The position numbers and the translations under genes are program-made. DNA of 64,000 bases, taken from positions 400,606 through 464,605 of the IMG/VR virus record IMGVR_UViG_3300023174_000033; one strand, 5' to 3'. The notes under the pieces are model-generated. The model did no database searches. It was not told the DNA's origin and saw nothing but the letters and a program-made list of their open reading frames with translations. How positions within the stretch are numbered: position 1 is the first letter of the stretch; the number at the start of each line of letters is the position of its first letter. Shown piece by piece: positions 1-64,000 of the stretch.

Positions 1-2223
1 ATAAGTACCATCAGTAGAAAGTACCAATTTGAAACTTGTGAAGTCAGAAGATGCGTAAGAACCAGCAGTTTTTACAGTTATACCAGTTAAAAGAGCATTA
101 CCATCAGCAACATCTAATTGAACACTATAAATAGGTTGTGATGTTCCTTGAGCAGCACTTGAAACAGGTGTTGTGAAAGTGTGAGTGATTGTAGGTGTTG
201 GTACATTTACAGGAGCAAATGATACACCTTTAAAAAGAACCTGTGTTGAAGCAGGTGATGTAATGATTGGAGAACCAGAAGCTGTAATGATATCAGAACC
301 TGAACTTGTAATATTAGCAGTTACTGCTGAATTATCAGTAAACTTATAGATTTCATTAGCAGGTGATGTGGTTGATCCAAGACAGATATAGAGAACTCTA
401 TTTCCACCTACAACTTGAACACCAATACCGTGCACAGTTCTACCAGTTGGATTTGGAAGATTTCCTCTTTTTGTCCAAACACCACCAGTATTTGAGAACT
501 TAACAACACCTTGAGTTGCTGTTGCATTAGCATCAGCTACATACATAACATCAGGTGTTCCATTATCATCAACATCAGCGAAAACAAAACCTCTTGGGTC
601 AAGTAGTTCTGTATTTGATGTAGTTCCACTCAAAATTGTGTGTGTATTTCCTGTGGTTGTTGGAAGACCAGCACCAACTGTTGAAATACCAATGTTCACA
701 GATTGAGCACTTGAATAAAGTTGTGAGTTGTAAATAGCAGTTCCCCTAGTATTCACAGTAGTTGTTGAAACTTGGGTAGAAGTAGAAGCACCAAGTGCAA
801 CATATCTTGTACCACCACCAGTTCCAGCACCTCCTGTCCAGAATGCACTACCATCAACAGTAGCAGCTGAACGAATTGAGTTACCATCATAACCATCACT
901 AATACGAGTTGAAGTATTGATTGTACCATTTTGAGTAACCCTAGCAACAATCCTATTTGTTCCAGTAGCAGTACTTGAACTAATACCAATAACACCTGGG
1001 ATGTTATCATACCCACCAAAAGTAAGATATTGACCATCAGGTGAAAGGTTAAGGAAACCTTCGGTTGTAGAAGTACCACTCATAGTGAACTTCCTATTTG
1101 AACCACTTGTTACAAATGGCATTGGTACACTTTGTACTAAAGTACCTGTGGTGGTGTATTCATCAATGAACACAGGTGCTGAATTTGTTGATAAAGTTGT
1201 ACCACCAACTTCACCAACACGAAGAGTTAGGATATTACCAGCAGTGAAAGCAGAACCACCAGAATAAATCTGACCAGTTACAGCCCTTGAAATAGTTGGT
1301 GCTGGTGAAGATACAAAATCAACATTTCCAGTATATGTACCAACGGATGCTGATGTAGTAAGTTTAGCAAAAACTGTGGTTGCTGATACATTACCACCAG
1401 ATTGGTTTAGTGTTAAACTAGATGAAAAAGGACCAGTTGATGAAGTTGAGAATTCATATCCAGAAAGTGTACCCACGGTGATGTTGTTGGTTAGGTTATT
1501 ACCACTTACTGATACCGATTGAACTTCTGAACCAAGACCAGAATTTCCATAAAACTTAGCAAATGTTCCAGTAACAGTGACTGTAGGCACAGGTAAAAAA
1601 CCAGTTAGAGTAATATCATCAAGTCTAGTTGATGCAGTACCAGCTTTTAACCACCTAAGTTTTAGTCCATTGATTTGACCAGCAACTGGGATGGAGATTG
1701 CAGGTGATTGATACCAAGCAACAGCCGCAGTAGCTGTTTGAGAAAAGGTAAATGGAATATTTACCCAAGCAGTACCATTCCAATAATCTACTGTTAGTGT
1801 AGGTAATACTGTTGCACTTTCTTTTCTATATCCAAATTGGAGTGATAGAGAAGTGTAGGCAGATGCGTTTATACCCTCAATTGCAAAACCATACTGACCA
1901 CTAGTGGAAGTTAAGAATACATTACCACCAGCCGAAGCACCAGTGTAACCGGTTGAAGTACTGGTGTTTCTGATATCACCAGGAGTTGTTGCTCCACCAC
2001 TTGTCATAGTAAGAGCAGTGTTTGTGAAACCGTTAGCTGTTTCATGAGCAGCAATTGTAGTAGTTGCAGAAGGTGTACCCATGGTTTCTTGAGTAATAAC
2101 GGGGGATTGCCCAAACACAGTAGGGGCACAAAAAAGTCCTGAGATCAGGACAGCGCAGAAAAGGGACAATACGTTACTAAATCCTGTTCGGAAATTAGTA
2201 CAAAAATTGTAAAGGTGTGACAT
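1..2223 (-). CDS. Large secreted Ser/Thr/Gly-rich surface or adhesin-like protein, partial (3' end off the window edge)
   Basis: ATG at 2223 and an open frame down to position 1 (...KLVLSTDGTY). Signal-peptide-like N-terminus ending TVFG|QSP. Not in the ORF track because there is no stop in the window. Confidence 0.85.
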   Translation of the reverse strand, partial: MSHLYNFCTNFRTGFSNVLSLFCAVLISGLFCAPTVFGQSPVITQETMGTPSATTTIAAHETANGFTNTALTMTSGGATTPGDIRNTSTSTGYTGASAGGNVFLTSTSGQYGFAIEGINASAYTSLSLQFGYRKESATVLPTLTVDYWNGTAWVNIPFTFSQTATAAVAWYQSPAISIPVAGQINGLKLRWLKAGTASTRLDDITLTGFLPVPTVTVTGTFAKFYGNSGLGSEVQSVSVSGNNLTNNITVGTLSGYEFSTSSTGPFSSSLTLNQSGGNVSATTVFAKLTTSASVGTYTGNVDFVSSPAPTISRAVTGQIYSGGSAFTAGNILTLRVGEVGGTTLSTNSAPVFIDEYTTTGTLVQSVPMPFVTSGSNRKFTMSGTSTTEGFLNLSPDGQYLTFGGYDNIPGVIGISSSTATGTNRIVARVTQNGTINTSTRISDGYDGNSIRSAATVDGSAFWTGGAGTGGGTRYVALGASTSTQVSTTTVNTRGTAIYNSQLYSSAQSVNIGISTVGAGLPTTTGNTHTILSGTTSNTELLDPRGFVFADVDDNGTPDVMYVADANATATQGVVKFSNTGGVWTKRGNLPNPTGRTVHGIGVQVVGGNRVLYICLGSTTSPANEIYKFTDNSAVTANITSSGSDIITASGSPIITSPASTQVLFKGVSFAPVNVPTPTITHTFTTPVSSAAQGTSQPIYSVQLDVADGNALLTGITVKTAGSYASSDFTSFKLVLSTDGTY

Positions 2224-2435
2224 AAAGTTTTTTTTGTTTTTGTAAAGTTATTTTTTTTTAAGTTTTGTGATTAATTCGGCAGAACCAAAACTACTAACAT
2301 TTTGCCGAATGAATCTTTACTTTTAACACAAATTAGCACCACCAAAATTTGCGACATGGCTTAGACTCAAAACCAAAATATATATCGCCCAAAAAAGGTT
2401 TAGTTTAGAAAACCTGGATTTATTATCCATACGAA

Positions 2436-2714
2436 TTAAAGGCCTAATAATTTAGACTTTAGAACAGCTTGAAAAACATTTTTCACTTCGTACTTTTCTA
2501 CCGAATCCTTCCGATATTCTTTTTCAGAATTATTGAACTCATTAATCTCACCTATGTAAGCAACTACCATTTCTGAATTGTTATTTTCTACTTGGTTGTG
2601 ATAAGTGTTGTAACTCGACCAAGTTTTAATTCTTGAAATAGTATAACCCTCCTTAATAAGGAAATTTATCATTTCATCGTCTGTAAAATATAAATTAATC
2701 ATACTCATAATCAT
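2436..2714 (-). CDS. Hypothetical protein
   Basis: Track ORF 2436..2792. The start is moved to ATG 2714, which overlaps the upstream stop (ATGA). Confidence 0.65.
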   Translation of the reverse strand: MIMSMINLYFTDDEMINFLIKEGYTISRIKTWSSYNTYHNQVENNNSEMVVAYIGEINEFNNSEKEYRKDSVEKYEVKNVFQAVLKSKLLGL

Positions 2715-2848
2715 AGAAATAAAGATAATATAATGCCCAAAGAAGTTAAAAATACAATAGATATGGCCATTATTCCAATTAGCAATGAACATCCTGTAAC
2801 CGAAATCATTAATAAGTCACCAAGTAAATTTTTCCTCCCATCATTCAT
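2711..2848 (-). CDS. Small membrane protein (45 aa)
   Basis: MNDGRKNLLGDLLMISVTGCSLLIGIMAISIVFLTSLGIIISLFL. ATG lies 4 nt after a TATATTTG promoter element. Confidence 0.6.
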   Translation of the reverse strand: MNDGRKNLLGDLLMISVTGCSLLIGIMAISIVFLTSLGIILSLFL

Positions 2849-2852
2849 AATG

Positions 2853-2860
2853 CAAATATA
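2853..2860 (-). promoter_or_regulatory. Bacteroidetes -7 promoter element (TATATTTG)
   Basis: Matches TAnnTTTG, 4 nt upstream of ATG 2848. Confidence 0.65.
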
Positions 2861-2894
2861 GTTAAAGTTTTTACTCTAAAAAATAAAATAAAAT

Positions 2895-2927
2895 AAAAAA
2901 ACCCAACCGAGCTAAAGTTGGGTTTTT
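2895..2927 (-). terminator. Intrinsic terminator
   Basis: AAAAACCCAAC-N9-GTTGGGTTTTT inverted repeat with A/T tails. Confidence 0.8.
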
Positions 2928-2929
2928 AA

Positions 2930-3236
2930 TTAAAAGTTGAGAGAGATTTAATTAAGATTGCGGTCTCAACACCATCAATCTCTAACTCCGACTTTCCCAA
3001 ATCCGCAAATTTGGTTTGTCTACACCTGGATTTGTGTGTGATGCTTTAGGTGTTTCAGCATCAGACCCTACGGGTGATAGGTTTGGTGACCCACAACATC
3101 TACTAAATGTTGCTCCTTGTTTCATCCATATTAGTAGTTATGGACTTATCTGGACTTGTGTGATCTATATTTGGTTCCTAACATAAATCAAGTTAGATCC
3201 TTTCGGTTAGTCGGCTCTCGCAGCTCCCGTTGGACA
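2930..3236 (-). ncRNA. Candidate large structured non-coding RNA (~300 nt), family not recognised
   Basis: GC-enriched intergenic block between a full promoter and a terminator. At least 7 hairpins, a long-range CCGACT/AGTCGG helix, complementary loops CTACTAA/TTAGTAG and an ACACCT/AGGTGT pseudoknot. Confidence 0.7.
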
Positions 3237-3239
3237 ATA

Positions 3240-3270
3240 CAAAGGTAAGGCGATTTTTTAGGATTCCAAA
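3240..3270 (-). promoter_or_regulatory. Complete Bacteroidetes promoter (-33 TTTG, -7 TACCTTTG)
   Basis: TTTG at 3270-3267, 19-nt spacer, TACCTTTG at 3247-3240. No good ORF follows it. Confidence 0.75.
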
Positions 3271-3575
3271 ATATTTTTCAATTTTTTTTCTCTTAAATAA
3301 TAAATTAATTTTTCCTCAGCCCATAAGAATATCTTAAGTCTTGGAATTAAGTATTCATCACTCCATCTTGTATGTTTTATATAACCTCTCAACTCCTCAA
3401 TAGTTCTTTGAACCGAATCTAAATCATGGAAAAAATTTCCAGAAGAACCATAATACAAAAAAACTACCTTAGTATCATTTTCTAGTATCTTATGTCCATA
3501 AACCTCTGGTTCATATTCATCTATTATGAAATAATCATTCTTACAAAGGTCAGTAAATATTTTAAGCTGAGACAT
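3258..3575 (-). CDS. Hypothetical protein with C-terminal R-x-x-K-L-x-x-I-L tag
   Basis: Ends LREKKLKNILES. Confidence 0.75.
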   Translation of the reverse strand: MSQLKIFTDLCKNDYFIIDEYEPEVYGHKILENDTKVVFLYYGSSGNFFHDLDSVQRTIEELRGYIKHTRWSDEYLIPRLKIFLWAEEKLIYYLREKKLKNILES

Positions 3576-3591
3576 AGTAATATATACTTAT

Positions 3592-4116
3592 GTGAAATTC
3601 ATTAAAAGTTATAAAATTTTTGAGGCAGATGGTACTTTTATGTATGACCCATCAATTGAAAGTATATTACCAGAATATATTAAGATAATTAAGGGGAATC
3701 CAAAAAACCCACTTAGATTAGCTTATAAAAAAGGTATATCAAGACACCTAGGACCAGAAGTTCAAATACCATATGAAACGATGGATAAGAATGGTGGTAG
3801 GGAAAATCCAGACACTTTAGAATTTGACATATATTGGAACTACGATACAAATACTAGTAGTTTAAATATAAATGTCGAAGTAAATTATGGTGATTTAACT
3901 GCTTGTCAATTCTCCATAGAAGCTCCTAATAAAGTTGATGTGATAGTATATACCTCATTACACTCAAAAGATGACCCATCAAATACCGTGTTTGCAATAG
4001 ACGATGAAAGTTTGCAATCATTCTGTAATTACATCAACAAATGGGATCATGGTATCCATATAAATCGCGAAGATTTGAAGTTTATGGACAAGTACGATAA
4101 TTACTTACCTACTTGA
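3592..4116 (+). CDS. Hypothetical protein with MKxIKxF(E)-type N-terminal tag
   Basis: Starts MKFIKSYKIFEA (GTG). AATATATA at 3579-3586. Confidence 0.8.
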   Translation: MKFIKSYKIFEADGTFMYDPSIESILPEYIKIIKGNPKNPLRLAYKKGISRHLGPEVQIPYETMDKNGGRENPDTLEFDIYWNYDTNTSSLNINVEVNYGDLTACQFSIEAPNKVDVIVYTSLHSKDDPSNTVFAIDDESLQSFCNYINKWDHGIHINREDLKFMDKYDNYLPT

Positions 4117-5351
4117 TTTCTATCCCAAGTTTCAATTCCAAGAATGTGATACACTTTATCACTTGGATCCTCTACTAAATCCTTCCTAATGGCCAATTCC
4201 ATAAGTAACAATTCCATTTCGTCGTTCAAATCATGGGATTCCAAATCATAGTTCTCAAGTATCTTTATACCTATAAGTGGGTCTTTTTGAAACTTTGATA
4301 TAATCATATCAAATATTTCAATTTGTTTTGACAGAGACTTACCCCGCAAGTTCCTTGAGGAATTAGGTGCATGGTTTACCAACTTTGACAGTTTCTCTAT
4401 ATTAACGTTTTTTGGGTTTACGTCAAAATATCCATTGAAAGTTAAAGAAGAATCAATTATAGGGTGTAATTTGTACCAAGCTTTTTCATAGTCTTTCTTA
4501 TGAAGAATATTTCTCATATAATAAAGATAATCCTTTGAAAGATGAAGTCCACTTATATCATCTTTCTTGTATTTATCACTATCCACTTTTGATTCTAAAG
4601 ACCAGATATGATCACTTGACCCATAATTTGAGAGTAAGTAAACTTCCAAATCTTTTTCTCTAACCAATTTGAACCTTGATTTTAGGTCAGATTGATATTT
4701 TTTGAACATTTTAGCATATCTGTCTTTGAATCTATACTTATGACTATCGATAAAACACCTACTTCCAATAATAGTAGCAATCAAATCCAATTCTATCTCT
4801 GGTAAAGTAGCTTCCAAATCATACTTTTTCTTTACTAATCTGATAGCAGAGTGTGGTGGTGAACTTAAATTACAAAGACGCAACTCACCAGTTTTCAAAA
4901 ATTCCTCAAAATCTTTTGTCCAAATAAATTGATCAGTTTCAATATCGTATCCAAGTTGACAAGAGTTTATATCAAATGAATCTAGTACTAGAGATTTATC
5001 ATCCGTGGTGGAAAAATATTCAATATTGTTATAAATACCATCTACAGACACTTTCTCAATAGTGTAGTAACCCTTTTGTTGATATCCTATATTAAGACCG
5101 GTGTAATCTTCATAAACCCATTTTTCATTTCTAATAAAATGTTGCTTTGATTTTAACTCTCTATTTGTAAAATCCTTTTTGACACCAATCAGATGATAGA
5201 TATCTAAATCATTCACTGGTGCATTCTTACCAGATATTATATTCCATACCACATTTCCGATTGATCCTCCTGCTAGAAAACCAGATTTTGGAAGTTCCCA
5301 TTTTGATTTGATTTGGTCAAGTGCTTGACGAAAGATTTCTTGATATTTCAT
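4101..5351 (-). CDS. Divergent nucleotidyltransferase (poly(A) polymerase/CCA-enzyme head-like)
   Basis: AGGSI...NDLDIY and SFDINSCQLGYD resemble class II NTase head motifs. The RRD motif is not seen. Confidence 0.55.
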   Translation of the reverse strand: MKYQEIFRQALDQIKSKWELPKSGFLAGGSIGNVVWNIISGKNAPVNDLDIYHLIGVKKDFTNRELKSKQHFIRNEKWVYEDYTGLNIGYQQKGYYTIEKVSVDGIYNNIEYFSTTDDKSLVLDSFDINSCQLGYDIETDQFIWTKDFEEFLKTGELRLCNLSSPPHSAIRLVKKKYDLEATLPEIELDLIATIIGSRCFIDSHKYRFKDRYAKMFKKYQSDLKSRFKLVREKDLEVYLLSNYGSSDHIWSLESKVDSDKYKKDDISGLHLSKDYLYYMRNILHKKDYEKAWYKLHPIIDSSLTFNGYFDVNPKNVNIEKLSKLVNHAPNSSRNLRGKSLSKQIEIFDMIISKFQKDPLIGIKILENYDLESHDLNDEMELLLMELAIRKDLVEDPSDKVYHILGIETWDRNQVGK

Positions 5352-5366
5352 AATAATTTATTAGCA

Positions 5367-5374
5367 CAAAAATA
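5367..5374 (-). promoter_or_regulatory. Bacteroidetes -7 element (TATTTTTG)
   Basis: 15 nt upstream of ATG 5351. Confidence 0.5.
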
Positions 5375-5431
5375 TTAAATTTTTTTCAAAAAACAAAGAT
5401 TTTATATTTTAAATCTTATATATAATTGTAT

Positions 5432-5584
5432 ATGAAAAAGGAAAAAAAGTGGAGTAAGAATTGGAAATATTTAGGCATAGGTTTGTTATTTTTAGCTATA
5501 CCTGGTTCAACTTTTTTACTACCAGCGTTGTTGGCAAAAAAAATTCATGATAATAAGGATACAAACGATATTTTGGGCATATAA
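5432..5584 (+). CDS. Small single-TM protein (50 aa)
   Basis: MKKEKKWSKNWKYLGIGLLFLAIPGSTFLLPALLAKK..., below the track length cut-off. Confidence 0.55.
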   Translation: MKKEKKWSKNWKYLGIGLLFLAIPGSTFLLPALLAKKIHDNKDTNDILGI

Positions 5585-5606
5585 TGTTTAACTAATTATA
5601 CATTAC

Positions 5607-6704
5607 ATGGACAAAACATTTCTATTAACATTTATCATAGGTGGTTCTTTGGTTTATTTCAAACAATTTTTTTTGTTTTTATTTGAAAACATAAAAAATT
5701 TATTTATAACGAGCTTAAAAATTGAAGAATCTTCCTATTTTTTCTACTCATTCCAAAATTTTATACTTAATGAGTATAATAATAAGGTAAACAATTTCTA
5801 CTACAGGAACTTCTTTGATGATTGGATCGGTAAAGAATCAAACTTGAACTTATTTTACTCCTCGGGTTTTATCATAGTAAAATTTGAAGGTACAAAATTC
5901 CTAATTCTGAAAGCACAGAATAACATACAGAATTCTTTCAACCCATTCAAAGACACTAAACAATCTTTTCAAATTTATTGTTTCAATAAGAACAAATTGA
6001 ATAAATTAATTGAATATGTAGATAAATCATATGGCAGTAATTATATCAAATCTTATTATAACTTTAATGGTGAAGTAAAATGTTCAGGTAGAGTCATAAA
6101 TAAAACCTTTGAAAATATCTATCTTGATAATGGTATCGTTGAAGATTTGAAAAAAGATTTAGATCTTTTCGCATCATCAAAATCCATATACGATGAATAT
6201 GGAATTAGATATAAAAGAACTTATCTTTTCTATGGACCTCCTGGAACTGGTAAGTCATCTTTATCTCTGGGAATCTCCAATTATACAAAAAGGGATATAC
6301 TTTCAATCAATATGTCCAAAGATATCACAGATGCTAATTTGATAAGTTTAATTGCTAATAGACCTACAAAATCCATAGTATTATTTGAAGATATTGATTG
6401 CTTATTGGATGATATTAATAGAAATGAAGAGACAAAAGATAAAGAAGTGAAAATTTCACTTTCATGTATACTGAACATACTTGATGGAATATATACTCCT
6501 AACGATGTTATTTTCATAATAACAACGAATAATTTGGATAAAATTGACGATGCTATTAAAAGAAAAGGTAGAACCGATGTTTTATTGGAAGTCAAGAAAC
6601 CAAATAAATACTTTATGGATGAATTGAAAGATAGGTTCAATATAAAAACCGAAAAGGATATTGATAATATTTCTCAACTTTATGAGGAAATAATAAATAA
6701 TTAG
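5607..6704 (+). CDS. BCS1-like AAA+ ATPase with N-terminal TM segment
   Basis: Walker A GPPGTGKS, Walker B IVLFEDID, TTNN sensor, R-x-G-R finger, and the GIRYKRTYLFYGPPG context typical of BCS1. Confidence 0.85.
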   Translation: MDKTFLLTFIIGGSLVYFKQFFLFLFENIKNLFITSLKIEESSYFFYSFQNFILNEYNNKVNNFYYRNFFDDWIGKESNLNLFYSSGFIIVKFEGTKFLILKAQNNIQNSFNPFKDTKQSFQIYCFNKNKLNKLIEYVDKSYGSNYIKSYYNFNGEVKCSGRVINKTFENIYLDNGIVEDLKKDLDLFASSKSIYDEYGIRYKRTYLFYGPPGTGKSSLSLGISNYTKRDILSINMSKDITDANLISLIANRPTKSIVLFEDIDCLLDDINRNEETKDKEVKISLSCILNILDGIYTPNDVIFIITTNNLDKIDDAIKRKGRTDVLLEVKKPNKYFMDELKDRFNIKTEKDIDNISQLYEEIINN

Positions 6705-6708
6705 TGTT

Positions 6709-7215
6709 ATGAAAACTACAAAAGAATGGTTTGAAACCCTAGACAAACAATACAGAGACAAAGCTCTGAAAAACATGACTAGCCCGAATACTAAACATTT
6801 TAGTTTACTAGGAGCAATTTCCAATGGATTTGATTGGAAAAATTCAATCGAAGGCCTTAACTATTGGAAAAAGGTTTTTAGAGAAATCAAAACTGGTGTA
6901 AAACAAGAAGATGATTTTCTTGAAGATGAAATTCAGTCAATTTTACAACCGGTAGAAACAAAGGTAAATTTGATTCAAGAATATAAATCTCAAGTTTCTC
7001 AACAAATTCAATTAGAAGAGAAAATTCAAAAAGTGGAAAAAGTGGAAAAACCACTTGAAAAAGAAGTTGTAAGTGAGGAAAAAGAAACTCCACCAACTAC
7101 ACCGGAAAATTATGTGCCAAGAATTGATAAACATCCCTTGATGGACGCCTACAAAAAACAACAAGAAGTTGGAATTCAAATTGAAAACGCCGAGATCTTA
7201 ACAGAAAAAAATTAA
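6709..7215 (+). CDS. Hypothetical protein (KEWFExL domain plus charged tail)
   Basis: N-terminal ~60 aa is paralogous to 7226..7450. Confidence 0.8.
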   Translation: MKTTKEWFETLDKQYRDKALKNMTSPNTKHFSLLGAISNGFDWKNSIEGLNYWKKVFREIKTGVKQEDDFLEDEIQSILQPVETKVNLIQEYKSQVSQQIQLEEKIQKVEKVEKPLEKEVVSEEKETPPTTPENYVPRIDKHPLMDAYKKQQEVGIQIENAEILTEKN

Positions 7216-7225
7216 GTTTGTTTAT

Positions 7226-7450
7226 ATGAAGAAAATTAGAGAATGGTTTGAATTACTACCAGAAGAGCATAAAGATAAAGCTCTAAAAAGTATGGTAAAT
7301 GGAGAAAGCGAACAAGAATCTATGGTATCCGCACTATCAAATGGACTAATTTGGCAACATACCCCAGAGGGTAAAGAATATTGGTCCAAAGTATTTGATA
7401 AGTATTTACAAAAACTTATCATAAAAGATATAAAGGCAGAAAAAGTTTGA
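7226..7450 (+). CDS. Hypothetical protein (KEWFExL domain)
   Basis: REWFELL...KALKSM...SNGLIW...EGKEYWSKVF aligns with 6709..7215. Confidence 0.8.
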   Translation: MKKIREWFELLPEEHKDKALKSMVNGESEQESMVSALSNGLIWQHTPEGKEYWSKVFDKYLQKLIIKDIKAEKV

Positions 7451-7477
7451 TTTTATCAAACTTTTTTTTTACCTTTG
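7446..7477 (+). promoter_or_regulatory. Complete Bacteroidetes promoter
   Basis: TTTG at 7446-7449, 20-nt spacer, TACCTTTG at 7470-7477. ATG follows 4 nt later. Confidence 0.75.
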
Positions 7478-7481
7478 TATT

Positions 7482-7979
7482 ATGTTCACACAAGATATCA
7501 CAACCGAAAAATCCAAAGTTATACTTTTGGTTGGCCCGCCTTTGAGTGGTAAGGATACTTTCTTGAAATCACAAGATATAACTGACTTTACAGTAATTAG
7601 TAGAGACGATATTCTTATGTCTTTACATGATAATTCCTCTTATTCAGAAGCTTTTGATAAAGTAGATCAAAAAGAAGTAGATAGATTATTGAATAAAAAA
7701 ATTCAAGATTCAATATCCAAGAAAGAGAATGTTATAATCAATATGACAAATCTTTCACCGAAATCAAGAAATAAGCATCTTTGCAAATTCGCAAACACTG
7801 ATTATTACAAAATTGCCATAGTCTTTCCAAAATTAGATTTGACCGATTATATAAATAGAAATGAGGGTAGGTCAATAAGTGAAAATAAGTTTATTCCTCT
7901 GCCTGTTATCAAAAATATGCTTGATAATTGGACTGATATTACAGATAGTGAAGGATTTGACACAATAATAAAACTTTAA
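7482..7979 (+). CDS. P-loop kinase, AAA_33/polynucleotide-kinase-like
   Basis: ILLVGPPLSGKDT, ISRDDI, NMTNLS...R and terminal EGFD, as in PNK kinase domains. Confidence 0.8.
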   Translation: MFTQDITTEKSKVILLVGPPLSGKDTFLKSQDITDFTVISRDDILMSLHDNSSYSEAFDKVDQKEVDRLLNKKIQDSISKKENVIINMTNLSPKSRNKHLCKFANTDYYKIAIVFPKLDLTDYINRNEGRSISENKFIPLPVIKNMLDNWTDITDSEGFDTIIKL

Positions 7980-7984
7980 AATAT

Positions 7985-8470
7985 ATGCCAAACTGGGTTA
8001 AAAACAAATTATTTATTCACGGACCATCTGATAAGGTTAAAAAATGCACACTTGATATCGCAAGTGATAGTGAGCACATTTCCTTTGAGAAAATCCTACC
8101 AAGACCAAAGGATATTGGTGATGGTTGGTACGATTGGAGTGTAGAAAATTGGGGTACTAAATGGGACGCCGCAGATACCTATGAAGATGATGAAGGATAC
8201 ATCTGTTTTGATACTGCTTGGTCCACTCCACATGAATTAATGGGTACACTTTCAGAGAGATATTCAGATTTACTTTTTGAGGTTAAGTTTGCGGACGAAG
8301 ATTTAGGTAATAATTGTGGAATGTATCAATTTAAAGATGGTGATGAAATTGAATTTATGTCCTATGGAATCGAGGAGGCTTGTGATATTTGGGGATATGA
8401 TATTGAGGAAATTTTCCCCGATATCAAACGAGACAGGCAAATCGACAGAATTATAGGTGATGACGAATGA
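7985..8470 (+). CDS. DUF1281/YubB-like ferredoxin-fold phage protein with C-terminal tag
   Basis: MPNW..N, WYDW..ENWGTKWD, FDTAWS.P, ADED.G.NCG. Ends KRDRQIDRII. Confidence 0.75.
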   Translation: MPNWVKNKLFIHGPSDKVKKCTLDIASDSEHISFEKILPRPKDIGDGWYDWSVENWGTKWDAADTYEDDEGYICFDTAWSTPHELMGTLSERYSDLLFEVKFADEDLGNNCGMYQFKDGDEIEFMSYGIEEACDIWGYDIEEIFPDIKRDRQIDRIIGDDE

Positions 8471-8976
8471 AGATTTTTGTCCTAACCCTTTTGTTTCTAT
8501 TATTCAGTACTTTTGGGTTTGGGCAAAGAGTAGGTACAGAAGTGCCAATTTTTGGAGTTGATAAGTTCAACAGTTTATCAAATGATGGAATTTTAACTTT
8601 TGAGATAGATTGTAGAATGGCGGATTGTATATCTTATGTACAAATAATCGATATTGAAAAAATAAAAAAAAAGAAAAGCATTTGGGATAAAATTTACGAT
8701 TGGTGGTGGTTTAAGATTGTCAAAAGATTTGATTTCCAAACTGCTAAAAAATTCAATAAAGAAATCACCCAAGATGAATATTTTCTAAAAGATTTAGATG
8801 ATGGTAAAGAACACATTTATATGAAATGTGAACTTATTACCTTAAAATCTTTATTTGGAAGAAAATCCTTGAAAAAAGGAATAAGAATAAACGTAATTTC
8901 CATGTCGGGAAAGAAAATATACACAAGGGACTTTACACTGGACAAGTCAAAATTGATAGAATCTTTAGAACAATAG
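8467..8976 (+). CDS. Putative secreted protein
   Basis: Signal peptide ending TFGFG|QR. Confidence 0.75.
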   Translation: MKIFVLTLLFLLFSTFGFGQRVGTEVPIFGVDKFNSLSNDGILTFEIDCRMADCISYVQIIDIEKIKKKKSIWDKIYDWWWFKIVKRFDFQTAKKFNKEITQDEYFLKDLDDGKEHIYMKCELITLKSLFGRKSLKKGIRINVISMSGKKIYTRDFTLDKSKLIESLEQ

Positions 8977-8998
8977 TCAAATAAATCATAGAACTACC

Positions 8999-9343
8999 GT
9001 GTATAACAAATTAATAATTGCGCTGATTCTTCTAACAATTGGTCAAATTCTAGCTTATTTCCAACTACAAGGTCAGTTCATGTCAAATTGGTTTAAAAAC
9101 AATCCTTTAATGGTTAGTTTATTGGGATTTCCAATTTCTTACATTTTAATAAAATCAACTCAATATTGTGCTGAAAGTTTCAATGGTCAAGTATGGCCTG
9201 GTAGACTAATTGGGTTTTCAATTGGAGCAATAGTTTTTGCTTTACTTTCTAAATTTCTCATGAATGAGGAATTAAATACAAAAACTGTGGTTTGTTTAGG
9301 ACTCGCATCCCTAATTTTAATTATTCAGTTTTTTTGGAAATGA
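8999..9343 (+). CDS. Small multi-pass membrane protein (DMT/EamA-like)
   Basis: Four hydrophobic segments in 114 aa. Confidence 0.75.
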   Translation: MYNKLIIALILLTIGQILAYFQLQGQFMSNWFKNNPLMVSLLGFPISYILIKSTQYCAESFNGQVWPGRLIGFSIGAIVFALLSKFLMNEELNTKTVVCLGLASLILIIQFFWK

Positions 9344-9571
9344 TTAAATAACTTCCCAAAGTTCCTTTGTGTCCATATTTAATTTGGACATATCATTATT
9401 CAAAAGTTTTAAAAGGTTTTCCATTTTTGATTCAAATAAAGGATATTCTTTATCCTTTACAATTTTTGAGAATCTACCATCATGTTGGATACCATCAAAT
9501 GGAAAATGAAATTCACCTTTCAAAAAAAATATTTGTGTACAAAGCTTCTCGAATTTTTCTATTTGATTCAT
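9344..9571 (-). CDS. Hypothetical protein
   Basis: Start reassigned to MNQIEKF (9571), 4 nt after TATCTTTG at 9583-9576. Confidence 0.7.
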   Translation of the reverse strand: MNQIEKFEKLCTQIFFLKGEFHFPFDGIQHDGRFSKIVKDKEYPLFESKMENLLKLLNNDMSKLNMDTKELWEVI

Positions 9572-9575
9572 AATA

Positions 9576-9583
9576 CAAAGATA
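9576..9583 (-). promoter_or_regulatory. Bacteroidetes -7 element (TATCTTTG)
   Basis: 4 nt upstream of ATG 9571. Confidence 0.65.
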
Positions 9584-9586
9584 CAA

Positions 9587-10417
9587 TTATAAATCTGAAA
9601 TTACAATAGTTTTTACAACTTTTATTCCAACGTCTCCAGGCAGTATTGTAATCACTAAAATTTCATTGTTATTGTTTTTCATAATACCATCTACATCAAT
9701 CACAATAATAATAGAAACATTATACTCTTCAAAATAAAATGAATATCTACCAGATACTAAAATTTCCTTTCCAATCATTGATGGGAATATCTTATCTAAA
9801 AACCTTTTGAATATCCCATTGAAATGTTTTATTGATTGAAATGAACTTCTTTCAGCAATTCTTTTAGTTAAGTCATGTTCTGATGTATTATACCACTTTA
9901 CTTTGAATAATAACTTTTTACCATTCCACCTTTGTTTACAAGTATGCTGACTTACAAGTTTAACATCTGGTTCAGCTGGTGGTGGATTTAATTCTTTTGG
10001 TAGGTCTTTTATTAGATCAGCTAGTCTTGCTTCATTAACTTCAAGTGTGTCACTTAACATTTGTTTAACACCGTCCAACCCATCACACTTATAATAATAA
10101 CTATCAAATGTATTTTGATTGTAATCTTCAATAAAATACCAATCGTCATCATAGTGGAAAATGAAAATGACTTGATCTTTATTTATTGAAGTGTGGTAAT
10201 ATTCACTTGTGTTTGTTTGATAAATTTGTACTTTTGGCCAGTCTGGTGTTTTGTTGGATGGATCAAATATTTTTTTGAACAATCTTTCCAATCTTAATCT
10301 TTCTGATTCATTTACCCCATCATATTTAATTTTTGATGTTATATCACTGAATTTTCCCCTAGTAATTTTCTCATATTCACCACTACCAAATACATCAAAA
10401 CTTTCCAAATATTTCAT
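9587..10417 (-). CDS. MKYL-tag protein: YxCD-family domain plus a second, possibly RNase-fold, domain
   Basis: MKYLESFD start, DWYF...YYKCDGLDGV motif, C-terminal module EHDLTKRIAERS...ILVITIL. AATATATA at 10430-10423. Confidence 0.8.
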   Translation of the reverse strand: MKYLESFDVFGSGEYEKITRGKFSDITSKIKYDGVNESERLRLERLFKKIFDPSNKTPDWPKVQIYQTNTSEYYHTSINKDQVIFIFHYDDDWYFIEDYNQNTFDSYYYKCDGLDGVKQMLSDTLEVNEARLADLIKDLPKELNPPPAEPDVKLVSQHTCKQRWNGKKLLFKVKWYNTSEHDLTKRIAERSSFQSIKHFNGIFKRFLDKIFPSMIGKEILVSGRYSFYFEEYNVSIIIVIDVDGIMKNNNNEILVITILPGDVGIKVVKTIVISDL

Positions 10418-10430
10418 CAGTTTATATATT

Positions 10431-10461
10431 AAAAAAACCCTCTGATTTCTCAGAGGGTTTT
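10431..10461. terminator. Bidirectional intrinsic terminator
   Basis: AAAACCCTCTGA-N4-TCAGAGGGTTTT. Confidence 0.8.
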
Positions 10462-10463
10462 GA

Positions 10464-10976
10464 TTATTTATATCCTATTCCAAAGGCGACGACTTTGTCT
10501 TTTATAGATATTTGTTCTTGTTTGGAAAAATCCCATTCAATAACATAAGTGCCACTCTTACTAGCCAAAAAATCAAAGGTCTTTTTATTCTTGTCACCTT
10601 TGTTTGATAAGAATAGTTTTCCATCGGCATCATATAAATTTATAGTCACAGGATGGGTGAACCCTGTTGATAAATCAACAATTCTGTATGGCTCATTTGA
10701 ATAAAGATCAAATGTAGCTTTTACAATAGCTTTATCCTTAAATTTACTATAGTCCTGTGATACAGAAGATTCATACTTATACTCACCTAACTTTTTTATA
10801 CAATCATATTTTATAGTTCTACCACCATCAATTTGGTAAAAATCCATAAAAGAAGCAGAAATCTGAAATTCCTGATTCACAACATTCTCAAATTTGGGAT
10901 CACTTACCCTAAACTGACTGTAGATGGATGTAACAATTAGAGTCACCAAGGCCATCAAAAACGAATTGTTTTTCAT
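10464..10976 (-). CDS. Putative secreted protein
   Basis: Signal peptide ending SIYS|QF. Confidence 0.8.
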   Translation of the reverse strand: MKNNSFLMALVTLIVTSIYSQFRVSDPKFENVVNQEFQISASFMDFYQIDGGRTIKYDCIKKLGEYKYESSVSQDYSKFKDKAIVKATFDLYSNEPYRIVDLSTGFTHPVTINLYDADGKLFLSNKGDKNKKTFDFLASKSGTYVIEWDFSKQEQISIKDKVVAFGIGYK

Positions 10977-11109
10977 AACTTTAATTTTCTTTTTAGTCCA
11001 ATAAATAATATGGGATATACTATATATTTTAGCTATGCGTCGGTAAAAAATCTACCCTCCACTAATTTTTAAAATTAGCAATATGAGTAAAAAAATAAAT
11101 TAAAATAAA

Positions 11110-11550
11110 CTAAAAATTTTCCTTTAAACACTCCTCAACACCTTCGATAGTATCACAAACCCACATTCTTGAATTTACATTTCTTGAACCAGGTGTCTCT
11201 GGTATAAAACATTCAATCAACCATATATCATCTTCCAGTTTTTGAATAACCAGATCGCATTTAAAAGGTATATCTAAATCAAAAACATATTCCCTTCTGT
11301 AATCAGTTAAACCTTCTCTATGAGTCATTTCATACTTTTGTTTATCTACATGAGCTAATGGAAATCCTTTGGATCTAATATACTCCTCTACAAATCTATC
11401 TAAATTTTTATCTTCTTTTGGTGTTATATCATCTTGGTGACCCCAATATTCTAATTGTTCATAACTATGGGCAGTTAATCTATTATAGATCTTTCCTTCT
11501 AATTTATCATATGCTGATAGATTTTCATTAAATCTTTTTAAGTATTTCAT
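11110..11550 (-). CDS. MKYLK-tag, YxCD-family protein
   Basis: MKYLKRFNE...DIWLIE...WVCDTIEGVEECL. Confidence 0.85.
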   Translation of the reverse strand: MKYLKRFNENLSAYDKLEGKIYNRLTAHSYEQLEYWGHQDDITPKEDKNLDRFVEEYIRSKGFPLAHVDKQKYEMTHREGLTDYRREYVFDLDIPFKCDLVIQKLEDDIWLIECFIPETPGSRNVNSRMWVCDTIEGVEECLKENF

Positions 11551-11984
11551 AACCACTTATCAAGTAATATTTTAAGTGAATCAAATTCATCACATTCATA
11601 GTATTCAGAAAATCCATCAATTGTAGTTTCTTCATCAAAAATATCATCACCTTGAAATATACGAACATAATACCAATCATCCTTATTTTTGTAACAATCA
11701 AAACAAATTAAATTAGCATTTCCACCATTTGAATACATATAAATAACAAAATTATCTGGAAGTTCTTTTTTATCCGAAGTGAATCTGTTGTAGATAAAAC
11801 TAGAACGATTATTATATTCCACATCTTCTATTTTTCTACTCTTATCAAATACAGATTCTAAATATAAAAGTTCTTTTTCAGTAAAATAATCTCTTGTCTT
11901 TTTTTCTGGATAAAAATCTTCATAGGAAATATTTTTAGGTTCAGCAGGTCCAAACATATTTTCAAATAACTTTAGATATTTCAT
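11547..11984 (-). CDS. MKYLK-tag, YxCD-family protein
   Basis: MKYLKLFENMFGPAEPK...DWYYV...YYECDEFDSL. Confidence 0.85.
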   Translation of the reverse strand: MKYLKLFENMFGPAEPKNISYEDFYPEKKTRDYFTEKELLYLESVFDKSRKIEDVEYNNRSSFIYNRFTSDKKELPDNFVIYMYSNGGNANLICFDCYKNKDDWYYVRIFQGDDIFDEETTIDGFSEYYECDEFDSLKILLDKWL

Positions 11985-12430
11985 TTAAGTTTAGCTTCTT
12001 TTTTTAAAAGATTTAATAAACAATCAAACCCATCACATTCATAATATTCTTCATAACCTTCAAAATATCCTTCATCACTATCCCAATTATCTTGATAAAA
12101 ACTTACTAAAAACCATTCATCTTTACATTTTTGGACATGAACTTCAAATGGATATGGATTGCCTTCATCATAAGTTGGTAGATAAAAAGTTAAATAAGTA
12201 AGACCAATTCTGTAATAATCAACTTTTTCACTTAATCCAAGATTATCCCATTCTTCTTCTTCCATATGGCAACGGTCACTATCTTCCATTAAATTAACAA
12301 GGGTTTCCATTTCAGATTTACTGAAAAACTCCTTACCCAAAGATTTTAAAAGTCTTGACCATTCACTATTGGTGATTTTTTTTGGTTCAGCAGCTCCAAA
12401 TATGCTTTCAAATCTTTTTAAGTATTTCAT
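11981..12430 (-). CDS. MKYLK-tag, YxCD-family protein
   Basis: MKYLKRFESIFGAAEPK...EWFLV...YYECDGFDCL. Confidence 0.85.
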   Translation of the reverse strand: MKYLKRFESIFGAAEPKKITNSEWSRLLKSLGKEFFSKSEMETLVNLMEDSDRCHMEEEEWDNLGLSEKVDYYRIGLTYLTFYLPTYDEGNPYPFEVHVQKCKDEWFLVSFYQDNWDSDEGYFEGYEEYYECDGFDCLLNLLKKEAKLK

Positions 12431-12864
12431 AGGTTTAAAAGTTCTTCTAATTTTTCTATTAAGTCTTCAAATGTGCTACATTCGAACTTTCTAACAACCT
12501 CATCACCACCTTTTTCATCAAATTCAGCATAACCCAAATAAAACCAATCAGGATCATCCACCTTATCCCTTTTTGAAATTTCAATTGCTTTTACAATATA
12601 TTTCCCCCTTGGGTAGTTACTGGTTTTCTCTACTTTTCTAAAATCATTAATAGTATAATGGGTCTTATCATAATTTAATTCCAATAACCTATCATATTCT
12701 AAACTCAATTCATACCTTCTTATAAAATCAGACATCTGTTCTATTTCAGAAGTGGTGAATTCTGATAAAGTAACTGACCTTGAATTCACCCTTCTCCACC
12801 AATCATCGAAGTCGAGTTCAGTTGAACCAGAATAAAAGTTTTCAAATCTTTTTAAGTATTTCAT
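12427..12864 (-). CDS. MKYLK-tag, YxCD-family protein
   Basis: MKYLKRFENF...DWFYL...FECSTFEDL. Confidence 0.85.
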   Translation of the reverse strand: MKYLKRFENFYSGSTELDFDDWWRRVNSRSVTLSEFTTSEIEQMSDFIRRYELSLEYDRLLELNYDKTHYTINDFRKVEKTSNYPRGKYIVKAIEISKRDKVDDPDWFYLGYAEFDEKGGDEVVRKFECSTFEDLIEKLEELLNL

Positions 12865-12867
12865 AGT

Positions 12868-13293
12868 TTATTGTATTTTTAATAAGTTCAAAACAGAATC
12901 AAACCCATCACATTCATAATATTCTTCATACTCATAGTAAACTTCCCCTTCTTCATCTTGATACTCATCTTGATAAAAACTAACCATAAACCATTCATCT
13001 GGACACTTTTGTATATGAACCTCTATTGGTAGAGGATTAACATCACCACCTCCAATATAATAAGTTAGATAAGTAAGACCAATAACAAAATTATCTAACT
13101 TTTCACTCCAACCAAGATTATCCCATACTACTTGTTCTCGACCACTACTTTCCATTAAGTCAATCAAAGTTTTATGCTCTGATTTGGTAAAGAAATCTTT
13201 TCCAGATTTAATTTTAATTGACCATTGACGTTCACTTATCTGTTTAGCTTCAGCAGGTCCAAACATAGATTCAAATAATTTCAGATATTTCAT
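12868..13293 (-). CDS. MKYLK-tag, YxCD-family protein (close paralog of 11981..12430)
   Basis: Start reassigned to MKYLKLFES at 13293. AATATATA at 13305-13298. Confidence 0.85.
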   Translation of the reverse strand: MKYLKLFESMFGPAEAKQISERQWSIKIKSGKDFFTKSEHKTLIDLMESSGREQVVWDNLGWSEKLDNFVIGLTYLTYYIGGGDVNPLPIEVHIQKCPDEWFMVSFYQDEYQDEEGEVYYEYEEYYECDGFDSVLNLLKIQ

Positions 13294-13357
13294 TAAGTAT
13301 ATATTAAAATTTTTTATATTTTGCAAAACATTAGAAATAACAAGAATATAAGGTGAT

Positions 13358-13660
13358 ATGTTAAATTTTTATATTTTTTTCGTTTGTTTGATTGTATCGA
13401 GTAGTATCTATTCCCTAAAGGATTGGAGAATATACCATTACGCTTATATCAATTTAAAGTTTTATAAGTTTGAAAATTTATTCAAAATGAAAATTGCCAA
13501 TGATGGTGCAAAAAATGAATTTATAGTTTTTTCCGATTTTAACTATAAAATCAATTATGAAACCTATCTTCAATTTGATATTTGGACTTTATTAGATTTT
13601 CACAAACTCTATTGGATTTTTAAATTCAGATCCAGAGCTAAAGACATGGGATTAGTATGA
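13358..13660 (+). CDS. Hypothetical membrane-anchored protein
   Basis: N-terminal hydrophobic segment. ATGA overlap with the next gene. Confidence 0.65.
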   Translation: MLNFYIFFVCLIVSSSIYSLKDWRIYHYAYINLKFYKFENLFKMKIANDGAKNEFIVFSDFNYKINYETYLQFDIWTLLDFHKLYWIFKFRSRAKDMGLV

Positions 13661-13983
13661 TTAATGCAGTAAGTATAATTAACTTTCTACTATTCATTTG
13701 GTTTAATACAGATGCATTCACTGTATATTTTAAACATCTTGCCTTCTTAAAAATCAAAGAATATAAAGATTACATTAAAATAAACCCAAGGATAAACTAT
13801 CCAAATTGGATTTTTCTACAAACCCCAAACTTTTTGACAAAGCTTCTCAGTTGTAAACCGTGTCTTTGTTTCTTTTTTTGTTTATTCAGTCATATTTATT
13901 TTAATTACGATTTTTTTGGGTTCATTCAAACTTATTTAATCTCATATATAAGTTATAGAACCCTTGATAAATATGTCTATTAG
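13657..13983 (+). CDS. Membrane protein with CxxC (DUF1360-like)
   Basis: KLLSCKPCLCFF flanked by hydrophobic segments. Confidence 0.65.
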   Translation: MINAVSIINFLLFIWFNTDAFTVYFKHLAFLKIKEYKDYIKINPRINYPNWIFLQTPNFLTKLLSCKPCLCFFFCLFSHIYFNYDFFGFIQTYLISYISYRTLDKYVY

Positions 13984-14275
13984 TGCTAAAATAACTAGAA
14001 CTCTGATAATTGATACCCCAAATAAACTTTATCAGATTCTAGACGAACATAAAGATTTGGTTGAAAAATCAATAGAATTGAAAGTTTTCATGGACCAAAT
14101 GAATCTATCAATTCAAGGTTGTGATTGTGATTCATTTGAATATGTAGGTGGTGCGATAAGTATTTATCTTGATTTGGGTAAAATAAAAGAGGAAGATAAA
14201 GTTCTTCTAAAATATAAAATCGGTTGTGATAAAATAATTTTCAAAATGAAAGATCAAATTTTATTTGAATATTAA
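13970..14275 (+). CDS. Hypothetical protein
   Basis: Track ORF 13964..14275, start uncertain. Contains GCDCD. Confidence 0.65.
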   Translation, partial: NMSISAKITRTLIIDTPNKLYQILDEHKDLVEKSIELKVFMDQMNLSIQGCDCDSFEYVGGAISIYLDLGKIKEEDKVLLKYKIGCDKIIFKMKDQILFEY

Positions 14276-14303
14276 AAAAAAAATTATTACCTTTGTGAAA
14301 GAT

Positions 14304-14534
14304 ATGACAAACACGGAATTAGCAAGACACATTTACTTCTACTCAAAGAGTTGTAAATCTGAACTACCATCTGGCCAGACTTGGAGTGATCATGATGATA
14401 AACTGGCAATTAATTACATAGCGAATCTTATGGAACTGCATTTTGAACCACAAAATCATCTCGGTTCAAAAGGGTTTGAGTCCATACCTACTAGAAATAA
14501 TAATAATGAAAATTCTCCTATCTTCGGTTGTTAA
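14304..14534 (+). CDS. Hypothetical protein
   Basis: Start reassigned to MTNTELARH, 8 nt after TACCTTTG at 14288-14295. Confidence 0.6.
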   Translation: MTNTELARHIYFYSKSCKSELPSGQTWSDHDDKLAINYIANLMELHFEPQNHLGSKGFESIPTRNNNNENSPIFGC

Positions 14535-14548
14535 AAAAAAATACTATT

Positions 14549-14761
14549 ATGTCAGATAAACTAAAGTACTCTCTTAATTCTTACGCAGTTTGGTGTCTTG
14601 TTGGTTACCTCCTTATGGCTTTTTTCAATTGGGATTTTAATGCCGGAAATTGGCCAGTTGGTTTTAGGTTCGTTTATATCTTATTTGGACCAGTATTAGG
14701 TGTTTTTATCGGAATTATTATATTCCTCTGGGATAAATTTGAAGAAGAATTCTCTAAATAA
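14549..14761 (+). CDS. Small two-TM membrane protein
   Basis: MSDKLK start, two hydrophobic helices. Confidence 0.65.
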   Translation: MSDKLKYSLNSYAVWCLVGYLLMAFFNWDFNAGNWPVGFRFVYILFGPVLGVFIGIIIFLWDKFEEEFSK

Positions 14762-15469
14762 TAAAACACTCTCCTTTAGTAACTTAACAAATTTGGTTTG
14801 GAAGTCTTTAGCGTCTTGCTTGTATCCTGACTTTGTTTCATCTTTAACATCATCAGTCCACTGATAAGACCAAAATAATTGAGGTGGGGTTTTGAATCCA
14901 AAAAAATTCAAGACCTCTTTTTCATGTTTTACAGCTTCTGCGCCATTCCAGTTGTGTCCAACCGAAATAACTCCACATTCAATGTCCTTTAGTATATTTG
15001 ACTCTCCTAAAGTAGCATGTCTGTTTTCTAACCAAGTCAACCTTTCAATCAATTTGGAGTAAACAGCATTCATTTTGCCCCATCTAATTGACCCGAAGAA
15101 TATAACCGCATCGGATTCTAATAAATCATTGACAACTTTATATAATTCGTCGTCTTTGTGGTTATACGAAGCCCAACATCTATGTACACCGGTTTTATCT
15201 TTACCATTTTTCAGTAAAGCTCCTTTCAAACCACAATTATTCCCATCTTTATGACTTACATTACCCTCACACTCATAAATCTTCAATTTTGAAACGTCTA
15301 TTATAGTGACTTTATTTGGTCCTAACTTTTCTTGTAAAAGATAAGCTAATTGTGAAGATTTTGGAATATCATCACTGTGTCCATCCCACCGGTTTGAGGT
15401 CAATAAGAAAAGACATTTTTCTTTATCCTTTAAGTAATTGAGGGTTTTATTGAATTTTTCTTTAGACAT
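14696..15469 (-). CDS. NAD(P)H-dependent FMN reductase / iron-sulfur flavoprotein-like
   Basis: LTSNR P-loop-like start, CEGNVS...NC...HRCW, DAVIFFGSIRWG, GHNWNG: flavodoxin-like fold motifs. Confidence 0.7.
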   Translation of the reverse strand: MSKEKFNKTLNYLKDKEKCLFLLTSNRWDGHSDDIPKSSQLAYLLQEKLGPNKVTIIDVSKLKIYECEGNVSHKDGNNCGLKGALLKNGKDKTGVHRCWASYNHKDDELYKVVNDLLESDAVIFFGSIRWGKMNAVYSKLIERLTWLENRHATLGESNILKDIECGVISVGHNWNGAEAVKHEKEVLNFFGFKTPPQLFWSYQWTDDVKDETKSGYKQDAKDFQTKFVKLLKESVLLFREFFFKFIPEEYNNSDKNT

Positions 15470-15495
15470 ATATTGTATATATAAAGTATATTTTA

Positions 15496-15503
15496 TATCT
15501 TTG
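15496..15503 (+). promoter_or_regulatory. Bacteroidetes -7 element (TATCTTTG)
   Basis: 8 nt upstream of ATG 15512. Confidence 0.6.
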
Positions 15504-15511
15504 TATTAATT

Positions 15512-15703
15512 ATGGAATTGAGCATAGATCAGAAAATCGCCATCAACAAGTTGCTTCGTAAATACGATGGCACGAACACATTTATACTATCTTTACAAAA
15601 ACAACTAAAGTCAGCAAAAGCTCTTAAAGTTGAAGTAAATGGTAAAATGGTAAAAATTCTTTCAGACAAACAATACTTAACAGCAGAAACAATACTAAAA
15701 TAA
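15512..15703 (+). CDS. Small hypothetical protein
   Basis: YDGTNTFILSL...LSDKQ, with its own promoter. Confidence 0.7.
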   Translation: MELSIDQKIAINKLLRKYDGTNTFILSLQKQLKSAKALKVEVNGKMVKILSDKQYLTAETILK

Positions 15704-15704
15704 T

Positions 15705-16142
15705 ATGAATCAATTCAATCAAGATAATCTAATTTGTATTCACCTCAATATCTTTTCAACTTTTGATTTGATCGCAAGGATGTGTAAGGACAATAATTTG
15801 GAAGTTAATCCCAAGTATCTTTGGGACTTTAAAGTAAGTGGATATCATAAAGTGTGGTTGGATAAAAATTCCTATGAGTTAATTTTTTGGACCGAATCCT
15901 CAAATAAAAGACTCATTTGCTTGAATCAACAATACATTCAATATTTAAGGGATTTGAAATCACTAGTCCACATTAAAACTGAAAAACCACTTGATCAAGA
16001 ATATGAGACTAAACATCCTATGAAGTCTAAAAATGAAGTTAATCAAACAATAATTGATATTATATTGGATAAGATTTCTTCAAGTGGACTGGACTCATTG
16101 AGTGAACGCGAAAGAGAATTTCTAGATAAATATTCTGGTTAA
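15705..16142 (+). CDS. Hypothetical protein with C-terminal DUF6576-like helix pair
   Basis: Ends IDIILDKISSSGLDSLSEREREFL. Confidence 0.7.
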   Translation: MNQFNQDNLICIHLNIFSTFDLIARMCKDNNLEVNPKYLWDFKVSGYHKVWLDKNSYELIFWTESSNKRLICLNQQYIQYLRDLKSLVHIKTEKPLDQEYETKHPMKSKNEVNQTIIDIILDKISSSGLDSLSEREREFLDKYSG

Positions 16143-16342
16143 TTTTCCCTTTTATATTTGTTTTTATATTGCAAACTATTATAATATAAATATCTTTTTT
16201 TATTTTCTTGACCATTTGGTTTAACGACCCTTTTAAATTGGTCAAATTCCGTAGGACTAGGTTTGGATAAAACATCCATATAGTCCTTTTTTGTTTTACA
16301 AGAAATTAAAAATAAAAATAAAAATAAAAATACCCACCCCAT
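16139..16342 (-). CDS. Small lipoprotein
   Basis: MGWVFLFLFLFLISCK lipobox. AATATATA lies just upstream of ATG 16342. Confidence 0.6.
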   Translation of the reverse strand: MGWVFLFLFLFLISCKTKKDYMDVLSKPSPTEFDQFKRVVKPNGQENKKRYLYYNSLQYKNKYKREN

Positions 16343-16365
16343 ATAGGGTATATATTTTATAAAGA

Positions 16366-17064
16366 TCAAATATAATCTTCCTCTCTAGCGACCCTAGAAT
16401 CAATTGATTTTCTCAATGAAGAATAATCCACCCAACCATTATTATTAGAAACAAGAATATCGTGACAGAATAATTGGGGCCATGTTGCAAAGGATTTTCT
16501 TTGCTGCTGAATGTTGGTAACAAAATGTCTATCAATTTCCATAGGGAATGATTCATTATATAAATCCACCATTTCCCGCATCAATGTAGGACTGGGTGAG
16601 TAAGAATAAAGTCCCCATAAGTTTTTAGAACTAATCAAGTTAGGAGCAAAGTGTTGTCCATCAATTACACCATAACTCCACATTGAACAATCGTCAGTCA
16701 ATGGAATCCAACCCAAATAAAGTAAATCATAGTCCTCAGGTATTTGTTGTGAGAACACTGAGAATAGTTCTTGTATATTTTTGTGTGGTTTTACATCATC
16801 TTCTAAAATTAGGATTCTTTTGAAACCTCTTGATAACGCATCATTGTAAATCGAAAGGTGTGAAATTGAACAGGCAACGTAATTTTGTGTGGTGAAGTTA
16901 GAGTTGTCTAATTTTTTCCATAAATGGTTTATGACTTGACCATCACAAGCATCAAAAAATTCAAAATCGATTCCAACTTTACCCAATCTTTCTGTAATTA
17001 AGGACCTTCTATCTGAATTCCTTTTCAAAGAAAGAACGTAAATCTTATCAAAATATTCGTTCAT
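16366..17064 (-). CDS. Glycosyltransferase family 25
   Basis: IYVLSL...DRR, FFDACDG, ACSISH, ILEDD, LLYLG. Confidence 0.85.
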   Translation of the reverse strand: MNEYFDKIYVLSLKRNSDRRSLITERLGKVGIDFEFFDACDGQVINHLWKKLDNSNFTTQNYVACSISHLSIYNDALSRGFKRILILEDDVKPHKNIQELFSVFSQQIPEDYDLLYLGWIPLTDDCSMWSYGVIDGQHFAPNLISSKNLWGLYSYSPSPTLMREMVDLYNESFPMEIDRHFVTNIQQQRKSFATWPQLFCHDILVSNNNGWVDYSSLRKSIDSRVAREEDYI

Positions 17065-17116
17065 ATTATCATTTATATTATTAAACTATAAAATGTTAAG
17101 TGAGTATAACATTATT

Positions 17117-18157
17117 ATGAATATTGAACTACAATACTTAGAACTCCTTAAAGATATATTAGAAAATGGTTGTTCAAAAGGTGATAGAACTGGAACAGGA
17201 ACTATCTCAGTCTTTGGAAGACAAATCAGGCACAAAATGTCAGAAGGATTTCCACTTCTCACAACTAAAAAAATGTATTTCAAAGGGGTTATTACTGAAC
17301 TTCTGTGGTTTTTGCGCGGAGATACAAATATTAAATATCTTTTGGACAATGATTGTCATATCTGGGATGGTGATGCTTGGGCTAACTATTCCAAAAAAGT
17401 GATTGCAAACAATTTACAACTTATTCCTGCAACGGATTTACCCAAAACAAAAGAACAATTCATTGAAAAAATCAAAACTGATCAGGATTTCGCTAATACG
17501 TGGGGTGAATTGGGTAAAGTTTATGGACATGGTTGGCGTAATTGGAATGATAGTATTGACCAAATAGCAAACCTAATCAAAGATCTTAAGACAAATCCAG
17601 ACTCTCGTAGACTTATGGTATCCGCCTGGAATCCCTCAGATTTACCAAATCAAGTTTTACCACCTTGTCATTATGGGTTTCAAGTTTATACAAGGGAATT
17701 AAGCCTTCCTGAAAGAATGGAACTTTGGGAAAAACTTCCTAATAAAGATGTTATGGATTTTCCTATTGGCCAATTAACAGATGAACAATATCATAAAGTT
17801 TTAACAGATATTGGCGTACCTGAAAGATCTATATCTTTAATGTGGTCACAAAGATCGATTGATAGTTTGCTCGGCTTGCCGTTTAATATAGCTTCTTATG
17901 CCACACTATTAGAAATTTTAGCAAAAGAAGTTAATATGGTACCAGATGAACTTATTGGAAATCTTGGTGATTGTCACATTTATAGTAACCACATTGAACA
18001 AGTAAAAGAACAGATTTCAAGAACACCATATAAATTACCAACCCTAAAATTTGAAGTTACAAATCTACTTGAAAATTTAATGGATTGGAAACCATCAGAT
18101 TTTTCAATCTTAAATTATGAATCTCACCCAGCTATAAAAGCTCCTCTGAGTAACTAA
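17117..18157 (+). CDS. thyA: Thymidylate synthase
   Basis: DRTGTGT, FPLLTTKK, ELLWFLRG, DSRR, LPPCH, QRSID..LGLPFNIASY, HIYSNH. Likely start is MNIELQY. Confidence 0.95.
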   Translation: MNIELQYLELLKDILENGCSKGDRTGTGTISVFGRQIRHKMSEGFPLLTTKKMYFKGVITELLWFLRGDTNIKYLLDNDCHIWDGDAWANYSKKVIANNLQLIPATDLPKTKEQFIEKIKTDQDFANTWGELGKVYGHGWRNWNDSIDQIANLIKDLKTNPDSRRLMVSAWNPSDLPNQVLPPCHYGFQVYTRELSLPERMELWEKLPNKDVMDFPIGQLTDEQYHKVLTDIGVPERSISLMWSQRSIDSLLGLPFNIASYATLLEILAKEVNMVPDELIGNLGDCHIYSNHIEQVKEQISRTPYKLPTLKFEVTNLLENLMDWKPSDFSILNYESHPAIKAPLSN

Positions 18158-18159
18158 AA

Positions 18160-18189
18160 TAAAAAACCCACCAAATAGGTGGGTTTTTC
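18160..18189. terminator. Bidirectional intrinsic terminator
   Basis: AAAAACCCACC-AAATA-GGTGGGTTTTT between convergent genes. Confidence 0.8.
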
Positions 18190-18191
18190 CA

Positions 18192-18500
18192 TCATCCTTT
18201 CATTTCTGATATTTTATCATCAACCATTGAGTGAATTTCGTCCTCTTTCTTGTCTCTACAAGAATATTCTAACATATCAAATAGTCTGTCAGATTCGGCT
18301 TGTGTGATTTGACCATCATCAACCTTACTTACTAAATAATCATTTAGTACATCGGCGGTATTTCCGAAAAACTTTCCAATTTTTCTAAATATCTTATCTG
18401 CTGTTTTGGAACCGATTCCACCACCTTCTCCTTTGGAACTGTATCCGTGGAAAAGTTCCTCATTTTTTCCGAATTCTTCAAATCTAGCAATCTTACTCAT
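18192..18500 (-). CDS. Hypothetical protein with tag-like N-terminus
   Basis: MSKIARFEEF...NEE. AATATATA upstream. Confidence 0.75.
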   Translation of the reverse strand: MSKIARFEEFGKNEELFHGYSSKGEGGGIGSKTADKIFRKIGKFFGNTADVLNDYLVSKVDDGQITQAESDRLFDMLEYSCRDKKEDEIHSMVDDKISEMKG

Positions 18501-18553
18501 CTTTAAATACTTTAATTTATGTAATTGTATATATTAAATGTAAAAACTCTTTT

Positions 18554-19000
18554 TTACATTTTCCAATATTCCAATTTGTAAGCAAAAGTTTTTAATATTT
18601 TAGGTAAATATTTCATTCTAACATCTTGCCAAATGAATATTTCATTCCCACCAGTTAAACCATCCATCCTAATAAAGAATTCAATAAATCCACCTTCCCA
18701 TTGTTCCCAAGGATTCATTTTCCAACTCGGGTAGTGGTTTATTTTCATACCACATTTGATTGCAGTTGGTGCTTTGTGTATAACTTCATCAAATTTCAAT
18801 TTTGACTCTCTCCTAGCCATACCACTGAGTTCTTCAACTCTCTCATATTCACAAAGTTTATGACCCAATCTCATAAAATCTTCATTGAACTTTTCATCAA
18901 TCACTTCAATTTGCAGAGGATGATGGACATTCATAGCCTGATGAGCTACTGAATAATCAATAAACTTTTTGAAATCGGTGTCCAAAATAACAGTTTGCAT
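18554..19000 (-). CDS. Hypothetical protein
   Basis: AATATATA at 19012-19005. Confidence 0.75.
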   Translation of the reverse strand: MQTVILDTDFKKFIDYSVAHQAMNVHHPLQIEVIDEKFNEDFMRLGHKLCEYERVEELSGMARRESKLKFDEVIHKAPTAIKCGMKINHYPSWKMNPWEQWEGGFIEFFIRMDGLTGGNEIFIWQDVRMKYLPKILKTFAYKLEYWKM

Positions 19001-19015
19001 ACTTTATATATTAGT

Positions 19016-19495
19016 TTAAACCATTGGATTTAAAATATTTAAAATGTATTCAGCTCTTGGATAAAAACCATCAACTAAATCACCTTTGTACGATTTTGTT
19101 TTGAATCCATTTTGAGTAAAATCACCCCAATACTGATTGTTTGTTGTTTCTACCCAATAATAAAGTGTATCTGAATAGTAAGTATAGTCAAGTAAATATT
19201 CCCTCGCATCAGTAATAAACTGTAAAAATTCTGAATCTGTCAACTGACTTCTCATATAAGATGTAACTACATCTACTTTTTGTTGTCTATTTTCTGGATT
19301 TAGTGGTGGAGTATATTCCATTGATGGGAGTGTATTAACCCACTGAAAATCTGAATTAACACATCCTGAAACTTCTTGGCCTGATATGAACCAATCACCG
19401 TTTATATCTTGTACTGGATTAAAATAAGATGCTGGTGCAAATAATTGACCAACAAGTAAATCCTTTTGTTCTATTGTTAATTTATATAATATCAT
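19016..19495 (-). CDS. Hypothetical protein, probably virion-associated
   Basis: Last gene of the fibre operon. Contains YFNPVQDINGDWFIS. Confidence 0.7.
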   Translation of the reverse strand: MILYKLTIEQKDLLVGQLFAPASYFNPVQDINGDWFISGQEVSGCVNSDFQWVNTLPSMEYTPPLNPENRQQKVDVVTSYMRSQLTDSEFLQFITDAREYLLDYTYYSDTLYYWVETTNNQYWGDFTQNGFKTKSYKGDLVDGFYPRAEYILNILNPMV

Positions 19496-20346
19496 ACTTG
19501 TCTAGCTAATGTTGTTTGAAAATTTTGTACTATTGTATATAGCGTTGCAACTTCTGTATCTGTTAAATCATACCCAATACTACAAAATGCACATTCTTTA
19601 TCAGAAAATTGAGTAGCGGCACCATTTGAATTATTTCTAGCACCTATGTATAGGGGAAAATTTCCAAGAAAAGTTGTTACACTTGTTACATTTTGACCTT
19701 CCCTTACACCATTTTTATAAGCTCTTCTATCAGCAAATGAAACTTTATTACCAACCCAAAATCCTTGACCACCTGAAGTGCTAGTAAATTGAGCTGCTTG
19801 AGCACCCCCACCAGAATAAAACTGAGAAGCTACCATAAGTTGTATGAATGAGGTAGCATTATTGGATCCAACTTCCGATCTAGTAGCATTTAATGTATTG
19901 GTCCTTGAATAGTATGAAATGTGGTGTCTTTCTTGTGGTATGTTATCCAGTGTATTAACATAAGTATTAGCAAAGGTGTTTGTAGCGTTGGGTAAAATAC
20001 CGTTTGAAGAGTGTGTCCAACCCCCAGAAAATGTTAACCTAAAAGCTGTATCAGCATCTCTTGGGTCTTTCAAATTATATTGGTGTGCAGTAGCATTTCC
20101 ACCAACAAAGGGGTAGACAGCTAACATTTTATTCATTAATCCCGTATTAACCAAATCATAAGATAGTTGATTTATAGCAGCTTGTTGATTAGAAACAGTT
20201 ATACCAGTAATTGATATAAAATTTACAGCATAAGTGTTATAGTTACCTAATTGTCCAATTGGCATAGTTGGAAAGCTAGATGGTATGGATACTGTTCCAA
20301 TAGAACCCATTCCAAAATTAAGTCTTTGTGTAAATCCTGCAAACAT
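19492..20346 (-). CDS. Putative virion structural protein (beta-sandwich/LamG-like)
   Basis: Thr/Asn/Gly-rich, with NGILPNATNTFANT and LYIGARN...ECAFCSIG. Adjacent to the collagen fibre gene. Confidence 0.6.
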   Translation of the reverse strand: MFAGFTQRLNFGMGSIGTVSIPSSFPTMPIGQLGNYNTYAVNFISITGITVSNQQAAINQLSYDLVNTGLMNKMLAVYPFVGGNATAHQYNLKDPRDADTAFRLTFSGGWTHSSNGILPNATNTFANTYVNTLDNIPQERHHISYYSRTNTLNATRSEVGSNNATSFIQLMVASQFYSGGGAQAAQFTSTSGGQGFWVGNKVSFADRRAYKNGVREGQNVTSVTTFLGNFPLYIGARNNSNGAATQFSDKECAFCSIGYDLTDTEVATLYTIVQNFQTTLARQV

Positions 20347-20352
20347 AACTTT

Positions 20353-20772
20353 TTAAAAATCTCCTCCTGATGCCCAAACTGTTAATGATTGTGTTGAAGC
20401 ATTTATACTAGAACTCACCCATATAGATTGACCAGGCATTAATTGTAAATCAGTGTATGTATTTATTACCCTTGCAGAAACTGCAGTAGTTGATGGTGTT
20501 GTTGCGGTAAAAAGTAATTCATCATACAATCTAGCACTTGCACTAGAACCAGTTGTATCTGTTACATAAATATAAACCAAACCAGCTGGATTACTATTAG
20601 TATATTTACCACCTATTTGTGTTACTTTTGTTCCAGAAAAACCAGAACCACTTGTACCTGTGATTAAAAGGAAAGAATTAGCTGTGGAGGATGTTCTTGA
20701 ACCACCAGTTGAATTATTTACTGTGACTAACCTATATTGAGGAGTTGATGCGAATTGTGGATTTGCTGCCAT
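20353..20772 (-). CDS. Putative virion structural protein
   Basis: MAANPQFASTP start, Ser/Thr-rich. AATATATA at 20786-20779. Confidence 0.65.
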   Translation of the reverse strand: MAANPQFASTPQYRLVTVNNSTGGSRTSSTANSFLLITGTSGSGFSGTKVTQIGGKYTNSNPAGLVYIYVTDTTGSSASARLYDELLFTATTPSTTAVSARVINTYTDLQLMPGQSIWVSSSINASTQSLTVWASGGDF

Positions 20773-20792
20773 AGAATTTATATATTATTTTT

Positions 20793-23657
20793 TTAATAGT
20801 TGTAGAACAAAAATAAATTTATTGCTGGATTATTTACACCAGTAGCACCTATTGGACCTTGATTTCCTTGTATACCAGTTGGTCCTTGAACTCCTTGTGG
20901 TCCACCAGCAGGACCAGTAGCCCCTTGTGGCCCAATAATACCATCTATTTTAGAAATTGTAATCCTTGAGTTTGGTTCATTTTGTAACCATCCAGAACCG
21001 TTTATTGTAACAGTACCAGCTTGGTCAGAATTTAAATAAGCTCTTATATCAAAGTAATCATTTTGAGCAAGTGTTATGATGAAAGAAAACATCACAGGTT
21101 GTCCATAACTATCACTCAATAAAATACTATTTGACGAATACCTATTATTTGAGTTTGTACTTTGACCATTTTTTACACCATATACCTGTAATGATGTTGC
21201 AAAATCATTAGCACCAAAAGTGGAAATAAAACCAGAAACAGCTACTGTGATAGTAGATGTGTTTATGTTTGTAAATGAATAAGAAGCTCCACTATAAGTT
21301 ACACCCAGAGATCCAATAGTATTTGATGTATCTATGTTTGGCCAAGGTATTATCCCCTCTGTATTGGGTGATATTGATGTGGCATTTGTTTGGTCTCCAA
21401 ATCTACCTATACTTGCAAAACTTGTTCCTGCAGTTGGACCTTGAACACCTATAGCTCCTTGTGGTCCAGTATTTCCTTGTAGACCAGTTACACCTTGTGG
21501 ACCAGTTACACCTTGGACTCCTTGAAAACCTTGAGGACCTTGCAGACCTTGAAATCCTTGTGGACCAGTTGTACCAGTTCCAGCACTAACTATAAATAAT
21601 GCTAAGTTATTATTATTAGAAAAGTTATGGGTTGCACTTAATAAACTAACTTTCACCTCAACATAACCAGTTTGTATAGAAGCATCCGTAGTCACTACCC
21701 ATTTTTGATAATTATTTGAATTTCCTTGGTCCTGTAAGATTAATATATCATTAACTTTTATCAAAGCCAATATAAAATCTATATCTATATTATCATTTGT
21801 TATATGTGATATATTTAGTTGTGTTGCTGATGTCTGTGTAGCATTATCCCATAGAATATATTGACTACCAGGGTTACCACTTGTTAATGTTGTTTTGGCC
21901 TTATATAAGAAAGTATTGGTTGAACCACCAGCTGGACCTTGGTCACCTTGTGGACCTTGGTCTCCTTGAAATCCTTGTGGTCCATCAAAACCCTGAGGTC
22001 CCATATCTCCTTGTGGACCTTGGTCTCCTTGAAATCCTTGTGGTCCATCAAAACCTTGCGGACCATCAAATCCTTGCGGACCATCAAATCCTTGCGGACC
22101 ATCAAATCCTTGCGGACCATCAAATCCTTGCGGACCTGGATCACCCTGTGGACCTGGATCACCCTGTGGACCTGGATCACCCTGTGGACCTGGATCGCCC
22201 TGTGGACCTGGATCGCCCTGTGGACCTGGATCGCCCTGTGGACCTGGATCGCCCTGTGGACCTGGATCACCCTGTGGACCTGTGTTACCTTGAACACCCT
22301 GGAATCCTTGTGGACCAGTATTACCTTGAAAACCCTGAGGTCCAGTAAATCCTTGTGAACCAGTAAGTCCTTGATTCCCCTGTGGACCTTGTAAACCTTG
22401 GAATCCTTGGAATCCTTGTGGACCTGTAAATCCCTGAGGTCCTTCTATACCAATAGACAATGGTACAAAAATCATATCGTGTCCATTAGTAAATGAATAA
22501 CCACCATTAACATAAGTAACTGGTATTGAAACATAACTATTAGGTGTAATACTAGTTGTCCCACTAACTGTCCATTTTTGATAGTTATTTGAGTTATTCT
22601 CATCTTGGAGTATTAAACTATCACCAGTTTTAATCAATGCTAAAAATACATCTATATCTACACCATCTCTTGTTAAGTGAGAAACATATAATATAGTTGA
22701 GCTTATTTGCGTGGCATTATTCCACACAATCTGTGAGTTATTTGGTGGAGGTGATTGTGTATTTGTTCTAGCATTATATTTGTAATAAGATACTGATACA
22801 CCATCAGCACCAGCAGCACCAGTTCCACCTTGAATACCTTGTACACCTTGAAATCCTTGTGGGCCTGTATAACCTTGAAATCCTTGTACACCTTGAAATC
22901 CTTGTGGGCCTGTATAACCTTGAAATCCTTGTGGACCAGTAGTTCCCTGACTACCAGTTGAACCTTGATTTCCAGTAGTTCCCTGACTACCAGTTGAACC
23001 TTGAGGACCAGTATTACCTTGAGCACCAGTACCACCAAAAGCACCCCCTTGAATACCTTGAAATCCTTGAGGACCAGTATTACCTTGGTTTCCAGTACCT
23101 CCACCAAGTGGTCCCTGAGCACCAGTATTTCCCTGAGGACCAGTATTACCTTGATTACCAGTACCACCACCTAAACCACCTTGAACACCCTGTGGTCCAG
23201 TATAACCTTGAAATCCTTGTGGACCTTGGATTCCTTGTACACCAGTAAAACCTTGGGGTCCCTCTGTGCCGGCACCTGTTATGACAAGACCACTGGTGGT
23301 GGTAGCAAAAATCAGTGTATAATCATCAGTACTATTATGTGTTAAAGTATATGTTGTTATTTCTTGGAAACTACCATCCAATACTTGAACTACCGGATAA
23401 TATCCAAAACTATGTGTTATTGTTAATGTATCAGAAGAACTAAAAGTGCTATTTAAAATGGAGGGAACCCCACCAGATCCTTGTGGACCTTGTTGACCTT
23501 GTGATCCAGTCTCACCATTAGCCCCTATAACACCATTTCCCCCAGAAATTTCCAAAAGATTTCCATCACCATCATAAAATTGACCATCGATATATTGGAC
23601 CATCACTGGCAATTTTTCGAAGGTTAATTGAAATATTTTATTTGGTAAATCTGCCAA
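20793..23657 (-). CDS. Collagen-like fibre protein with two repeated globular inserts
   Basis: Long (Gly-X-Y)n blocks separated by two similar domains (WNNATQ...NNYQKW and WDNATQ...NNYQKW). TTG start, AATATATA at 23682-23675. Confidence 0.9.
21930..22290 (-). repeat. 18-nt coding tandem repeats (GPQGDP x ~8, GPQGFD x ~5)
   Basis: Units such as TGTGGACCTGGATC(A/G)CCC at ~22131-22280. Confidence 0.9.
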
Positions 23658-23717
23658 ACTATTTGCTTTATTTTTATATATTAATACCGACAGAACTCAA
23701 AAAAAATTTTAATTATT

Positions 23718-23936
23718 ATGATTGGATTTGTTAGTTACCCAACACCAAATAAAACCTATAAACATTACAAGGGAGGTTTGTATAAAGTTCTTTTTTTATC
23801 CAAACATACCGAAACGGATGAAATATTAGTAAATTACCAATCAATTCTTTTTGGTTCTTATTATTCAAGACCACTAGAATCTTGGAATTCTACAACAGAA
23901 AGAGGTGAACCACGTTTTAAAGAAGTTATACAATGA
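23718..23936 (+). CDS. DUF1653-family protein
   Basis: YKHYKGGLYKV...HTETDEILV.Y...SRPL. Confidence 0.85.
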   Translation: MIGFVSYPTPNKTYKHYKGGLYKVLFLSKHTETDEILVNYQSILFGSYYSRPLESWNSTTERGEPRFKEVIQ

Positions 23937-24367
23937 TTAAGGAAAAAGAATTTATCCTGAATAAAATAAAAATTGAAGGTGATGCAAAAGAATGGAACTA
24001 TACTTGTAAAAATGGTATAGAATTCAAATGTTATATTCGTAGAGTTCCAAGAAGCGGACACCTTTGTGGTTATGTGCACCTAACACCTGATAACGATTAC
24101 TTTGGTTATGAATATGATCATATACCAGTAGATTGCCATGGTGGATTGACCTATAGTTCTGACCATGATGGTGAGTGGGTTATTGGATTTGATTGTGCTC
24201 ACTTTGGTGATAATAAACCATTTTATTCCGATATGGAAATCTATGGGAATGATGGTACTTATAGAGATATGGAATATCTTACTAAAGAATGTGAATCTAT
24301 TTGTGAACAATTATCAACTAAAAGTAAATCACATTATAGAACAAAAAAATTAAATGAAATATTATGA
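23933..24367 (+). CDS. Conserved phage hypothetical protein with C-terminal tag
   Basis: GHLCGYV, CHGGLTY, IGFDCAH. Ends RTKKLNEIL. Confidence 0.8.
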   Translation: MIKEKEFILNKIKIEGDAKEWNYTCKNGIEFKCYIRRVPRSGHLCGYVHLTPDNDYFGYEYDHIPVDCHGGLTYSSDHDGEWVIGFDCAHFGDNKPFYSDMEIYGNDGTYRDMEYLTKECESICEQLSTKSKSHYRTKKLNEIL

Positions 24368-24540
24368 AACAATTTTTTTACGTATTAATGATTTTAAGCC
24401 TTTTAACCACAGCTTTTTTTGTATTTATTGGTCTTAAATTAGCTGAATCCGCAGTTCAAGAAGCATCTGCTGCTGGATTCGCTTGTGTATTTGGAATTAT
24501 AAGTAGAATTCTACAAGCAGAAGCACATAAGTCTGAATAA
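24364..24540 (+). CDS. Small two-TM membrane protein (58 aa)
   Basis: MKQFFYVLMILSLL...AESAVQEASAAGFACVFGIISRIL. ATGA overlap with the upstream gene. Confidence 0.65.
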   Translation: MKQFFYVLMILSLLTTAFFVFIGLKLAESAVQEASAAGFACVFGIISRILQAEAHKSE

Positions 24541-24561
24541 TCAAAATAAATATATACTTCG

Positions 24562-24972
24562 ATGGAGTATATAAAATTATTTGAAAGTTTTTTTAGTGGT
24601 GGAATGCCTGAAGAAATCACCAGTGAACAATGGAATGAATTGCAAATAACAGAAAAAGATGAATATGGAGAAATAATCAAAAACTCTCCAATACCACCTT
24701 ATCTTTTTAGAGAAATTGTTGCAATTGGTGGTGCGGAAAGATACTTACCAACTAGAGAAGGTGGATCTATTCAGATGCACGGCAGAAGACCAAACACTAA
24801 ACATTTATATGTTGTGTATTTTACACCCAAAGATGATGCTCCTTTTTATTTAATAAGATTTTCAACAGATAATAACCCACCAGAAAGAGTACAAAAGGAA
24901 AAGGGTTTTGTCAAGCTTTATGTAGCTGATGATTTTGAACAAGTGAAAAACTTTTGTAAAGAAAATCTATAA
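24562..24972 (+). CDS. MKYL-like-tag, YxCD-family-like protein
   Basis: MEYIKLFESF...LYVADDFEQV. AATATATA at 24549-24556. Confidence 0.8.
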   Translation: MEYIKLFESFFSGGMPEEITSEQWNELQITEKDEYGEIIKNSPIPPYLFREIVAIGGAERYLPTREGGSIQMHGRRPNTKHLYVVYFTPKDDAPFYLIRFSTDNNPPERVQKEKGFVKLYVADDFEQVKNFCKENL

Positions 24973-24979
24973 AAGTTTT

Positions 24980-25324
24980 ATGGAAAAGAAAAATACTATC
25001 TTTTGTGATATAGATGGAACTATATTTGTTTACAGGAAATTTGAAACCTATACACAAACCAAACCTGAAGTTATACCATCAACAGTTAAATATCTCAAAG
25101 AGCAAGCCGATTTAGGGCATATGATTGTCCTTACTACCGCTAGGCCGGAACATTTAGAAACACACACTATTAGAGAGTTACTTGAGACTAGAATACCATA
25201 TCACAAATTAATTATGGGAATAGAAAGAGGTCCAAGATATTTAATTAACGATATGGATCCACAAAATGAAGGATTGAGAGCTTATGCTATCAATCTCGAA
25301 AGAGATAAAGGATTCACAGAATAA
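24980..25324 (+). CDS. HAD-superfamily phosphatase (short, capless)
   Basis: CDIDGTI, LTTARP, YLINDMD. Confidence 0.8.
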   Translation: MEKKNTIFCDIDGTIFVYRKFETYTQTKPEVIPSTVKYLKEQADLGHMIVLTTARPEHLETHTIRELLETRIPYHKLIMGIERGPRYLINDMDPQNEGLRAYAINLERDKGFTE

Positions 25325-25330
25325 TATATA

Positions 25331-25425
25331 AGTTTTTACCGGTGGCTTAAGTGTCACATTTTAGGACCGGTTATAGTTTAGGCTATAAGGAAACCAAGAA
25401 CTCGCTACTCTTGGTTTTCACTTTT
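25331..25425 (+). ncRNA. Candidate small structured RNA or regulatory 3' element ending in a terminator hairpin
   Basis: AATATATA at 25323-25330, then ACCGGT/ACCGGT, GTGGC/GTCAC, TTATAG/CTATAA and GAAACCAAGA/TCTTGGTTTT helices. Confidence 0.4.
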
Positions 25426-25448
25426 TATATGGAAATAAAAAAGGTGTC

Positions 25449-25676
25449 TTAATTGACACCTAATTCATTTGAGAACTTTTCAATCAGTTCGTCAATCACC
25501 AACATCACATCTTTTGAATCAGTTAGGATTTCAATTTGTCCCCTGAGTTCTTCCATCACCTGTGGATGTTCTCCAATTCCTGCGGCATTTGTTAGATAAA
25601 CTTTGATAGTTTCCTCTGCTTCTGCTGCCTTTGCTTCATAGTGAAGTCTTGCTGCTTTTAATCTTGATAATTTCAT
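25449..25676 (-). CDS. Conserved small hypothetical protein
   Basis: YLTNAAGIGEHPQV motif. Confidence 0.75.
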   Translation of the reverse strand: MKLSRLKAARLHYEAKAAEAEETIKVYLTNAAGIGEHPQVMEELRGQIEILTDSKDVMLVIDELIEKFSNELGVN

Positions 25677-25754
25677 TGTTTTATTATAGTTCTTAATATG
25701 TTTTTGTTTTCGGTAAAAAATACAACTTTGCTAATTTAAATATATAATATAATT

Positions 25755-25895
25755 ATGGAAGAAAAGAAATGTGTTTGGTGTAAAAAACCATTCAAAAATG
25801 AAACTCCCGAAACTCACTATTGTCTTGTGAAAAAGAAGGTAGATGATTGGGAAGCTAAACAACGTGAGAAAGGTCAACTCAAACGAGTAAAGTGA
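25755..25895 (+). CDS. Small CxxC protein (46 aa)
   Basis: MEEKKCVWCKKPF...HYC. Confidence 0.5.
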   Translation: MEEKKCVWCKKPFKNETPETHYCLVKKKVDDWEAKQREKGQLKRVK

Positions 25896-26473
25896 TCACA
25901 AAGTTTTGTAAGGTCTTTGTTAATTAATTCCAACTTTGTCTGTTTAGTCTTTTCCAAACGCTTTTCGTTTTCCTCATTAAAGGAATTGATGAAAAATTCA
26001 GCCAATTTATCCTTGATAGTTACTTCATAAAGGTAAGACCTTTGATTATTTATATTAAAAATAGTTAAAAGATAATCAACTTCATTCATACGGTTTAGAC
26101 AAAGTAGAAAATTAGTATTTTCAAGGTGTATGTCTTTCGTAATTAGACTACTTGTGAATTTAGTCTTTGGATCTTTCAATAAAGATGTCCAAAGTTTTTT
26201 TGATTTCCAATGAATTGGAGTTTCTTCATAGTTAGATTTTGTTTGCTTTCTGATAAAAGTAGTAATATCACTTTTGATTGATACATATCTTCTTAACATA
26301 AAAAATTTGAGCCGGTTTGTATTTTTTAATTTTGATTTATACACCACAAAACCCACAATACCCATTGATAGGGTATAAAGATACAAAAACAATTTACTCT
26401 CGTAGATGCCATTCAACAGATTCGGTGCTAAAAATAAAATAGAAGTGAAGAGAAGGTAAGGAATAGTTTTCAT
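25874..26473 (-). CDS. Hypothetical membrane-anchored protein
   Basis: Likely start MKTIPYLL (26473), two TM segments. TATCTTTG at 26511-26504. Confidence 0.7.
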   Translation of the reverse strand: MKTIPYLLFTSILFLAPNLLNGIYESKLFLYLYTLSMGIVGFVVYKSKLKNTNRLKFFMLRRYVSIKSDITTFIRKQTKSNYEETPIHWKSKKLWTSLLKDPKTKFTSSLITKDIHLENTNFLLCLNRMNEVDYLLTIFNINNQRSYLYEVTIKDKLAEFFINSFNEENEKRLEKTKQTKLELINKDLTKLCDHFTRLS

Positions 26474-26569
26474 AGTGATTTGTTGTTGTGAAGTATTATA
26501 TGACAAAGATACTATAATCGTTTGGTAAAAAAAATAAAAAAAATTGTTGGTCTTTTCGATAATTCACCA

Positions 26570-26577
26570 TATATTTG
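26570..26577 (+). promoter_or_regulatory. Bacteroidetes -7 element (TATATTTG) driving the tRNAs
   Basis: 10 nt upstream of the first tRNA. Confidence 0.6.
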
Positions 26578-26587
26578 TAGTAGAAAC

Positions 26588-26661
26588 AGACAGGTGGCGC
26601 AATCGGTGAGCGCAGGACTCTTATACGGTCAAGGTTGTGGGTTCAAGTCCCATCCTGTCAA
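26588..26661 (+). tRNA. tRNA-Ile(UAU)
   Basis: D arm GCGC/GCGC, anticodon loop CT-TAT-AC, T arm GTGGG-TTCAAGT-CCCAT. The 1:72 pair is an A:A mismatch. No encoded CCA. Confidence 0.8.
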
Positions 26662-26718
26662 CAAATAAAATCTGTAAACAAAGAGGGCTAATAATATAAA
26701 ATATTAAGATATATAAAA

Positions 26719-26792
26719 GGGCTCTTAACTCAGTAGGTCAGAGTGTCGGTCTCATAAACCGGAAGTCGTTGGTTCAAACCCAACAGGGCCCA
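26719..26792 (+). tRNA. tRNA with CAU anticodon (Met or lysidine-type Ile2)
   Basis: Acceptor GGGCTCT/AGGGCCC, loop CT-CAT-AA, T arm GTTGG-TTCAAAC-CCAAC. No encoded CCA. Confidence 0.9.
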
Positions 26793-26825
26793 CACTTTTT
26801 TATTAAAAAAAACTAATTAACTAAC

Positions 26826-27068
26826 TTGTTCAAGAGTTCAGACTATTTCAACGTCGTATGTATCGAAAATTGTAAATCTACCAAAGAATTCTGGCCAATA
26901 ACAATTGGTAAGCATTATCAAATCAAAAGTGGTTGGAAAACTTCAAATATTGCCTTCTATAACATAATAGCTGATGATGGAAAAGAATGGATAATACCAT
27001 CTACTTTTTTCAAATATGTAGATGAAGTAAGAGAGATAAAGATAGAGGAAATCCTTACTGTAAATTAA
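26826..27068 (+). CDS. Small VCI-family protein with C-terminal tag
   Basis: VVCIEN...TIGKHY...ADDG...FKYVDEVREIKIEEIL. Confidence 0.8.
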   Translation: MFKSSDYFNVVCIENCKSTKEFWPITIGKHYQIKSGWKTSNIAFYNIIADDGKEWIIPSTFFKYVDEVREIKIEEILTVN

Positions 27069-27796
27069 CCAGCTTTCCTCCTGCCAAGTGAATCTATACT
27101 CCCATCATGCTTGAACTCACTAACCATTCCAGAAAGATAAATAGTTCCAAAATGGTAATCATCTTTCGGGTCAAATAAATAGTAATCATAACCCGTGAAT
27201 ATCTTATTATAGTCACTCATAAGTGTTCTCCACTCATTAGTTCTTCTTCCCACCGCCCATATATTCTTCGAATTTTTATAGTCATTGATGGGTACACTTA
27301 ACAAATCATAATTATTTCCCTGTTTATATGGACTTGACTGTAACCAATCCTCAAATCCATCCCAACCATCAACTAACCACCAGTCTTTGACAAAATAAAT
27401 ATCTTTGGTTCCTTTCAAAGTAAGGTGACTTGCATCTACTGGTAGTTCAGTTTGAATTAAAAAATAATCATCTTGGTATTTAGCTAGACTCATATCTTTC
27501 CTAAATCCATTTGGAATTTCAACTTTCCAATTTACTTGATTGATTTTTCCTGAAGTACCAGTTGCTGGATAGAGTGATCGACTAACAAGTTGTAGACCAG
27601 TTAGTTCTGGTTTTAAATATTTAGTAAATAACTTTTCAATTTGTAATAAATCACTTGAATTTAGTTCTTCTGTGCCCGGACTCTTTTCCATATCGAAGAA
27701 AAGGTCATTGAAAAGGTCTTGACCTAAATTTACATAGGTTGAACTTTTCAAATACTTTTCGTGTCTTGACTCATTGAATTTCCTTAAATATCTCAT
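27065..27796 (-). CDS. MKYL-tag, YxCD-family-like protein
   Basis: MRYLRKFNE...DYFLI...WLVDGWDGF. AATATATA at 27812-27805. Confidence 0.8.
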   Translation of the reverse strand: MRYLRKFNESRHEKYLKSSTYVNLGQDLFNDLFFDMEKSPGTEELNSSDLLQIEKLFTKYLKPELTGLQLVSRSLYPATGTSGKINQVNWKVEIPNGFRKDMSLAKYQDDYFLIQTELPVDASHLTLKGTKDIYFVKDWWLVDGWDGFEDWLQSSPYKQGNNYDLLSVPINDYKNSKNIWAVGRRTNEWRTLMSDYNKIFTGYDYYLFDPKDDYHFGTIYLSGMVSEFKHDGSIDSLGRRKAG

Positions 27797-27814
27797 AGAT
27801 AGTGTATATATTAA

Positions 27815-28036
27815 CTATCCGAGCAATATATTCAATTTATCATTTCTATGTTCATTTAAACGCTTGAACATTTTTATAGGATAGTGTCCCATTCTATCAT
27901 AGTCATTTACAACCCAACACAAATCAATATCATTAGTCAAAGTTAGATCGTATACTTTACCTATTACGAATGGACCTTCAATTATGGAATCCTCCCAATA
28001 GGTATTGTCTATACAGACTGCTTTTATTTTTTCCAT
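27815..28036 (-). CDS. Small VCI-family protein with C-terminal tag
   Basis: AVCIDN...IGKVY...FKRLNEHRNDKLNILL. Confidence 0.8.
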   Translation of the reverse strand: MEKIKAVCIDNTYWEDSIIEGPFVIGKVYDLTLTNDIDLCWVVNDYDRMGHYPIKMFKRLNEHRNDKLNILLG

Positions 28037-28037
28037 A

Positions 28038-28361
28038 TTAAAGAGTTTTAATCCATTCTATAAGTAGTAATGATACTTTATATCCACAGAATGCTCCAAG
28101 TGCGGATGGAATTGGAAATACAATTAATTTACCTAAATCAGTAACATATTTAGGTCTATTAACAATTTTCCCCATAAAAAAGTAATAAGCTAAATAACCA
28201 AGTAAAACAGCAATATCTGTTTTAGTAGCTATAAAAACCACAAGAGTTGCACCAATAAAACCAAAAGTAAAGTTATCTCTTACACCCTCCCATACTTCAT
28301 ATGGTGTTGCTTCATTAATTTCTTTAATTATCTTCTTATGTAGTTCTTTAGTCTTTCTCAT
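28038..28361 (-). CDS. Membrane protein
   Basis: Three hydrophobic segments. Start at the ATGA overlap with the methyltransferase stop. Confidence 0.75.
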   Translation of the reverse strand: MRKTKELHKKIIKEINEATPYEVWEGVRDNFTFGFIGATLVVFIATKTDIAVLLGYLAYYFFMGKIVNRPKYVTDLGKLIVFPIPSALGAFCGYKVSLLLIEWIKTL

Positions 28362-29107
28362 TTTTGTTTTTTCCATTCTTCAAAGTGATCGATTTGTGGT
28401 TGTGATAATTCAGATCCTATATAACTCATTCCCCTTTCAATACAAGCTTTAGCAGTAGTTCCAATTCCCATAAAACTATCATATACAAGTGAGTTGGGTT
28501 TAGCATAAATATCCATTAACTTAGTAATAAGTTCAGTAGAAAAAGTAGCTTTGTTTAGGGGATTAGAACCATCATTATTTCTAGCTTCAATAAAGTTATA
28601 GATATTCTCATAGTTAGCTTGCCCAGTTCTTTCAATTCTACCAGTTATTTTCTTATTAGCATCAAAGGTTTTGAATTCATTTTTCCTAGAAAAGACAAAG
28701 ATATATTCAACTATTCTTGTAAGTTTATTCTTACTCACATTATTTGGAATAGCATTTGATTTTTTCCAAACGATACAATCTGCTGTAATAAAGTTAGTTC
28801 TTCTAATAATATCAGCGATAACTAACCAAATTAAATGTGTTTTCTCACTTGAATAAGACATATTGTAAAGAACACAACCATTTGGTTTTAATATTTTATC
28901 ATAACCATTAAAGACATCACAAGTCCAGTCAATATATTCTTGGTCTGTTTTGAAGTCTTGGAATATGTCATACCTACTGGAATATTTATCTGCTGCGCCA
29001 ACTCTGGATGTATTATATGGTGGTGATGTAATGACCATATCAACCTGTCCTTGAAGTTCAGGTCTATTCATTGTATCAAAGCAGGATTCGTTATAAATTA
29101 TATTCAT
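28358..29107 (-). CDS. DNA amino-methyltransferase (N4-C/N6-A, beta class)
   Basis: ITSPPY motif IV near the N-terminus, DSFMGIGTT motif I near the C-terminus. Confidence 0.9.
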   Translation of the reverse strand: MNIIYNESCFDTMNRPELQGQVDMVITSPPYNTSRVGAADKYSSRYDIFQDFKTDQEYIDWTCDVFNGYDKILKPNGCVLYNMSYSSEKTHLIWLVIADIIRRTNFITADCIVWKKSNAIPNNVSKNKLTRIVEYIFVFSRKNEFKTFDANKKITGRIERTGQANYENIYNFIEARNNDGSNPLNKATFSTELITKLMDIYAKPNSLVYDSFMGIGTTAKACIERGMSYIGSELSQPQIDHFEEWKKQK

Positions 29108-29493
29108 TTTAGTAGTTGTTCTATTCTTTGGTTTCTTTTTTCTTGTGGTTTTAAAACTGGATTATACTTGAAGTATCTATCAAACTTTAGTAACCAATAT
29201 AGTGAATAAGGGTCAAAGTAAGTGATTAAGTTTCTATTCAAATAAACATTTTTTTGTAGCTCATAATGTCCATTTCTCCATCTATAAAACTTTCCTGTTA
29301 TGTATAGGTTTTCATCTTCAGTTATTGTATTTCCATCAACACTTTCCCAAAGGTAAAACTTTTTATTAGGAAGGTCGTCATATACCTTTTTATAGTATTT
29401 CCATTTATTAAAGTTAGTCATAATAGAAGCAAACACAAATGGAATGAAACTAGCAATGACTACAACAAAAATATTAAAATGTAATGTAATCAT
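29104..29493 (-). CDS. Membrane-anchored hypothetical protein with C-terminal tag
   Basis: N-terminal TM. Ends KRNQRIEQLLK. Confidence 0.75.
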   Translation of the reverse strand: MITLHFNIFVVVIASFIPFVFASIMTNFNKWKYYKKVYDDLPNKKFYLWESVDGNTITEDENLYITGKFYRWRNGHYELQKNVYLNRNLITYFDPYSLYWLLKFDRYFKYNPVLKPQEKRNQRIEQLLK

Positions 29494-29496
29494 TTT

Positions 29497-29817
29497 TTAG
29501 ATAAGGTCTTTATCCTTTAGACGTTTTAGATAGGAAGTAGCACCAGTATCGCCAGACATATACCATTCAAGTTCTTTTGCTCTGAATGCGCAGTTGTTTA
29601 GGTCTTTGATTAGTTTATGAACTTCATTTAAGATAAGTTCTCTTTCTTCTGGTGTTGCGTCACCAATTCTATCATACTCTACCATAGGTCTTTTACCAAA
29701 ACCATTGTGGGTATAATCCTCACCTTCATATTTGCCATCATTAACAAACATATTTTCAATTTCATCAGCCAACATTTGGACTTTGAAATAACCATAATCA
29801 AATGAACCTCCCGACAT
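29497..29817 (-). CDS. Conserved phage hypothetical protein
   Basis: MSGGSFDY...LEWYMSGDTG. TATCTTTG at 29843-29836. Confidence 0.8.
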   Translation of the reverse strand: MSGGSFDYGYFKVQMLADEIENMFVNDGKYEGEDYTHNGFGKRPMVEYDRIGDATPEERELILNEVHKLIKDLNNCAFRAKELEWYMSGDTGATSYLKRLKDKDLI

Positions 29818-29854
29818 AACTTTTATATTTTTTTACAAAGATAAGGGATTAAGT

Positions 29855-30070
29855 TTAATTCTCCAAAATCTTTTGTAAAAAGTATTCTCTAATGATTGAC
29901 TTATCCCAAAAATATTTAGCTGGTATATCTACTCGTCTCCCAAGATTATCAATGGTTAAATAAAGAACACCATGTTCCATTTTTACTTCAACCAATTCAT
30001 ATTCATCACCTAACTTTATATTAGCGTGATTTGCTGGTGAATAGTGTTCCTTAATACATTTGATTATCAT
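29855..30070 (-). CDS. Small VCI-family protein with C-terminal tag
   Basis: IKCIKE...LGDEY...IREYFLQKILE. Confidence 0.75.
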   Translation of the reverse strand: MIIKCIKEHYSPANHANIKLGDEYELVEVKMEHGVLYLTIDNLGRRVDIPAKYFWDKSIIREYFLQKILEN

Positions 30071-30390
30071 AGGTTTAATATCTCATCTATATCATCATCC
30101 CGTTTTTGTTCTTTGGATGGTAGTGCCACATCTACTAAATATACTTTGAAGTTAAGGATTTCTTCTTGGATACTACCATCTTTCATATCATAAAACTCTT
30201 TATAAACAAACTTACCTTGGTAATCATTTGGATATTTACTATTATCTGGCACAAAATCAACAAACTCACCCCTTTGTCTTGGTACACCGCAATAATCATC
30301 AAGATATTCTCTGATGTATTTGAGGGTTGGACCAACACAGATTGGTGTACCATCTTGTAATACCACATGGGAAAATTTTACTACTTTCAT
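30067..30390 (-). CDS. Hypothetical protein with C-terminal tag
   Basis: Ends KRDDDIDEILNL. ATG 4 nt after TATCTTTG at 30402-30395. Confidence 0.75.
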   Translation of the reverse strand: MKVVKFSHVVLQDGTPICVGPTLKYIREYLDDYCGVPRQRGEFVDFVPDNSKYPNDYQGKFVYKEFYDMKDGSIQEEILNFKVYLVDVALPSKEQKRDDDIDEILNL

Positions 30391-30391
30391 T

Positions 30392-30667
30392 TTACAAAGA
30401 TAATATATTTTCTATTTTTTCCTCTCTAATTTCTTCAATTGTTTTGAACTCTGAAATAGGGTAGTAGTATTTGGTTGTTCCCTTATCAGATTTTTCAATC
30501 AAATAATATCTTTTATCATCGTTTATTTTGGATGAAATATGACTACCAAACCAAACATAAGGATTTGTGTAAGGAGCCAAGGTATCTTCTCTTGGTAAGG
30601 CATTATACACTTTACCATCAGTTAATTCATCCCACTCAACATCAGTTTTGATTTTAATAACTTTCAT
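30392..30667 (-). CDS. Small VCI-family protein with C-terminal tag
   Basis: LTDGKVY...FKTIEEIREEKIENIL. Confidence 0.8.
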   Translation of the reverse strand: MKVIKIKTDVEWDELTDGKVYNALPREDTLAPYTNPYVWFGSHISSKINDDKRYYLIEKSDKGTTKYYYPISEFKTIEEIREEKIENILSL

Positions 30668-30903
30668 TCTAATATTTTTTCTATTTGTTTTTCTCTGAAT
30701 TCTATTATATCAATAAAGTATTCGTCAAATGTTATTTTACCAATAGAAAATCTATGTCTGCCAGTATTCACATCATATAGTTCAACTTTTACAGGTGGTC
30801 CAAATCCTTCATTACCATCATAGTTTAGGAAATAAGTAAAAGTATCTCCCTTTTCTACTGGTGTTTCTTTCATTGGTGATTTAATGCAAATACATTTATT
30901 CAT
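30664..30903 (-). CDS. Small VCI-family protein with C-terminal tag
   Basis: CICIKS...FIDIIEFREKQIEKILE. Confidence 0.8.
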   Translation of the reverse strand: MNKCICIKSPMKETPVEKGDTFTYFLNYDGNEGFGPPVKVELYDVNTGRHRFSIGKITFDEYFIDIIEFREKQIEKILE

Positions 30904-31130
30904 TTTAATATTTCATCTAATTGTTGTTGTCTCCATTTAGTTACTTCTACCATCTTAAACCTATCAGTATTAAGCATCCATTCACTAAATTGTTTTACTT
31001 TTAATTTATCATTTTTGGAAAAATAATTACCACTAACAAAAAGAACATTATATATTTTACCAGGTGTGAAATAGTGACACCTTGAATATTCATATGGGTC
31101 GTTTTTAATACAGATATATTTTAGGTTCAT
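30900..31130 (-). CDS. Small VCI-family protein with C-terminal tag
   Basis: YICIKN...FTPGKIY...WRQQQLDEILK. Confidence 0.8.
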   Translation of the reverse strand: MNLKYICIKNDPYEYSRCHYFTPGKIYNVLFVSGNYFSKNDKLKVKQFSEWMLNTDRFKMVEVTKWRQQQLDEILK

Positions 31131-31372
31131 TTTAATAGTTCATCTATTTGTTTTTCTCTGTATTCTTCTATAAAATCAAAATCTTCTATTGGCCAATAGG
31201 AAAACTGGTCTCTATCATCTTCAACAATATAAGACATAATAACTTTATCTTTACCCGCTAAATAAATGTATTGACCTGAACCATATAAAGGTAGTGCTTC
31301 ATATATTTTTCCATAAGTCAATCTTTCCCAGAAAGGTTCATTACCTGGTTTTCTTTTATACCTCAACTTCAT
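31127..31372 (-). CDS. Small VCI-family protein with C-terminal tag
   Basis: LTYGKIY...EEYREKQIDELLK. Confidence 0.8.
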   Translation of the reverse strand: MKLRYKRKPGNEPFWERLTYGKIYEALPLYGSGQYIYLAGKDKVIMSYIVEDDRDQFSYWPIEDFDFIEEYREKQIDELLK

Positions 31373-31620
31373 TTTAATAGTTCATCTATTTGTTTTTGTC
31401 TAAAATCTTGTATATCCTCAAAATGACTTTTGAAATGTTTTTCTATTAGACCAAAGTCATACATACCATCTTTAACATCATAAAGATGAAAAGTTATTTG
31501 GCGATTTCCAAGTGTATCACCAATTTTATCTACTTCATACCAGAACTTATCACCCTTTCTAACAGGTGTTCTTTTTCCTAAAAATTTCCTATCTTTTATA
31601 CACACACAATAATTTCTCAT
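31369..31620 (-). CDS. Small VCI-family protein with C-terminal tag
   Basis: CVCIKD...QDFRQKQIDELLK. Confidence 0.8.
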   Translation of the reverse strand: MRNYCVCIKDRKFLGKRTPVRKGDKFWYEVDKIGDTLGNRQITFHLYDVKDGMYDFGLIEKHFKSHFEDIQDFRQKQIDELLK

Positions 31621-31973
31621 TCTAAAATCTTTTTTATTTTTATTTCTCTAATTGTTTCTTTACTGGCATACCTTTCTATAATAGATTTTTTTGGGTTGAA
31701 AGTCATAGGAGTAACTTGAAAACAAGATGGTTCAGATAGTAATTGGTCTATGGTTTCTTGTCTATATTCGTCAAGTGGTTTGAAATGTTCCAAAAAAATA
31801 TCTGATGGAAGTCCAAGTATATAACGCAACCCACTCACATGGTGGTCTGATTTTTGATAAAGGTTCCATTGTAGTTCTTTTTTCATAGGTGGTAAAACCA
31901 AAAAAACATCACCTATTTTTGGTTTATGTTGAGTATAATACTGCCTATTTTTTATACAAATGTATTGTGTCAT
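31617..31973 (-). CDS. Small VCI-family protein carrying two copies of the C-terminal tag
   Basis: FKPLDEYRQETIDQLL, then IREIKIKKILE. Confidence 0.8.
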   Translation of the reverse strand: MTQYICIKNRQYYTQHKPKIGDVFLVLPPMKKELQWNLYQKSDHHVSGLRYILGLPSDIFLEHFKPLDEYRQETIDQLLSEPSCFQVTPMTFNPKKSIIERYASKETIREIKIKKILE

Positions 31974-32200
31974 TCTAAAAACTTTTCTATTTGTTCTTGT
32001 CTAAATTCATCAATCAATTTGAAATAATATTCTGGTACTACAATTGGGTGTCCTGTATCCGCAGTGACACCATATTGACTATCAAAATGAAAACTCCCAT
32101 AATGTTTAACTTCATAAACCTTTCCAATAGTTAGTATTGCATTTCTACCATTTTTTTGTGGAGTATCCCAGTTTTTATTTCTTATACAAATTGCTTTCAT
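31970..32200 (-). CDS. Small VCI-family protein with C-terminal tag
   Basis: AICIRN...LTIGKVY...DEFRQEQIEKFLE. Confidence 0.8.
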   Translation of the reverse strand: MKAICIRNKNWDTPQKNGRNAILTIGKVYEVKHYGSFHFDSQYGVTADTGHPIVVPEYYFKLIDEFRQEQIEKFLE

Positions 32201-32400
32201 TTAAGTAACTCTTCTAATCTTATATTTCTCAATTCTGTAAGTGGTGTGAACATTTTTTCAATATAATGTTCTTTGGCTCCACCATCATCAACAATATAAA
32301 TCCATACTACACTATTCCTATGGACTTCATAAATCTTACCTGGTGTGATATTAAATTGGATACCATTGGGTGTGATATTGGTTTTACAAACTACTTTCAT
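32197..32400 (-). CDS. Small VCI-family protein with C-terminal tag
   Basis: VVCKTN...ITPGKIY...VDDGG...ELRNIRLEELLK. Confidence 0.8.
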   Translation of the reverse strand: MKVVCKTNITPNGIQFNITPGKIYEVHRNSVVWIYIVDDGGAKEHYIEKMFTPLTELRNIRLEELLK

Positions 32401-32612
32401 TTTCCTAAAATATCATCAATGTTTTTATCCCTTTTATCAGCCTCATAGTTTTCCATAAAGTATTTTATCTGCTCTACTATATTCTTATCATTTTTTTCAT
32501 TATTTTTAATCCTATCTTGTAGAGCAAAAAGTAAGGAATGTATTTGCTCCTTGAAATCTTCTTTTACAAAGAGTTTTTCCAACTTTTCTCTGAATTCTGG
32601 GTCCAAGTTCAT
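32397..32612 (-). CDS. Small helical protein with C-terminal tag
   Basis: Ends KRDKNIDDILGK. Confidence 0.75.
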   Translation of the reverse strand: MNLDPEFREKLEKLFVKEDFKEQIHSLLFALQDRIKNNEKNDKNIVEQIKYFMENYEADKRDKNIDDILGK

Positions 32613-32839
32613 TTTAGTAGTTCTTCTAGTTTTTCTAATCTAACTTCATCAAGGGGTTTAAACCTACCTCTTCTTAAAGCAACCTCAATCCCATCATTAC
32701 CTATTATATAATATACACCATTATCATTAAATGTTGAATTCAGCCTATCTGTAACTTGGTAGATTTTACCAGAAGTCACAAAATCCATACCCAATGCCTC
32801 ATTAGTAACACCAGTATCATCTATACACACAACTTTCAT
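32609..32839 (-). CDS. Small VCI-family protein with C-terminal tag
   Basis: VVCIDD...VTSGKIY...FKPLDEVRLEKLEELLK. Confidence 0.8.
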   Translation of the reverse strand: MKVVCIDDTGVTNEALGMDFVTSGKIYQVTDRLNSTFNDNGVYYIIGNDGIEVALRRGRFKPLDEVRLEKLEELLK

Positions 32840-33045
32840 TTTATTAATTGATTTATCTTATCTTGTCTTATTGATTGGAGTGGTTTAAACATATATTCTG
32901 TATATTCACTATATTTGATTTTATATCCTTTATCATCTATGATATATTTAGCAAAGAAATAGTCATGAGGTGCTGTTATTACTTCATAGATTTTACCTTC
33001 AGTAAAATTAAATATTTTGGTATTTATATTACAAACTATTTTCAT
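32836..33045 (-). CDS. Small VCI-family protein with C-terminal tag
   Basis: IVCNIN...FTEGKIY...IDDKG...SIRQDKINQLIK. Confidence 0.8.
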   Translation of the reverse strand: MKIVCNINTKIFNFTEGKIYEVITAPHDYFFAKYIIDDKGYKIKYSEYTEYMFKPLQSIRQDKINQLIK

Positions 33046-33269
33046 TTTAATAATTCGTCTAACTTTTCTTGTCTATATTGTTCTAACTCAATAAATCTCC
33101 TTTTTGATAAAATCACTATTTTTCCACTATCATCATACAACTTATATGATTGTTCAGAACCATCATCAATTAACTCATATACTCTACCCAAAGTTAAAAA
33201 GATTTCTATTTTATCTGGGTTTTTACCCATCTTAGGAAAGGGATAATCATCTATACATACTACTTTCAT
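33042..33269 (-). CDS. Small VCI-family protein with C-terminal tag
   Basis: Start MKVVCIDD (33269, ATGA overlap). Ends QYRQEKLDELLK. Confidence 0.8.
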   Translation of the reverse strand: MKVVCIDDYPFPKMGKNPDKIEIFLTLGRVYELIDDGSEQSYKLYDDSGKIVILSKRRFIELEQYRQEKLDELLK

Positions 33270-33481
33270 AACAAAGTTTTTTCTAATTGCATTTCTCTCC
33301 ATTCATCCAAAGATACAAATGATTTTGGACTTGTATAAATTGTTTCTCCAATATCATTTGTTATTTTCATAGCCAGTTTATCCTTGTTGGATTTCCAAAT
33401 AGGGTTCCAAGAGTCAAGTGCTTCATATTGTTTCCCATATGTAAGATTGGGACAATTTTCTTTGATAAAAATAACTTTCAT
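33266..33481 (-). CDS. Small VCI-family protein with C-terminal tag
   Basis: LTYGKQY...TNDIG...DEWREMQLEKTLL. Confidence 0.8.
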   Translation of the reverse strand: MKVIFIKENCPNLTYGKQYEALDSWNPIWKSNKDKLAMKITNDIGETIYTSPKSFVSLDEWREMQLEKTLL

Positions 33482-33720
33482 TTTAATAATTCGTCTAACT
33501 TTTCTAATCTAACTTCATCAAGTGGTTTGAACCTGTCCATCCTTAGTGATACTTCTTTACCATTATCACTGATAATATTTACCATATGAATACCTGATGG
33601 TTTATGTATACCACCTTTATTTGGATGGGAAATCATTTCATATACTTTTCCCTCTGTAATATGTTCATGTGGGGAAACCCCACCTTCTCTGATTTTATTG
33701 TTTATACAAACTAGTTTCAT
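33478..33720 (-). CDS. Small VCI-family protein with C-terminal tag
   Basis: LVCINN...ITEGKVY...FKPLDEVRLEKLDELLK. Confidence 0.8.
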   Translation of the reverse strand: MKLVCINNKIREGGVSPHEHITEGKVYEMISHPNKGGIHKPSGIHMVNIISDNGKEVSLRMDRFKPLDEVRLEKLDELLK

Positions 33721-34043
33721 AGGATTTCTTCTATTTTTTTATTCCTAACTTCTTGGATGTTTTCACTATCAACCCATTTATTAAAATCTTCAACTGCGTT
33801 TTCTGAAGCATGTTGGTGGTAATACTCTTGATGTTTCACAAGTGATGGGTCAAGAGTTCCACCTTTCCCATCTGAATATGGAATAGGAACTGGACTTACT
33901 TTATCTTGGATAAGACCAGGATAATGTTTTGTATATCCACAAGGTTTGCAAATAAAACGAATGCATCTATCATAAGAATCGTCTTTGATTTTTCCACCAC
34001 ATTTTGGGCAAGGTTTTAAGTATTGTTCGCTATAACTTCCCAT
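33717..34043 (-). CDS. Zn-ribbon protein (Lar-like CPKCGG...CKPC) with C-terminal tag
   Basis: LKPCPKCGG, CKPCG. Ends VRNKKIEEIL. ATG 4 nt after TATTTTTG at 34055-34048. Confidence 0.8.
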   Translation of the reverse strand: MGSYSEQYLKPCPKCGGKIKDDSYDRCIRFICKPCGYTKHYPGLIQDKVSPVPIPYSDGKGGTLDPSLVKHQEYYHQHASENAVEDFNKWVDSENIQEVRNKKIEEIL

Positions 34044-34047
34044 ACCA

Positions 34048-34062
34048 CAAAAATAATATATA
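34048..34062. promoter_or_regulatory. Back-to-back promoters: TATTTTTG (minus) and AATATATA (plus)
   Basis: The motifs occupy 34055-34048 and 34055-34062 in a 23-nt divergent gap. Confidence 0.6.
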
Positions 34063-34066
34063 ATCT

Positions 34067-34438
34067 ATGAAATACCTAAAAATATTTGAAAGTTTTAATC
34101 AAGGGAAATATTATTGGCCAATAACTGCAACTGAGTTCAATAAGTATGTAGAAACATTTGAATTTACAGAACAAGAAATTGAAGCAATAAAAAGTATCTG
34201 TGATAAAAGATTTACTGAAATGGATTTTGAATTTTATACAAGCTGGGATATACCACCAACTGGTTCAATAAATTTGGAGACAAATACAGGTGGTCAAAAC
34301 TTATATACTATAAGAACAAGAATAGACAAAGAAAATGACGAATATTTCGCAGTCGCATATAATATTGATAGGACACCAGAATATTACAAAGCAGACCAAT
34401 TGGAGGGTCTAATAAAACTTTTGGAAGATATCTTATGA
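34067..34438 (+). CDS. MKYLK-tag, YxCD-family protein
   Basis: MKYLKIFESF...EYFAV...YYKADQLEGLIKLL. Confidence 0.85.
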   Translation: MKYLKIFESFNQGKYYWPITATEFNKYVETFEFTEQEIEAIKSICDKRFTEMDFEFYTSWDIPPTGSINLETNTGGQNLYTIRTRIDKENDEYFAVAYNIDRTPEYYKADQLEGLIKLLEDIL

Positions 34439-34881
34439 AATACCTAAAAATATTTGAAGAGTTTTCTGATTTCTATAAAAAAATACGAAATGACGATATC
34501 AATCCTAAAAAAATCATTGATATTGATTTAGGTATACAGAATATGATAGAATCAAGATTAAAGCACAAATCTACTTTTTCATATTCCATATACCAACCAT
34601 ACATGGGTAGTATGTTGAGAGGAAATCAAAGGAAATTAAAGATTGAAACAGATATAATCGTTACACATGGTTCTCCAGATAAAATGGTAAAACCCTTAAT
34701 CAAAAAACACAATACTATGATTGTTGAGATGGAAGATGAGTGGTTTATAGTTTCTAACCAGACAAGATTTGATGGTGGTGGTTCTTGGGCTACTCCAAAG
34801 TCATTGGATATTGAATTATATGAATGTGACCAAGAAGAAGGACTTTTGGAGTTATTAAAGAAATTAGATATAATAAAATGA
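34435..34881 (+). CDS. MKYLK-tag, YxCD-family protein
   Basis: MKYLKIFEEF...EWFIV...LYECDQEEGLLELL. Confidence 0.85.
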   Translation: MKYLKIFEEFSDFYKKIRNDDINPKKIIDIDLGIQNMIESRLKHKSTFSYSIYQPYMGSMLRGNQRKLKIETDIIVTHGSPDKMVKPLIKKHNTMIVEMEDEWFIVSNQTRFDGGGSWATPKSLDIELYECDQEEGLLELLKKLDIIK

Positions 34882-35312
34882 AATACCTAAAAATATTTGA
34901 AGGTAGTGAAAGTTTTTTTGGAACCTCCAACTATGGTGATTTTGAAATAAATAAACCCGCCCATAAAGTCATATTCAATATGTTCATATGTGATTATGAA
35001 TCACCAAATTGGAAAGAAAATGTTGAAATCCTAAAAGGTATAAACTTCCCAACAAGTATAGAAAAATCAAAAGGTTATCATAAAGGTTTATCTATTCAAG
35101 TTTTACTTGATATGGACATCCAATCAGCAAAAGAGTTCTCTGATGAAATCGTCAATATGTTTTTAGATAAACCACTTATCGTTATTGCTGAGGTAGATGT
35201 AATAATGAAAAAACAACCAATAGGTTATTACTTTGATAAAGACCTATGGGAACCTGGTAGATATTTTGATAAACTAATTGAAAGTGGTGAAAAAGGAGTA
35301 TTTATACATTAA
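34878..35312 (+). CDS. MKYLK-tag protein with an unrelated body
   Basis: MKYLKIFEG start, no YxCD motif. Confidence 0.8.
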   Translation: MKYLKIFEGSESFFGTSNYGDFEINKPAHKVIFNMFICDYESPNWKENVEILKGINFPTSIEKSKGYHKGLSIQVLLDMDIQSAKEFSDEIVNMFLDKPLIVIAEVDVIMKKQPIGYYFDKDLWEPGRYFDKLIESGEKGVFIH

Positions 35313-35754
35313 TTCTATCAATAATTTTTGGTCTTAGAAATGTTTTGATGCTTTTTTCATTTTGTTCTAATATATTTGGTATTGCTGCCATTGAATTATG
35401 ATGTAATCCACGAGCAGGATTTGGATTTATCATTTCAAATGGTCCAATATATCTTTCAAAGTTTTCTAACATTTTAGAAAATATTAAACGATGATCTGAT
35501 GCAAGATACATAATCTGTGGGTAAACATCCCCAAAATGACCCCATTTTACAGTATACATCCTTATATGATTTTTATCCATTGAATTTGGTTCAAAGTGCC
35601 TTCTTGGTCTGAATCCAATAAATCTATTCCATTTTTCTTTGATATAGTTTGGGTCATTAACAAAGACAAGGTTGTCAGTCCACTTTTACATGAGGAAAGT
35701 TATTAAATATAAATTGACTATTCTATTATAGTCAGGATCATTTTTATAAATCAT
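35302..35754 (-). pseudogene. Possible interrupted gene (single in-frame TAA at 35688-35686)
   Basis: ATG 35754 is in frame with track ORF 35302..35580 apart from one stop codon. Confidence 0.45.
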
Positions 35755-35917
35755 CTTCTTTTAGTATTTCATCAATTTTAATTTCTCTATTAACCCACTT
35801 TGGTCTTTTCATATAATCTGGCAAATGTTCCCAATTTTTCTGATGATGTTTAATCATCCACTCATGATATTCCTGGGCGACTTTATCTGGTTTTGTTCCA
35901 ATTTGTTTTTCATTCAT
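35744..35917 (-). CDS. Small protein (57 aa) with C-terminal tag
   Basis: MNEKQIG...VNREIKIDEILKEDDL. ATGA overlap with the upstream gene. Below the track cut-off. Confidence 0.75.
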   Translation of the reverse strand: MNEKQIGTKPDKVAQEYHEWMIKHHQKNWEHLPDYMKRPKWVNREIKIDEILKEDDL

Positions 35918-36114
35918 GATATAATTCTGTCTATTTTTTGATTTCTAAATTCTTCCAATGTAACAAAAAATCTTTTATCCCAGTTAAAAATATCTACCAT
36001 TTTATCACTTTCTCTCTGAACCATATAAAACCCTTTGAAGTCACTTAAAACATTATAAACATTTCCATATTGTAAATAAATGTGATTATCAACTATACAA
36101 ACTACTTGTTTCAT
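35914..36114 (-). CDS. Small VCI-family protein with C-terminal tag
   Basis: VVCIVD...LQYGNVY...EEFRNQKIDRII. Confidence 0.8.
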   Translation of the reverse strand: MKQVVCIVDNHIYLQYGNVYNVLSDFKGFYMVQRESDKMVDIFNWDKRFFVTLEEFRNQKIDRIIS

Positions 36115-36368
36115 TTTAATATTTGCTCTATTTGTTCGTCTCTATATTCTTCTATTGGTTTGAAAAAGTCAAAATGTATATGGATATTTTTCCCATGATC
36201 ATCAATTACTCTACACTTCTTAGGAAGTATCTTTGGTGCAAATTCATAGAGTTCATAGATTTCGTAAACTTTACCAATAGTCAAGTCGTGTTTTCTAAAC
36301 TTCTTCTCACCATTGAAAGATGTGGCTGGATGAATTGTTTGGGTATTTTCTATACAGATAGCTTTCAT
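36111..36368 (-). CDS. Small VCI-family protein with C-terminal tag
   Basis: AICIEN...LTIGKVY...IDDHG...EEYRDEQIEQILK. Confidence 0.8.
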   Translation of the reverse strand: MKAICIENTQTIHPATSFNGEKKFRKHDLTIGKVYEIYELYEFAPKILPKKCRVIDDHGKNIHIHFDFFKPIEEYRDEQIEQILK

Positions 36369-36371
36369 TTT

Positions 36372-36710
36372 TCAAATAGATAATTCTTTTAACTTTTCTT
36401 CTCTAATAGTTCTAGTTCTGAAAGACTCATAACTTTCTTCTTTATTTATGGTAAGTTTTGGTGAATAAATCGCATCCCAATCATCATCAAAGTAATCATC
36501 TAACATCTTAAATAAATCTTTTGCTTTTATTCTTTTCAATGAAAAGGTCCACTCTCTATTATTGGTATGAAAAATCTCACCATCATTTCTTGTAACGACA
36601 ATTCTAAGTCCTGCGTAATTAAAAACCACCCTAAAGTTAGGTGCGATTAATTTACCTGTTTTAACAAAACCCAAGTATTCGAGTATTTCAGTTAATTGGT
36701 CTATTGTCAT
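36372..36710 (-). CDS. Hypothetical protein with C-terminal tag
   Basis: Ends TIREEKLKELSI. Confidence 0.75.
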   Translation of the reverse strand: MTIDQLTEILEYLGFVKTGKLIAPNFRVVFNYAGLRIVVTRNDGEIFHTNNREWTFSLKRIKAKDLFKMLDDYFDDDWDAIYSPKLTINKEESYESFRTRTIREEKLKELSI

Positions 36711-36907
36711 TTTACTATTTCTTCTATTTTATCATTTCTATTATCTTCAATGGATTCGAATATTTCTTTTGGATACCAACCACCTTGATTTAGATCATCT
36801 TTGTAAACCCAATGTCCATCATCTCTACTGGTAGAAGGCACCAATCTATAGTATTTTCCTTCAGTCAAATATCTTATACTTTTGATACATTTGAGTTTTA
36901 TATCCAT
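36707..36907 (-). CDS. Small VCI-family protein with C-terminal tag
   Basis: Start MDIKLKCIK (36907), 4 nt after TATATTTG at 36919-36912. Ends NRNDKIEEIVK. Confidence 0.8.
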   Translation of the reverse strand: MDIKLKCIKSIRYLTEGKYYRLVPSTSRDDGHWVYKDDLNQGGWYPKEIFESIEDNRNDKIEEIVK

Positions 36908-36977
36908 GTTACAAATATAGAAAATAATATTTAAAAAGTAAAAAATTATATATACAAATATAAATATTAATTGGCAA

Positions 36978-37877
36978 ATGAAGAAATTAAAGACTTTCGA
37001 ACAATTCAAAGAAAAAAATGTCCAAGAAGGCATAAAGGATTATTTATTAGGTGGTTTAGCCACAATAGGTAGTATGGTTACTACACCAGAAACCTCTTAT
37101 GGACAACAAAAAACCCCAAAAGAAGTTACTTCGCAACAAGTCAGTGATAAAAAGGACATACTGGGTAGACCATTAACAGCAGCACCCCCCACAAAAACTG
37201 AGAATCTTGGAAAGCGTAAGTATTTAGTAACCACTAAACAAATAAACCCAAGTCCACAAAAGGATGCTGAATTAAAAGCTAAGGGGTATAAACCAGTTTG
37301 GACTGAGACTGTAAAGTCTACACCAAAATGGGGAGTTGAGAGTTCTGAAAGAAAAAAGCCAGTTGTAATGAAATCGGATAATGATAAGTTCTTTGAACTC
37401 GGTGGATATACTTTAACACAACAAGTAAAAGATACAATACAAGCAAGGATTAATAAATTGGGTGGTGTTGATAGTGTGAAAGTTGAAGCTTCTACTGATA
37501 AAACTCCATTGACTAAGAAACTAAAAGCTGATTTAGAATCAAAAGGTTATTCGGGTGATAACACTGGACTTTCAAAAGCTAGGTCAAATGCTATTAAAAA
37601 CTTTTTGATTAGTATTGGTGTAAATCCATCAAATATCGTTGAAGTTAATTTGGCCGACCAAGGTAAAGAGGGTGGTTATGACCCAAGTGCTAGATATGTA
37701 AAACTTACTCTAATTGAAAAAGGTAGTGGTACTGGTAGTGGTGAAGAATATTTCCAAGAAAAGGAAGAAATAGTTGTTTACTATCAAAGAGTAAATGATA
37801 TGATGCAGAAAATGGTCAAACAAAGATATGGTACACCTATCGATTGTGAAGGTGGTAACTGTGCCACTTATGATTGA
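36978..37877 (+). CDS. OmpA-like peptidoglycan-binding-domain protein with N-terminal tag
   Basis: FFELGGYTL...VKVEASTD...NTGLSKARSNAIKNFL...ARYV. Starts MKKLKTFEQF. Confidence 0.75.
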   Translation: MKKLKTFEQFKEKNVQEGIKDYLLGGLATIGSMVTTPETSYGQQKTPKEVTSQQVSDKKDILGRPLTAAPPTKTENLGKRKYLVTTKQINPSPQKDAELKAKGYKPVWTETVKSTPKWGVESSERKKPVVMKSDNDKFFELGGYTLTQQVKDTIQARINKLGGVDSVKVEASTDKTPLTKKLKADLESKGYSGDNTGLSKARSNAIKNFLISIGVNPSNIVEVNLADQGKEGGYDPSARYVKLTLIEKGSGTGSGEEYFQEKEEIVVYYQRVNDMMQKMVKQRYGTPIDCEGGNCATYD

Positions 37878-37882
37878 GGAAT

Positions 37883-37912
37883 AAAAAAACCCTCTTTTTA
37901 AGAGGGTTTTTC
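37883..37912. terminator. Bidirectional intrinsic terminator
   Basis: AAAAAACCCTCTT-TT-TAAGAGGGTTTTT. Confidence 0.8.
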
Positions 37913-37928
37913 ATTTGAGTAATGTCTA

Positions 37929-38903
37929 TTAAGGAGCGGCAAAAGTAGTTCTTCCACCACCAGTAGCAAACGTAGCTAACATTCTTGATTTCTGACCAGC
38001 AGAGAACATATACATACAAGCATCATCAGTATAATCCATATAGTTCATAGTCATTTCAATAGGTGTTCCAGTACAAGTGGATCTATGACCAGCAGCTGGA
38101 CAACCATAGTTTGCAGTATTATGAGTTGGAGTATCTGTAACTAGATCAGAACCACAAGTTGCATCTCCCCAAATGTGACGAAGGTTTAACCAGTGTCCAA
38201 CTTCATGTGTAGCGGTTCTGCCTTTGTTGAATGGAGCTGCGGCAGTTCCAGTTCTTCCAAATGCAGTGTTTAAGATAACAACACCATCAGTCGCAGAAGA
38301 ACCACCTGGGAATTGAGCATATCCTAAGATACCATTTCCAAGAGTACAAGCCCATAAATTAAGATAGATAGTTGGTGAAGTTGGGTTTAATCCACCAGAA
38401 GCAGTTTTCTTAACAGCATCATTTGTAGACCAAGAAGTCTTTGTTGTGGCCTTACGAGTTACACCTTGTAAAACAAAACGGATATTAGTGGCACCAGCTT
38501 TAACACCTGTAAAAGTAGAAGGGACTAAAGATACATCAGTATTTGTGCCACCAAAATCTTCATTTAAAACATCAATTTGTGATTGGATTTGAGTTTGTGA
38601 AATGTTTTCAGCAGTTGTTCTATACAATACATTAACCCAAACAGGAATTTCATAAACACCGTTTACTAACCTACCCATTCTCATAAGGTTTTGATTGGTC
38701 TCAAGGTTTCTTTCAATTTCATCCATTCTTGATTGAAGCTGAGGGTCTTCTTGGAGTTTCTGTTGTAAAACTTCCATAGAAGCACATTGTCTACCAGCAA
38801 ATTGTGGTTCAGATGTCTTGATAGAAGAAATATCCTCTGACTTTTGACAAGCGGTAAATCCTAGTATGGCTAGAACAAAACCGAATAATTTTAGTTTTTT
38901 CAT
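37929..38903 (-). CDS. M43 (pappalysin-like) zinc metalloprotease lipoprotein
   Basis: Lipobox GFTA|C, RQCAS switch-like Cys, HEVGHWLNLRH zinc motif, NYMDY Met-turn. Confidence 0.9.
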   Translation of the reverse strand: MKKLKLFGFVLAILGFTACQKSEDISSIKTSEPQFAGRQCASMEVLQQKLQEDPQLQSRMDEIERNLETNQNLMRMGRLVNGVYEIPVWVNVLYRTTAENISQTQIQSQIDVLNEDFGGTNTDVSLVPSTFTGVKAGATNIRFVLQGVTRKATTKTSWSTNDAVKKTASGGLNPTSPTIYLNLWACTLGNGILGYAQFPGGSSATDGVVILNTAFGRTGTAAAPFNKGRTATHEVGHWLNLRHIWGDATCGSDLVTDTPTHNTANYGCPAAGHRSTCTGTPIEMTMNYMDYTDDACMYMFSAGQKSRMLATFATGGGRTTFAAP

Positions 38904-38950
38904 TTAAGATTATTTTATTTTTTAGTTATATATAAAAACAATATTTGGGT

Positions 38951-39184
38951 TTATTCCAAAATCTTGTGGATTTTATATTGTCGGATTTCTTCTAAATTTC
39001 TTTCCATGAAAGTTTCATAAACTATTTTTTTCGCTTCTGAATTATCTGGTAACACATTTGCACAGCAAGTAAAGTCAGGACAACACTCATCATCTATTTG
39101 ATTATGTTTTGATACTCCACCCATCCAATCAAGAAGTTGCTCGTAACTTCTTATACTGTATCCTGTTTTTTTATTTCTATACAT
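38951..39184 (-). CDS. Small Cys-cluster protein with C-terminal tag
   Basis: ECCPDFTCC. Ends IRQYKIHKILE. Confidence 0.75.
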   Translation of the reverse strand: MYRNKKTGYSIRSYEQLLDWMGGVSKHNQIDDECCPDFTCCANVLPDNSEAKKIVYETFMERNLEEIRQYKIHKILE

Positions 39185-39437
39185 TGTCTATTATACCCTC
39201 AATAATTTTATTTCTCTTATTTTGAAACTCTATTTGTTTATATTCTTCTTCAAAAAATATTCTATTAGCTAACTCAACAATTTGGTCATGAGCTTGGTCT
39301 GGACTTATCATACCACCCCATCTTTTTCTTTTTATCTGTTCACTATCAATTGATGTTAATATAGATATAGCTGCTAGTAGTAACTTACCCTCGTCTATAT
39401 TAGTGTCAATTTGTCTAAATTCTTCTACCTTTATCAT
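39177..39437 (-). CDS. Hypothetical protein with C-terminal tag
   Basis: Ends KRNKIIEGII. Confidence 0.75.
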   Translation of the reverse strand: MIKVEEFRQIDTNIDEGKLLLAAISILTSIDSEQIKRKRWGGMISPDQAHDQIVELANRIFFEEEYKQIEFQNKRNKIIEGIIDNV

Positions 39438-39441
39438 ACAT

Positions 39442-39476
39442 AAAAAAACCCCACACTTTGGGTGTGGGGTTTTTAT
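39442..39476. terminator. Intrinsic terminator
   Basis: AAAAAACCCCACAC-TTTGG-GTGTGGGGTTTTT. Confidence 0.85.
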
Positions 39477-39490
39477 TAAAAAAATCTCAA

Positions 39491-41083
39491 TTAGTTTTTA
39501 ATAAACTTAACTGTTTCTTTAGTACTGTTTGATGTGAGGGTAAGGAAATAAACACCATTAGCAAGATTGTTAATAGAAACTTCTTGTGTAGGAGTGTCAT
39601 AAAGTTCCCCATCCATAGAACCTTCGGTCATTAATTTACCTTGGGAATTTCTAATAGAATAGTTATATACACCCTCCTCAGCGATAGTAGCAATAAATTC
39701 AATTTTATCACTTACAATGTTTCCATTTACAATTTCAAGTGGGAACATTTCCTCAGGTACACCACCGTCCATGAAAGTTGATTCACCTTCAACGATTGCT
39801 CTACGAACATTAACAGATCCCTCACAAGAAAATCCGATAGGAGTTGAACCTGGAGGAGGTGGAGGAAGTTGAGAAATAATGATGTTGTCCATATCATATC
39901 CATCTGCACCACTACCGAAATCAGCAGGGTTTGAAGCATCTTGGAATTTTATGAAATTAACGATTGAGAACTCAGGTCCGAAAGAAGATAGGTCAATAGC
40001 AGCTGATGTTCCAGCGATGCCAAGAGCATCTTTACAGATAAGTACAGTACTAGACCAATTTACACCATCAGCAGACACACTTACGTTTGCTTTCTCAGGG
40101 TAACTTGGACAAGGTTGGTTGTTCCAAGTTGTTTCAAAAGAAAAGAATTCAGCACCAGGACCATTAAAAACGGTATAAGGAAGTTGTAGACAAGCCCAAC
40201 CACCGAATCCAAGTGACCAGAAGTTGTAAGAACCACTAGCTGGTCCAGAATCACGAAGACCTGGGTTAGATAAAGCAGCTGATGGGAATCCAATTTCATT
40301 GATATTAGCGTTAGCGAAATTCTTACGAACACCAACAATACCACGGCCAGGGAAATTACCAGCAGCTCCAACAAATTGTGAAGCAACTCCTTGTTGATAT
40401 TCACAAATTGGTGAGGTTGGGGTATTGCCAGCAGTAGGCATTTCATAATTCACTGTGATACCATCAACATCATAACCATCAACACCATCACCTTGAACAT
40501 TCCAAGCTGGATTTGTTCTATCAGTAATACGTACATATTGAGCTTTCATAAGAGGGAAAATATCAAAAGAACCATTGTAACAAGTATTGTAAGCACCACC
40601 TGGTCCCAAAGTAATTGTACCAGGAGTAATCCAATTAACACCATCTTCGGAAACTTCTACAAGAGCTTGTTCTGAATTTGTTGGACGACACGTAGGATTT
40701 CCCCAAGTAGTTTCGTGGATAGTGATGTCATTACCAACTCCATTAGAAATCCATTCAGATGAACGAAGTACCATTTCACCACCGAATCCAAGAGATACGA
40801 AGTTCATAGCACCAGTGATATCAGATTGTTCAGCCACTAAAGCTTTACTCGGAATAGAACGAGCACCTACGGGATAACCCAAAGTATTACCAGGATTTCC
40901 AGCACCTGGACTCAGCACCCGTGAAGATTTTGCGGTGTTTCCGGATCTGAGTGAACTAGCAACGTGACCACGGGCAGGTCCTTGCTTCACACACATAACT
41001 TCCCAAGTCATAGCTTGAGAATTCTGAAGGGTTGTGAAAATTCCACCAACCACAGCAGTTAACATTAGAAAAAGGTTTTTCAT
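39491..41083 (-). CDS. Secreted protein with two SLGFGG repeat domains and a T9SS type A C-terminal domain
   Basis: Likely start MKNLFLML (41083). Two copies of SLGFGG...ETTW...E.A.VSVS.DG.NW. Ends INNLANGVYFLTL...ETVKFIKN. Confidence 0.85.
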   Translation of the reverse strand: MKNLFLMLTAVVGGIFTTLQNSQAMTWEVMCVKQGPARGHVASSLRSGNTAKSSRVLSPGAGNPGNTLGYPVGARSIPSKALVAEQSDITGAMNFVSLGFGGEMVLRSSEWISNGVGNDITIHETTWGNPTCRPTNSEQALVEVSEDGVNWITPGTITLGPGGAYNTCYNGSFDIFPLMKAQYVRITDRTNPAWNVQGDGVDGYDVDGITVNYEMPTAGNTPTSPICEYQQGVASQFVGAAGNFPGRGIVGVRKNFANANINEIGFPSAALSNPGLRDSGPASGSYNFWSLGFGGWACLQLPYTVFNGPGAEFFSFETTWNNQPCPSYPEKANVSVSADGVNWSSTVLICKDALGIAGTSAAIDLSSFGPEFSIVNFIKFQDASNPADFGSGADGYDMDNIIISQLPPPPPGSTPIGFSCEGSVNVRRAIVEGESTFMDGGVPEEMFPLEIVNGNIVSDKIEFIATIAEEGVYNYSIRNSQGKLMTEGSMDGELYDTPTQEVSINNLANGVYFLTLTSNSTKETVKFIKN

Positions 41084-41117
41084 AAAATTTTTATAGTTTT
41101 TTCTTTTATATATCATG

Positions 41118-41153
41118 AAAAATGGGTGAAGTTTAAGATTTCACCCATTTTTT
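41118..41153. terminator. Intrinsic terminator
   Basis: AAAATGGGTGAA-N7-TTTCACCCATTTT. Confidence 0.75.
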
Positions 41154-41182
41154 CTTTGTACTTTTCCAAGATCCTTAAAAAA

Positions 41183-41350
41183 CTAACTGGTTTTTTTATC
41201 TTTCTCCTCTAAATATTTAAGAGCTTCTTTATATCCTTTTACGAATCCGGTAATTTCCGCTGATCTATGTCCGGTAAAAAATGTTTCGTTAAAAGGGTTG
41301 TAGGGTATTAACTTTTCAGCTAATTCTCTAATTTCTTGATCAGATTTCAT
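41183..41350 (-). CDS. Small hypothetical protein (55 aa)
   Basis: MKSDQEIRELAEKL..., follows 41354..41737 directly. Confidence 0.55.
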   Translation of the reverse strand: MKSDQEIRELAEKLIPYNPFNETFFTGHRSAEITGFVKGYKEALKYLEEKDKKTS

Positions 41351-41353
41351 AAC

Positions 41354-41737
41354 TTATTTATTAAATAAATCGTTTAATTTTCTATCTCTTATTTCTTGTT
41401 TGAAAAATTGAAATTGATAATCCATATATTGACAATTAAAATTGTAATCAGTTGGGACTGTTTCATAAGGTTGGTGACGAGTTCCGAATTTACCACTTAA
41501 TTCAAAATGTATCCCACCTGCAACATAAATATTGACTTTCATTATGTATCTTTCCGAACCTCTGAAAGTTATTGTATGTGCTCCTAATTCTGGTACTAAT
41601 ATCACACAGGTGTCTAAATTCCAAATTTGTGGTAATTCTTTTTTAACTTTGAACCCAATAGACACAAGGAAATCTCTAGCTTCTTTTACTTTTTCGAAAC
41701 CTTCGTAGTTTTCCTCTATGTAAATGTTTTCATCCAT
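41354..41737 (-). CDS. Hypothetical protein with C-terminal tag
   Basis: Ends EIRDRKLNDLF. Confidence 0.75.
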   Translation of the reverse strand: MDENIYIEENYEGFEKVKEARDFLVSIGFKVKKELPQIWNLDTCVILVPELGAHTITFRGSERYIMKVNIYVAGGIHFELSGKFGTRHQPYETVPTDYNFNCQYMDYQFQFFKQEIRDRKLNDLFNK

Positions 41738-41739
41738 AA

Positions 41740-41772
41740 TAAAAAAAACCCTCCTTTTTAGGGAGGGCTTTG
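41740..41772. terminator. Intrinsic terminator
   Basis: AAAACCCTCC-TTTTTAG-GGAGGGCTTT. Confidence 0.75.
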
Positions 41773-41775
41773 ACT

Positions 41776-43089
41776 TTACTTAACAAAATTTGTAACTACC
41801 ACTTTGTCACCACTCCTAACCATCGCCCGATAAACTCCACTTGGTTTAGTTCGGATTTTATCAAGGTCTTGATTCACATTATTATTATTTGTTTTAATAA
41901 CAAGTTGTCCAAATGAATTGTAAATATAAACTTCTCCGGCAAAATTACTTGGAAAGTTTGTTCTTAAAGTTCCATTTTGATAGTAGAAATAAGAACGAAC
42001 ATCATTTAGTTTTTTAGCTGACAAAATTCCAGGAATTACAATAGTGCAAATTGAATCAGCTCCCAAGTTGTAATTGTCGGAAGTCTTTTTCAATTTGAGA
42101 TAAAATTTCTCATAACCTTCAGATTGATCGTCGTTATTAATCGTAATTCCGAAACTAGTAGTTGTGGTTCCAATCGGAAAAGTCGCAAGTGCCGGTTGTT
42201 GTAAGATAAAATCAGCAGAATCAGTGTCTACATTCTGTACAGAAATCAAACAAGCAATCTGTTGATTTACTGGTACCGTAGAATTTAGTGGCATACTGAG
42301 AACAGTACCTTCCTCAATAACATAATTCGTATCAGCAAAACTGATTACAGGAATTTCAAGGGGGGCGGATGGTGTGATATCAGCAGAAGACCTTGGGAGA
42401 AGTTGGTACCTTGAATCTCTTGGAATAGAGGAATCAAACTGACCACCCATACCTACAACATCAACTTTACCAGTTGGAACAGGTGCTCCGAAAAGGTCAC
42501 AATCATTATCAATACGAACATCAAACTCTTGATAATCAGTTGTGCCAGCAACTCCTCTGAAAGCTTTAGCGGTAAATCCAGAACCACTTGGCACAGCTGG
42601 CCAGCTATTTGGTAGAAATTCTAAATTCTGCATTTTAACCAAGTAGGATTCAGAAACCTCACTCAAATCGGTAACGACTCTTGGTTGTGTTAATTGACAA
42701 TTGGTTTTTAGAATTTTAATTGTATCAATTACAATTTGTGATAGTCCGTTGAAACAGTTTACCATTCCGATAACTTTAACACTATCACCTTCGTTCAAAG
42801 TAACTCCGATATCAAGTGTAGCTTTAAAAAGCCCAATTCCACATCGGTTGCTTAACAAAGTATCAGCTCGTTTCTCAACGAGACTTAGTTGGATTCGCCC
42901 GTTAGCTAATCCAAAATTCTTTCCATAAACGACTCCTTGTGTCCTAACAAACACCGAGTCATAATCCGAACAACCACCTTGGGTTGTGTCCAAACCTCTG
43001 ATTTCATCCACATTCAAACTTAGAATTTGAGGCTGTGAAAACAGAGACATACTAATTAGTAGAAAAATTGTTGTAAAAATGTATCTCAT
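41776..43089 (-). CDS. Secreted protein: OB-fold-like repeats, Calx-beta domain, T9SS type A C-terminal domain
   Basis: Signal peptide SLFS|QP. ISFADTNYVIEEG...ITINNDDQSEGYEKF (Calx-beta). Ends IYNSFGQLV...PSGVYRAMV...TNFVK. Confidence 0.85.
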   Translation of the reverse strand: MRYIFTTIFLLISMSLFSQPQILSLNVDEIRGLDTTQGGCSDYDSVFVRTQGVVYGKNFGLANGRIQLSLVEKRADTLLSNRCGIGLFKATLDIGVTLNEGDSVKVIGMVNCFNGLSQIVIDTIKILKTNCQLTQPRVVTDLSEVSESYLVKMQNLEFLPNSWPAVPSGSGFTAKAFRGVAGTTDYQEFDVRIDNDCDLFGAPVPTGKVDVVGMGGQFDSSIPRDSRYQLLPRSSADITPSAPLEIPVISFADTNYVIEEGTVLSMPLNSTVPVNQQIACLISVQNVDTDSADFILQQPALATFPIGTTTTSFGITINNDDQSEGYEKFYLKLKKTSDNYNLGADSICTIVIPGILSAKKLNDVRSYFYYQNGTLRTNFPSNFAGEVYIYNSFGQLVIKTNNNNVNQDLDKIRTKPSGVYRAMVRSGDKVVVTNFVK

Positions 43090-43215
43090 AAAATTTTATA
43101 GTTTGTTTATTTTATCCGAAAAATTAGATAAGTTTTTTTCCAAACAACAATTCATTTTTTCCCAAAAAAGTACAATTTTCGGAATTTTTGGATTTTTTAT
43201 GGAAATATATAATAT

Positions 43216-43593
43216 ATGGAGGAAAGGAATAAAATAATGATAGTTGACGAGTCGGAAACTATTTCATTAATCACTAGCAAACTATTTGAATTTCAACACT
43301 GGAATGTAACAAAAGCAATCAGTGGTGAAATGGCTCTAGAATTTATACAAAATGAAGATTTTGATGTGATTCTTATGGATATAAATCTACCAGGAATGAC
43401 TGGAATAGAGTGTTGTCATCTAATAAGAAAAATGGAAGATAAAAGAAAATCTAAAACCCCCATCTTTGCGGTTACTGGAAATGATTTAAATTTAACAGAA
43501 AAGGAATATAAAGATAGGGGATTTAGTGAATTTTTTGAAAAACCAACTAACTTTCAACTACTAATAGATAAACTTAAAAAGATTCTGGACTAA
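43216..43593 (+). CDS. Stand-alone response-regulator receiver domain
   Basis: IMIVDE, DVILMDINLPGMTG, AVTG, EKP: all receiver landmarks. AATATATA at 43204-43211. Confidence 0.9.
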   Translation: MEERNKIMIVDESETISLITSKLFEFQHWNVTKAISGEMALEFIQNEDFDVILMDINLPGMTGIECCHLIRKMEDKRKSKTPIFAVTGNDLNLTEKEYKDRGFSEFFEKPTNFQLLIDKLKKILD

Positions 43594-43600
43594 AAAATTC

Positions 43601-44005
43601 ATGTTAAATGAATTACAAAAGGCCAATCAAAATAAAATAGTAGTTAAAGAACAAGACCTACATAAACCAATAGCAAAAGGTTTATTCACTTTGGAAGGTC
43701 AAATTGAATTAGGTGCAAACAACATATTAGAACAATATAAAGTTTTAAAAAAACAAGCTCTTGCAATCCAAGAGAAAAAAAGAATTTCGACTAGGATTTA
43801 CGAAGCAGAAATCAAGTTTGAACCAATTATACTCGGCATTTATAACCTTTACAGAACCGAAACCAATACATTTATCTCAATGGTTGGGCCAACTGAATGG
43901 GGTAGGTCCATGAAAAGGAAAATTGAATTTATCGCAAAGATAAAATTAGATTATGACCACACTTGGCAGATTTTAGAATTAAACGATTCAGACTTCTTTA
44001 TCTAA
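43601..44005 (+). CDS. DUF2452-like protein
   Basis: IYEAEIKFEPI.G.Y.LY...ISMVGP.EW...LDYDHTW. Confidence 0.7.
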   Translation: MLNELQKANQNKIVVKEQDLHKPIAKGLFTLEGQIELGANNILEQYKVLKKQALAIQEKKRISTRIYEAEIKFEPIILGIYNLYRTETNTFISMVGPTEWGRSMKRKIEFIAKIKLDYDHTWQILELNDSDFFI

Positions 44006-44561
44006 ACTCAGGATTTTGCTCACTTTTTACAATGGGGACCTTGGTTTTCCTAGGTCGGAACCATAAAAATCTCCTTGAGGTGGGCATTTCTTTATATTTA
44101 GTACTGTCTTTTTCGGATTTCTCTCTTAATTTACTAACCACTTGATTCAAACTATCAATCTCTCTTTCTAATTTATTGTTATAGATTTTAAGTTCTGCGT
44201 TTTCAAAAGATTCTTGACTAGGGCCATATACCATGGGATTTGGATTTACCTCAGTAATAATCTTATCAACATATTTTATTTCAGTTTTTGGAACTATCAA
44301 AACTTTTGGTTTCTTTTTCAATTCACGAAGGATACTATCCCTAACCAATTCTGAATTATGAACTTTTATTTCCGACTGAGTGAAAATCAATTTTTTCCAT
44401 GTTTCGAGTAGGGATATTGTTGAATCCACCCTTGACTTATAATTGAATTTATGTGGTTTTGGATCATGTCCACAACCAAAGAAATAACAATAAATCAAAT
44501 ATAGCCAAATAAGAACGAATATTGAAATTGTGATATTTCTGTATTTTTCTGGAAAAATCAT
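43998..44561 (-). CDS. Membrane-anchored coiled-coil protein (possibly lysis-associated)
   Basis: N-terminal TM, C-terminal coiled coil. Confidence 0.65.
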   Translation of the reverse strand: MIFPEKYRNITISIFVLIWLYLIYCYFFGCGHDPKPHKFNYKSRVDSTISLLETWKKLIFTQSEIKVHNSELVRDSILRELKKKPKVLIVPKTEIKYVDKIITEVNPNPMVYGPSQESFENAELKIYNNKLEREIDSLNQVVSKLREKSEKDSTKYKEMPTSRRFLWFRPRKTKVPIVKSEQNPEFR

Positions 44562-44563
44562 AG

Positions 44564-44785
44564 TTATTTATTTTCTTTTTTAAACATTTGAATAATTTTA
44601 TCATTCAGTAGTTTGTTTTCATCCTTCAAAGCCTTATTCTCCTCACGGATTTCAGCTATTTGTTTTAGGAATTGATTTCTACTATCCACATATAAATATC
44701 CAATTGCTGTCAAGCAAATAAATAGCATACCAGAAATCGGATTACTCAGAAATTTGGTATAGGTATCCATTTTATTCAAAGTCAT
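44564..44785 (-). CDS. Small TM plus coiled-coil protein (holin-like candidate)
   Basis: ISGMLFICLTAIGYLYVD followed by heptads. AATATATA upstream. Confidence 0.6.
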   Translation of the reverse strand: MTLNKMDTYTKFLSNPISGMLFICLTAIGYLYVDSRNQFLKQIAEIREENKALKDENKLLNDKIIQMFKKENK

Positions 44786-44828
44786 AACAATAGATATAGA
44801 TTTATATCTATATATTATGTTTTGAAGT

Positions 44829-45296
44829 TTAGTTCAAGTCTGACCAATCTGGATCTTTGAAATTAATTCCTTTTAGAACTTTAGCATCAACAGTTCGTTT
44901 GATTATGTACTTACCATCGGATAGCTTTTCATAATATGTAGATAAATCTCTTTCCGTATATAAAAGTACCGATTTATGAGCTTCCTCCTCATTTTCACAA
45001 AGTTTACTCATATTTGATTCATAGACTCTTTCTACAATTTTCTCAACATCTAATCCATGAATTGCAGCAGCTTGATAAACAACAAAAAACAAATCAGCAA
45101 CAGCATCCGCAACCTCGTCTAACCTTGGATCGTATTGTCTATCACTATTCCATAGAGCGGATTTTAGTTCCCTCAATTCCTCTTCGATCAATCGGAAAGC
45201 AAGTTCACTTTCTTTTTCATTTGTGATTTTGGGAGTGGTACGGTTTGGTAGACCAAATGTCTCTCTCCAGTGTTTGATTTTTTCAAGTGCGTTCAT
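44829..45296 (-). CDS. MazG-like / PRA-PH nucleoside-triphosphate pyrophosphohydrolase
   Basis: Start MNALEKI (45296). LIEEELREL, EVADAVADL, VYESNMSK, KVLKG. Confidence 0.85.
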   Translation of the reverse strand: MNALEKIKHWRETFGLPNRTTPKITNEKESELAFRLIEEELRELKSALWNSDRQYDPRLDEVADAVADLFFVVYQAAAIHGLDVEKIVERVYESNMSKLCENEEEAHKSVLLYTERDLSTYYEKLSDGKYIIKRTVDAKVLKGINFKDPDWSDLN

Positions 45297-45384
45297 AAGA
45301 TTTGTGAAATATTTTAAGTTATATACTATTAGATTAAAAGTTTTTTGGGTGGACAAAGTTATTAAAAATTTTAATATATATGTC

Positions 45385-47325
45385 ATGCTTACAAATTTTG
45401 ACGATTACATCTATGAGGAATATCTCAAATTAGACCTACCACTTTATTATACCAAAGAATTAAAATCTACACTCGGAGCAATTGCATCTAAAGGAGATTC
45501 AGTAGCTAGTTTTCTTTATTATGGAGAATCCACAGATGCTGTGAAATCAGATATTACTTTTGTAGGTTTAGGCGAAGGTAATGATAAGGTAAGTTTTATT
45601 CAAGTCAATCGTGTCCTTAGAATGATCGATAAAGAACTAGGCGATCCAGAATCTAAAAATCAAGGAACTCTCAAGGGGCAATTAGAGGAAGATTATATTA
45701 ATAAAATATGGAGAATCAAACAAAATTTTGACCACCCAGCTTGGAAAGAACAAAGAACTGAATTGGGTGTGGGTAGATTTGCAACTAAGATTTCACAAAA
45801 AGCTGGTAAAAACTTCACACCACCACAAATAAATGCATTCGTTGATAAGTTTAAAGCTTACAGAGATTTCCAAACCACAAAGAAAGATAAGTTTGAATTA
45901 GTATCAGGTGAGGATATCAGAAAATGGTATGATGAAGATACTTACGAAGATGCAGAATATCACCTATCAAACTCTTGTATGAGGTATGCTAGATGTCAAA
46001 GGTATTTAGACATATATGTTGAAAATCCAAATCAAGTTTCAATGGTTATCCTAAAAGGAACTGATCCTAATAAAATCATTGGTAGAGCTCTTATTTGGAA
46101 ATTAGAAAATGGGAATTATTACTTAGATAGACCTTATGCTAATAATGATGAAGATATAAATTTATTCAAAGAGTGGGGTAGAAGTAAAGGTTATACTGTC
46201 TATGGGGCTAGCTATGACCACAAAGAAGTAGTATTGGATAAGGCTAATTTTTCCTACTACCCATATATGGATACTTTCAAATATCTAAATAGAGATGATA
46301 AAACACTAAGCACTGATGCAAACGAATATGATAATGGTAATCAAGATTGGATTAAATTAGAAAGTACTGGAGGTGATTTTGAAGAAGTAGAAAGAGGTGT
46401 TTATTCTGAATATTATGGTGAATATATTGATGAAGATAGTGCTGTTTTTGCGGAAGATATACAAAGTTATATACATTCAGATGATGCTTATTATTTAGAA
46501 TATAAAGACACATATGTTCACAATGATGCTGACGTGGTATATTCTGAATTTGATGGTCAATACTATTTAAGTGAAGATGCCATTAAGTCTGAATATTTAG
46601 ATACTTATATCTATTCAGATGATGCACTAAATGTATTTACCTCACCAGATGAGGAAGATTATGTGCCAGACTCATTCAGAGAGAAAGGATTAGTTAAAGA
46701 ATATTATTTAGATGGTTCACCAAAATGGTGTATATCTGCAAATGTATTTAAAAGCCCATTCTCCAATGAGTATTTCTTTAGAACTGGGACTGTCAAAGTA
46801 TTCACTGTGCAAGATGGTGGACTGATGACACAAAATGAGGCAGATACTAAAGACATAGATACCAAAGGTCTTGAATCTGACTATATGGAAATTGATGATT
46901 ATCTATCAAAAAGAATTAAACCTTTAACCAAAGATCAATTTACAGAAAAGGTCAAGAGTTTAGAATTTACTGAAAATCAAATAAATGATTTCAAAAGGGA
47001 TAGTAGTTCACAATTATATACTCTCAATTCATTTTTTAGGGATGTTACACTTGATGAAATAGAAAGAATGATGAAACTTCTAATATGGCTTTCTTATAGT
47101 GCTAGTGAAAGAGATCAGTATGGTAAACCGAAAAGTAAAAATAGAAGGAATTTGATTGAATCAATGAAAAGTAAATGCCAAGAATTTATCACAAATGAAA
47201 GGTTCTATGGGTTACAAAGTATGAGCATAGAAAGTCTATTCCGAACAATGGATGCCAACCTTAGTGATTATATAAGAAACGAAGAATTATTAGCTCAAAT
47301 TATTCTTTATAAGAATAGTATTTAA
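45385..47325 (+). CDS. Large conserved phage protein with acidic internal repeats and tag-like N-terminus
   Basis: Start reassigned to MLTNFDDYIYEE (AATATATA at 45373-45380). NSCM...GRALIW...YLDRPY domain, YSEY/SEF...DA repeats. Confidence 0.8.
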   Translation: MLTNFDDYIYEEYLKLDLPLYYTKELKSTLGAIASKGDSVASFLYYGESTDAVKSDITFVGLGEGNDKVSFIQVNRVLRMIDKELGDPESKNQGTLKGQLEEDYINKIWRIKQNFDHPAWKEQRTELGVGRFATKISQKAGKNFTPPQINAFVDKFKAYRDFQTTKKDKFELVSGEDIRKWYDEDTYEDAEYHLSNSCMRYARCQRYLDIYVENPNQVSMVILKGTDPNKIIGRALIWKLENGNYYLDRPYANNDEDINLFKEWGRSKGYTVYGASYDHKEVVLDKANFSYYPYMDTFKYLNRDDKTLSTDANEYDNGNQDWIKLESTGGDFEEVERGVYSEYYGEYIDEDSAVFAEDIQSYIHSDDAYYLEYKDTYVHNDADVVYSEFDGQYYLSEDAIKSEYLDTYIYSDDALNVFTSPDEEDYVPDSFREKGLVKEYYLDGSPKWCISANVFKSPFSNEYFFRTGTVKVFTVQDGGLMTQNEADTKDIDTKGLESDYMEIDDYLSKRIKPLTKDQFTEKVKSLEFTENQINDFKRDSSSQLYTLNSFFRDVTLDEIERMMKLLIWLSYSASERDQYGKPKSKNRRNLIESMKSKCQEFITNERFYGLQSMSIESLFRTMDANLSDYIRNEELLAQIILYKNSI

Positions 47326-47369
47326 AAAAAATATACCAAACTCTAGTATTTATTTTTCATATAAAATAA

Positions 47370-48110
47370 ATGGACCCGTTTAGTGAGTCATTTGGTTTTG
47401 GTGAATATAAATCACAAGCAATAGATTTATTAAAAACTACCATCGAAATTTTAAATGAATTCGAAATACCAAACATGCTAATATCCGGCACTTTACTTGG
47501 ATATATCAGACACAATGATTTTATACCTTGGGATGATGACATAGACTTACTTGTTGATTCTTCAATCCTAAGAAAACTAGGTAAGATTGCTGAAAAATAT
47601 GATAACATTAATATTTTTTACAAAAATAAATATGATGCTATTAAATTCTGTTTTGATTTTGGAAAACCCATAAGTGATAAATCTTGGGAAATGTCAATAA
47701 TAGATGGTAAAATTCAAAGAAAATCAAAACTTAATTTTCCATTTGTAGATTTATTTATCTATGAATCTGGTTACGGGACTCATATTTGTGGACAAGAACA
47801 ACATATCGAAATTGATGGTGAAATTAGAAAAATGTTTATGCCCTTTTCTGGTCCTTGTGATAGGTGTTTTAGATTCATAAAATCGGATGAATTAGTTTTT
47901 TTTCACAACGATTGGAAGAAAAAGAACTTTTTCCCTCTACAAGAAGTAGATTTTTTAGGAATAAAATGTAATATACCTAAAAATCCCCACCATTTTTTAA
48001 AAAAAAATTACGATGGGGATTATATGAAAGTAATTGAGTCAAGAAACTACGACCATAAAAACAACTTAAAAGTAGAAAATATAACTAAAAAACCTTATGT
48101 TAGAAATTGA
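47370..48110 (+). CDS. licD: LicD-family (fukutin-like) phosphotransferase
   Basis: ISGTLLGYIRHNDFIPWDDDIDL, VDLF, NIPKNP..FL...Y. Confidence 0.85.
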   Translation: MDPFSESFGFGEYKSQAIDLLKTTIEILNEFEIPNMLISGTLLGYIRHNDFIPWDDDIDLLVDSSILRKLGKIAEKYDNINIFYKNKYDAIKFCFDFGKPISDKSWEMSIIDGKIQRKSKLNFPFVDLFIYESGYGTHICGQEQHIEIDGEIRKMFMPFSGPCDRCFRFIKSDELVFFHNDWKKKNFFPLQEVDFLGIKCNIPKNPHHFLKKNYDGDYMKVIESRNYDHKNNLKVENITKKPYVRN

Positions 48111-49869
48111 AGAATTAAAAACACATTTGCCGACTGGTGTAGATGCAAAGATTATGCAGTATGAGGAAAATGCTACAAACATCTCCGATGATAAAATTGA
48201 TTTTCCTAAATTATTGGATGGCACACAAACTACCATACTCATAAATATGGAAAGACATACTGAGAGATATCATGTAAGTTTGGAACAATTAAAAAAACTA
48301 TCAATACAAAATTTTGTACACCTTAAAGGAACTGATGGTAAAATTAAATCTCAGTTGGAACAGGATCTAACTTACATCTTGGGGTTTATCAAACAATTCA
48401 ATGATAAGGTAGTTAGTAATCAAATAGAAATAAATGATTTCTCAGAAGTAAATAATCAAGGTGTAAATCTACAAGATGGACCACTTGGCTGTTATTGTTC
48501 ACATCTTAGAGCAATGATTTATGGTTACTTATCTGGTAGTGATTACACTATAATTTGTGAAGATGATATTTCTATTACAAACACAAAAAATATTGAGGAG
48601 TATATACCAAAAATTCCAAATGATTGGGATGTTATTTTCTTGAACTCAAGACCCAAAAATGTTTTACATGACGAACCTTATTATAAATTCATTGATGAAT
48701 TCCATTCTGGTCACTTTTATATTATCAAAAACAAAGCTCTACCTACCATATTTAGTGGTATGTACCCGATGAACGACCAAGTAGATGTTCTACTTTCTTT
48801 CTTACACAAGAAATTGAATATGTATAACATACCAGATACTGTTTATCAAAAGAACTTAGAAACCAATACCCAAAACAATCTTGATATTATTTTTAGTTCA
48901 CCTAACTATATTCCAGTAACAGATGCTTTAAACAAATCAGAAGAAATATTAAATCACTATGCTAATAAAATTCTTCCTGATAACACAGACCAAAATAGAT
49001 TGATTGTAAAGCATTTGATGTATGATATGATTTACAATTTTATACTAACTAAAGGCATTAATAACGAACCAGATCCCAACATAGAAGACTATGTTTTTGA
49101 TAATCCCCATATTGGAAAATGGAGATATACTAAGTTGGAAAAATTTGTTGGATTTTTCTTACAATGTACGAAAAAAGGAATTAACCCAAAGTTAGCTGGT
49201 CAAGGTTTAACAAATGCACTGTTATTTACTTTAAATAAGTTCACTGAATTACATGATACTGATGGAGATATTAAAGCTTATGGATTTGGATCGACTGCTC
49301 ATACCTACAAAGTTGGTAATGATTTGTTAATCAAAAGATATAATAAAAAATTGAGGTGGGCTACTGAAGGTCATGATGACCCCAAAAAAATTATGAATAA
49401 GGAAATAGAACTTTTGGAAAAATTAAAAAATGTAAAATCGGTTCCGAAAATAGTTGACTATGACAATAGAGATATCATTATGGAATATAGGGGGGAATCT
49501 ATCTATAATGATTTTAACTTACCTACTGATTGGAAGGATCAAATAACAAATATATTTTCTGAACTTACTAATAATGGTGTATTTTATCCAGAGTTTAGGT
49601 TGCAGAATATCCTTGTATTAGATGGTAAGATTAGTTTTGTTGATTTTGGTATGGCTGAGTTTAGGGATAAATGTGATAACGCTATCAATCTCGAAAAGTT
49701 TATTAAGTATTTGAGTTTACTTGAGGATAAGTTTAAGATTGTAATTGATTTAGATGCTAGACAAAGGTTGATTTCAACTTTTCTAAAAAATGTTAATATG
49801 CCAACGCCGACCATAGACCAGAAGTTTTCGGAAGGTATTGAACCATTGTTTGGTAATGACTTTTTTTAG
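48097..49869 (+). CDS. GT25 glycosyltransferase fused to a C-terminal kinase-like domain
   Basis: LINMERHTER, GCYCSH, ICEDD. Then GFGSTAH, LIKRY, IIMEYRG, YPEFRLQN, FVDFG. Confidence 0.8.
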   Translation: MLEIEELKTHLPTGVDAKIMQYEENATNISDDKIDFPKLLDGTQTTILINMERHTERYHVSLEQLKKLSIQNFVHLKGTDGKIKSQLEQDLTYILGFIKQFNDKVVSNQIEINDFSEVNNQGVNLQDGPLGCYCSHLRAMIYGYLSGSDYTIICEDDISITNTKNIEEYIPKIPNDWDVIFLNSRPKNVLHDEPYYKFIDEFHSGHFYIIKNKALPTIFSGMYPMNDQVDVLLSFLHKKLNMYNIPDTVYQKNLETNTQNNLDIIFSSPNYIPVTDALNKSEEILNHYANKILPDNTDQNRLIVKHLMYDMIYNFILTKGINNEPDPNIEDYVFDNPHIGKWRYTKLEKFVGFFLQCTKKGINPKLAGQGLTNALLFTLNKFTELHDTDGDIKAYGFGSTAHTYKVGNDLLIKRYNKKLRWATEGHDDPKKIMNKEIELLEKLKNVKSVPKIVDYDNRDIIMEYRGESIYNDFNLPTDWKDQITNIFSELTNNGVFYPEFRLQNILVLDGKISFVDFGMAEFRDKCDNAINLEKFIKYLSLLEDKFKIVIDLDARQRLISTFLKNVNMPTPTIDQKFSEGIEPLFGNDFF

Positions 49870-49892
49870 AAAAGTTAAAAATTTTCTATGAT

Positions 49893-50435
49893 ATGAACAA
49901 TTGTTTCAAACAAATTGATGTTAAAATTAAATTCAATGGGTCATTATCAGATATAAAATCTGACTTACACATGACTCATGACAAGTGGCAAAAATATGGA
50001 CTCACTCTAAAGAAAAAAGAAAATTATGAGGCTTCAATTGCAACTACATACGAGGTAACAGATCAAGTAAAATCATATGTACTCTCAAAAATCCCAACTG
50101 AATTACTTCAATTAGAAACACCAAAAGTTTGGTATCTTGAAGTTACTGGAACAAATAAAAGTACAACAATGGTTCCACCACACATTGACACTTTTAGGAT
50201 ATGTACAATAAATTTTTATATCAATACCAATGGCGAGACAACTAAATTTTACGAATATAAATCCGGAACTATTATAGATGAAATTGGTGAGTTTTGTGCA
50301 AAAGACAATGAATGTTTTATCCTAAACACCACCGTACCACATTCGGTAAAACTTATGTCAGAAAAAAAAAGATCGGTAATTGGAGCTTCGTTCATAAAGA
50401 CCCCATATGAAAAAGTAATAACTTATTTCTCTTAA
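49893..50435 (-). CDS. 2OG-Fe(II) dioxygenase-like protein
   Basis: PPHIDT...INFY...VPHSV...R...ASF facial-triad pattern. Confidence 0.7.
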
Positions 50436-51040
50436 AAAATATCTTCCAAGGTAGTTATCTTCCTCAAGTATCTATAATGTCCACCTATCAATTCATATTT
50501 CATATCAAACCTACTAACAACAGGTAAAATTTCACACTCCTCACCTGTTTGAATATAGGTGTTAAAAATGTGTTTGAATAAATCAAAGTTAGTTATTTGT
50601 GGAGAACAAAGCTCAATGAAATCATTTCGGTTTGGTATAACGTATCCAACATCTTTCAATTGAGCTAGGCCGTTTAGCATCGGTAAATAAAATTGAGAGT
50701 GTAGATTTTTATTTGAACTTTCTAAAAGCCTTTCCACCATTGACTCTGTGATATAAGGTCTAGCAGCATCATGAATTAGAATGTTTGAACACTTGTCAAT
50801 GTTGGATAGTGCAACTTTTATAGATTCCAATCTTGAATCGTTATCTGTTAGCAAAACGTCACCATATATTTTTAAGTAACAATCTGAATTAGCAACGATA
50901 ATCACATCGTCAAGATATTTGGAAAATAGATCAATTGAATGTTGAACCATAGGTTTATCACCTATAGGATATAATTGTTTTGGAATTTCCGAATTAAATC
51001 GAGTTGATTTACCAGCGGCTAATATAACACCTATGTTCAT
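50432..51040 (-). CDS. IspD/TarI-like cytidylyltransferase
   Basis: ILAAGKSTRF...PKQL, SRLESI, LIHDAARP, KITTLED. Confidence 0.8.
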   Translation of the reverse strand: MNIGVILAAGKSTRFNSEIPKQLYPIGDKPMVQHSIDLFSKYLDDVIIVANSDCYLKIYGDVLLTDNDSRLESIKVALSNIDKCSNILIHDAARPYITESMVERLLESSNKNLHSQFYLPMLNGLAQLKDVGYVIPNRNDFIELCSPQITNFDLFKHIFNTYIQTGEECEILPVVSRFDMKYELIGGHYRYLRKITTLEDIF

Positions 51041-51528
51041 TAAAATTTATATAGTTTTACTGACCAATCCTTCCAATCATTTTTAGAAGTCAATTGGGCT
51101 CTATCGTATTTATCCCACTTTTTCAAGTCAATATCCAACCAATCAGTAATTTCTCTATTTGCTTTATCAAGATTCAAATTCCGATTGAATGCTTTAGCAA
51201 AACAATAAGTAATATAACCTTTAGCTCTGTGCTCATAATCTTTTGCATCAAAGCCAAGTTTTTTAGCTTTATTGATTACAGTGATTTCACAATCATATTC
51301 ATATTCATATACTTTCATACCTTTATGAACCTCTGCCCGAGCAATGTGGGTTATTTCGTGAAGGCAAATAAGGAATCTATTTAGAGTTGTTGGATCGGGT
51401 ATTTCTACGAGTTTTTCTTTAATGAAAGCAACTCCACAATCACCCTTTCTCCATTTCCTAACTTGGATACCATAGAAACGAAGTTCATCATCAACGTATT
51501 TTTTTGCCCACTCTGAATTGAATTCCAT
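51040..51528 (-). CDS. HExxH zinc-metallopeptidase-like protein
   Basis: CLHEITH...YEYE. Start MEFNS (51528), 4 nt after TATCTTTG at 51540-51533. Confidence 0.7.
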   Translation of the reverse strand: MEFNSEWAKKYVDDELRFYGIQVRKWRKGDCGVAFIKEKLVEIPDPTTLNRFLICLHEITHIARAEVHKGMKVYEYEYDCEITVINKAKKLGFDAKDYEHRAKGYITYCFAKAFNRNLNLDKANREITDWLDIDLKKWDKYDRAQLTSKNDWKDWSVKLYKF

Positions 51529-51591
51529 AACACAAAGATACAACTTTTTTTTGATTTGTCAATACAATAAGAACAAAAAAAAATTAGTTAT

Positions 51592-51945
51592 ATGGAAAAA
51601 TTATTAACATGGAAAAATCTTGGTTGGGTTCTAACCGCACTTATCACACTTTTAATTGGATTTTCAGCTTTTAATAAAGTTATTGGATCCGAGGAAATGG
51701 TGAAAGGATTTGAGTCAATGAAACTTCTACCTTATATGAAACTGATTGGACTTGGTGAATTAGTAGGACTTGGCCTTTTGATTTACCCAAGAACAAGTAT
51801 GTATGGAGCACTTTTACTCTCTTCATTTATGTCTGGAGCTGTCGCTATACACTTATCTTACATGGGAGCTAACACAATTGTTGGTCCAATTTTGTTCGGT
51901 ATCATTGGTTGGACTGCACATTGTTTAAGGACTTACTTCAAGTAA
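51592..51945 (+). CDS. DoxX-family membrane protein
   Basis: SAFNK, IGLGELVG..LLIYPRT..YGALLL...GAVAIHL. Confidence 0.85.
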   Translation: MEKLLTWKNLGWVLTALITLLIGFSAFNKVIGSEEMVKGFESMKLLPYMKLIGLGELVGLGLLIYPRTSMYGALLLSSFMSGAVAIHLSYMGANTIVGPILFGIIGWTAHCLRTYFK

Positions 51946-51963
51946 TAGTCCTCTAGTTATTTG

Positions 51964-51993
51964 AAAAAACCCAACCATTTTGGTTGGGTTTTT
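51964..51993 (+). terminator. Intrinsic terminator
   Basis: AAAAAACCCAACCA-TTT-TGGTTGGGTTTTT. Confidence 0.85.
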
Positions 51994-52021
51994 ATATTTA
52001 CATTTGGAAAATACATAAAAT

Positions 52022-52273
52022 ATGGAGGAGTATTACTTAAGATTTGATAAATATTTTTGGGCCAGACGTGGTAGGAAAACTCTGTACCCATCTAGTACGA
52101 AAGTTTTAATAGAAATAGAAAAAATGTCAAGTGTTGATGGTGGAGAAGTTAAATACTATTACGCTTATATAAAAGATGGAGCTCCACTTGGTCAATTTGA
52201 TGAAGAGGAATTCAAGGAAACTTTTATGGATATAAATGAAATGAGGGATAGGAAAATTGACGATATAATTTAA
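52022..52273 (+). CDS. Small protein with C-terminal tag
   Basis: Ends FMDINEMRDRKIDDII. TACATTTG at 51999-52006. Confidence 0.75.
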   Translation: MEEYYLRFDKYFWARRGRKTLYPSSTKVLIEIEKMSSVDGGEVKYYYAYIKDGAPLGQFDEEEFKETFMDINEMRDRKIDDII

Positions 52274-52413
52274 TATGAAAGCTCATCGGAGTTATTTTTC
52301 CTTGAGTAAATCTTTTTGGAGGGCACTACCTTTGAAGTGAACCTGGCATCAAATCCAGTATCTCTCTTAATCAAATCCCTTTTTATTTTCTTATAGTTTA
52401 TTTTAGATTTCAT
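52270..52413 (-). CDS. Basic 47-aa peptide (ArfA-like motif candidate)
   Basis: MKSKINYKKIKRDLIKRDTGFDARFTSKVVPSKKIYSRKNNSDELSY. ATG 4 nt after TACTTTTG at 52425-52418. Confidence 0.6.
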   Translation of the reverse strand: MKSKINYKKIKRDLIKRDTGFDARFTSKVVPSKKIYSRKNNSDELSY

Positions 52414-52430
52414 ATTACAAAAGTAATATT

Positions 52431-52916
52431 TTAATTCGGTCTTTCCAAAACCTCTTCAAATTTCCATTCAATTTTCTGTACTTTCTTGAAAGCTCTTTTT
52501 GTTTCCCTTTTCAAAATCAACAAACCAAGACAACCTTTTTGTACCTCTTTGGTGGGAGGAATTTTTATTAACAAAAAATAGTTCTCACTTTTTTTGAATG
52601 GATCACACCTTAAAATACAATCACCATTCTTGACTATTTTCCTTGATAGAACTTTCCAATTTAAAGTGATGAGAGTCACATCAATAGAATCAGCAATCCC
52701 ATGAGTTTGAATCAAAAATGCCAACTTGGTTTTAAATTGAACATCGGAAATTTTAACAGTATAAGTTTTTCCACTTTCCACATCATAAACTCTCTTATCC
52801 ACAAGTGAATAAGGAATTACTTCCAAATTATCCAACTTTGTAGATAGAATATCGAAACATTGACCACAAACCAAGTTAGATATTAGAAAAAGTAAAGAAA
52901 ATAAACAAAATTTCAT
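52431..52916 (-). CDS. Putative secreted protein
   Basis: Signal peptide ending LVCG|QC. Confidence 0.75.
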   Translation of the reverse strand: MKFCLFSLLFLISNLVCGQCFDILSTKLDNLEVIPYSLVDKRVYDVESGKTYTVKISDVQFKTKLAFLIQTHGIADSIDVTLITLNWKVLSRKIVKNGDCILRCDPFKKSENYFLLIKIPPTKEVQKGCLGLLILKRETKRAFKKVQKIEWKFEEVLERPN

Positions 52917-53044
52917 AGTTATATCTATATATAAACCTATAAATTAAGTAATGTGTAAAATAAGTTCACAAACTTTATTCATAAAAATAGACTTGTGATT
53001 TTTGTTATATTCCAAGAAAAATATATAAAAGAAAATTTTATACT

Positions 53045-53221
53045 ATGAAAATTACAAAAGAACAATTTTTAGGTATAGTTAGACATGGTTTAACTTTCGT
53101 TGGTGCTATCCTAGTAGCAAAAGGTCAAGTTGATGATGGACAGTGGTACGAAATCAGTGGAGCCGCAGTTTCTCTCGTAGCTGTTGTTTGGTCTGTTTTA
53201 GATAAAAAACAAACAGTTTAA
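53045..53221 (+). CDS. Small two-TM protein, holin-like (58 aa)
   Basis: MKITKEQFLGIVRHGLTFVGAILVAKG...VVWSVLDKK. AATATATA upstream. Confidence 0.7.
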   Translation: MKITKEQFLGIVRHGLTFVGAILVAKGQVDDGQWYEISGAAVSLVAVVWSVLDKKQTV

Positions 53222-53227
53222 AAAAAT

Positions 53228-53257
53228 TAAAGGGAGTCAAAAAAACTCCTTTTTTTG
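53228..53257 (+). terminator. Intrinsic terminator
   Basis: AAAGGGAG-N9-CTCCTTTTTTT. Confidence 0.6.
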
Positions 53258-53300
53258 TTGAAAAAATTTTATATATAAGTCAATAATATAAAATAACTAA

Positions 53301-53810
53301 ATGAATATGGCAAATATTAAAAGATTCAATAACTTCATAAACGAAGAATGGTTTTGGGATAAAAAAACGAAAAAAGAAGAAGAGGAGGAAGCTCAAGCTC
53401 AAAGGCAAGCTGATGCTGAATTAATTGATGTGGAAGAAAAACCACTTGCAGGTGGTGGAAAATTAATAGAAGTTGAGCAAGATTTCTACAAAGATTGGTT
53501 TAATATAATTCCAAAACATGATGAATTTTTACAAGTAACGTTTGTAGCAGATGAAAATACAAACCTAACAATCTACAAACCAGATGTTAGATTCTTATCT
53601 AAAGATCCAAAAAAACCTAATCCAGAAGAAGATGGGGATGAAAATATATTCATCAGATATGATAAAAAAGATAATCCACAACTAAATCAAGCTGTTCTAA
53701 AGAAAATGGAACAGGAAAAAATTATCGCAACAAAACATTATATGTCTTTGATTAAACCAGAAGGTATAATGATGCATTGTGGTAATTTAATGTCAATTGT
53801 GGTAAAATAA
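53301..53810 (+). CDS. Hypothetical protein with N-terminal tag
   Basis: MANIKRFNNFINEE. Confidence 0.8.
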   Translation: MNMANIKRFNNFINEEWFWDKKTKKEEEEEAQAQRQADAELIDVEEKPLAGGGKLIEVEQDFYKDWFNIIPKHDEFLQVTFVADENTNLTIYKPDVRFLSKDPKKPNPEEDGDENIFIRYDKKDNPQLNQAVLKKMEQEKIIATKHYMSLIKPEGIMMHCGNLMSIVVK

Positions 53811-53827
53811 AAAATATTTACGAATAA

Positions 53828-53854
53828 ATAACCCTCTTAAATGAGGGTTTTTTT
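53828..53854. terminator. Intrinsic terminator
   Basis: ACCCTC-TTAAAT-GAGGGTTTTTTT. Confidence 0.75.
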
Positions 53855-53863
53855 TGATATATT

Positions 53864-54127
53864 TTAGTTTCTTCTACCGCCTCTCGGTCCGTGATGGTGT
53901 TTTCTTGGTGTATTTAGGTTAATTCTTACAGTCGGTCTGTAAAAATTGTTATAGTTATATCTATTATTTACCCACCAATAATTACGATAGGCTAAACTAT
54001 TTGGTAGATAAACAACACTTGTAGCTACGGGCAATGGTTGAACAGATACTCCAACACCGGTGTTTGGACTAACTATTGTACAAGAATTTAACAGAATTAG
54101 TAGAAATATAATTAAAATGTTTTTCAT
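53864..54127 (-). CDS. Small lipoprotein
   Basis: MKNILIIFLLILLNS|C. Basic His/Arg tail. AATATATA upstream. Confidence 0.7.
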   Translation of the reverse strand: MKNILIIFLLILLNSCTIVSPNTGVGVSVQPLPVATSVVYLPNSLAYRNYWWVNNRYNYNNFYRPTVRINLNTPRKHHHGPRGGRRN

Positions 54128-54215
54128 ATTCACTGTTATTTTTGATTATATATTAATTCTACTTGTAAGTTAATATTAAATTTTTTAAATATATTTTTAT
54201 ATATATGATCTACTT

Positions 54216-54521
54216 ATGCGAATATTTGGTAAATTCTTTGAATTCAAAAGGCAACTAATCGTGACTGATGAAAATGTGCAACAAGTTTTGGACAGTTACG
54301 AAAACGAAATTGTACAACTTGAGGAGGCCAACCTAAACCTTATGAGAAATGTAAGGAAATTGGAAAGTCAAATTAAATTTTATCAAGAAAGATTAAAAAT
54401 TGTTGAAACAATAAAAATTGATGAAAAATCAAAAGTAAACCTTTGGAAAATCATCGCAATAATATCCATATTATTCGGAATTCTCTCATGGATGTCATCA
54501 TTCAAAAATTTGACTTTTTAA
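54216..54521 (+). CDS. Coiled-coil protein with C-terminal TM
   Basis: Heptads followed by LWKIIAIISILFGILSW. Confidence 0.7.
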   Translation: MRIFGKFFEFKRQLIVTDENVQQVLDSYENEIVQLEEANLNLMRNVRKLESQIKFYQERLKIVETIKIDEKSKVNLWKIIAIISILFGILSWMSSFKNLTF

Positions 54522-54547
54522 ATGTTGGTTAAAATTTTTCTAAAAGA

Positions 54548-54745
54548 TCAATAACCAAAAATACCTTTGTAACTTGATCTAGAATTTGGGTTACCGTTAT
54601 CAGTAAGACTAACTTTATTTCCCATATTTCCAATTGGATCAGATGCATTACCTGTTTTGGATCTTTTATCCATTTTCAACCCGTATTTTTTTAATTGTCC
54701 GGAGATGTCTGGTGTTGGTTCCTGTGGATTAACTGGATTGAACAT
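54548..54745 (-). CDS. Small hypothetical protein
   Basis: AATATATA at 54774-54767. Confidence 0.6.
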   Translation of the reverse strand: MFNPVNPQEPTPDISGQLKKYGLKMDKRSKTGNASDPIGNMGNKVSLTDNGNPNSRSSYKGIFGY

Positions 54746-54810
54746 AATGAATAATTTATTTAATTCTATATATTAAAAACAAAATGTGGTATAAATTAAT
54801 ATAATTTTTT

Positions 54811-56574
54811 ATGAAATTACTCGATGGAAAAAAGGCTTCTAAAATAATACTTTCTGAATTAAAATATAAAATAAAAAAAATTACTGAAAGAAATAATGAA
54901 ATAAAAATACCAAAAATTGCGATAGTTCTGGTCGGTGATAATCCTAGCAGTATGTCTTATATGAGGTCAAAACTAAAGATATCATCGGAAAATAATTTCA
55001 ATGCTCAATTGTTTTTTTATTCTGACTTTATAAAAGAAGATGAATTGCTAAACGAAATTGATAAGTTAAACAATTCATCAGATATTGATGGGGTCATAGT
55101 TGAACTACCCCTACCAAATCAAATATCCCAAGAAAAAATAATTAACCGAATTGATCCACAAAAAGATATTGATGGCTTCAATCCGATTAACTTTGGCAAA
55201 ATGTCTCTTGGCCAAAAAGCACACAGACCCGCTACAGCTTATGGTATTCTAAAACTTCTGGAATTTTACAAAATTTATACAACGAGCAAACACATTGTTG
55301 TTATTGGAAGATCAAATATAGTTGGAAAACCTATATCTATAATGTTAGGAAATGACTTTGATATTGGTAGAGCGACAGTAACTTCATGTGATATAAACAC
55401 ACCAATTGAACTATTAAGAGAAGAATCAAGAAGAGCTGATATTATAATCGTAGCAGTTGGTAAAGTAAATCTTTTAAAAGAAGATATGGTAAAGGATGGT
55501 GCCATAGTTATTGACGTTGGCATAAATATGGTTGGTGATACAATCGTAGGAGATTGTGATTTTGAAAACGTATCTCCGAAATGTGAATGGATCACACCTG
55601 TTCCAGGTGGTGTTGGCCCAATGACAATTTGTGCACTTCTTTTGAACACATTTGCAACTTGGTATGAAAAAAATAAAATACTTGAAGAAAAGATAAATTC
55701 AATTGACTACACAGTTAAACTGATTGAGAGTCTAGACCAAAGTTTCTCACCCACCACGGATGGAAAAAAACTAATCGGAACCTACGATCATAATAGAATT
55801 CCAGGTGATAATGAAGTAATTCATGTCATAGGTGATTATCCAGTCGGAAAGCATTCACTAATAACAGAAAATCCAAGTTTCAGACATTATAAATGGGCAA
55901 TGAAGTTCAGCTATGATTCATTTGAGGGTAATACCTGTTGGGATGGAATTGATGATATTTGGATCATCAACGATACCGTTAGACAAGATAGACTTTATGA
56001 TACCCTGAAAGAATTCAAGAAAATTGGGATACCGCTCAATAAAGTAAAAATACAACCAGCCGAATTCAATAGTTCAACCGGTAATAATTACGCAAATAAA
56101 CTAATTGGATGTTTCAAATCACACCTTAAAATATTTGAACAATATCAAGATAAAGATTTTAAACATTTATTAATTTTTGAAGATGATTTTACTTTTTCCG
56201 ATCCGATTGAAGAGTCACAAAGACAAATTAGAGAATTTGTCTCAAGAGACTATGAATATGATGTGATGTTATTCTCAACAAGTTGTATCGGTCAAATAAT
56301 TCCAATTGATGATTTGATAAGTGAATCAAAACAACCTTGTACAACAACTGCTGGTTATATGGTCTCAAAGAAGGGACTTGAAAAAATTATACCACTTTGG
56401 CACGAAGGAATAAACGGTCTACTTGGATGGTGTGATTTCAATCAATTTGCTTGTGATAAATATTGGACAAAAATTCAGAAAGATGGACAAATGTTTTCTT
56501 TTAACGCAAAAATTGGATACCAAAGACCAAGCTATAGTACAACTCTTGGCAATTTGAGTTACAATTTAGATTAA
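54811..56574 (+). CDS. folD: FolD (methylene-THF dehydrogenase/cyclohydrolase) fused to a GT25 domain
   Basis: LLDGK, KDIDGF, VIGRSNIVGKP, IDVGIN, TPVPGGVGPMT in the first ~290 aa. IGCFKSH, IFEDD, TTAGYMVS, QRPSYS after. One uninterrupted frame. Confidence 0.85.
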   Translation: MKLLDGKKASKIILSELKYKIKKITERNNEIKIPKIAIVLVGDNPSSMSYMRSKLKISSENNFNAQLFFYSDFIKEDELLNEIDKLNNSSDIDGVIVELPLPNQISQEKIINRIDPQKDIDGFNPINFGKMSLGQKAHRPATAYGILKLLEFYKIYTTSKHIVVIGRSNIVGKPISIMLGNDFDIGRATVTSCDINTPIELLREESRRADIIIVAVGKVNLLKEDMVKDGAIVIDVGINMVGDTIVGDCDFENVSPKCEWITPVPGGVGPMTICALLLNTFATWYEKNKILEEKINSIDYTVKLIESLDQSFSPTTDGKKLIGTYDHNRIPGDNEVIHVIGDYPVGKHSLITENPSFRHYKWAMKFSYDSFEGNTCWDGIDDIWIINDTVRQDRLYDTLKEFKKIGIPLNKVKIQPAEFNSSTGNNYANKLIGCFKSHLKIFEQYQDKDFKHLLIFEDDFTFSDPIEESQRQIREFVSRDYEYDVMLFSTSCIGQIIPIDDLISESKQPCTTTAGYMVSKKGLEKIIPLWHEGINGLLGWCDFNQFACDKYWTKIQKDGQMFSFNAKIGYQRPSYSTTLGNLSYNLD

Positions 56575-56615
56575 TTTCATCTTTTGGGTGAAATATATAA
56601 TCTAAAGGGTATTTT

Positions 56616-57002
56616 TTGAAGGTGAAAATTAAAATATTACTTTTATTTTTAGTTCAAATACTTTGCACAATAGCAGTAGTAACTAATCCAGATATTGATG
56701 TTCACAAAGAATTTGCTCGTGTAGAATTCCTAAAAGAGTATAATAAGCCAAGTGGGTATATAGAGAAATTGGTAAACATTGTAGTTGATGAAAAGGTTTA
56801 TTCTGACTCTTATTTTTTCTTCTCACTAACTAAATTTGAAGATTTAGGAACTTTAAAAACCATTGGAGTTGGTATATTTGGCCAAATAATTCCTTATTAT
56901 TGTATCCAAGAAAATAAATCTCAAATAATTTTTGCTTTAATTGCAATTCTTTTAACTGTTAAATTTTTATTTGATTTTATATCAGATCAAGTTAAAAAGT
57001 AA
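56616..57002 (+). CDS. DUF4359-like membrane protein
   Basis: VTNPD..H, YFFFSLTK, IGVGIFGQI. Confidence 0.65.
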   Translation: MKVKIKILLLFLVQILCTIAVVTNPDIDVHKEFARVEFLKEYNKPSGYIEKLVNIVVDEKVYSDSYFFFSLTKFEDLGTLKTIGVGIFGQIIPYYCIQENKSQIIFALIAILLTVKFLFDFISDQVKK

Positions 57003-57031
57003 ACTTTTTAATTTCCTATCATACCATATTT

Positions 57032-57682
57032 ATGATTGATTTTGATGTTAAAACACCAACTCTTCTTTGCGAATTAATGCAAAAATATGGAAGTGATAAA
57101 GGTGGTGAGAATTTAGAAAAAACTTGGCATAATTACACACCCGTTTACAATTCCCTTTTTGAGAATATCAGGTTTGATAAATTAAAAGTATTTGAGCTTG
57201 GCCTTGGAACTAATAATACTCAGGTACCATCAAATATGGGTAAAGATGGTAAACCAGGAGCTTCTTTATACGCTTGGGCAGACTTTTTTCCAAACTCCCA
57301 AATCTTCGGAGCAGATATTGATAAGGAAATTCTATTCAACACTGAAAGAATCAAAACTTATTTTTGTGACCAAACTAACCCATTTGAAATTAAAAAAATG
57401 TGGAACGATGCTGACCTCTATGGACAATTTGATATCATACTTGAGGACGGTTTACATGAATTTGCGGCTAACGTCACATTCTTTGAAAACAGTATTCACA
57501 AACTATCAAAGAATGGATATTTTATAATTGAGGACATAGCAAACAAGGAAATTCCTCTTTTCAAAATTAAAATTGAGGAGTGGAAAAGTAAATATAATAA
57601 TATCAGTTTTGATCTCCTAATTCTCCCGACTTCAGTAAATTGGATTGATAATAATTTACTTATTTGTAAAAAATTGTTCTAG
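57032..57682 (+). CDS. Class I SAM-dependent methyltransferase (sugar O-methyltransferase-like)
   Basis: YGSDKG, HNYT..Y, VFELGLG, GADID, CDQT, IILEDGLH, IIED. Confidence 0.8.
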   Translation: MIDFDVKTPTLLCELMQKYGSDKGGENLEKTWHNYTPVYNSLFENIRFDKLKVFELGLGTNNTQVPSNMGKDGKPGASLYAWADFFPNSQIFGADIDKEILFNTERIKTYFCDQTNPFEIKKMWNDADLYGQFDIILEDGLHEFAANVTFFENSIHKLSKNGYFIIEDIANKEIPLFKIKIEEWKSKYNNISFDLLILPTSVNWIDNNLLICKKLF

Positions 57683-57873
57683 ATTTTTTCTCTAGCAATT
57701 TCAACTACACCATCATTTGAAATTACTACTTCAATTTCCTGACCATCGGTGTAACTTTTATCCAAGGTTATAAATGGAATTCTTTTTGGAATTAAATCTT
57801 TACCTACCTTTTCATAGGTTTTAAAAATCCAAGAATTATTTAATTTGTGAATATTGTGTATTGTGCCTTTCAT
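57679..57873 (-). CDS. Small hypothetical protein
   Basis: Track ORF. Its ATG follows the restored stop of the upstream gene. Confidence 0.65.
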   Translation of the reverse strand: MKGTIHNIHKLNNSWIFKTYEKVGKDLIPKRIPFITLDKSYTDGQEIEVVISNDGVVEIAREKI

Positions 57874-57875
57874 AA

Positions 57876-58290
57876 TTAATTGTTTAAAGATACAACCCTA
57901 TACATTAGTTCCAAGTTAGAAAATTGGAAAATAACATAACTCCCGTTATCACTTGTGTGATACCAAATCATTTTACACTTTGTTCCATTTTCATCCACAC
58001 ACATTACAGAACATTACAGAATAAATAGGATTACTTTTCTCATCATATGATTTAGTAACACCTTCAATCATATCATAAGTCTGTGGTGTAGAAGAATAAA
58101 CATTAACTCTTTCATTTTGAGATACTATTAGAACTCCAGATGTAGACCACTCACTCCATAAACCCCAAGACTCACCATTATTATATGATAACCTGGATGA
58201 ATAATCAGAAGCTCTCCACTTATACACTTGTTGAGAAAAGCAAATGGTAATTGAGAAGAAAAGAAGAAGGGTTGTAATAATTTTTTTCAT
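57876..58290 (-). pseudogene. Secreted protein frameshifted by a 10-bp tandem duplication
   Basis: ACATTACAGA x2 at 58001-58020. Removing one copy gives a 134-aa ORF ending at 57876, 2 nt before the next ATG. Confidence 0.75.
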
Positions 58291-58367
58291 GGTTATAATT
58301 ATATATTTCCTTATATCAAAGTTTCATATTTATAACTATTTGTATATTTAATTATATAATTAATAAA

Positions 58368-59096
58368 ATGGCAAAGAAATTTGAAATATCAGATACCATT
58401 GACCTCTATTTCAAAGAAATTGAGAAGGTATCATCACCTCTTACTAAAAAAGAGGAACACGCACTTGCTGTAAAAATACAAGCAGGTGATACAAATGCTT
58501 TGAACGAATTGGTTTTACACAACCTAAAATTCGTTGTATTACTCGCAAACAAATTTATTGGAATGGGTGTTAATATTGATGATTTAATCCAAGAAGGTAA
58601 TGCTGGTTTGATTGAAGCCGCTAAAAGATTCACATCCGATAAAGACACAAGATTTATAACATATGCTCAATTTTGGATAAGAAAATATCTTAATGAATCA
58701 ATTGTGGAATATGGCAGAACAGTAAAACTACCACACAATAAAGAGTATGATATTTATAAACAAAAAGTTGCTGGAGAATGGGAGGGAAATTTACACAATG
58801 TGGAATTGGACAAAACCATGGGTGATGAAAATGAAGATACTTTAGGCGACCACATATTATCTGAAGAATTTTCAGATCCATTTCAAAACGAAGAACAAAA
58901 TAATCAACTAATTTTTTTCTTAAACAAATTAACACCCGAGGAGATAAAAATAACAAAACTATTTTATGGAATTGAACAAACTTCATCATTATCAACAAGA
59001 GAGGTTGGAAATATAGTTGGAATAGAAGAGTCAAAGGTTAATAGAATTCTAAAAATTGCAAGAAGCAAAATGAGAAAAGCAATTACAAAAAAATGA
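58368..59096 (+). CDS. RNA polymerase sigma-70-family factor (regions 1.2, 2 and 4)
   Basis: IDLYFKEI...LT.KEE..LA, ELVLHNLKFVV, DDLIQEG..GL.EAA.RF, RFITYA.FWIR, C-terminal HTH. Confidence 0.9.
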   Translation: MAKKFEISDTIDLYFKEIEKVSSPLTKKEEHALAVKIQAGDTNALNELVLHNLKFVVLLANKFIGMGVNIDDLIQEGNAGLIEAAKRFTSDKDTRFITYAQFWIRKYLNESIVEYGRTVKLPHNKEYDIYKQKVAGEWEGNLHNVELDKTMGDENEDTLGDHILSEEFSDPFQNEEQNNQLIFFLNKLTPEEIKITKLFYGIEQTSSLSTREVGNIVGIEESKVNRILKIARSKMRKAITKK

Positions 59097-59329
59097 AAAA
59101 ACACCATCAAGTTTTACTTGAACTCTTACAATTGAGAGATAAAGACTACGACTTATTTGTAGATAAGTTATATGATGCTATAACAAATGAATTCTCAAAA
59201 TATTTCAAAGAAGAGTTAATTAAAGATAAAGACCATCAACAGACATTAAAGATTATGATTGATCATTACGAAAAAAAGGAAGAATACGAAAAGTGTGATG
59301 TGTTACTACATTTGTTGAAAATCGGTTAA
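59093..59329 (+). CDS. Small helical protein (UVR-like C-terminus)
   Basis: MIDHYEKKEEYEKCDVL. Confidence 0.7.
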   Translation: MKKHHQVLLELLQLRDKDYDLFVDKLYDAITNEFSKYFKEELIKDKDHQQTLKIMIDHYEKKEEYEKCDVLLHLLKIG

Positions 59330-59339
59330 TCTAATAGTT

Positions 59340-59783
59340 ATGAGAATAATCATCATTATATTATTTTCACTATTTCCAATTAATGCTTTTGGTCAATATT
59401 TACAAACTCTAAATACATCAAGTGAAAAAGATGATTATTCTGAATTTGAAATTAAAATATTGATGCAAATCAATTTCAAAAGAACCTTAAATAAATTAAG
59501 ACCGCTAAAAACCAATCCCACATTAAATAATTTTTCAAAATTAATCTGCAATAGATTACAAGAAAAAAATATTGACACCTCAATAAAAAATACTCTAATT
59601 ATTTATTATAGTGATTCACTAAAATTAGACCACCCAATGCTGAAAGATACTTTTCATTTAATAGGCATTCATAAAGTTCCTCATAAATTTAATTGTGAAG
59701 TTTTGGTAATAACTTTGGACAAAAAAATGGAGCAAATCAAATGGAAGGATTTAGATTGTCCTAAATTTATGAGTAAAAAATAA
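59340..59783 (+). CDS. Secreted protein, possibly degenerate CAP/SCP domain
   Basis: Signal peptide NAFG|QY. INFKRT..KL.PL...TL. Confidence 0.6.
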   Translation: MRIIIIILFSLFPINAFGQYLQTLNTSSEKDDYSEFEIKILMQINFKRTLNKLRPLKTNPTLNNFSKLICNRLQEKNIDTSIKNTLIIYYSDSLKLDHPMLKDTFHLIGIHKVPHKFNCEVLVITLDKKMEQIKWKDLDCPKFMSKK

Positions 59784-59817
59784 TTCATCGGACAGTATTA
59801 ATATATACTGTTTTGTC

Positions 59818-60258
59818 ATGGAACAATTAGTCTCTTATTTTACCATATTTATATTGTGGATAGTATATTCATCACTTTTTGGATATTGTGATGCCTACTA
59901 TTGGTATAGTGCTAATGTTGGCAAATACTGTTTAAAGGACTTTAAATTCAAAGATTTGCATCCACAATATTTTTGGATGCGATCTATAGTTGGGTCTGTG
60001 TTTGCTTACTCAATGTCAGATGGGACAGTAATTAACTGGTTACTTACAACTATTTGTTTGGGTATGATATTACCTTTTTTTCATAATGGATTTTATTATA
60101 AAACAAGAAACAAAATTGACCAAACAGTTTATCCACACGGATTTAGAGATATGTCTAAAACAAGTATAGCCAATGTTAATTTCACATTTCTTGGCAGGAC
60201 TTTATTACTTATTTTGGGAGTTATTGGAACGTCTATTCTCTTCACTTTAAAAAAGTGA
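59818..60258 (+). CDS. Multi-pass membrane protein
   Basis: Four hydrophobic segments, FFHNGFYY. AATATATA at 59800-59807. Confidence 0.75.
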   Translation: MEQLVSYFTIFILWIVYSSLFGYCDAYYWYSANVGKYCLKDFKFKDLHPQYFWMRSIVGSVFAYSMSDGTVINWLLTTICLGMILPFFHNGFYYKTRNKIDQTVYPHGFRDMSKTSIANVNFTFLGRTLLLILGVIGTSILFTLKK

Positions 60259-60300
60259 AAAAATTTTGTGTTCTTAATAAAAATTAATATATTTGTATTA

Positions 60301-60420
60301 ATGTTCAAAGTAATAATTTTTCTCGGTCTACTTTATATAGCTTGGAAATTGGCTAGAAAAATTTTCAATGTTTTATTTTTTATATTCATAATCTATTTAA
60401 TTTTAAATTTACTTTCATGA
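60301..60420 (+). CDS. Small membrane peptide (39 aa)
   Basis: ATG 5 nt after TATATTTG at 60288-60295. ATGA overlap with the next gene. Confidence 0.55.
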   Translation: MFKVIIFLGLLYIAWKLARKIFNVLFFIFIIYLILNLLS

Positions 60421-60707
60421 AAAAACTAATTCCATTCCTAACCTTATTTTTGAGTTCGTGTTATTATTACACGCAACCGTCTCCAAGACCAGTATATACC
60501 TATGGTACATACTACCAAAGTCCACCACAAAGAAATTGTCAGTGTGGTTATGTCCTTGATAAGGGAGTAGACGATTGGGGATATTATTTCCTTGATGTGC
60601 AAAACCAATGCTCTGGAAATGTAAAAAGATTCACTTTCAGTAAAAGTGATTGGATGCAATATAAAATTTCCGATGGAATATGTCTTGAAAGAAATTCCTC
60701 TTGGTAA
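60417..60707 (+). CDS. Small Cys-rich lipoprotein
   Basis: MKKLIPFLTLFLSS|C, CQCG...NQCSGN...ICL. Confidence 0.75.
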   Translation: MKKLIPFLTLFLSSCYYYTQPSPRPVYTYGTYYQSPPQRNCQCGYVLDKGVDDWGYYFLDVQNQCSGNVKRFTFSKSDWMQYKISDGICLERNSSW

Positions 60708-60725
60708 TAAAAATATAAAAAACTA

Positions 60726-60757
60726 TTTGGAATCTGAGTAATATATTACTACCTTTG
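60726..60757 (+). promoter_or_regulatory. Complete Bacteroidetes promoter
   Basis: TTTG at 60726-60729, 20-nt spacer, TACCTTTG at 60750-60757. ATG follows 4 nt later. Confidence 0.75.
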
Positions 60758-60761
60758 TATT

Positions 60762-60992
60762 ATGAAAACGAAACAACAATCGGCTTACTTTATAACCAAG
60801 AGAGTATTCTCAAGAAATTCGTTTGGCCCTATACCACAAGAGAAAATCTTCTACTTCACCCACTATCGTAGAGAGTTTCAAACCCTTTCAAAGAAACAAC
60901 AGGACCGTTTTGTTAAGGATCTGAAAAAGTTCTTTGGAGGAGACTACTTTATGGTAGAGCACTGGGAAAGAAAATTAAATATAAAGCTCTAA
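60762..60992 (+). CDS. Small basic hypothetical protein
   Basis: Has its own promoter. Confidence 0.7.
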   Translation: MKTKQQSAYFITKRVFSRNSFGPIPQEKIFYFTHYRREFQTLSKKQQDRFVKDLKKFFGGDYFMVEHWERKLNIKL

Positions 60993-61196
60993 CGTGTAGG
61001 TTTGATAAACCCACAAGCGTCTCACAAAGTTGTCTTTGTATGTGAGGACAAAGGTTAGAGAAAAAGAATATTTGGGTGTTGTGAATTAACATCAAAAAAG
61101 GATACAACTCCGACTTATCATCGGATTGTGGAAACTCCTTCATAAACCATCCAGAGGGTTCTCAATAACTTATTTATTTTTGATAATATAATTTTT

Positions 61197-62168
61197 ATGA
61201 TAGTAGTCACTGGCGCTTTGGGTTTTATAGCCTCTTGCCTTATTTCAAAACTAAACACTGATGGGTTCAACGAAATTGTAGCAGTTGATGATTTTTCACC
61301 ATCAACCCTTTTCAGAAAAAAAAATCTTAATGATAAACAAATTTCAAAGTATATCAATAGAGAAGAATTCCCCAAATGGTTAGAAGATAATCAAATAAAT
61401 GTTGATTTTATTTTTCATTTGGGAGCTAGAACAGACACTATGGAGAAATCCAAAGATATTTTTGATAAGTTTAATTTTAACTACTCTAAAGAACTATACA
61501 GTATCTGCACAAAATATCAAATTCCAATTCTATATGCTTCATCAGCAGCGACTTATGGTTCGGGAGAACTTGGATATGTAGATTATGAACCACTTATTTC
61601 AGAATTAAAACCACTGAATCCTTATGGTGAGTCAAAACAAAATTTTGACATTTGGATACTTGAACAAGAAAATAAACCTTATTTTTGGACCGGTCTTAAA
61701 TTCTTCAACGTTTATGGTCCTAATGAGTACCACAAAGGTAAAATGGCTTCGGTTATTTACCACTCATATAAACAAATAAAGGAAAACCAAAAACTTTGCC
61801 TATTTCAATCTCACAAAGAGGGTATTGAGAACGGACACCAAAAAAGAGATTTTATCTATGTTAAAGACGTGGTTGATGTTATGATTTGGTTTTTCAACAA
61901 GAGGATAAATTCAGGTATTTATAATCTTGGAAGCGGACAGGCAAGAACTTTTTTAGATGTAGCTAAAAGTGTTTTCAACTCTTTAGATATAGAAGAGAAT
62001 ATTGAATTCACACCAACACCTATTGAAATCCGAGATTCTTATCAATATTTCACACAAGCTAATATGGATAAAATCAGGTCTGCCGGATATGACAGACCCT
62101 TTACTAGTTTAGAGGATGGCATTGAAGATTACGTTAAGAATTATTTAAATTTAGAAAAAATTCTATAA
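61197..62168 (+). CDS. rfaD: ADP-L-glycero-D-manno-heptose 6-epimerase
   Basis: VTGALGFIAS, FHLGARTDT, YASSAATYG, YGESK, KFFNVYGPNEYHKGKMASV, RDFIYVKD. Confidence 0.9.
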   Translation: MIVVTGALGFIASCLISKLNTDGFNEIVAVDDFSPSTLFRKKNLNDKQISKYINREEFPKWLEDNQINVDFIFHLGARTDTMEKSKDIFDKFNFNYSKELYSICTKYQIPILYASSAATYGSGELGYVDYEPLISELKPLNPYGESKQNFDIWILEQENKPYFWTGLKFFNVYGPNEYHKGKMASVIYHSYKQIKENQKLCLFQSHKEGIENGHQKRDFIYVKDVVDVMIWFFNKRINSGIYNLGSGQARTFLDVAKSVFNSLDIEENIEFTPTPIEIRDSYQYFTQANMDKIRSAGYDRPFTSLEDGIEDYVKNYLNLEKIL

Positions 62169-64000
62169 TCTTACATACTCAACTGCATTTGTAGTAGCAT
62201 TTAAATAAAGATATGTACTACCAACTGGATAACCATTTAATTGTGTTATTGCTATAAGTGCTGCCGACCTATTAGAAAATTCTCGAATAGATTGATTTGA
62301 TATAGCAAAAACATTATCATTTCCGGTATACCCAGTCATACTAAAAGTTTGATATCCAGCATTTGGTCCTATAAAAACACCCCCATCTTTTGTATTATTT
62401 TTACCAGCATCTTGCCCGAGTTGTAAAACATCATCACCAGTATTATTAAAACCAGCGTTTTTTCCAAGTTGTAAAACATTGTTTCCGCTATTTTGAGACC
62501 CAGCATAGTAACCTATTTGAACCACATCATTACCACCCCCACCAGCACCAACGCCTATCTGAACTGAATTGTCGCCTGTGAAAACACCCCCACCAGCACC
62601 AGCGCCTATCTGAATAGCAGATTGCCCAACATTAAAGCCTCCAGCAGAATCACCAATTTGAACTACACCACCAGCACTATTATTCTGACCAGCACCATAA
62701 CCCAGTTGAATTGAATTTCCTCCGGTATTATTGTACCCAGCATTGTAACCTATTTGAACAACATAATTACCAGTATTACCAGTAAACCCCATGCCCGAGC
62801 CAGCACCAAATCCCAATTGAATAGAATAGCTGCCCATATTACGTTGTCCAGCACTTTCACCTATCTGAATCACCCCATTACCCATATTAAGATATCCAGC
62901 AGATTCAGCTATCTGAACTACACCATTACCACTATTAGCCAGACCAGCACCATTACCTAATTGAACTGCTTGATTACCGGCATTACTTGAACCAGCAGCA
63001 TAACCCAGTTGAACTGAATTGTCACCGGTATTATTTGAACCAGCAGCATAACCCAGTTGAACTGAATTGTCACCGGTATTATAAAAACCAGCTTGATATC
63101 CTATTTGAACAACATTATAACCAGTATTACCACTAAGCCCCATGCCCGATCCAGCACCAAATCCCAATTGAATAGAATAGCTGCCCGTATTATTTTGACC
63201 AGCAGATTCACCTATCTGAATCACTCCATTACCAGTTTGATTACCACCAGCGCCATTCCCAATACACACAACTCCAGTTCCAGTAGCGGTATTTAAATAT
63301 TCTGTGATTGAAATAAATGATTTACTAATATCCATTTGTAAAACAAATCCATTAATAGTATTTCCACCATCATAACCAGCTTGCAAACTAGCAGGACCTA
63401 TCGGACCTTGATATCCTTGATCACCTTGGAAACCCTGTGGGCCGTCAGGACCTTGATCACCCTGGAAACCTTGTGGGCCATCTGGGCCTTGATCACCTTG
63501 GAAACCTTGTGGGCCATCTGGGCCTTGGTCGCCTTGGAAACCTTGTGGGCCGTCAGGACCTTGGTCGCCTTGGAAACCTTGTGGGCCATCTGGACCTTGG
63601 TCACCCTGGAAACCTTGTGGGCCATCTGGACCTTGGTCACCCTGGAAACCTTGTGGGCCATCTGGACCTTGGTCACCCTGGAAACCTTGTGGGCCATCTG
63701 GGCCTTGGTCGCCTTGGAAACCTTGTGGGCCATCTGGACCTTGATCACCTTGGAAACCTTGTGGGCCATCTGGACCTTGATCACCTTGGAAACCTTGTGG
63801 GCCATCTGGACCTTGGTCGCCTTGGAAACCTTGTGGGCCATCTGGGCCTTGGTCGCCCTGGAAACCTTGTGGGCCGTCAGGTCCTTGGTCACCCTGGAAA
63901 CCTTGTGGGCCATCTGGGCCTTGGTCGCCTTGGAAACCTTGTGGGCCATCTGGACCTTGGTCACCCTGGAAACCTTGTGGGCCGTCAGGGCCTTGGTCAC
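62163..64000 (-). CDS. Collagen-like fibre with C-terminal YadA-head-like repeats, partial (5' end off the window edge)
   Basis: The [12 protein letters not shown] frame runs without a stop from 64000 into track ORF 62163..63386, which carries ~14-aa VQ(I/L)GxxAGxxNxG repeats. Confidence 0.9.
63420..64000 (-). repeat. 36-nt coding tandem repeat ([12 protein letters not shown] x ~16)
   Basis: Head-to-tail units with synonymous variation and no spacers. Confidence 0.9.

What the first reader, a model, noticed from the sequence alone, without database searches (positions are those of the whole stretch)
2848..60764. Host-type promoters sit exactly 4 nt from the start codon: a probable leaderless early transcriptome
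Seen: TAnnTTTG is followed by exactly 4 nt and then ATG at nine genes (starts 2848, 7482, 9571, 30390, 34043, 36907, 51528, 52413, 60762), by 5 nt at 60301 and by 8 nt at 14304 and 15512. Established: this element is centred near -7 in Bacteroidetes promoters. Inference: transcription starts at or within a few nt of the ATG, so these mRNAs are leaderless or nearly so. That could let the phage translate when canonical initiation is impaired. It also corrects several start calls in the ORF track (MYLC... starts are the promoter itself).
Basis: partly seen in the sequence, partly recalled or inferred. Interest (0 to 1): 0.6.

Follow-up and report, generated by a model that had tools for sequence, protein, structure and literature searches.

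The report
Start-codon-abutting promoters in a huge phage
In this 465-kb freshwater phage of Bacteroidota, and in its relatives, promoters sit 4-5 bases before the ATG of about a hundred genes, so many messages probably have no leader, which is rare in the hosts; transcript starts were not mapped.

Summary
TAnnTTTG-N4-ATG occurs 11 times in the window against 2.2 expected. All nine listed sites and the three 5- and 8-nt sites are present.

The window is the last 64 kb of a 464,605-bp virus record from lake metagenomes, with several marks of a Bacteroidota host. Most of the 22 genome-wide d=4 sites carry the full host promoter, TTTG-N20-TAyCTTTG-tatt-ATG. Published mapping puts the G at -5, so the A of ATG is +1.

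Against control motifs, the host-type box is tied to gene starts only at spacings of 3-9 nt. Bacteroidota DNA has a small 4-nt peak too, but spacings of 14-40 nt dominate there.

A second, phage-specific motif, ATATATA, lies upstream of about 60% of gene starts that follow an intergenic gap. Its spacing is bimodal, at 4-5 nt and at 16-30 nt. Related huge phages show both patterns.

The phage has two sigma factors, no detected RNA polymerase core, and its own IF3 and bS21.

No transcript 5' ends could be mapped, so "leaderless" and "early" remain inferences.

The parts
2846..2860 (-). Host-type -7 box, 4-nt spacer and ATG (2848). Opens a 45-aa hydrophobic ORF. An intrinsic-terminator-like hairpin lies just upstream.
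7470..7484 (+). Host-type -7 box, 4 nt and ATG (7482). Opens a 165-aa AAA_33 / polynucleotide-kinase-like gene. A terminator-like hairpin overlaps the -33 region.
9569..9583 (-). Host-type -7 box, 4 nt and ATG (9571). Opens a 75-aa ORF. The ORF track's TTG start (MYLC) lies in the promoter.
30388..30402 (-). -7 box, 4 nt and ATG (9 nt after the box start; ATG at 30390). It sits inside the 3' end of the upstream gene and has no -33 box. Ambiguous: an internal promoter or chance.
34041..34055 (-). -7 box, 4 nt and ATG (34043). Heads an array of about 17 small co-directional genes. It lies back-to-back with an ATATATA-type site serving 34067(+).
   Evidence: RNA-library contigs lie at 31638-33915, none at 34001-34800.
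34056..34069 (+). Phage-specific ATATATA motif, 4 nt and ATG (34067). Divergent partner of the 34043 promoter.
36905..36919 (-). -7 box, 4 nt and ATG (36907), 66-aa ORF. A second TATATTTG box lies about 35 nt upstream. The ORF track's start at 37033 lies upstream of the promoter.
51526..51540 (-). -7 box, 4 nt and ATG (51528), 162-aa protein with an HExxH motif. The TTG (MYLC) start call is corrected.
52411..52425 (-). -7 box, 4 nt and ATG (52413), with a well-placed -33 TTTGG. Opens a 47-aa basic ORF.
60750..60764 (+). -7 box, 4 nt and ATG (60762), with a consensus -33 box 20 nt upstream. Opens a 76-aa ORF.
60288..60303 (+). -7 box, 5 nt and ATG (60301). Opens a 39-aa hydrophobic ORF.
14288..14306 (+). 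-7 box, 8 nt and ATG (14304). Implies a leader of about 4 nt.
15496..15514 (+). -7 box, 8 nt and ATG (15512). Implies a leader of about 4 nt.
26570..26577 (+). The same -7 box about 10 nt upstream of tRNA-Ile (26588-26662). This shows that the motif acts at the transcription level and is not a translation signal.
43205..43218 (+). ATATATA motif, 4 nt and ATG (43216). An example of the second leaderless class.
58368..59096 (+). Phage sigma factor. Regions 1.2-2.4 are 41-47% identical to Bacteroidota sigma-A. Regions 3-4 are diverged (17-25%). Candidate reader of the ATATATA motif.

Best explanation
The sites are strong Bacteroidota sigma-A promoters (-33 TTTG, about 20 bp, -7 TAyCTTTG) placed so that the normal start point, 4-5 nt after the G, is the A of the start codon. 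Host RNA polymerase would then make mRNAs that begin with AUG, or with 1-4 extra bases in the 5-9 nt cases. The ribosome would load these directly on the 5'-terminal AUG.

In this phage nearly every host-type promoter tied to a gene start is built this way, about 35-40 sites. A second, phage-specific promoter class, tAATATATA with no upstream box, has the same geometry for about 40% of its genes and a 12-25 nt A-rich leader for the rest. It is probably read by the phage's sigma-A-derived sigma factor on host core polymerase.

Leaderless expression therefore looks like a genome-wide strategy of this phage clade, about 100 genes per genome, and not only an early one.

Shown here: the motifs, their spacing, the enrichment, recurrence of both spacing patterns in relatives, and the contrast with host genomes. 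Inferred: the TSS position, leaderless translation, the timing, and which sigma reads which motif.
For: Enrichment and promoter anatomy:
- Window enrichment is 11 against 2.2 expected.
- The genome-wide spacing peak is at 4 nt.
- The two-box consensus is tTtgG-N20-TATcTTTGTAtT-ATG. Two-box hits number 108, against 39 in reversed sequence.
- The same box precedes a tRNA gene.

Geometry and start codon:
- Published work places the box at -12 to -5, with 4-5 nt to the TSS (PMC6847099, PMC9723704).
- Starts at d=4 are ATG 20, GTG 1, TTG 0.

Control motifs:
- The host-type box gives 43 starts at d3-9, against about 6 expected at the control-motif rates. There is no excess at d10-60.
- ATATATA gives 75 at d3-9 and 99 at d16-30, against about 10 each.
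- In leadered ATATATA sites, A reaches 72-80% at 5-6 nt after the motif. The leaderless sites place the A of ATG at the same position.

Host comparison:
- The share at d3-9 is 44% in the phage, 19% in 41 Bacteroidota loci and 6% in a Bacteroidales chromosome (p=5e-5 and 3e-9).
- Published short-leader shares are 3.7% (5' UTR under 10 nt), 5.5% (leaderless) and at most 13% (leader of 10 nt or less) (PMC7366714, PMC9723704, PMC6847099).

Relatives:
- A second near-complete genome, G006 (terminase 64-65% identical), has 35 hits against 10 in the control, with 16 at d=4. Its ATATATA class has 36 at d=4 and 20 at d=5.
- In 80 terminase-region loci, ATATATA gives 150 at d=4 and 120 at d=5.

Transcription machinery: there are no Pfam RNAP beta or beta' hits, and there are two sigma factors.
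Against: No transcript 5' end was observed. The only RNA run is held as short contigs from a related strain, and it may contain DNA.

Some window sites open very short or weakly coding ORFs (2848, 52413, 60762, 60301). Site 30390 lacks a -33 box.

The orthologue of the 7482 gene in two relatives has no such promoter. The arrangement is therefore not conserved gene by gene.

Genes inside operons could also be translated from read-through transcripts.

Gene calls came from a home-made ORF and hexamer caller. Divergent phiKZ-like RNA polymerases could escape the Pfam models.
Confidence: 0.7

Rival explanations
1. The host-type boxes are read by the phage's own sigma-A-like sigma factor, or by it as well as the host sigma. 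They would then not mark an early, host-only class.
For: The phage sigma (58368-59096) is 41-47% identical to Bacteroidota sigma-A across regions 1.2-2.4, the part that reads the -7 box. Both motif classes share the same distance to the ATG.
Against: Its region 4 is diverged (17-25%), yet the host-type sites keep a strong -33 TTTG. That fits the host sigma better. The box-less ATATATA class fits the phage sigma.

The gene for the other phage sigma, the ECF-like one, lies downstream of a host-type box. That is what a cascade would predict.
Confidence: 0.15
2. The boxes are real promoters, but the abutting ORFs are mainly translated from longer read-through or upstream transcripts. The 4-nt spacing would then reflect genome compaction and not leaderless translation.
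For: Several sites lie at the 3' end of a co-directional upstream gene (9571, 30390, 52413). The phage packs genes with overlapping stop and start codons.
Against: Compaction alone predicts a spread of short spacings. It does not predict a sharp 4-5 nt mode with ATG-only starts.

Many sites are unit heads that follow terminators or sit in divergent gaps (2848, 7482, 34043, 36907, 51528, 60762).
Confidence: 0.1
3. The motif is a translation-initiation or RNA-processing signal next to the start codon. It would not be a promoter.
For: Bacteroidota lack Shine-Dalgarno use, and sequence just upstream of the ATG tunes initiation there (PMC6847099).
Against: The motif has a fixed-distance -33 partner. 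It matches the experimentally defined host promoter. It also precedes a tRNA gene. Host genomes place it mostly 14-40 nt upstream of starts.
Confidence: 0.04

Closest known systems
Bacteroidota primary-sigma (sigma-ABfr) promoters, -33 TTTG / -7 TAnnTTTG
   Same: Same two boxes, the same 19-21 bp gap, and the same expected 4-5 nt to the start site. A minority of host genes use the identical box-N4-ATG layout. One case is folD in Chitinophagaceae and Sphingobacteriales.
   Different: In hosts the typical leader is about 23-32 nt, and only about 4-13% of leaders are short. In this phage the short class is essentially the only detectable class for this box.
Leaderless mRNAs such as lambda cI from PRM and the mycobacterial and actinobacterial leaderless genes (own knowledge; Shell 2015 as cited in PMC6847099)
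   Same: The promoter is positioned so that +1 is the A of AUG. AUG is strongly preferred. There is no ribosome-binding leader.
   Different: The setting here is a virus of a phylum where leaderless genes are rare. The scale is about 100 genes per genome, spread over two promoter classes.
T4-type late promoters (TATAAATA read by gp55, no -35 box; own knowledge)
   Same: The ATATATA class is a single AT-rich box with no upstream element. It is found before most phage genes, including the terminase gene, in a phage that carries its own sigma factors and no detected polymerase core.
   Different: The box sequence differs. The sigma is sigma-A-derived and not gp55-like. About 40% of the sites abut the ATG.
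Jumbo phages with mapped transcriptomes (phiKZ, AR9)
   Same: Very large genomes with phage-specific AT-rich promoters.
   Different: phiKZ showed no leaderless transcript (PMC8244752). AR9 5' UTRs are 26-491 nt (PMC5312081). Both phages use their own multisubunit polymerases.

Membership tests
Bacteroidota sigma-A promoter | -7 box TAnnTTTG (no G at the two n positions) | tested here: met
   All nine window sites, and 22 genome-wide d=4 sites with consensus TATcTTTG.
Bacteroidota sigma-A promoter | -33 TTTG about 19-21 bp upstream of the -7 box | tested here: met
   15 two-box hits at d=4. Two-box hits number 108, against 39 in reversed sequence. The consensus is tTtgG. Weak or absent at 30390 and 34043.
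Bacteroidota sigma-A promoter | Transcription starts 4-5 nt after the G | not testable with these tools
   The only RNA data are contigs. The geometry is taken from PMC6847099 and PMC9723704.
Bacteroidota sigma-A promoter | Lies upstream of transcription units, including RNA genes | tested here: met
   Sites follow terminators or sit in divergent gaps. One box lies 10 nt before tRNA-Ile.
Leaderless mRNA | The 5' end lies at, or within a few nt of, the start codon | not testable with these tools
   Inferred from the box-to-ATG spacing only.
Leaderless mRNA | AUG start codon strongly preferred | tested here: met
   Host-type class at d=4: ATG 20, GTG 1, TTG 0. ATATATA class at d=4-5: ATG 45, GTG 2, TTG 0.
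Leaderless mRNA | The ORF behind the ATG is a real, translated gene | tested here: inconclusive
   Good coding scores for 7482, 30390, 36907 and 51528. Weak or negative scores for 2848, 52413, 60762 and 60301. Only 7482 has a clear family match.
Early gene class | Expressed before phage-encoded transcription factors act | not testable with these tools
   Indirect only. The promoters are host-type. The products are small ORFans, a DNA methyltransferase, a nuclease and phosphoesterases. The ECF-like sigma gene lies behind a host-type box. The terminase gene lies behind ATATATA.

The most novel reading that the evidence does not exclude
A clade of huge freshwater Bacteroidota phages expresses about 100 genes per genome as leaderless mRNAs from two promoter classes that share one -7 geometry. 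The phages carry their own IF3 and bS21 to retune start-site selection by host ribosomes for, or in time against, these messages.
Probability: 0.2. Interest if true: 0.8.

Novelty: new variant of a known kind. Interest (0 to 1): 0.6.

Why it matters
Leaderless messages are a small minority in Bacteroidota, and none was found in the two jumbo phages with mapped transcriptomes. A phage clade that builds most host-type promoters, and about 40% of its own, directly onto the ATG would be a natural system for two questions. One is how SD-independent Bacteroidota ribosomes handle 5'-terminal AUGs. The other is what phage-encoded IF3 and bS21 do.

There is also a practical gain. The two motifs give a rule for correcting start codons and finding small genes in these uncultured genomes. 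They also offer compact strong promoter-start cassettes for Bacteroidota engineering.

Tried and rejected
- Megablast of 12 kb of the window against the GenBank phage collection gave no match.
- A search for relatives with the 7482 protein in viral contigs found nothing. The terminase worked instead.
- RNA evidence: one metatranscriptome run (X20) holds parts of the region as contigs. They lie downstream of the 34043 and 36907 promoters and are absent from most of 34001-36400. Contigs cannot show 5' ends, and the library may hold DNA, so this is only compatible with the model.
- Gene-by-gene conservation: orthologues of the 7482 gene in G006 and G007 are fused to, or translationally coupled with, the upstream gene and have no box. 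The 51528 protein has no detectable orthologue there.
- Own polymerase: Pfam RNAP beta and beta' domains gave no hit. This does not exclude very divergent enzymes.
- A box at 3240-3247(-) with a 114-nt untranslated stretch was tested as a possible small RNA. There was no Rfam match, and the fold z-score was -1.2, so it was dropped.
- Composition artefact was rejected. Shuffles, reversed-pattern controls and four control motifs all stay near background.
Full report
**What the window is**

It is the last 64 kb (400606-464605) of a single 464,605-bp IMG/VR virus record. The record is 32% GC, 98% complete by CheckV, and reads well under the standard code. Near-identical DNA occurs in lake and freshwater metagenomes from several studies.

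Several features point to a Bacteroidota host:
- A phage protein carries a type-9-secretion C-terminal sorting domain.
- The phage folD is closest to Bacteroidota genes, at 59% to Psychroflexus and 48-51% to Chitinophagaceae and Sphingobacteriales.
- One phage sigma factor best matches the Bacteroidetes ECF model TIGR02985.

**The observation**

TANNTTTGNNNNATG occurs 11 times in the window, against 2.17 +/- 1.58 in shuffles, and none of 100 shuffles reaches 11. The nine listed sites are all there, and so are the 5-nt (60301) and 8-nt (14304, 15512) cases. The other two matches are out of frame or antisense.

Over the whole genome, the number of ATGs that open an ORF of at least 50 codons peaks sharply 4 nt after the box (23 sites) and at 5 nt (11). 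Other spacings give mostly 0-7. The ORF track's TTG 'MYLC' starts at 9586 and 51543 do lie in or directly before the box.

**Are they promoters?**

Aligned, the 22 d=4 sites give tTtgG-N20-TATcTTTGTAtT-ATG, which is the two-box Bacteroidota sigma-A promoter. Two-box hits number 108, against 39 in reversed sequence.

The same box sits about 10 nt before tRNA-Ile. That rules out a purely translational signal. Most window sites follow a terminator-like hairpin or lie in a divergent gap.

Site 30390 is the weak one. It has no -33 box and is buried in the upstream gene.

**Where would transcription start?**

Two transcriptome studies of flavobacteria place the box at -12 to -5, with 4-5 nt between the G and the start site (PMC6847099, PMC9723704). 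With a 4-nt spacer, the A of ATG is +1. The 5-9 nt cases would give leaders of 0-5 nt.

Consistent with leaderless translation, the codon at this spacing is ATG 20 times, GTG once and TTG never. This step is inference, because no 5' ends were seen. The single RNA run is held as contigs. They lie in the operons downstream of the 34043 and 36907 promoters and are absent from most of 34001-36400, but they cannot show starts.

**Is it ordinary for the host?**

Partly. In 41 Bacteroidota loci and in 400 kb of a Bacteroidales chromosome there is a small 4-nt peak. It includes folD itself in four Chitinophagaceae or Sphingobacteriales genomes. Five whole Bacteroidota genomes show 13-55 more hits than the reversed control per 3-5 Mb.

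Host spacings of 14-40 nt dominate, however. The share at 3-9 nt is 6% and 19%, against 44% in the phage (Fisher p=3e-9 and 5e-5). The 19% figure is inflated by orthologous repeats. Published shares of short leaders are 3.7%, 5.5% and at most 13%.

With control motifs, the phage's host-type box shows 43 starts at 3-9 nt against about 6 expected, and no excess at 10-60 nt. In this phage nearly every host-type promoter tied to a gene start abuts the ATG. A few leadered ones exist, at 5351 and 29817, before the tRNAs, and before the ECF-like sigma gene.

**A second promoter class**

ATATATA occurs in 150 of 254 upstream regions, against 5.5 expected. Extended, it reads tAATATATA, and it has no upstream box.

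Its spacing to the ATG is bimodal:

| Spacing | Sites | Control motifs |
|---|---|---|
| 3-5 nt | 47 | about 6 each |
| 3-9 nt | 75 | about 8-12 each |
| 16-30 nt | 99 | about 6-12 each |

In the leadered sites, A reaches 72-80% at 5-6 nt after the motif. That is where the leaderless sites place the A of ATG. The motif has no tie to gene starts in host DNA, so it is phage-specific.

It precedes the terminase gene throughout the clade, and also the phage's bS21 gene. In the window it forms a back-to-back pair with the host-type promoter at 34043/34067.

**Relatives**

The terminase finds about 120 related viral contigs, at 59-83% identity.
- In 80 terminase-region loci, ATATATA shows 150 sites at 4 nt and 120 at 5 nt, with a second mode at 17-28 nt.
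- G006, a 476-kb relative, has 35 host-type d=4 pattern hits against 10 in the control, with the same TATATTTGTAnTATG look. In its first 400 kb, 16 gene starts lie at d=4, and ATATATA gives 36 at 4 nt and 20 at 5 nt.

The strategy is therefore clade-wide. Individual promoters turn over, since the 7482 orthologues lack one.

**Machinery**

No RNAP beta or beta' domain was found. There are two sigma factors.

The one in the window is 41-47% identical to host sigma-A in regions 1.2-2.4 but diverged in regions 3-4. That fits a box-less, -7-type promoter such as ATATATA.

The likely scheme has three steps. Host sigma-A reads the two-box promoters first. Their products are small ORFans, a polynucleotide-kinase-like protein, a DNA methyltransferase, a nuclease and phosphoesterases. 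Phage sigma then redirects core polymerase to ATATATA. The timing is inferred and was not observed.

The phage also encodes full-length IF3 and bS21. From my own knowledge, both act on start-site selection, and IF3 disfavours leaderless starts in E. coli.

**Comparison and verdict**

Leaderless mRNAs and Bacteroidota promoters are both known, and the host uses the same layout for a few genes. What is new is the scale: about 100 genes per genome, over two promoter classes, in a virus of a phylum where this is rare. phiKZ showed no leaderless transcript, and AR9 has 26-491 nt UTRs (PMC8244752, PMC5312081). No paper in the searchable library links leaderless messages to Bacteroidota phages.

I rate it a new variant of a known kind, with moderately high interest, pending 5'-end mapping.

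Noticed in passing
genome-wide; in the window e.g. 34056-34062(+), 43205-43211(+), and ATGs at 10417(-), 13293(-), 19000(-), 24562(+): A phage-specific ATATATA (tAATATATA) motif precedes about 60% of gene starts that have an upstream gap. Its spacing to the ATG is bimodal, at 4-5 nt and at 16-30 nt. It is shared by related huge phages and has no tie to gene starts in host DNA. It is probably the middle or late promoter.
   Followed up: yes
outside the window: G000 133249-133443(+) and 386322-386852(-); loci L184, L185: The phage encodes ribosomal protein bS21 (64 aa, behind a leadered ATATATA site) and a full-length translation initiation factor IF3 (176 aa, ATG start). Both act on start-site selection, which is suggestive next to about 100 predicted leaderless genes.
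   Followed up: partly
window 58368-59096(+); second sigma at G000 161041-161646(+), locus L001: Two phage sigma factors. The window one is sigma-A-like in regions 1.2-2.4 (41-47% to Bacteroidota rpoD) with diverged regions 3-4. The other is ECF-like and lies about 105 nt downstream of a host-type box.
   Followed up: partly
window 26588-26662 and 26719-26793(+): tRNA-Ile(TAT) and tRNA-Met, driven by a host-type box at 26570-26577.
   Followed up: partly
window 29497-34043(-): About 17 co-directional 67-129-aa genes of unknown function, with overlapping stop and start codons, form one array behind the 34043 promoter. RNA-library contigs from another lake cover 31638-33915.
   Followed up: partly
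window 20793-23657(-), 62163-63998(-), and both ends of the 465-kb record: Large collagen-triple-helix repeat proteins. The record begins and ends inside such a repeat, so the assembly probably broke there and the molecule has no true end at that point.
   Followed up: no
window 54811-56574(+), 48097-49869(+), 39491-41116(-): A FolD (methylene-THF dehydrogenase/cyclohydrolase) fused to a family-25 glycosyltransferase, a second GT25 protein, and a discoidin-domain protein with a T9SS C-terminal sorting signal.
   Followed up: no
loci L005, L006, L008, L012 at about 10001 (1701 in L012): Host folD in Chitinophagaceae and Sphingobacteriales genomes starts exactly 4 nt after a TAnnTTTG box. It is a conserved leaderless-type host gene, whereas the phage's own folD lies behind an ATATAT-containing upstream region.
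   Followed up: partly
window 3240-3247(-) with 3126-3235(-): A consensus host-type box is followed by 114 nt without an ORF, before a 47-aa ORF. There is no Rfam match and no unusual fold (z = -1.2).
   Followed up: yes

What the first reader, a model, noticed from the sequence alone, without database searches (positions are those of the whole stretch)
2930..3236. Unrecognised ~300-nt structured RNA with its own promoter, terminator, kissing loop and pseudoknot
Seen (plus-strand coordinates, RNA on minus): a full TTTG-N19-TACCTTTG promoter (3270-3240) and a terminator (2927-2895) bracket a GC-enriched block with no convincing ORF. Helices: CCGACT 2988-2993 / AGTCGG 3209-3214 closing most of the molecule; AGATTG 2955-2960 / CAATCT 2976-2981; CCAAAT 2997-3002 / ATTTGG 3009-3014; TGATGCT 3039-3045 / AGCATCA 3057-3063; ACAACAT 3093-3099 / ATGTTGC 3107-3113; TCCATA 3125-3130 / TATGGA 3139-3144; CTAAC 3178-3182 / GTTAG 3192-3196; a CC-GAAA-GG tetraloop. 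The loops of two adjacent hairpins are exactly complementary over 7 nt (CTACTAA 3100-3106, TTAGTAG 3131-3137), a kissing loop. The loop AGGTGT (3048-3053) can pair with ACACCT (3022-3027), a pseudoknot. Inference: a tertiary-folded phage ncRNA. Large phage RNAs with loop-loop contacts are known (ROOL, GOLLD), but I do not recognise this one.
Basis: partly seen in the sequence, partly recalled or inferred. Interest (0 to 1): 0.88.

Follow-up and report, generated by a model that had tools for sequence, protein, structure and literature searches.

The report
New structured RNA of huge phages
A ~340-base stretch of this 465-kb Bacteroidota phage is a real, separately transcribed, non-coding RNA. 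Its folds, including a loop-loop "kiss", are kept by compensating mutations in about 30 related freshwater phage contigs, it matches no known RNA family, and its function is unknown.

Summary
Every motif is at the stated coordinates. The block folds far better than shuffles (z = -4.2) and is bracketed by a Bacteroidota-type promoter and an intrinsic terminator.

I found the same RNA directly downstream of a conserved 105-aa gene in every related metagenomic contig with enough sequence: 22 distinct full-length copies plus about 8 cut by contig ends.
- It is more conserved than the neighbouring gene (87% vs 79% nucleotide identity).
- It has no conserved ORF and no codon periodicity.
- A manually built structure is 98% paired across 20 sequences, with 21 pairs changed on both sides (0 of 500 shuffles reach this).

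The kissing loop is confirmed: A-U became G-C in at least 3 separate places on the tree, never half-way. The pseudoknot ACACCU/AGGUGU is invariant and geometrically canonical.

- The "closing helix" is not conserved.
- The CC-GAAA-GG tetraloop is replaced by a covarying stem.
- The 3' hairpin is really a longer hairpin in another register.
- New candidates: a second pseudoknot and a second, invariant, loop-loop match.

No Rfam, tmRNA, phage-database or genome match was found. It is not a leader of the downstream genes. Most likely it acts in trans as a compact folded particle.

The parts
3240..3270 (-). Promoter of Bacteroidota type: -33 TTTG (3270-3267), 19-nt spacer, -7 box TACCTTTG (3247-3240). 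The -33 element lies inside the last codons of the upstream 105-aa gene.
   Evidence: The -7 box is invariant in all 11 sequences of alignment A4 while the spacer varies. The pattern is enriched in the window, 12 against 4.9 expected. The same TACCTTTGTATT precedes a leaderless ATG at 60750-60764. That places the RNA's likely 5' end at G3235 (inference).
3197..3235 (-). Domain 1: 5' stem-loop (P1, P1a, P1b, P1c). It starts at the inferred 5' end, is capped by a GAGA tetraloop (3219-3216), and contains an invariant 20-mer (3227-3208).
   Evidence: Pair 12-35 is A-U in 12 sequences and G-C in 8, with 2 changes on the tree. The same fold is the MFE in 5 divergent sequences. The tetraloop is UUAG in L057 and AAAA in L036.
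3162..3196 (-). Its loop GAUUUAU (3189-3183) can pair with AUAGAUC (3168-3162). This is candidate pseudoknot PK1.
   Evidence: P2 closing pair 45-63 is C-G in 11 sequences and G-C in 9, with 3 changes on the tree. PK1 is 100% paired in 20 sequences and its only changes are wobble-compatible (8 cells). There is no double-sided change, so it is a candidate only. An alternative partner at columns 94-100 also exists.
3093..3154 (-). Domain 3: P3a/P3 hairpin (3154-3114) directly followed by P4 hairpin (3113-3093). Their loops form kissing loop KL1: CUACUAA (3137-3131) with UUAGUAG (3106-3100).
   Evidence: P3 has 3 pairs with double-sided changes. In KL1, pair 108-142 is A-U in 16 sequences and G-C in 4, never mismatched. 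The 4 G-C rows are scattered over the tree and need at least 3 changes. The seventh pair is broken in 3 sequences, so 6 pairs are conserved.
3065..3092 (-). Domain 4: two short invariant hairpins. P5 is GGGU/ACCU around a loop that varies in sequence and length. P5a is ACCC/GGGU. The exact pairing here is unresolved.
   Evidence: All stem columns are invariant. The alternative hairpin 162-167/173-179 is also 100% paired, and its pair 166-174 is A-U in 10 and G-C in 10 sequences. That is a single event on the tree and is linked with column 198.
3022..3063 (-). Domain 5: H-type pseudoknot PK2. Stem P6 is UGAUGCU/AGCAUCA (3063-3039). Its loop ACACCU (3053-3048) pairs with AGGUGU (3027-3022). An 11-nt A/C-rich third loop follows.
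   Evidence: In P6, pair 185-202 is A-U in 12 and G-C in 8 sequences (3 changes), and pair 187-201 has 5 changes. The second stem is invariant apart from one mismatch in L052, so it is conserved but not covarying. Loop lengths of 3, 0-2 and 11 nt fit the classical geometry (inference).
2990..3020 (-). The stem is highly variable. The loop has an invariant UGCGGA (3007-3002).
Evidence: Five of 6 P7 pairs have double-sided changes, with 3-8 state changes per pair. P7a pair 227-254 is U.G, U-A or C-G in 19 of 20 sequences.
2933..2989 (-). Domain 7: one long irregular hairpin (P10, P9, a 3x3 internal loop, P8') capped by the invariant loop CCGCAA (2963-2958). CCGCA (2963-2959) is complementary to UGCGG (3007-3003) of the P7 loop. 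This is candidate kissing loop KL2.
   Evidence: This hairpin is the MFE of the isolated domain in 6 divergent sequences. In L052 both strands of P9 are replaced by the complementary GUUAAAAG/CUUUUAAC. Pair 281-290 is G-C in 19 sequences and A-U in L068. KL2 is invariant in 20 of 20 sequences, so it is untested by covariation.
2895..2927 (-). Intrinsic terminator: an 11-12-bp hairpin followed by a run of at least 7 U.
   Evidence: The pattern scan finds it. It is 99.5% paired in 20 sequences with 2 double-sided changes.
3258..3575 (-). Upstream 105-aa gene of unknown function. It is always immediately 5' of the RNA. It is included as context and used as the anchor to find homologs.
   Evidence: There are 42 homologs at 63-100% identity. 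The RNA follows the gene in every locus with enough sequence. AF2 gives pLDDT 82 with no PDB fold match, and the median pI is 6.3.

Best explanation
This is a previously undescribed non-coding RNA gene of a clade of freshwater huge phages that infect Bacteroidota.

Shown:
- It lies between its own conserved promoter and its own conserved terminator.
- It encodes no conserved peptide.
- It is more conserved than the neighbouring protein gene.
- About 340 nt fold into a string of seven modules: a 5' stem-loop capped by a tetraloop; a hairpin with a candidate pseudoknot; two abutting hairpins joined by a 6-bp kissing loop; two mini-hairpins; an H-type pseudoknot; a variable-stem hairpin with an invariant loop; and a long 3' hairpin with an invariant loop.

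Inferred:
- Transcription starts at about G3235, so the RNA begins inside helix P1. It ends at the terminator, giving a discrete and probably stable particle.
- It most likely acts in trans as a compact folded RNA that is recognised through its shape and its invariant exposed elements. These are the 20-nt top of the 5' stem-loop and the loops UGCGGA and CCGCAA. The partner would be a protein or a cellular RNA machine, with the RNA serving as scaffold or decoy.
- It is less likely to act by antisense pairing or as a ligand-sensing leader.

I put about 0.9 on 'genuine structured stand-alone ncRNA family' and only about 0.35 on 'trans-acting partner-binding particle'.
For: - **Homologs:** the RNA sits directly after the 105-aa gene in all loci with enough sequence. 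There are 22 distinct full-length copies plus about 8 truncated ones.
- **Conservation:** mean pairwise nucleotide identity is 87.0% for the RNA and 79.2% for the adjacent ORF.
- **Not coding:** no frame on either strand is open across homologs. Variable columns show no codon-position bias, 20/22/23, against 51/34/79 in the real ORF. All six frames of the window copy hold at least 2 TAA codons, so TAG or TGA recoding cannot rescue an ORF.
- **Structure:** 117 pairs are 98.1% paired, 21 have double-sided changes, and 0 of 500 shuffles reach this. Slid controls give 31-43% paired and 5-9 such pairs.
- **Independent events:** KL1 has 3 changes, P2 has 3, P6 has 3-5, and P7 has 3-8.
- **Separate transcription unit:** the -7 box is invariant while the spacer varies. 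The terminator covaries. In 14 of 20 loci the downstream small ORF has its own TAnnTTTG box about 33 nt after the terminator. In the other 6 loci the downstream genes differ.
- **No antisense target:** nothing longer than 13 nt in the 64-kb window is complementary to the RNA.
Against: - There is no expression data. The promoter, start site and discrete transcript are inferred from sequence only.
- No partner is identified. The always-adjacent 105-aa protein is mildly acidic (median pI 6.3) and has no recognisable RNA-binding fold. Adjacency may therefore be plain synteny.
- Several tertiary contacts (PK1, PK2 stem 2, KL2) rest on invariance or wobble changes, not on double compensation.
- The 20 sequences are close relatives (78-95% identical) and show signs of recombination, so some covariation is few events. 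Pair 166-174 is a single event.
- Transcripts of the upstream gene must also run through the element. It could therefore double as that gene's 3' UTR.
Confidence: 0.7

Rival explanations
1. The RNA self-assembles. One or both loop-loop complementarities (KL1, KL2) form between molecules rather than within one, giving dimers, rings or cages, as in phi29 pRNA, ROOL and GOLLD.
For: There are two separate cases of abutting hairpins with complementary loops: P3/P4 with no linker and P7/3' hairpin with no linker. For KL2 the two arms differ greatly in height, about 12 against about 25 stacked layers. That makes an intramolecular kiss awkward without a sharp bend (inference). There is precedent: a covarying ROOL loop-loop pairing first read as tertiary proved to be a quaternary kissing loop (bioRxiv 10.1101/2024.12.08.627333, read).
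Against: For KL1 the arm lengths fit an intramolecular closure. P4 (7 bp) plus the kiss (6-7 bp) roughly equals the P3a, internal loop and P3 arm (about 14 layers) (inference). KL2 has no covariation at all, and a 5-nt loop match is expected fairly often by chance. Sequence alone cannot tell cis from trans.
Confidence: 0.2
2. It is a cis-acting element. Either it is a riboswitch-like or attenuator leader whose terminator controls read-through into the downstream small membrane-protein genes, or it is a structured 3' UTR that stabilises the upstream 105-aa mRNA.
For: A terminator sits about 47 nt before the next same-strand ORF in the window. The 105-aa gene has no terminator of its own, so its mRNA must end in or after the element. 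The duplicated CAAUCU allows two alternative pairings of GAGAUUG, which looks switch-like.
Against: In 14 of 20 loci the downstream ORF has its own -7 box placed for a leaderless mRNA. In 6 of 20 loci the downstream gene is different or on the other strand, yet the RNA is unchanged. The alternative pairing is impossible in L052. The terminator stem does not overlap the switch candidates. No riboswitch or leader family matches. The element has its own invariant promoter.
Confidence: 0.1
3. It is a ribozyme or another RNA with chemistry of its own, for example self-cleaving or RNA-processing. Its invariant nucleotides would form an active site.
For: It has a dense tertiary architecture with long invariant unpaired stretches. 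That is more sequence conservation than most protein-binding sRNAs need.
Against: No ribozyme family in Rfam matches, even at E <= 10. A CUGAUG...GAAAC resemblance to a hammerhead core is lost in half the homologs. Nothing in the context suggests a substrate.
Confidence: 0.07
4. It is not an RNA gene at all. It would be a small or recoded protein gene, a decayed gene remnant, or a DNA-level site whose conservation has nothing to do with RNA folding.
For: Automatic gene callers placed ORFs of 66-137 aa over it in several contigs.
Against: Those calls disagree in strand, frame and length. No frame is open in all homologs. Every frame of the window copy has TAA stops. There is no codon periodicity, and 1-2-nt indels are tolerated. 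Twenty-one double-sided compensatory pairs are not expected from a DNA site or a pseudogene.
Confidence: 0.03

Closest known systems
ROOL and GOLLD (large ornate phage/prophage ncRNAs of unknown function)
   Same: They are stand-alone phage-encoded structured RNAs with no known function or protein partner. They are rich in pseudoknots and loop-loop contacts that are visible by covariation. GOLLD was also first seen in lake metagenomes.
   Different: There is no sequence or structure match to either covariance model. This RNA is about 340 nt, against roughly 600 nt for ROOL (from my own knowledge) and often more than 800 nt for GOLLD. It is not next to tRNA genes; the nearest is about 23 kb away. 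The hosts are Bacteroidota huge phages. Multimer formation is untested here.
phi29-type packaging RNA (pRNA)
   Same: It is a phage-encoded RNA with its own promoter. Two loops of the same molecule are complementary and covary. In pRNA these pair between molecules to build a ring (from my own knowledge).
   Different: There is no match to the Rfam pRNA model. pRNA is about 120-174 nt, has 4-nt loop pairing, and belongs to small protein-primed Bacillus phages. Here there is no link to packaging genes, and the phage is 465 kb.
tmRNA
   Same: It is similar in size and is a linear string of H-type pseudoknots and hairpins. tmRNAs are known in large phages (from my own knowledge).
   Different: ARAGORN finds no tmRNA and no Rfam tmRNA model hits. 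There is no tRNA-like domain formed by the 5' and 3' ends, no T-arm and no conserved tag reading frame.
Loop-loop stabilised riboswitch aptamers (purine L2-L3, lysine L2-L3)
   Same: Neighbouring helices are locked side by side by a kissing interaction between their terminal loops. A terminator follows downstream.
   Different: No aptamer family matches. The element is not tied to a conserved downstream gene and has its own promoter, while the next gene has another. It is also much larger, with several further modules.

Membership tests
ROOL (Rfam) / GOLLD (Rfam) / OLE / raiA | Match to the family covariance model at or near its gathering score | tested here: not met
   cmscan of all 4227 Rfam 15 families found only two tRNAs in the window at gathering threshold. 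At E <= 10 on 2600-3600 it gave only weak, terminator-driven hits to unrelated sRNAs. Seven homologous loci gave nothing at E <= 1.
ROOL / GOLLD | Usual position next to tRNA genes or tRNA islands in phages and prophages | tested here: not met
   The only tRNAs in the window are at 26588-26793, about 23 kb away. None is called in the flanks of the homologous loci.
tmRNA | tRNA-like domain (acceptor stem from the 5' and 3' ends, T-arm) plus a tag-peptide reading frame | tested here: not met
   ARAGORN reports no tmRNA. No Rfam tmRNA hit was found. No reading frame is conserved.
Riboswitch / transcription-attenuation leader | Lies in the 5' UTR of a conserved regulated gene, with an expression platform overlapping the terminator | tested here: not met
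   The downstream gene differs in 6 of 20 loci and has its own -7 box in the other 14. The alternative pairings do not involve the terminator stem. No riboswitch model matches.
Small protein-coding gene (standard or recoded code) | A reading frame kept open in homologs, with substitutions concentrated at third codon positions | tested here: not met
   The start codon is lost in 4 homologs and ORF length ranges from 10 to 71 aa. Variable columns fall 20/22/23 over the codon positions. TAA stops occur in all six frames of the window copy.
Stand-alone bacterial-type ncRNA gene (Bacteroidota promoter plus intrinsic terminator) | -33 TTTG and -7 TAnnTTTG about 19 nt apart (consensus from my own knowledge), and a G+C-rich hairpin followed by a U run | tested here: met
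   The -7 box is invariant and the terminator is conserved with 2 compensated pairs. Transcription itself was not testable with these tools.
Structured RNA (evolutionarily conserved secondary and tertiary structure) | Base pairs maintained by compensatory substitutions beyond what phylogeny and composition give | tested here: met
   Of all cells, 98.1% are paired and 21 pairs changed on both sides. No shuffle of 500 reaches this and slid controls are 3-4-fold lower. Key pairs changed 2-8 independent times.
RNA homo-oligomer built by intermolecular kissing loops (pRNA / ROOL-like behaviour) | The loop-loop pairs form between different molecules | not testable with these tools
   Only complementarity and covariation can be seen. 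Whether the contact is in cis or in trans needs biophysics.

The most novel reading that the evidence does not exclude
The RNA is a new self-assembling phage RNA. Its two pairs of abutting hairpins with mutually complementary loops (KL1, which covaries, and KL2, which is invariant) would link copies head-to-tail into a closed ring or cage. That assembly would act during infection by huge Bacteroidota phages, for example by sequestering a host factor. It would be a much smaller, unrelated counterpart of ROOL and GOLLD.
Probability: 0.15. Interest if true: 0.88.

Novelty: categorically new. Interest (0 to 1): 0.7.

Why it matters
Very few large, tertiary-structured RNA families are known from phages, and none from the huge phages of Bacteroidota. 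Those that are known (ROOL, GOLLD) turned out to build unprecedented RNA-only assemblies.

This element is a compact new example of about 340 nt. It has a covariation-proven kissing loop, one or two H-type pseudoknots, and long invariant exposed segments. It is conserved more strongly than the proteins around it, which implies a selected function during infection of freshwater Bacteroidota.

It is small enough for direct structural work by cryo-EM or crystallography and for simple mutate-and-rescue tests.

'Categorically new' here means a new RNA family with no detectable relative. Its building blocks are ordinary RNA motifs, its function is unknown, and its known range is one phage clade.

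Tried and rejected
- **Rfam:** the whole window at gathering score, 1 kb around the site at E <= 10, and seven homologous loci at E <= 1 all gave nothing relevant.
- **ARAGORN:** no tmRNA.
- **GenBank phages:** BLAST of the RNA (distant mode) and of 20 kb of flank (near mode) gave no match.
- **Exact-motif scans of IMG/VR:**
  - A 16-mer gave 22 hits, all chance apart from the window's own contig (L024).
  - A 20-mer that is invariant in the 20 aligned full-length copies gave only the window's own contig.
- **GTDB genomes:** a gapped PK2 pattern gave 3 chance hits.
- **More distant huge phages** sharing the Gad2-like gene (34-41% identity; L003, L004, L028-L034): they have no RNA and no 105-aa or 174-aa gene nearby. 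A 470-nt intergenic block in L003 looked superficially similar, but it does not align and folds no better than shuffles.
- **RNAalifold consensus:** wrong in three places, each of which conflicts with better-supported pairs. These are the long-range helix 46-51/258-263, helix 165-168/182-185, and the short 3' hairpin.
rejected.
- **Pairing of GGGU (152-155) with the CACCC loop:** considered as a further pseudoknot and dropped as sterically implausible (inference).
- **Resemblances I checked by eye against the alignment or from my own knowledge:**
  - Hammerhead-like CUGAUG/GAAAC is not conserved.
  - A sarcin-ricin-like CGAGAG has a tetraloop that varies in L057 and L036.
  - A T-box-like GGUGGU...ACCGC has no model hit and the terminator is not involved.
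  - An RNase P-like GGAAAGUC is present only in the window copy.
- **DGR template or paralogous copy:** there is no second copy in the window.
- **Antisense target in the window:** nothing above chance.
- **105-aa protein as RNA-binding partner:** the AF2 model is good, but there is no PDB fold match and the protein is mildly acidic.
- **Pfam and PHROGs on neighbours:** no reverse transcriptase, Cas, Ro60 or RNA-processing gene within about 25 kb.
- **Fremin et al. 2023 viral structured-RNA catalogue:** the supplements are not held, so I could not check whether this locus is among its 10,006 candidates.
Full report
**Observation**

Eight of the nine quoted pairs are exact complements. The ninth has one G.U.
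- The minus strand carries TTTG-N19-TACCTTTG at 3270-3240. A 12-pair hairpin with a T run sits at 2927-2895.
- The block between them is 41% G+C in a 32% window, with 24-30% flanks.
- As RNA it folds to -98.5 kcal/mol, against -75.0 +/- 5.6 for shuffles (z = -4.2).
- The promoter pattern is itself enriched in the window: 12 occurrences against 4.9 expected.

**Source and context**

The window is part of a 464,605-bp viral contig, IMGVR_UViG_3300023174_000033 = Ga0214921_10000006. No sequenced phage in GenBank is close. On the same strand the gene order runs as follows.
- The nearest Pfam-identifiable neighbours are a Gad2-like nucleotidyltransferase (4101-5351; PF26128 on its homologs, PHROG nucleotidyltransferase) and, on the opposite strand, an AAA ATPase (5607-6704).
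- A 174-aa ORF lies on the opposite strand, followed by a 105-aa ORF (3575-3258).
- Then comes the RNA, followed by two small ORFs.
- The last gene runs off the window. Its full-length homologs are 1675-1742 aa and carry a type-IX-secretion sorting tail.

The promoter type and the secretion tail point to a Bacteroidota host. The related contigs come from lake metagenomes.

**Homologs**

The 105-aa protein has 42 relatives at 63-100% identity. Fetching their contigs from JGI metagenomes and from ENA, NCBI and Logan assemblies gave about 40 loci. A profile search finds the RNA immediately downstream in every one that extends far enough.
- There are 22 distinct full-length copies and about 8 cut by contig ends.
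- Across 14 loci with both features complete, mean pairwise nucleotide identity is 87.0% for the RNA and 79.2% for the ORF.
- Beyond this clade I found nothing:
  - A 20-mer invariant in all aligned full-length copies occurs in IMG/VR only in the window's own contig.
  - GTDB genomes give only chance hits.
  - More distant huge phages that share the Gad2-like gene have neither the RNA nor the 105-aa gene nearby.

**Not coding**

It runs anywhere from 10 to 71 codons.
- No frame on either strand stays open across homologs.
- Variable columns are spread 20/22/23 over the three codon positions, against 51/34/79 in the real ORF next door.
- One- and two-base indels are tolerated.
- All six frames of the window copy contain TAA, so reassignment of TAG or TGA cannot create a gene.
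- Gene callers that did place ORFs here disagree in strand, frame and length.

**Secondary structure**

RNAalifold alone was misleading in three places. I therefore built the structure from covariation and from folding each domain in divergent sequences, then counted it.
- It has 117 pairs in 18 helices, and 98.1% of cells are paired.
- Twenty-one pairs have changes on both sides, and 0 of 500 shuffles reach that.
- Sliding the partners by 1-3 columns drops pairing to 31-43% and the double-sided pairs to 5-9.
- On a maximum-likelihood tree the key pairs changed state several times:

| Pair (A5 columns) | Helix | State changes on the tree |
|---|---|---|
| 12-35 | P1a | 2 |
| 45-63 | P2 | 3 |
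| 103-115 | P3 | 5 |
| 185-202 | P6 | 3 |
| 187-201 | P6 | 5 |
| P7 pairs | P7 | 3-8 |

1. The closing helix CCGACU/AGUCGG is paired in only 79% of cells. Pair 26-258 holds in 7 of 20 sequences and pair 30-254 in 11 of 20. Its 3' bases instead form a local 3-bp stem under P7, in which column 254 varies compatibly in 19 of 20 sequences.
2. The CC of 'CC-GAAA-GG' pairs with the 5' GG/AG. Pair 12-35 is G-C in 8 sequences and A-U in 12. The GG pairs with the CC of the first helix at the 5' end. A true tetraloop, GAGA at 3219-3216, caps this domain, though two homologs have UUAG or AAAA.
3. CAAUCU occurs twice. Folding the 3' domain alone gives one long hairpin using the distal copy in all six divergent sequences tested. 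L068 has a G-C to A-U swap in the apical stem.

The stretch 3065-3092 remains unresolved.

**Tertiary contacts**

- **KL1.** Six pairs are kept in all 20 sequences. The third pair is A-U in 16 and G-C in 4, never mismatched. The four G-C sequences are scattered over the tree, so at least 3 changes are needed. This is strong evidence that the loops pair.
- **PK2.** It is invariant except for one mismatch in L052, so it is conserved but untested by covariation. Its first stem covaries well. Loop lengths of 3, 0-2 and 11 nt are textbook for an H-type pseudoknot (geometry is inference).
- **PK1 (new candidate).** The P2 loop GAUUUAU pairs with AUAGAUC at 3168-3162. It is 100% paired with only wobble-type changes, in a linker that otherwise varies freely.
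- **KL2 (new candidate).** The invariant loop UGCGG of the otherwise hypervariable P7 hairpin is complementary to the invariant apical loop CCGCA of the 3' hairpin. A 5-nt loop match alone is not statistically remarkable. Only the invariance argues for it.

**Transcription unit**

- The -7 box is invariant while the spacer varies.
- The same TACCTTTGTATT precedes a leaderless ATG elsewhere in the window. This suggests the RNA starts at about G3235, the first base of helix P1 (inference).
- The terminator is conserved with two compensated pairs.
- The element is not a leader:
  - In 14 of 20 loci the next ORF has its own -7 box about 33 nt after the terminator, placed for a leaderless mRNA.
  - In the other 6 loci the downstream genes differ or lie on the other strand.

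**Comparison with known families**

- No Rfam family, tmRNA, RNase P, T-box, pRNA, ROOL, GOLLD, OLE, raiA or ribozyme model matches.
- In kind it is closest to the orphan ornate phage RNAs ROOL and GOLLD. It is about half their size or less, is not tRNA-linked, and is unrelated in sequence.
- The literature on those RNAs shows that a covarying loop-loop pairing can turn out to be intermolecular. I therefore keep self-assembly as a live alternative.
- For KL1 the arm lengths fit an intramolecular closure. For KL2 they fit poorly (inference).

**Function**

Nothing here identifies it.
- There is no antisense target in the window.
- There is no second copy in the window.
- No reverse transcriptase, Cas, Ro60 or RNA-processing gene lies within about 25 kb.
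- The always-adjacent 105-aa protein models confidently but has no known fold and is mildly acidic.

My best guess, at about 0.35, is a trans-acting compact particle recognised through its shape and invariant exposed elements, acting as a scaffold or decoy. Self-assembly (0.15-0.2), a cis role (0.1) and catalysis (<0.1) follow.

**Limits**

The 20 aligned sequences are close relatives with signs of recombination. Expression is inferred, not shown. I could not check whether this locus is among the 10,006 unnamed candidates of Fremin et al. 2023.

Noticed in passing
window 60726-60764 (+), compared with 3270-3232 (-): The RNA's promoter and the promoter of a 76-aa ORF share TTTGGAATC...TACCTTTGTATT. 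At the ORF the ATG follows immediately, so the mRNA is leaderless. This may be a phage promoter class, and it helps place the RNA's start at about 3235.
   Followed up: partly
window 60993-61196 (+): This is a roughly 200-nt ORF-free, G+C-richer stretch after the 76-aa ORF. Folding z-score is only -1.8 and there is no Rfam hit. It could be another small structured element or nothing.
   Followed up: partly
L003:10862-11338 (IMGVR_UViG_3300027996_002186, a 483-kb phage): A distant huge phage has a roughly 470-nt ORF-free, G+C-enriched intergenic block with a TAnnTTTG box. It is not alignable to this RNA, its folding z-score is -1.3, and it has no Rfam hit.
   Followed up: partly
window 1-2223 (-) and 10464-10976 (-); L055, L060, L066 and others: The phage encodes a very large secreted protein. 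Its full-length homologs are 1675-1742 aa and carry a type-IX-secretion C-terminal sorting domain. A second small ORF has a weak hit to the same domain. Phage-encoded T9SS cargo points to a Bacteroidota host.
   Followed up: partly
window 4101-5351 (-) and 5607-6704 (+): A nucleotidyltransferase-like protein and an AAA ATPase are conserved just upstream of the RNA module. Homologs of the former hit Pfam Gad2 (Gabija anti-defence 2). This may be an anti-defence neighbourhood. The window protein itself gave no Pfam hit in the local library.
   Followed up: partly
window 2711-2848 (-) and homologs: A small hydrophobic ORF of 45-48 aa follows the RNA in 14 of 20 loci. Its ATG sits 4-5 nt after its own -7 box, so it is apparently translated from a leaderless mRNA.
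   Followed up: partly
L057:7583-8812 (Ga0502761_0000826): A related huge-phage contig carries a 409-aa gene with a RuBisCO large-subunit Pfam hit. It sits next to methyltransferase and nucleotidyl-transferase genes.
   Followed up: no
L058:4763-6664 (Ga0492780_0000102): A 633-aa gene in a related contig combines FMN-reductase hits with intein-splicing and LAGLIDADG domains. It is an intein-interrupted gene a few hundred bases downstream of the RNA.
   Followed up: no
window 26588-26793 (+): Two phage tRNA genes lie here, tRNA-Ile(TAT) and tRNA-Met(CAT). No suppressor tRNA is present, and there is no sign of stop-codon recoding in the window.
   Followed up: no
window 20793-23657 (-) and 11110-13326 (-): There is a 954-aa protein with about 20 collagen triple-helix repeats. 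There is also a run of five consecutive ORFs of nearly equal length (145-152 aa) with no family hit. I did not check whether the five are paralogs.
   Followed up: no

What the first reader, a model, noticed from the sequence alone, without database searches (positions are those of the whole stretch)
3592..54521. Shared N-terminal MKYLKxFE tag on ~15 proteins: candidate capsid-targeting signal for an injected protein arsenal
Seen: near-identical N-termini on proteins at 3592 (MKFIKSYKIFE), 10417 (MKYLESFD), 11550, 11984, 12430, 12864, 13293 (MKYLK[R/L]F[N/E][E/N/S]), 18500 (MSKIARFEEF), 24562 (MEYIKLFESF), 27796 (MRYLRKFNE), 34067, 34435, 34878 (MKYLKIFE), 36978 (MKKLKTFEQF) and 53307 (MANIKRFNNFINE), with a weaker case at 45385. 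The bodies include unrelated folds (OmpA-like, 3592, 34878, 53301), so the tag is modular. Nearly every transcription unit is preceded by AATATATA. Established: T4 internal proteins carry a ~10-residue capsid-targeting sequence (MKTYQEFIAE type) that directs packaging and is removed by the prohead protease after Glu. Inference: this is an analogous, greatly expanded address code loading many late-made proteins into the head for delivery at infection.
Basis: partly seen in the sequence, partly recalled or inferred. Interest (0 to 1): 0.85.

Follow-up and report, generated by a model that had tools for sequence, protein, structure and literature searches.

The report
Shared N-terminal tag on late phage proteins
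About fifteen late proteins of an uncultured 465-kb phage of Bacteroidota start with the same ten-residue peptide (MKYLKxFExF), and relatives with T4-type head genes suggest, without proving, that it loads proteins into the phage head as the T4 capsid-targeting sequence does.

Summary
All 15 listed N-termini are present. A strict motif hits ten times in the six-frame translation, every time straight after a start Met, and the DNA pattern occurs 7 times against 0 expected.

Ten of the 15 proteins are one paralog family. Five have unrelated bodies, so the window shows six body types, not fifteen.

The tag is not private to this genome. In public viral contigs it heads at least 122 distinct proteins in 89 body clusters. 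Matches in cellular genomes look like chance.

The carriers are myoviruses with T4-type head genes (Portal_T4, S77 protease, Gp23). There the gene between portal and protease always starts with a tag variant, followed by a conserved [L/I]-x-E site. The AATATATA motif before the window's tagged genes also precedes portal, protease and capsid genes in relatives, so it is the late promoter. In cultured phage PAU, 17 proteins share a related tag, including all three annotated internal capsid proteins and the scaffold.

Limits remain. Sequence similarity to the T4 CTS is not significant. Cleavage after Glu8 is not general. The window's own head genes were not retrieved, and nothing shows packaging or injection.

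Verdict: a probable capsid-targeting peptide, a new variant of a known kind.

The parts
3592..4116 (+). Tagged gene, GTG start, (M)KFIKSYKIFE|ADG, 174 aa. The body is unrelated to the family. The late-promoter motif TAATATATA lies at 3578-3586.
   Evidence: A homolog with a 44% identical body sits beside a T4-type head module in L463 and starts MKYLKLFEGF.
9587..10417 (-). Tagged gene, MKYLESFDVF, 276 aa. It has the family domain followed by a C-terminal extension. The promoter lies at 10423-10431, just after a hairpin and T-run.
   Evidence: E = 8e-11 to a body-only profile that did not include it.
11110..13293 (-). Operon of five tagged paralogs: 12868-13293, 12427-12864, 11981-12430, 11547-11984 and 11110-11550. 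They start MKYLK[LR]F[EN] and end with a YYECDxFDxLxxLL-type C-terminus. One late promoter lies at 13298-13306. Starts and stops overlap.
   Evidence: AlphaFold model of 12868-13293: tag helix at residues 2-9 with pLDDT about 50, coil at 10-16, then a body with pLDDT 80-90.
18192..18500 (-). Tagged gene, MSKIARFEEF, 102 aa, unrelated body. The promoter lies at 18528-18536. It sits directly downstream of the late cluster that includes the collagen-like gene.
24562..24972 (+). Tagged gene, MEYIKLFESF, 136 aa, a family member. The promoter lies at 24548-24556.
27065..27796 (-). Tagged gene, MRYLRKFNES, 243 aa. It has the family domain followed by an extension. The promoter lies at 27805-27813.
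   Evidence: E = 2e-23; it was not in the profile.
34067..35312 (+). Operon of three tagged genes: 34067-34438, 34435-34881 and 34878-35312. All start MKYLKIFE, encoded by 24 identical nucleotides. The first two are family members and the third has an unrelated body. The promoter lies at 34054-34062.
36978..37877 (+). Tagged gene, MKKLKTFEQFKEKNVQE|G, 299 aa, pI 9.2, with a borderline OmpA-like C-terminal part and no transmembrane segment. A TTATATATA motif ends 23 nt upstream of the start.
53307..53810 (+). Tagged gene, MANIKRFNNFINE|E, 167 aa (or 169 aa if it starts at 53301), unrelated body. A TTATATATA motif ends 29 nt upstream of the start.
18554..23683 (-). Untagged late genes that share the promoter motif: 18554-19000, 20353-20772 and the collagen-repeat protein at 20793-23657. 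The motifs lie at 19005-19013, 20779-20787 and 23675-23683. This cluster serves as an internal reference for the late class.

Best explanation
The tag is M-[KR]-x-[LIV]-[KR]-x-F-[END]-x-[FY]. It is most likely a short amphipathic N-terminal peptide that directs late-made proteins into the assembling prohead core of a T4-related huge phage of Bacteroidota. [quoted passage not shown]

Shown:
- The tag is strictly N-terminal.
- It is conserved at the peptide level.
- It sits on unrelated bodies.
- It is restricted to viruses.
- It co-occurs with T4-type head genes.
- It shares its promoter motif with head genes.
- In head-module proteins of relatives it is followed by a conserved [L/I]-x-E-x-A site.
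- It is predicted to lie outside the folded body.

Inferred:
- The tag binds the scaffold core.
- An S77 protease removes it where an [L/I/V]-x-E site follows.
- The cargo stays in the head.
- Some of the cargo is delivered to the next host.
For: 1. Position and modularity. All 10 strict matches in the window follow a start Met. In viral contigs, 130 of 154 matches start ORFs of at least 70 aa, giving 122 distinct proteins in 89 BLAST clusters. In cellular genomes only 18 of 121 matches start a plausible ORF. The tag heads 3-6% of ORFs in loci that were fetched for portals, not for tags, and 0 of 1223 cellular ORFs.

2. Peptide-level selection. All synonymous codons are used, at about the frequencies seen in the gene bodies.

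3. T4-type machinery in carriers. Sheath, terminase, gp46-like protein and head protease were found. L066 has Portal_T4, Peptidase_S77 and Gp23. Six contigs hold both tag hits and LR745206-type portal or capsid genes.

4. Head-module position. In 36 of 38 distinct proteins encoded between portal and protease, and in 28 of 29 encoded after the capsid gene, the tag is followed by [LIV]xE ending at residues 12-21. In alignment A5 the tag is followed by a spacer of variable length and then an invariant E and A. T4 has its prohead core genes 67 and 68 in that slot.

5. Late class. [AT]ATATATA lies within 65 nt upstream of portal genes (80/89), protease genes (64/75), capsid genes (57/75) and tagged genes (48/60) in LR745206-like loci. 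All nine tagged transcription units of the window have it.

6. Cultured analog. Phage PAU has 17 proteins starting MK[TS][LI]..L[YF]E, 13 of them around portal, protease, scaffold and capsid genes. All three 'internal capsid protein' annotations and the 'scaffolding' annotation carry it.

7. Structure. The tag is a low-confidence helix, or disordered, ahead of a confident body in two unrelated proteins.

8. Literature on T4. Ten residues suffice for targeting. Residues 4 and 7 target, and residues 8 and 10 govern processing. T-even internal proteins are diverse and share only the CTS (PMC9026906, PMC3012670).
Against: - No significant sequence similarity to the T4 CTS. A profile of the 15 window tags scores IPII and IPIII at -11.4, and 552 of 1918 cellular N-termini score higher. 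IPI ranks only third of 90 T4 ORFs. The regex that picks exactly the three T4 internal proteins was written after seeing them.
- A gp21-type site is missing from six of the 15 window proteins. It is not enriched at positions 9-22 in the wide tagged set: 21% against 27% in controls.
- The head genes of the window's own contig were not retrieved. Its placement in the clade rests on the shared tag, the shared promoter motif and a few homologs.
- I could not find the basis of the PAU annotations in any paper.
- The cultured relative PTm1 has no tag in its head region.
- One tagged protein elsewhere (L087) has a transmembrane segment straight after the tag.
Confidence: 0.55

Rival explanations
1. 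The tag is a functional N-terminal helix of late proteins, but not for packaging. It could recruit them to a membrane, a chaperone, a protease or another assembly site, or drive oligomerisation.
For: The tag is amphipathic (hydrophobic residues at 4, 7 and 10) and predicted to be helical. It sits on enzymes that could act in the cytoplasm: a SET domain, an AAA_33/zeta-like kinase and a 2OG oxygenase. In L087 it sits directly ahead of a transmembrane segment. Half of the tagged proteins lack a T4-type processing site.
Against: This does not explain why the tag marks the gene between portal and protease and the gene after the capsid gene, with a conserved [L/I]xE site. It also does not explain why the PAU proteins annotated as internal capsid proteins and scaffold carry the related tag.
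Confidence: 0.2
2. The tag is only a historical signature. The genes would descend from one ancestor, or share a 5' end spread by recombination or gene conversion. The bodies would have diverged beyond recognition, and the tag itself would have no function.
For: Ten of the 15 window proteins are one family. The three genes at 34067-35312 share 24 of 24 tag nucleotides, including the rarer codons TAC and CTA, although their bodies differ. Tagged genes lie in tandem arrays.
Against: A peptide without function would not stay fixed while bodies diverge past detection in 89 clusters across hundreds of contigs, with synonymous changes allowed. The tag is also kept between orthologs while its exact sequence changes, as in 3592 and its L463 homolog.
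Confidence: 0.1
3. The conserved 5' coding sequence serves expression. With the promoter motif only 4-8 nt ahead of the ATG, the mRNAs would have almost no leader. An A/U-rich start coding for MKY... would then favour initiation in a host that does not use Shine-Dalgarno sites.
For: The gap between motif and ATG is 4-8 nt in six tagged units. No Shine-Dalgarno sequences are visible. The second codon is AAA in 89% of tags.
Against: Tags are equally present on internal genes of operons, which have no promoter of their own. Every synonymous codon is used, at body-like frequencies. Conservation is of Phe7, Glu8 and an aromatic residue at 10, not of bases. The portal, protease and capsid genes share the promoter but lack the tag.
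Confidence: 0.07

Closest known systems
[quoted passage not shown]
   Same: Both are N-terminal peptides of about 10 residues that start with MK. Both have hydrophobic or aromatic residues three positions apart and an acidic residue close by. Both are shared by otherwise unrelated small proteins of one phage. Both occur in phages with a gp20 portal, a gp21-family protease and a gp23 capsid protein. In head-module proteins of relatives the tag is followed by an [L/I]-x-E site, like I-A-E in T4.
   Different: There is no significant sequence similarity. The consensus differs and lies in another register. Copy number is far higher: 15 in 64 kb, and 3-6% of ORFs, against three internal proteins plus Alt in T4. 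Many copies lack a processing site. The hosts are Bacteroidota and the genome has about 465 kb. The late-promoter motif is AATATATA rather than TATAAATA. Packaging is experimentally shown for T4 only.
N-terminal MK[TS][LI]..L[YF]E tag of Sphingomonas (Sphingobacterium) phage PAU, carried by gp131-133, gp142-146, gp149-150, gp152-154, gp114, gp164, gp199 and gp220
   Same: PAU is a jumbo myovirus of a Bacteroidota host (PMC3738902) with a T4-type portal and capsid protein. It has many proteins with one shared N-terminal tag and different bodies. They cluster around the head genes but also lie elsewhere in the genome. The depositors annotated three of them as internal capsid proteins and one as scaffolding.
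   Different: The PAU tag is one residue longer ahead of the aromatic residue, and its L-[YF]-E is itself an L-x-E site. An ungapped profile of the window tags does not detect it. I found no paper describing the PAU tag.
Paralogous inner-body and ejection proteins of phiKZ-like giant phages (phiKZ, 201phi2-1, SPN3US). Their N-terminal propeptides are removed by the prohead protease at S/A/G-x-E. This is from my own knowledge and the abstracts of PMC5694885 and PMC7411985.
   Same: These are giant phages that load dozens of different proteins into the head. They have expanded paralog families and proteolytic maturation after Glu.
   Different: It is a different phage lineage. To my knowledge no single short shared address peptide is reported for it, and the cleavage consensus differs.

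Membership tests
T4-type capsid targeting sequence (CTS) | A short N-terminal peptide shared by otherwise unrelated proteins of the same phage | tested here: met
   The window has 15 tagged proteins with six body types. Relatives have 122 tagged proteins in 89 clusters. The tag is strictly N-terminal.
T4-type capsid targeting sequence (CTS) | Detectable sequence similarity to the T4 CTS (MKTYQEFIAE, MKTFKEFTST) | tested here: not met
   A profile built from the 15 window tags scores IPII and IPIII at -11.4, and 552 of 1918 cellular N-termini score higher. IPI scores -1.8. Only a regex written after the fact joins them.
T4-type capsid targeting sequence (CTS) | Hydrophobic or aromatic targeting residues three positions apart near the N-terminus (Tyr4 and Phe7 in T4, PMC9026906) | tested here: met
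   L/I at position 4 and Phe at 7 are nearly invariant, and position 10 is F or Y in 44% of tags. Their function is not testable here.
T4-type capsid targeting sequence (CTS) | A gp21-type processing site, [L/I]-x-E, at the end of the peptide | tested here: inconclusive
   The site is present in 36 of 38 and 28 of 29 head-module proteins of relatives, with an invariant E and A in A5. It is present in 9 of the 15 window proteins. It is not enriched at positions 9-22 in the wide set.
T4-type capsid targeting sequence (CTS) | The phage has a T4-type prohead: gp20 portal, gp21-family S77 protease with scaffold, and gp23 capsid protein | tested here: inconclusive
   This is met in tag-bearing relatives. 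The module of the window's own contig was not retrieved.
T4-type capsid targeting sequence (CTS) | Late expression together with the head proteins | tested here: met
   The same [AT]ATATATA motif lies before tagged genes and before portal, protease and capsid genes. This is inferred from sequence, not from transcripts.
T4-type capsid targeting sequence (CTS) | The cargo is found in the virion, and the tag suffices to package a foreign protein | not testable with these tools
   This needs virion proteomics and reporter fusions.
PAU-type internal capsid protein tag | A shared N-terminal tag on proteins annotated as internal capsid protein or scaffold, clustered at the head module | tested here: inconclusive
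   The architecture is the same, but the PAU consensus is shifted by one residue and the window-derived profile does not detect it. No head module is known for the window.

The most novel reading that the evidence does not exclude
The tag is a portable capsid address used throughout a large, almost wholly uncultured clade of T4-related huge phages of Bacteroidota. Each genome would load dozens of unrelated proteins into the head for delivery with the DNA. These would include enzymes such as a SET-domain methyltransferase, a zeta-like kinase, a 2OG oxygenase and a peptidoglycan-binding protein. The set of injected proteins could then be read directly from sequence.
Probability: 0.4. Interest if true: 0.8.

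Novelty: new variant of a known kind. Interest (0 to 1): 0.62.

Why it matters
If the tag is a capsid address, a ten-residue motif would list the packaged, and possibly injected, proteins of hundreds of uncultured huge phages. No virion proteome exists for these phages. The list would be a shortlist for anti-defence and host-takeover functions.

It would also extend the T4 CTS principle from a few internal proteins of T-even phages to a much larger, lineage-wide system. And it would offer a natural packaging tag for engineering phages of Bacteroidota.

Cultured phage PAU carries a related tag, so the idea can be tested directly.

Tried and rejected
- The window has no near match among GenBank phages. 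The tagged family and the L066 slot protein have no tblastn match there either.
- PHROGs and Pfam give nothing for the tagged proteins or for the window's structural candidates.
- Foldseek of the family model against PDB has no significant hit; the best E-value is 0.1.
- Five attempts to reach the head module of the window's own contig failed. Walking 10 kb at a time was judged too slow.
- Phage PTm1, a cultured relative by portal similarity, has no tag in its 45-kb head region.
- I considered a giant virus of eukaryotes as the source, because of the collagen repeats, GT25 domains, SET domains and low G+C. I rejected it: the genes form overlapping operon-style arrays, the relatives carry tail sheath, terminase and T4-type head genes, and there are T9SS sorting domains and lipoprotein signals.
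- I rejected the idea that 36978 is a membrane protein. Its maximum 19-residue hydropathy is 0.92.
- The 682-aa tagged protein of L001 is not an ortholog of the window's 646-aa protein.
- HMMs of the slot and post-capsid proteins do not detect T4 gp67, gp68, gp22, gp24, Inh or Hoc.
- A full-text search for 'MKYLK' found no relevant paper.
Full report
**What the window is.** The window is AT-rich (about 30% G+C) and densely packed with short genes in operon-like arrays whose starts and stops overlap. It is the last 64 kb (positions 400,606-464,605) of a 464,605-bp viral contig, IMGVR_UViG_3300023174_000033, which is JGI Ga0214921_10000006. It carries tRNA-Ile and tRNA-Met genes. It encodes many proteins with Bacteroidota-style signal peptides and lipoprotein signals, and three with T9SS C-terminal sorting domains. 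So this is a huge phage of a Bacteroidota host. It has no close relative among GenBank phages.

**The observation.** A strict regex has ten hits in the six-frame translation, and every one follows a start Met directly. The back-translated DNA pattern occurs seven times, against none in 100 shuffles. Synonymous codons differ between copies. In a wider sample every synonymous codon is used, at about the frequency seen in the gene bodies. Selection therefore acts on the peptide. The site at 45385 is not a tag.

**How modular the tag is in the window.** Ten of the 15 proteins form one paralog family. It has the tag, a DDW[FY]xV core and a YYECDxFDxLxxLL-type C-terminus. A profile of the bodies alone finds all ten, including two that were left out of the profile. 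The five other proteins (3592, 18500, 34878, 36978, 53307) do not match it.

**The tag elsewhere.** Of these, 130 start ORFs of at least 70 aa. They give 122 distinct proteins, whose bodies fall into 89 BLAST clusters. Some bodies are recognisable enzymes: a SET domain, an AAA_33/zeta-like kinase and a 2OG-Fe(II) oxygenase. The same scan of 596 Gb of cellular genomes gave matches that look like chance. Only 18 of 121 start a plausible ORF, and half read MKYF rather than MKYL. In loci fetched for their portal gene, and so unbiased for tags, a 10-residue regex matches 3-4% of ORF starts, where fewer than 0.4 matches are expected. It matches none of 1223 cellular ORFs. The tag is a virus-specific N-terminal signature carried on many unrelated proteins.

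**Who carries it.** Large ORFs in the tag-bearing loci are tail sheath, large terminase, a gp46-like SbcC, a helicase, a DNA polymerase and a head maturation protease. In locus L066 the gene order is:
- Portal_T4;
- a tagged protein starting MKYLKLFEQFVNEA, with an acidic C-terminus;
- Peptidase_S77, the gp21 family, fused to a long C-terminal part;
- Gp23, the major capsid protein.

T4 has its prohead core genes 67 and 68 in that same slot. The nearest GenBank portals belong to the complete huge phages LR756500-LR756504 and LR745206, the Lak megaphages, phage PAU and Tenacibaculum phage PTm1. A 646-aa window protein has homologs in those same LR genomes. Six contigs carry both tag hits and LR745206-type portal or capsid genes.

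**Head-module proteins.**
- In 66 related loci the gene between portal and protease always starts with a tag variant. Examples are MKHVKLFEQF, MKTIKTFEEF, MKIIKTFEEFT, MKRVRLYEDFIAEDA and MKHLKTFNNY. The gene after the capsid gene starts MKTFENWYTS, MDKFENWFNK or MKIKSFDNWY.
- In 36 of 38 and 28 of 29 distinct proteins, an [L/I/V]-x-E follows with its Glu at residues 12-21.
- In alignment A5 the tag is followed by a spacer of 0-8 residues and then a site with an invariant E and A, of the form [L/I/M]-x-E-x-A.

This is the layout of the T4 CTS. In T4, residues 4 and 7 target, residues 8 and 10 (I-A-E) govern processing, and ten residues suffice (PMC9026906).

AlphaFold models agree with a detachable peptide. 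In the window protein 12868-13293 the tag is a helix at residues 2-9 with pLDDT about 50, followed by a coil and then a body at pLDDT 80-90. In a slot protein, residues 1-13 are below pLDDT 50.

**Timing.** WAATATATA occurs 25 times in the window, against 7 expected, almost always 4-30 nt ahead of a start codon. All nine tagged transcription units have it. So do the collagen-repeat gene and its neighbours. In LR745206-like loci, [AT]ATATATA lies within 65 nt upstream of 80 of 89 portal genes, 64 of 75 protease genes, 57 of 75 capsid genes and 48 of 60 tagged genes. It is therefore the late promoter of this clade, the counterpart of TATAAATA in T4. The tagged genes are late genes. This is inferred from sequence, not from transcripts.

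**A cultured analog.** Phage PAU infects a host that is really a Sphingobacterium (PMC3738902). It has a T4-type portal and capsid protein, and its capsid protein matures from 585 to 520 residues (PMC5646251, Table 1), close to an A-L-M-E site. In the 170 kb of PAU that I read, 17 proteins start MK[TS][LI]..L[YF]E. Thirteen of them surround the portal, protease, scaffold and capsid genes. All three proteins annotated 'internal capsid protein' (gp142, gp154, gp199) and the one annotated 'scaffolding' (gp152) carry the tag. I found no paper that describes this tag or states the basis of the annotations.

**What speaks against the reading, or is missing.**
- A profile built only from the 15 window tags does not recognise T4 IPII or IPIII and ranks IPI third of 90. 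The regex that picks exactly the three T4 internal proteins was written after seeing them. The likeness to T4 is one of design, not demonstrable homology.
- Cleavage after Glu8 is not general. Residue 6 is L/I/V in 39% of tags. [LIV]xE is not enriched at positions 9-22 in the wide set. Six window proteins have no such site. In T4, targeting works without processing (PMC9026906), so this weakens the cleavage claim more than the targeting claim.
- The head genes of the window's own contig were not retrieved.
- PTm1 has no tag in its head region.
- One tagged protein in another contig has a transmembrane segment after the tag. The window's 36978 does not.
- Nothing here shows presence in virions or injection.

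**Rivals.**
- An expression signal for near-leaderless late mRNAs does not fit. Tags sit on promoter-less internal genes of operons, codons vary freely, and head genes with the same promoter lack the tag.
- A purely historical signature fits the paralog arrays and the 24 identical nucleotides at 34067, 34435 and 34878. It does not explain conservation across 89 body clusters.
- A different targeting role remains possible. It does not explain the head-module position or the PAU annotations.

**Verdict.** The most likely explanation, at about 0.55, is a capsid (prohead-core) targeting peptide. That is a new variant of the T4 CTS principle, greatly expanded in uncultured T4-related huge phages of Bacteroidota. 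The 'injected arsenal' part is plausible but untested.

Noticed in passing
window 27815-36368, mostly the - strand (for example 30664-30903, 31970-32200, 32609-32839, 33478-33720, 36111-36368): A second paralog expansion. At least 14 small proteins (66-118 aa) start M[KN].[VI]C[IV] (for example MKVVCIDD, MKAICIRN, MKLVCINN). They lie in one long array with overlapping starts and stops and no AATATATA motif. Their function is unknown.
   Followed up: no
window 4101-5351 (-): A 416-aa protein has a weak precomputed Pfam hit to Gad2 (PF26128) and weak PHROG hits to a nucleotidyltransferase. It may be an anti-defence candidate.
   Followed up: no
window 54811-56574 (+); also 16366-17064, 48097-49869, 47370-48110 and 50432-51040: FolD (tetrahydrofolate dehydrogenase/cyclohydrolase) is fused to a GT25 glycosyltransferase domain. 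The window holds four GT25-domain proteins in all, plus LicD and (by the Pfam hit on its L001/L002 homolog) IspD-like genes. This is an unusual load of glycan-modifying genes for a phage.
   Followed up: partly
window 1-2223 (-), which continues upstream in L589:11353-16395; also 39491-41116 (-) and 41776-43089 (-): The phage encodes proteins with T9SS C-terminal sorting domains. One of them has 1680 aa. The phage therefore appears to use the host's type IX secretion system.
   Followed up: partly
window 20793-23657 (-): A 936-954-aa protein has collagen triple-helix repeats (Pfam E = 1e-52) and sits behind a late-promoter motif. It is probably a fibre or decoration protein.
   Followed up: no
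L326-L405 and L409-L525 (capsid genes of LR745206-like phages): The first 23 nt of the major capsid gene (ATGTCACACATTAGAATAGACAA) are almost invariant at the DNA level in contigs whose portals are only 72-93% identical. This is stronger than the protein sequence requires.
   Followed up: no
window promoter-to-ATG spacing, for example 3578-3594, 13291-13306 and 34054-34069: The late-promoter motif ends only 4-8 nt ahead of the start codon in several units. These late mRNAs would have almost no leader. Head genes of relatives have 20-35 nt.
   Followed up: partly
L129, L135, L141, L150 and about 20 more loci (Bathymodiolus japonicus methanotrophic gill symbiont): The tag pattern hit a repeated element present in many copies in this symbiont genome. 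The match (MKYFKTFEDLHDSV) lies inside a long ORF. It is unrelated to the phage tag.
   Followed up: no
window 63398-64000 (-): A protein is made of short tandem repeats ([22 protein letters not shown] ...) in the higher-G+C end of the window.
   Followed up: no
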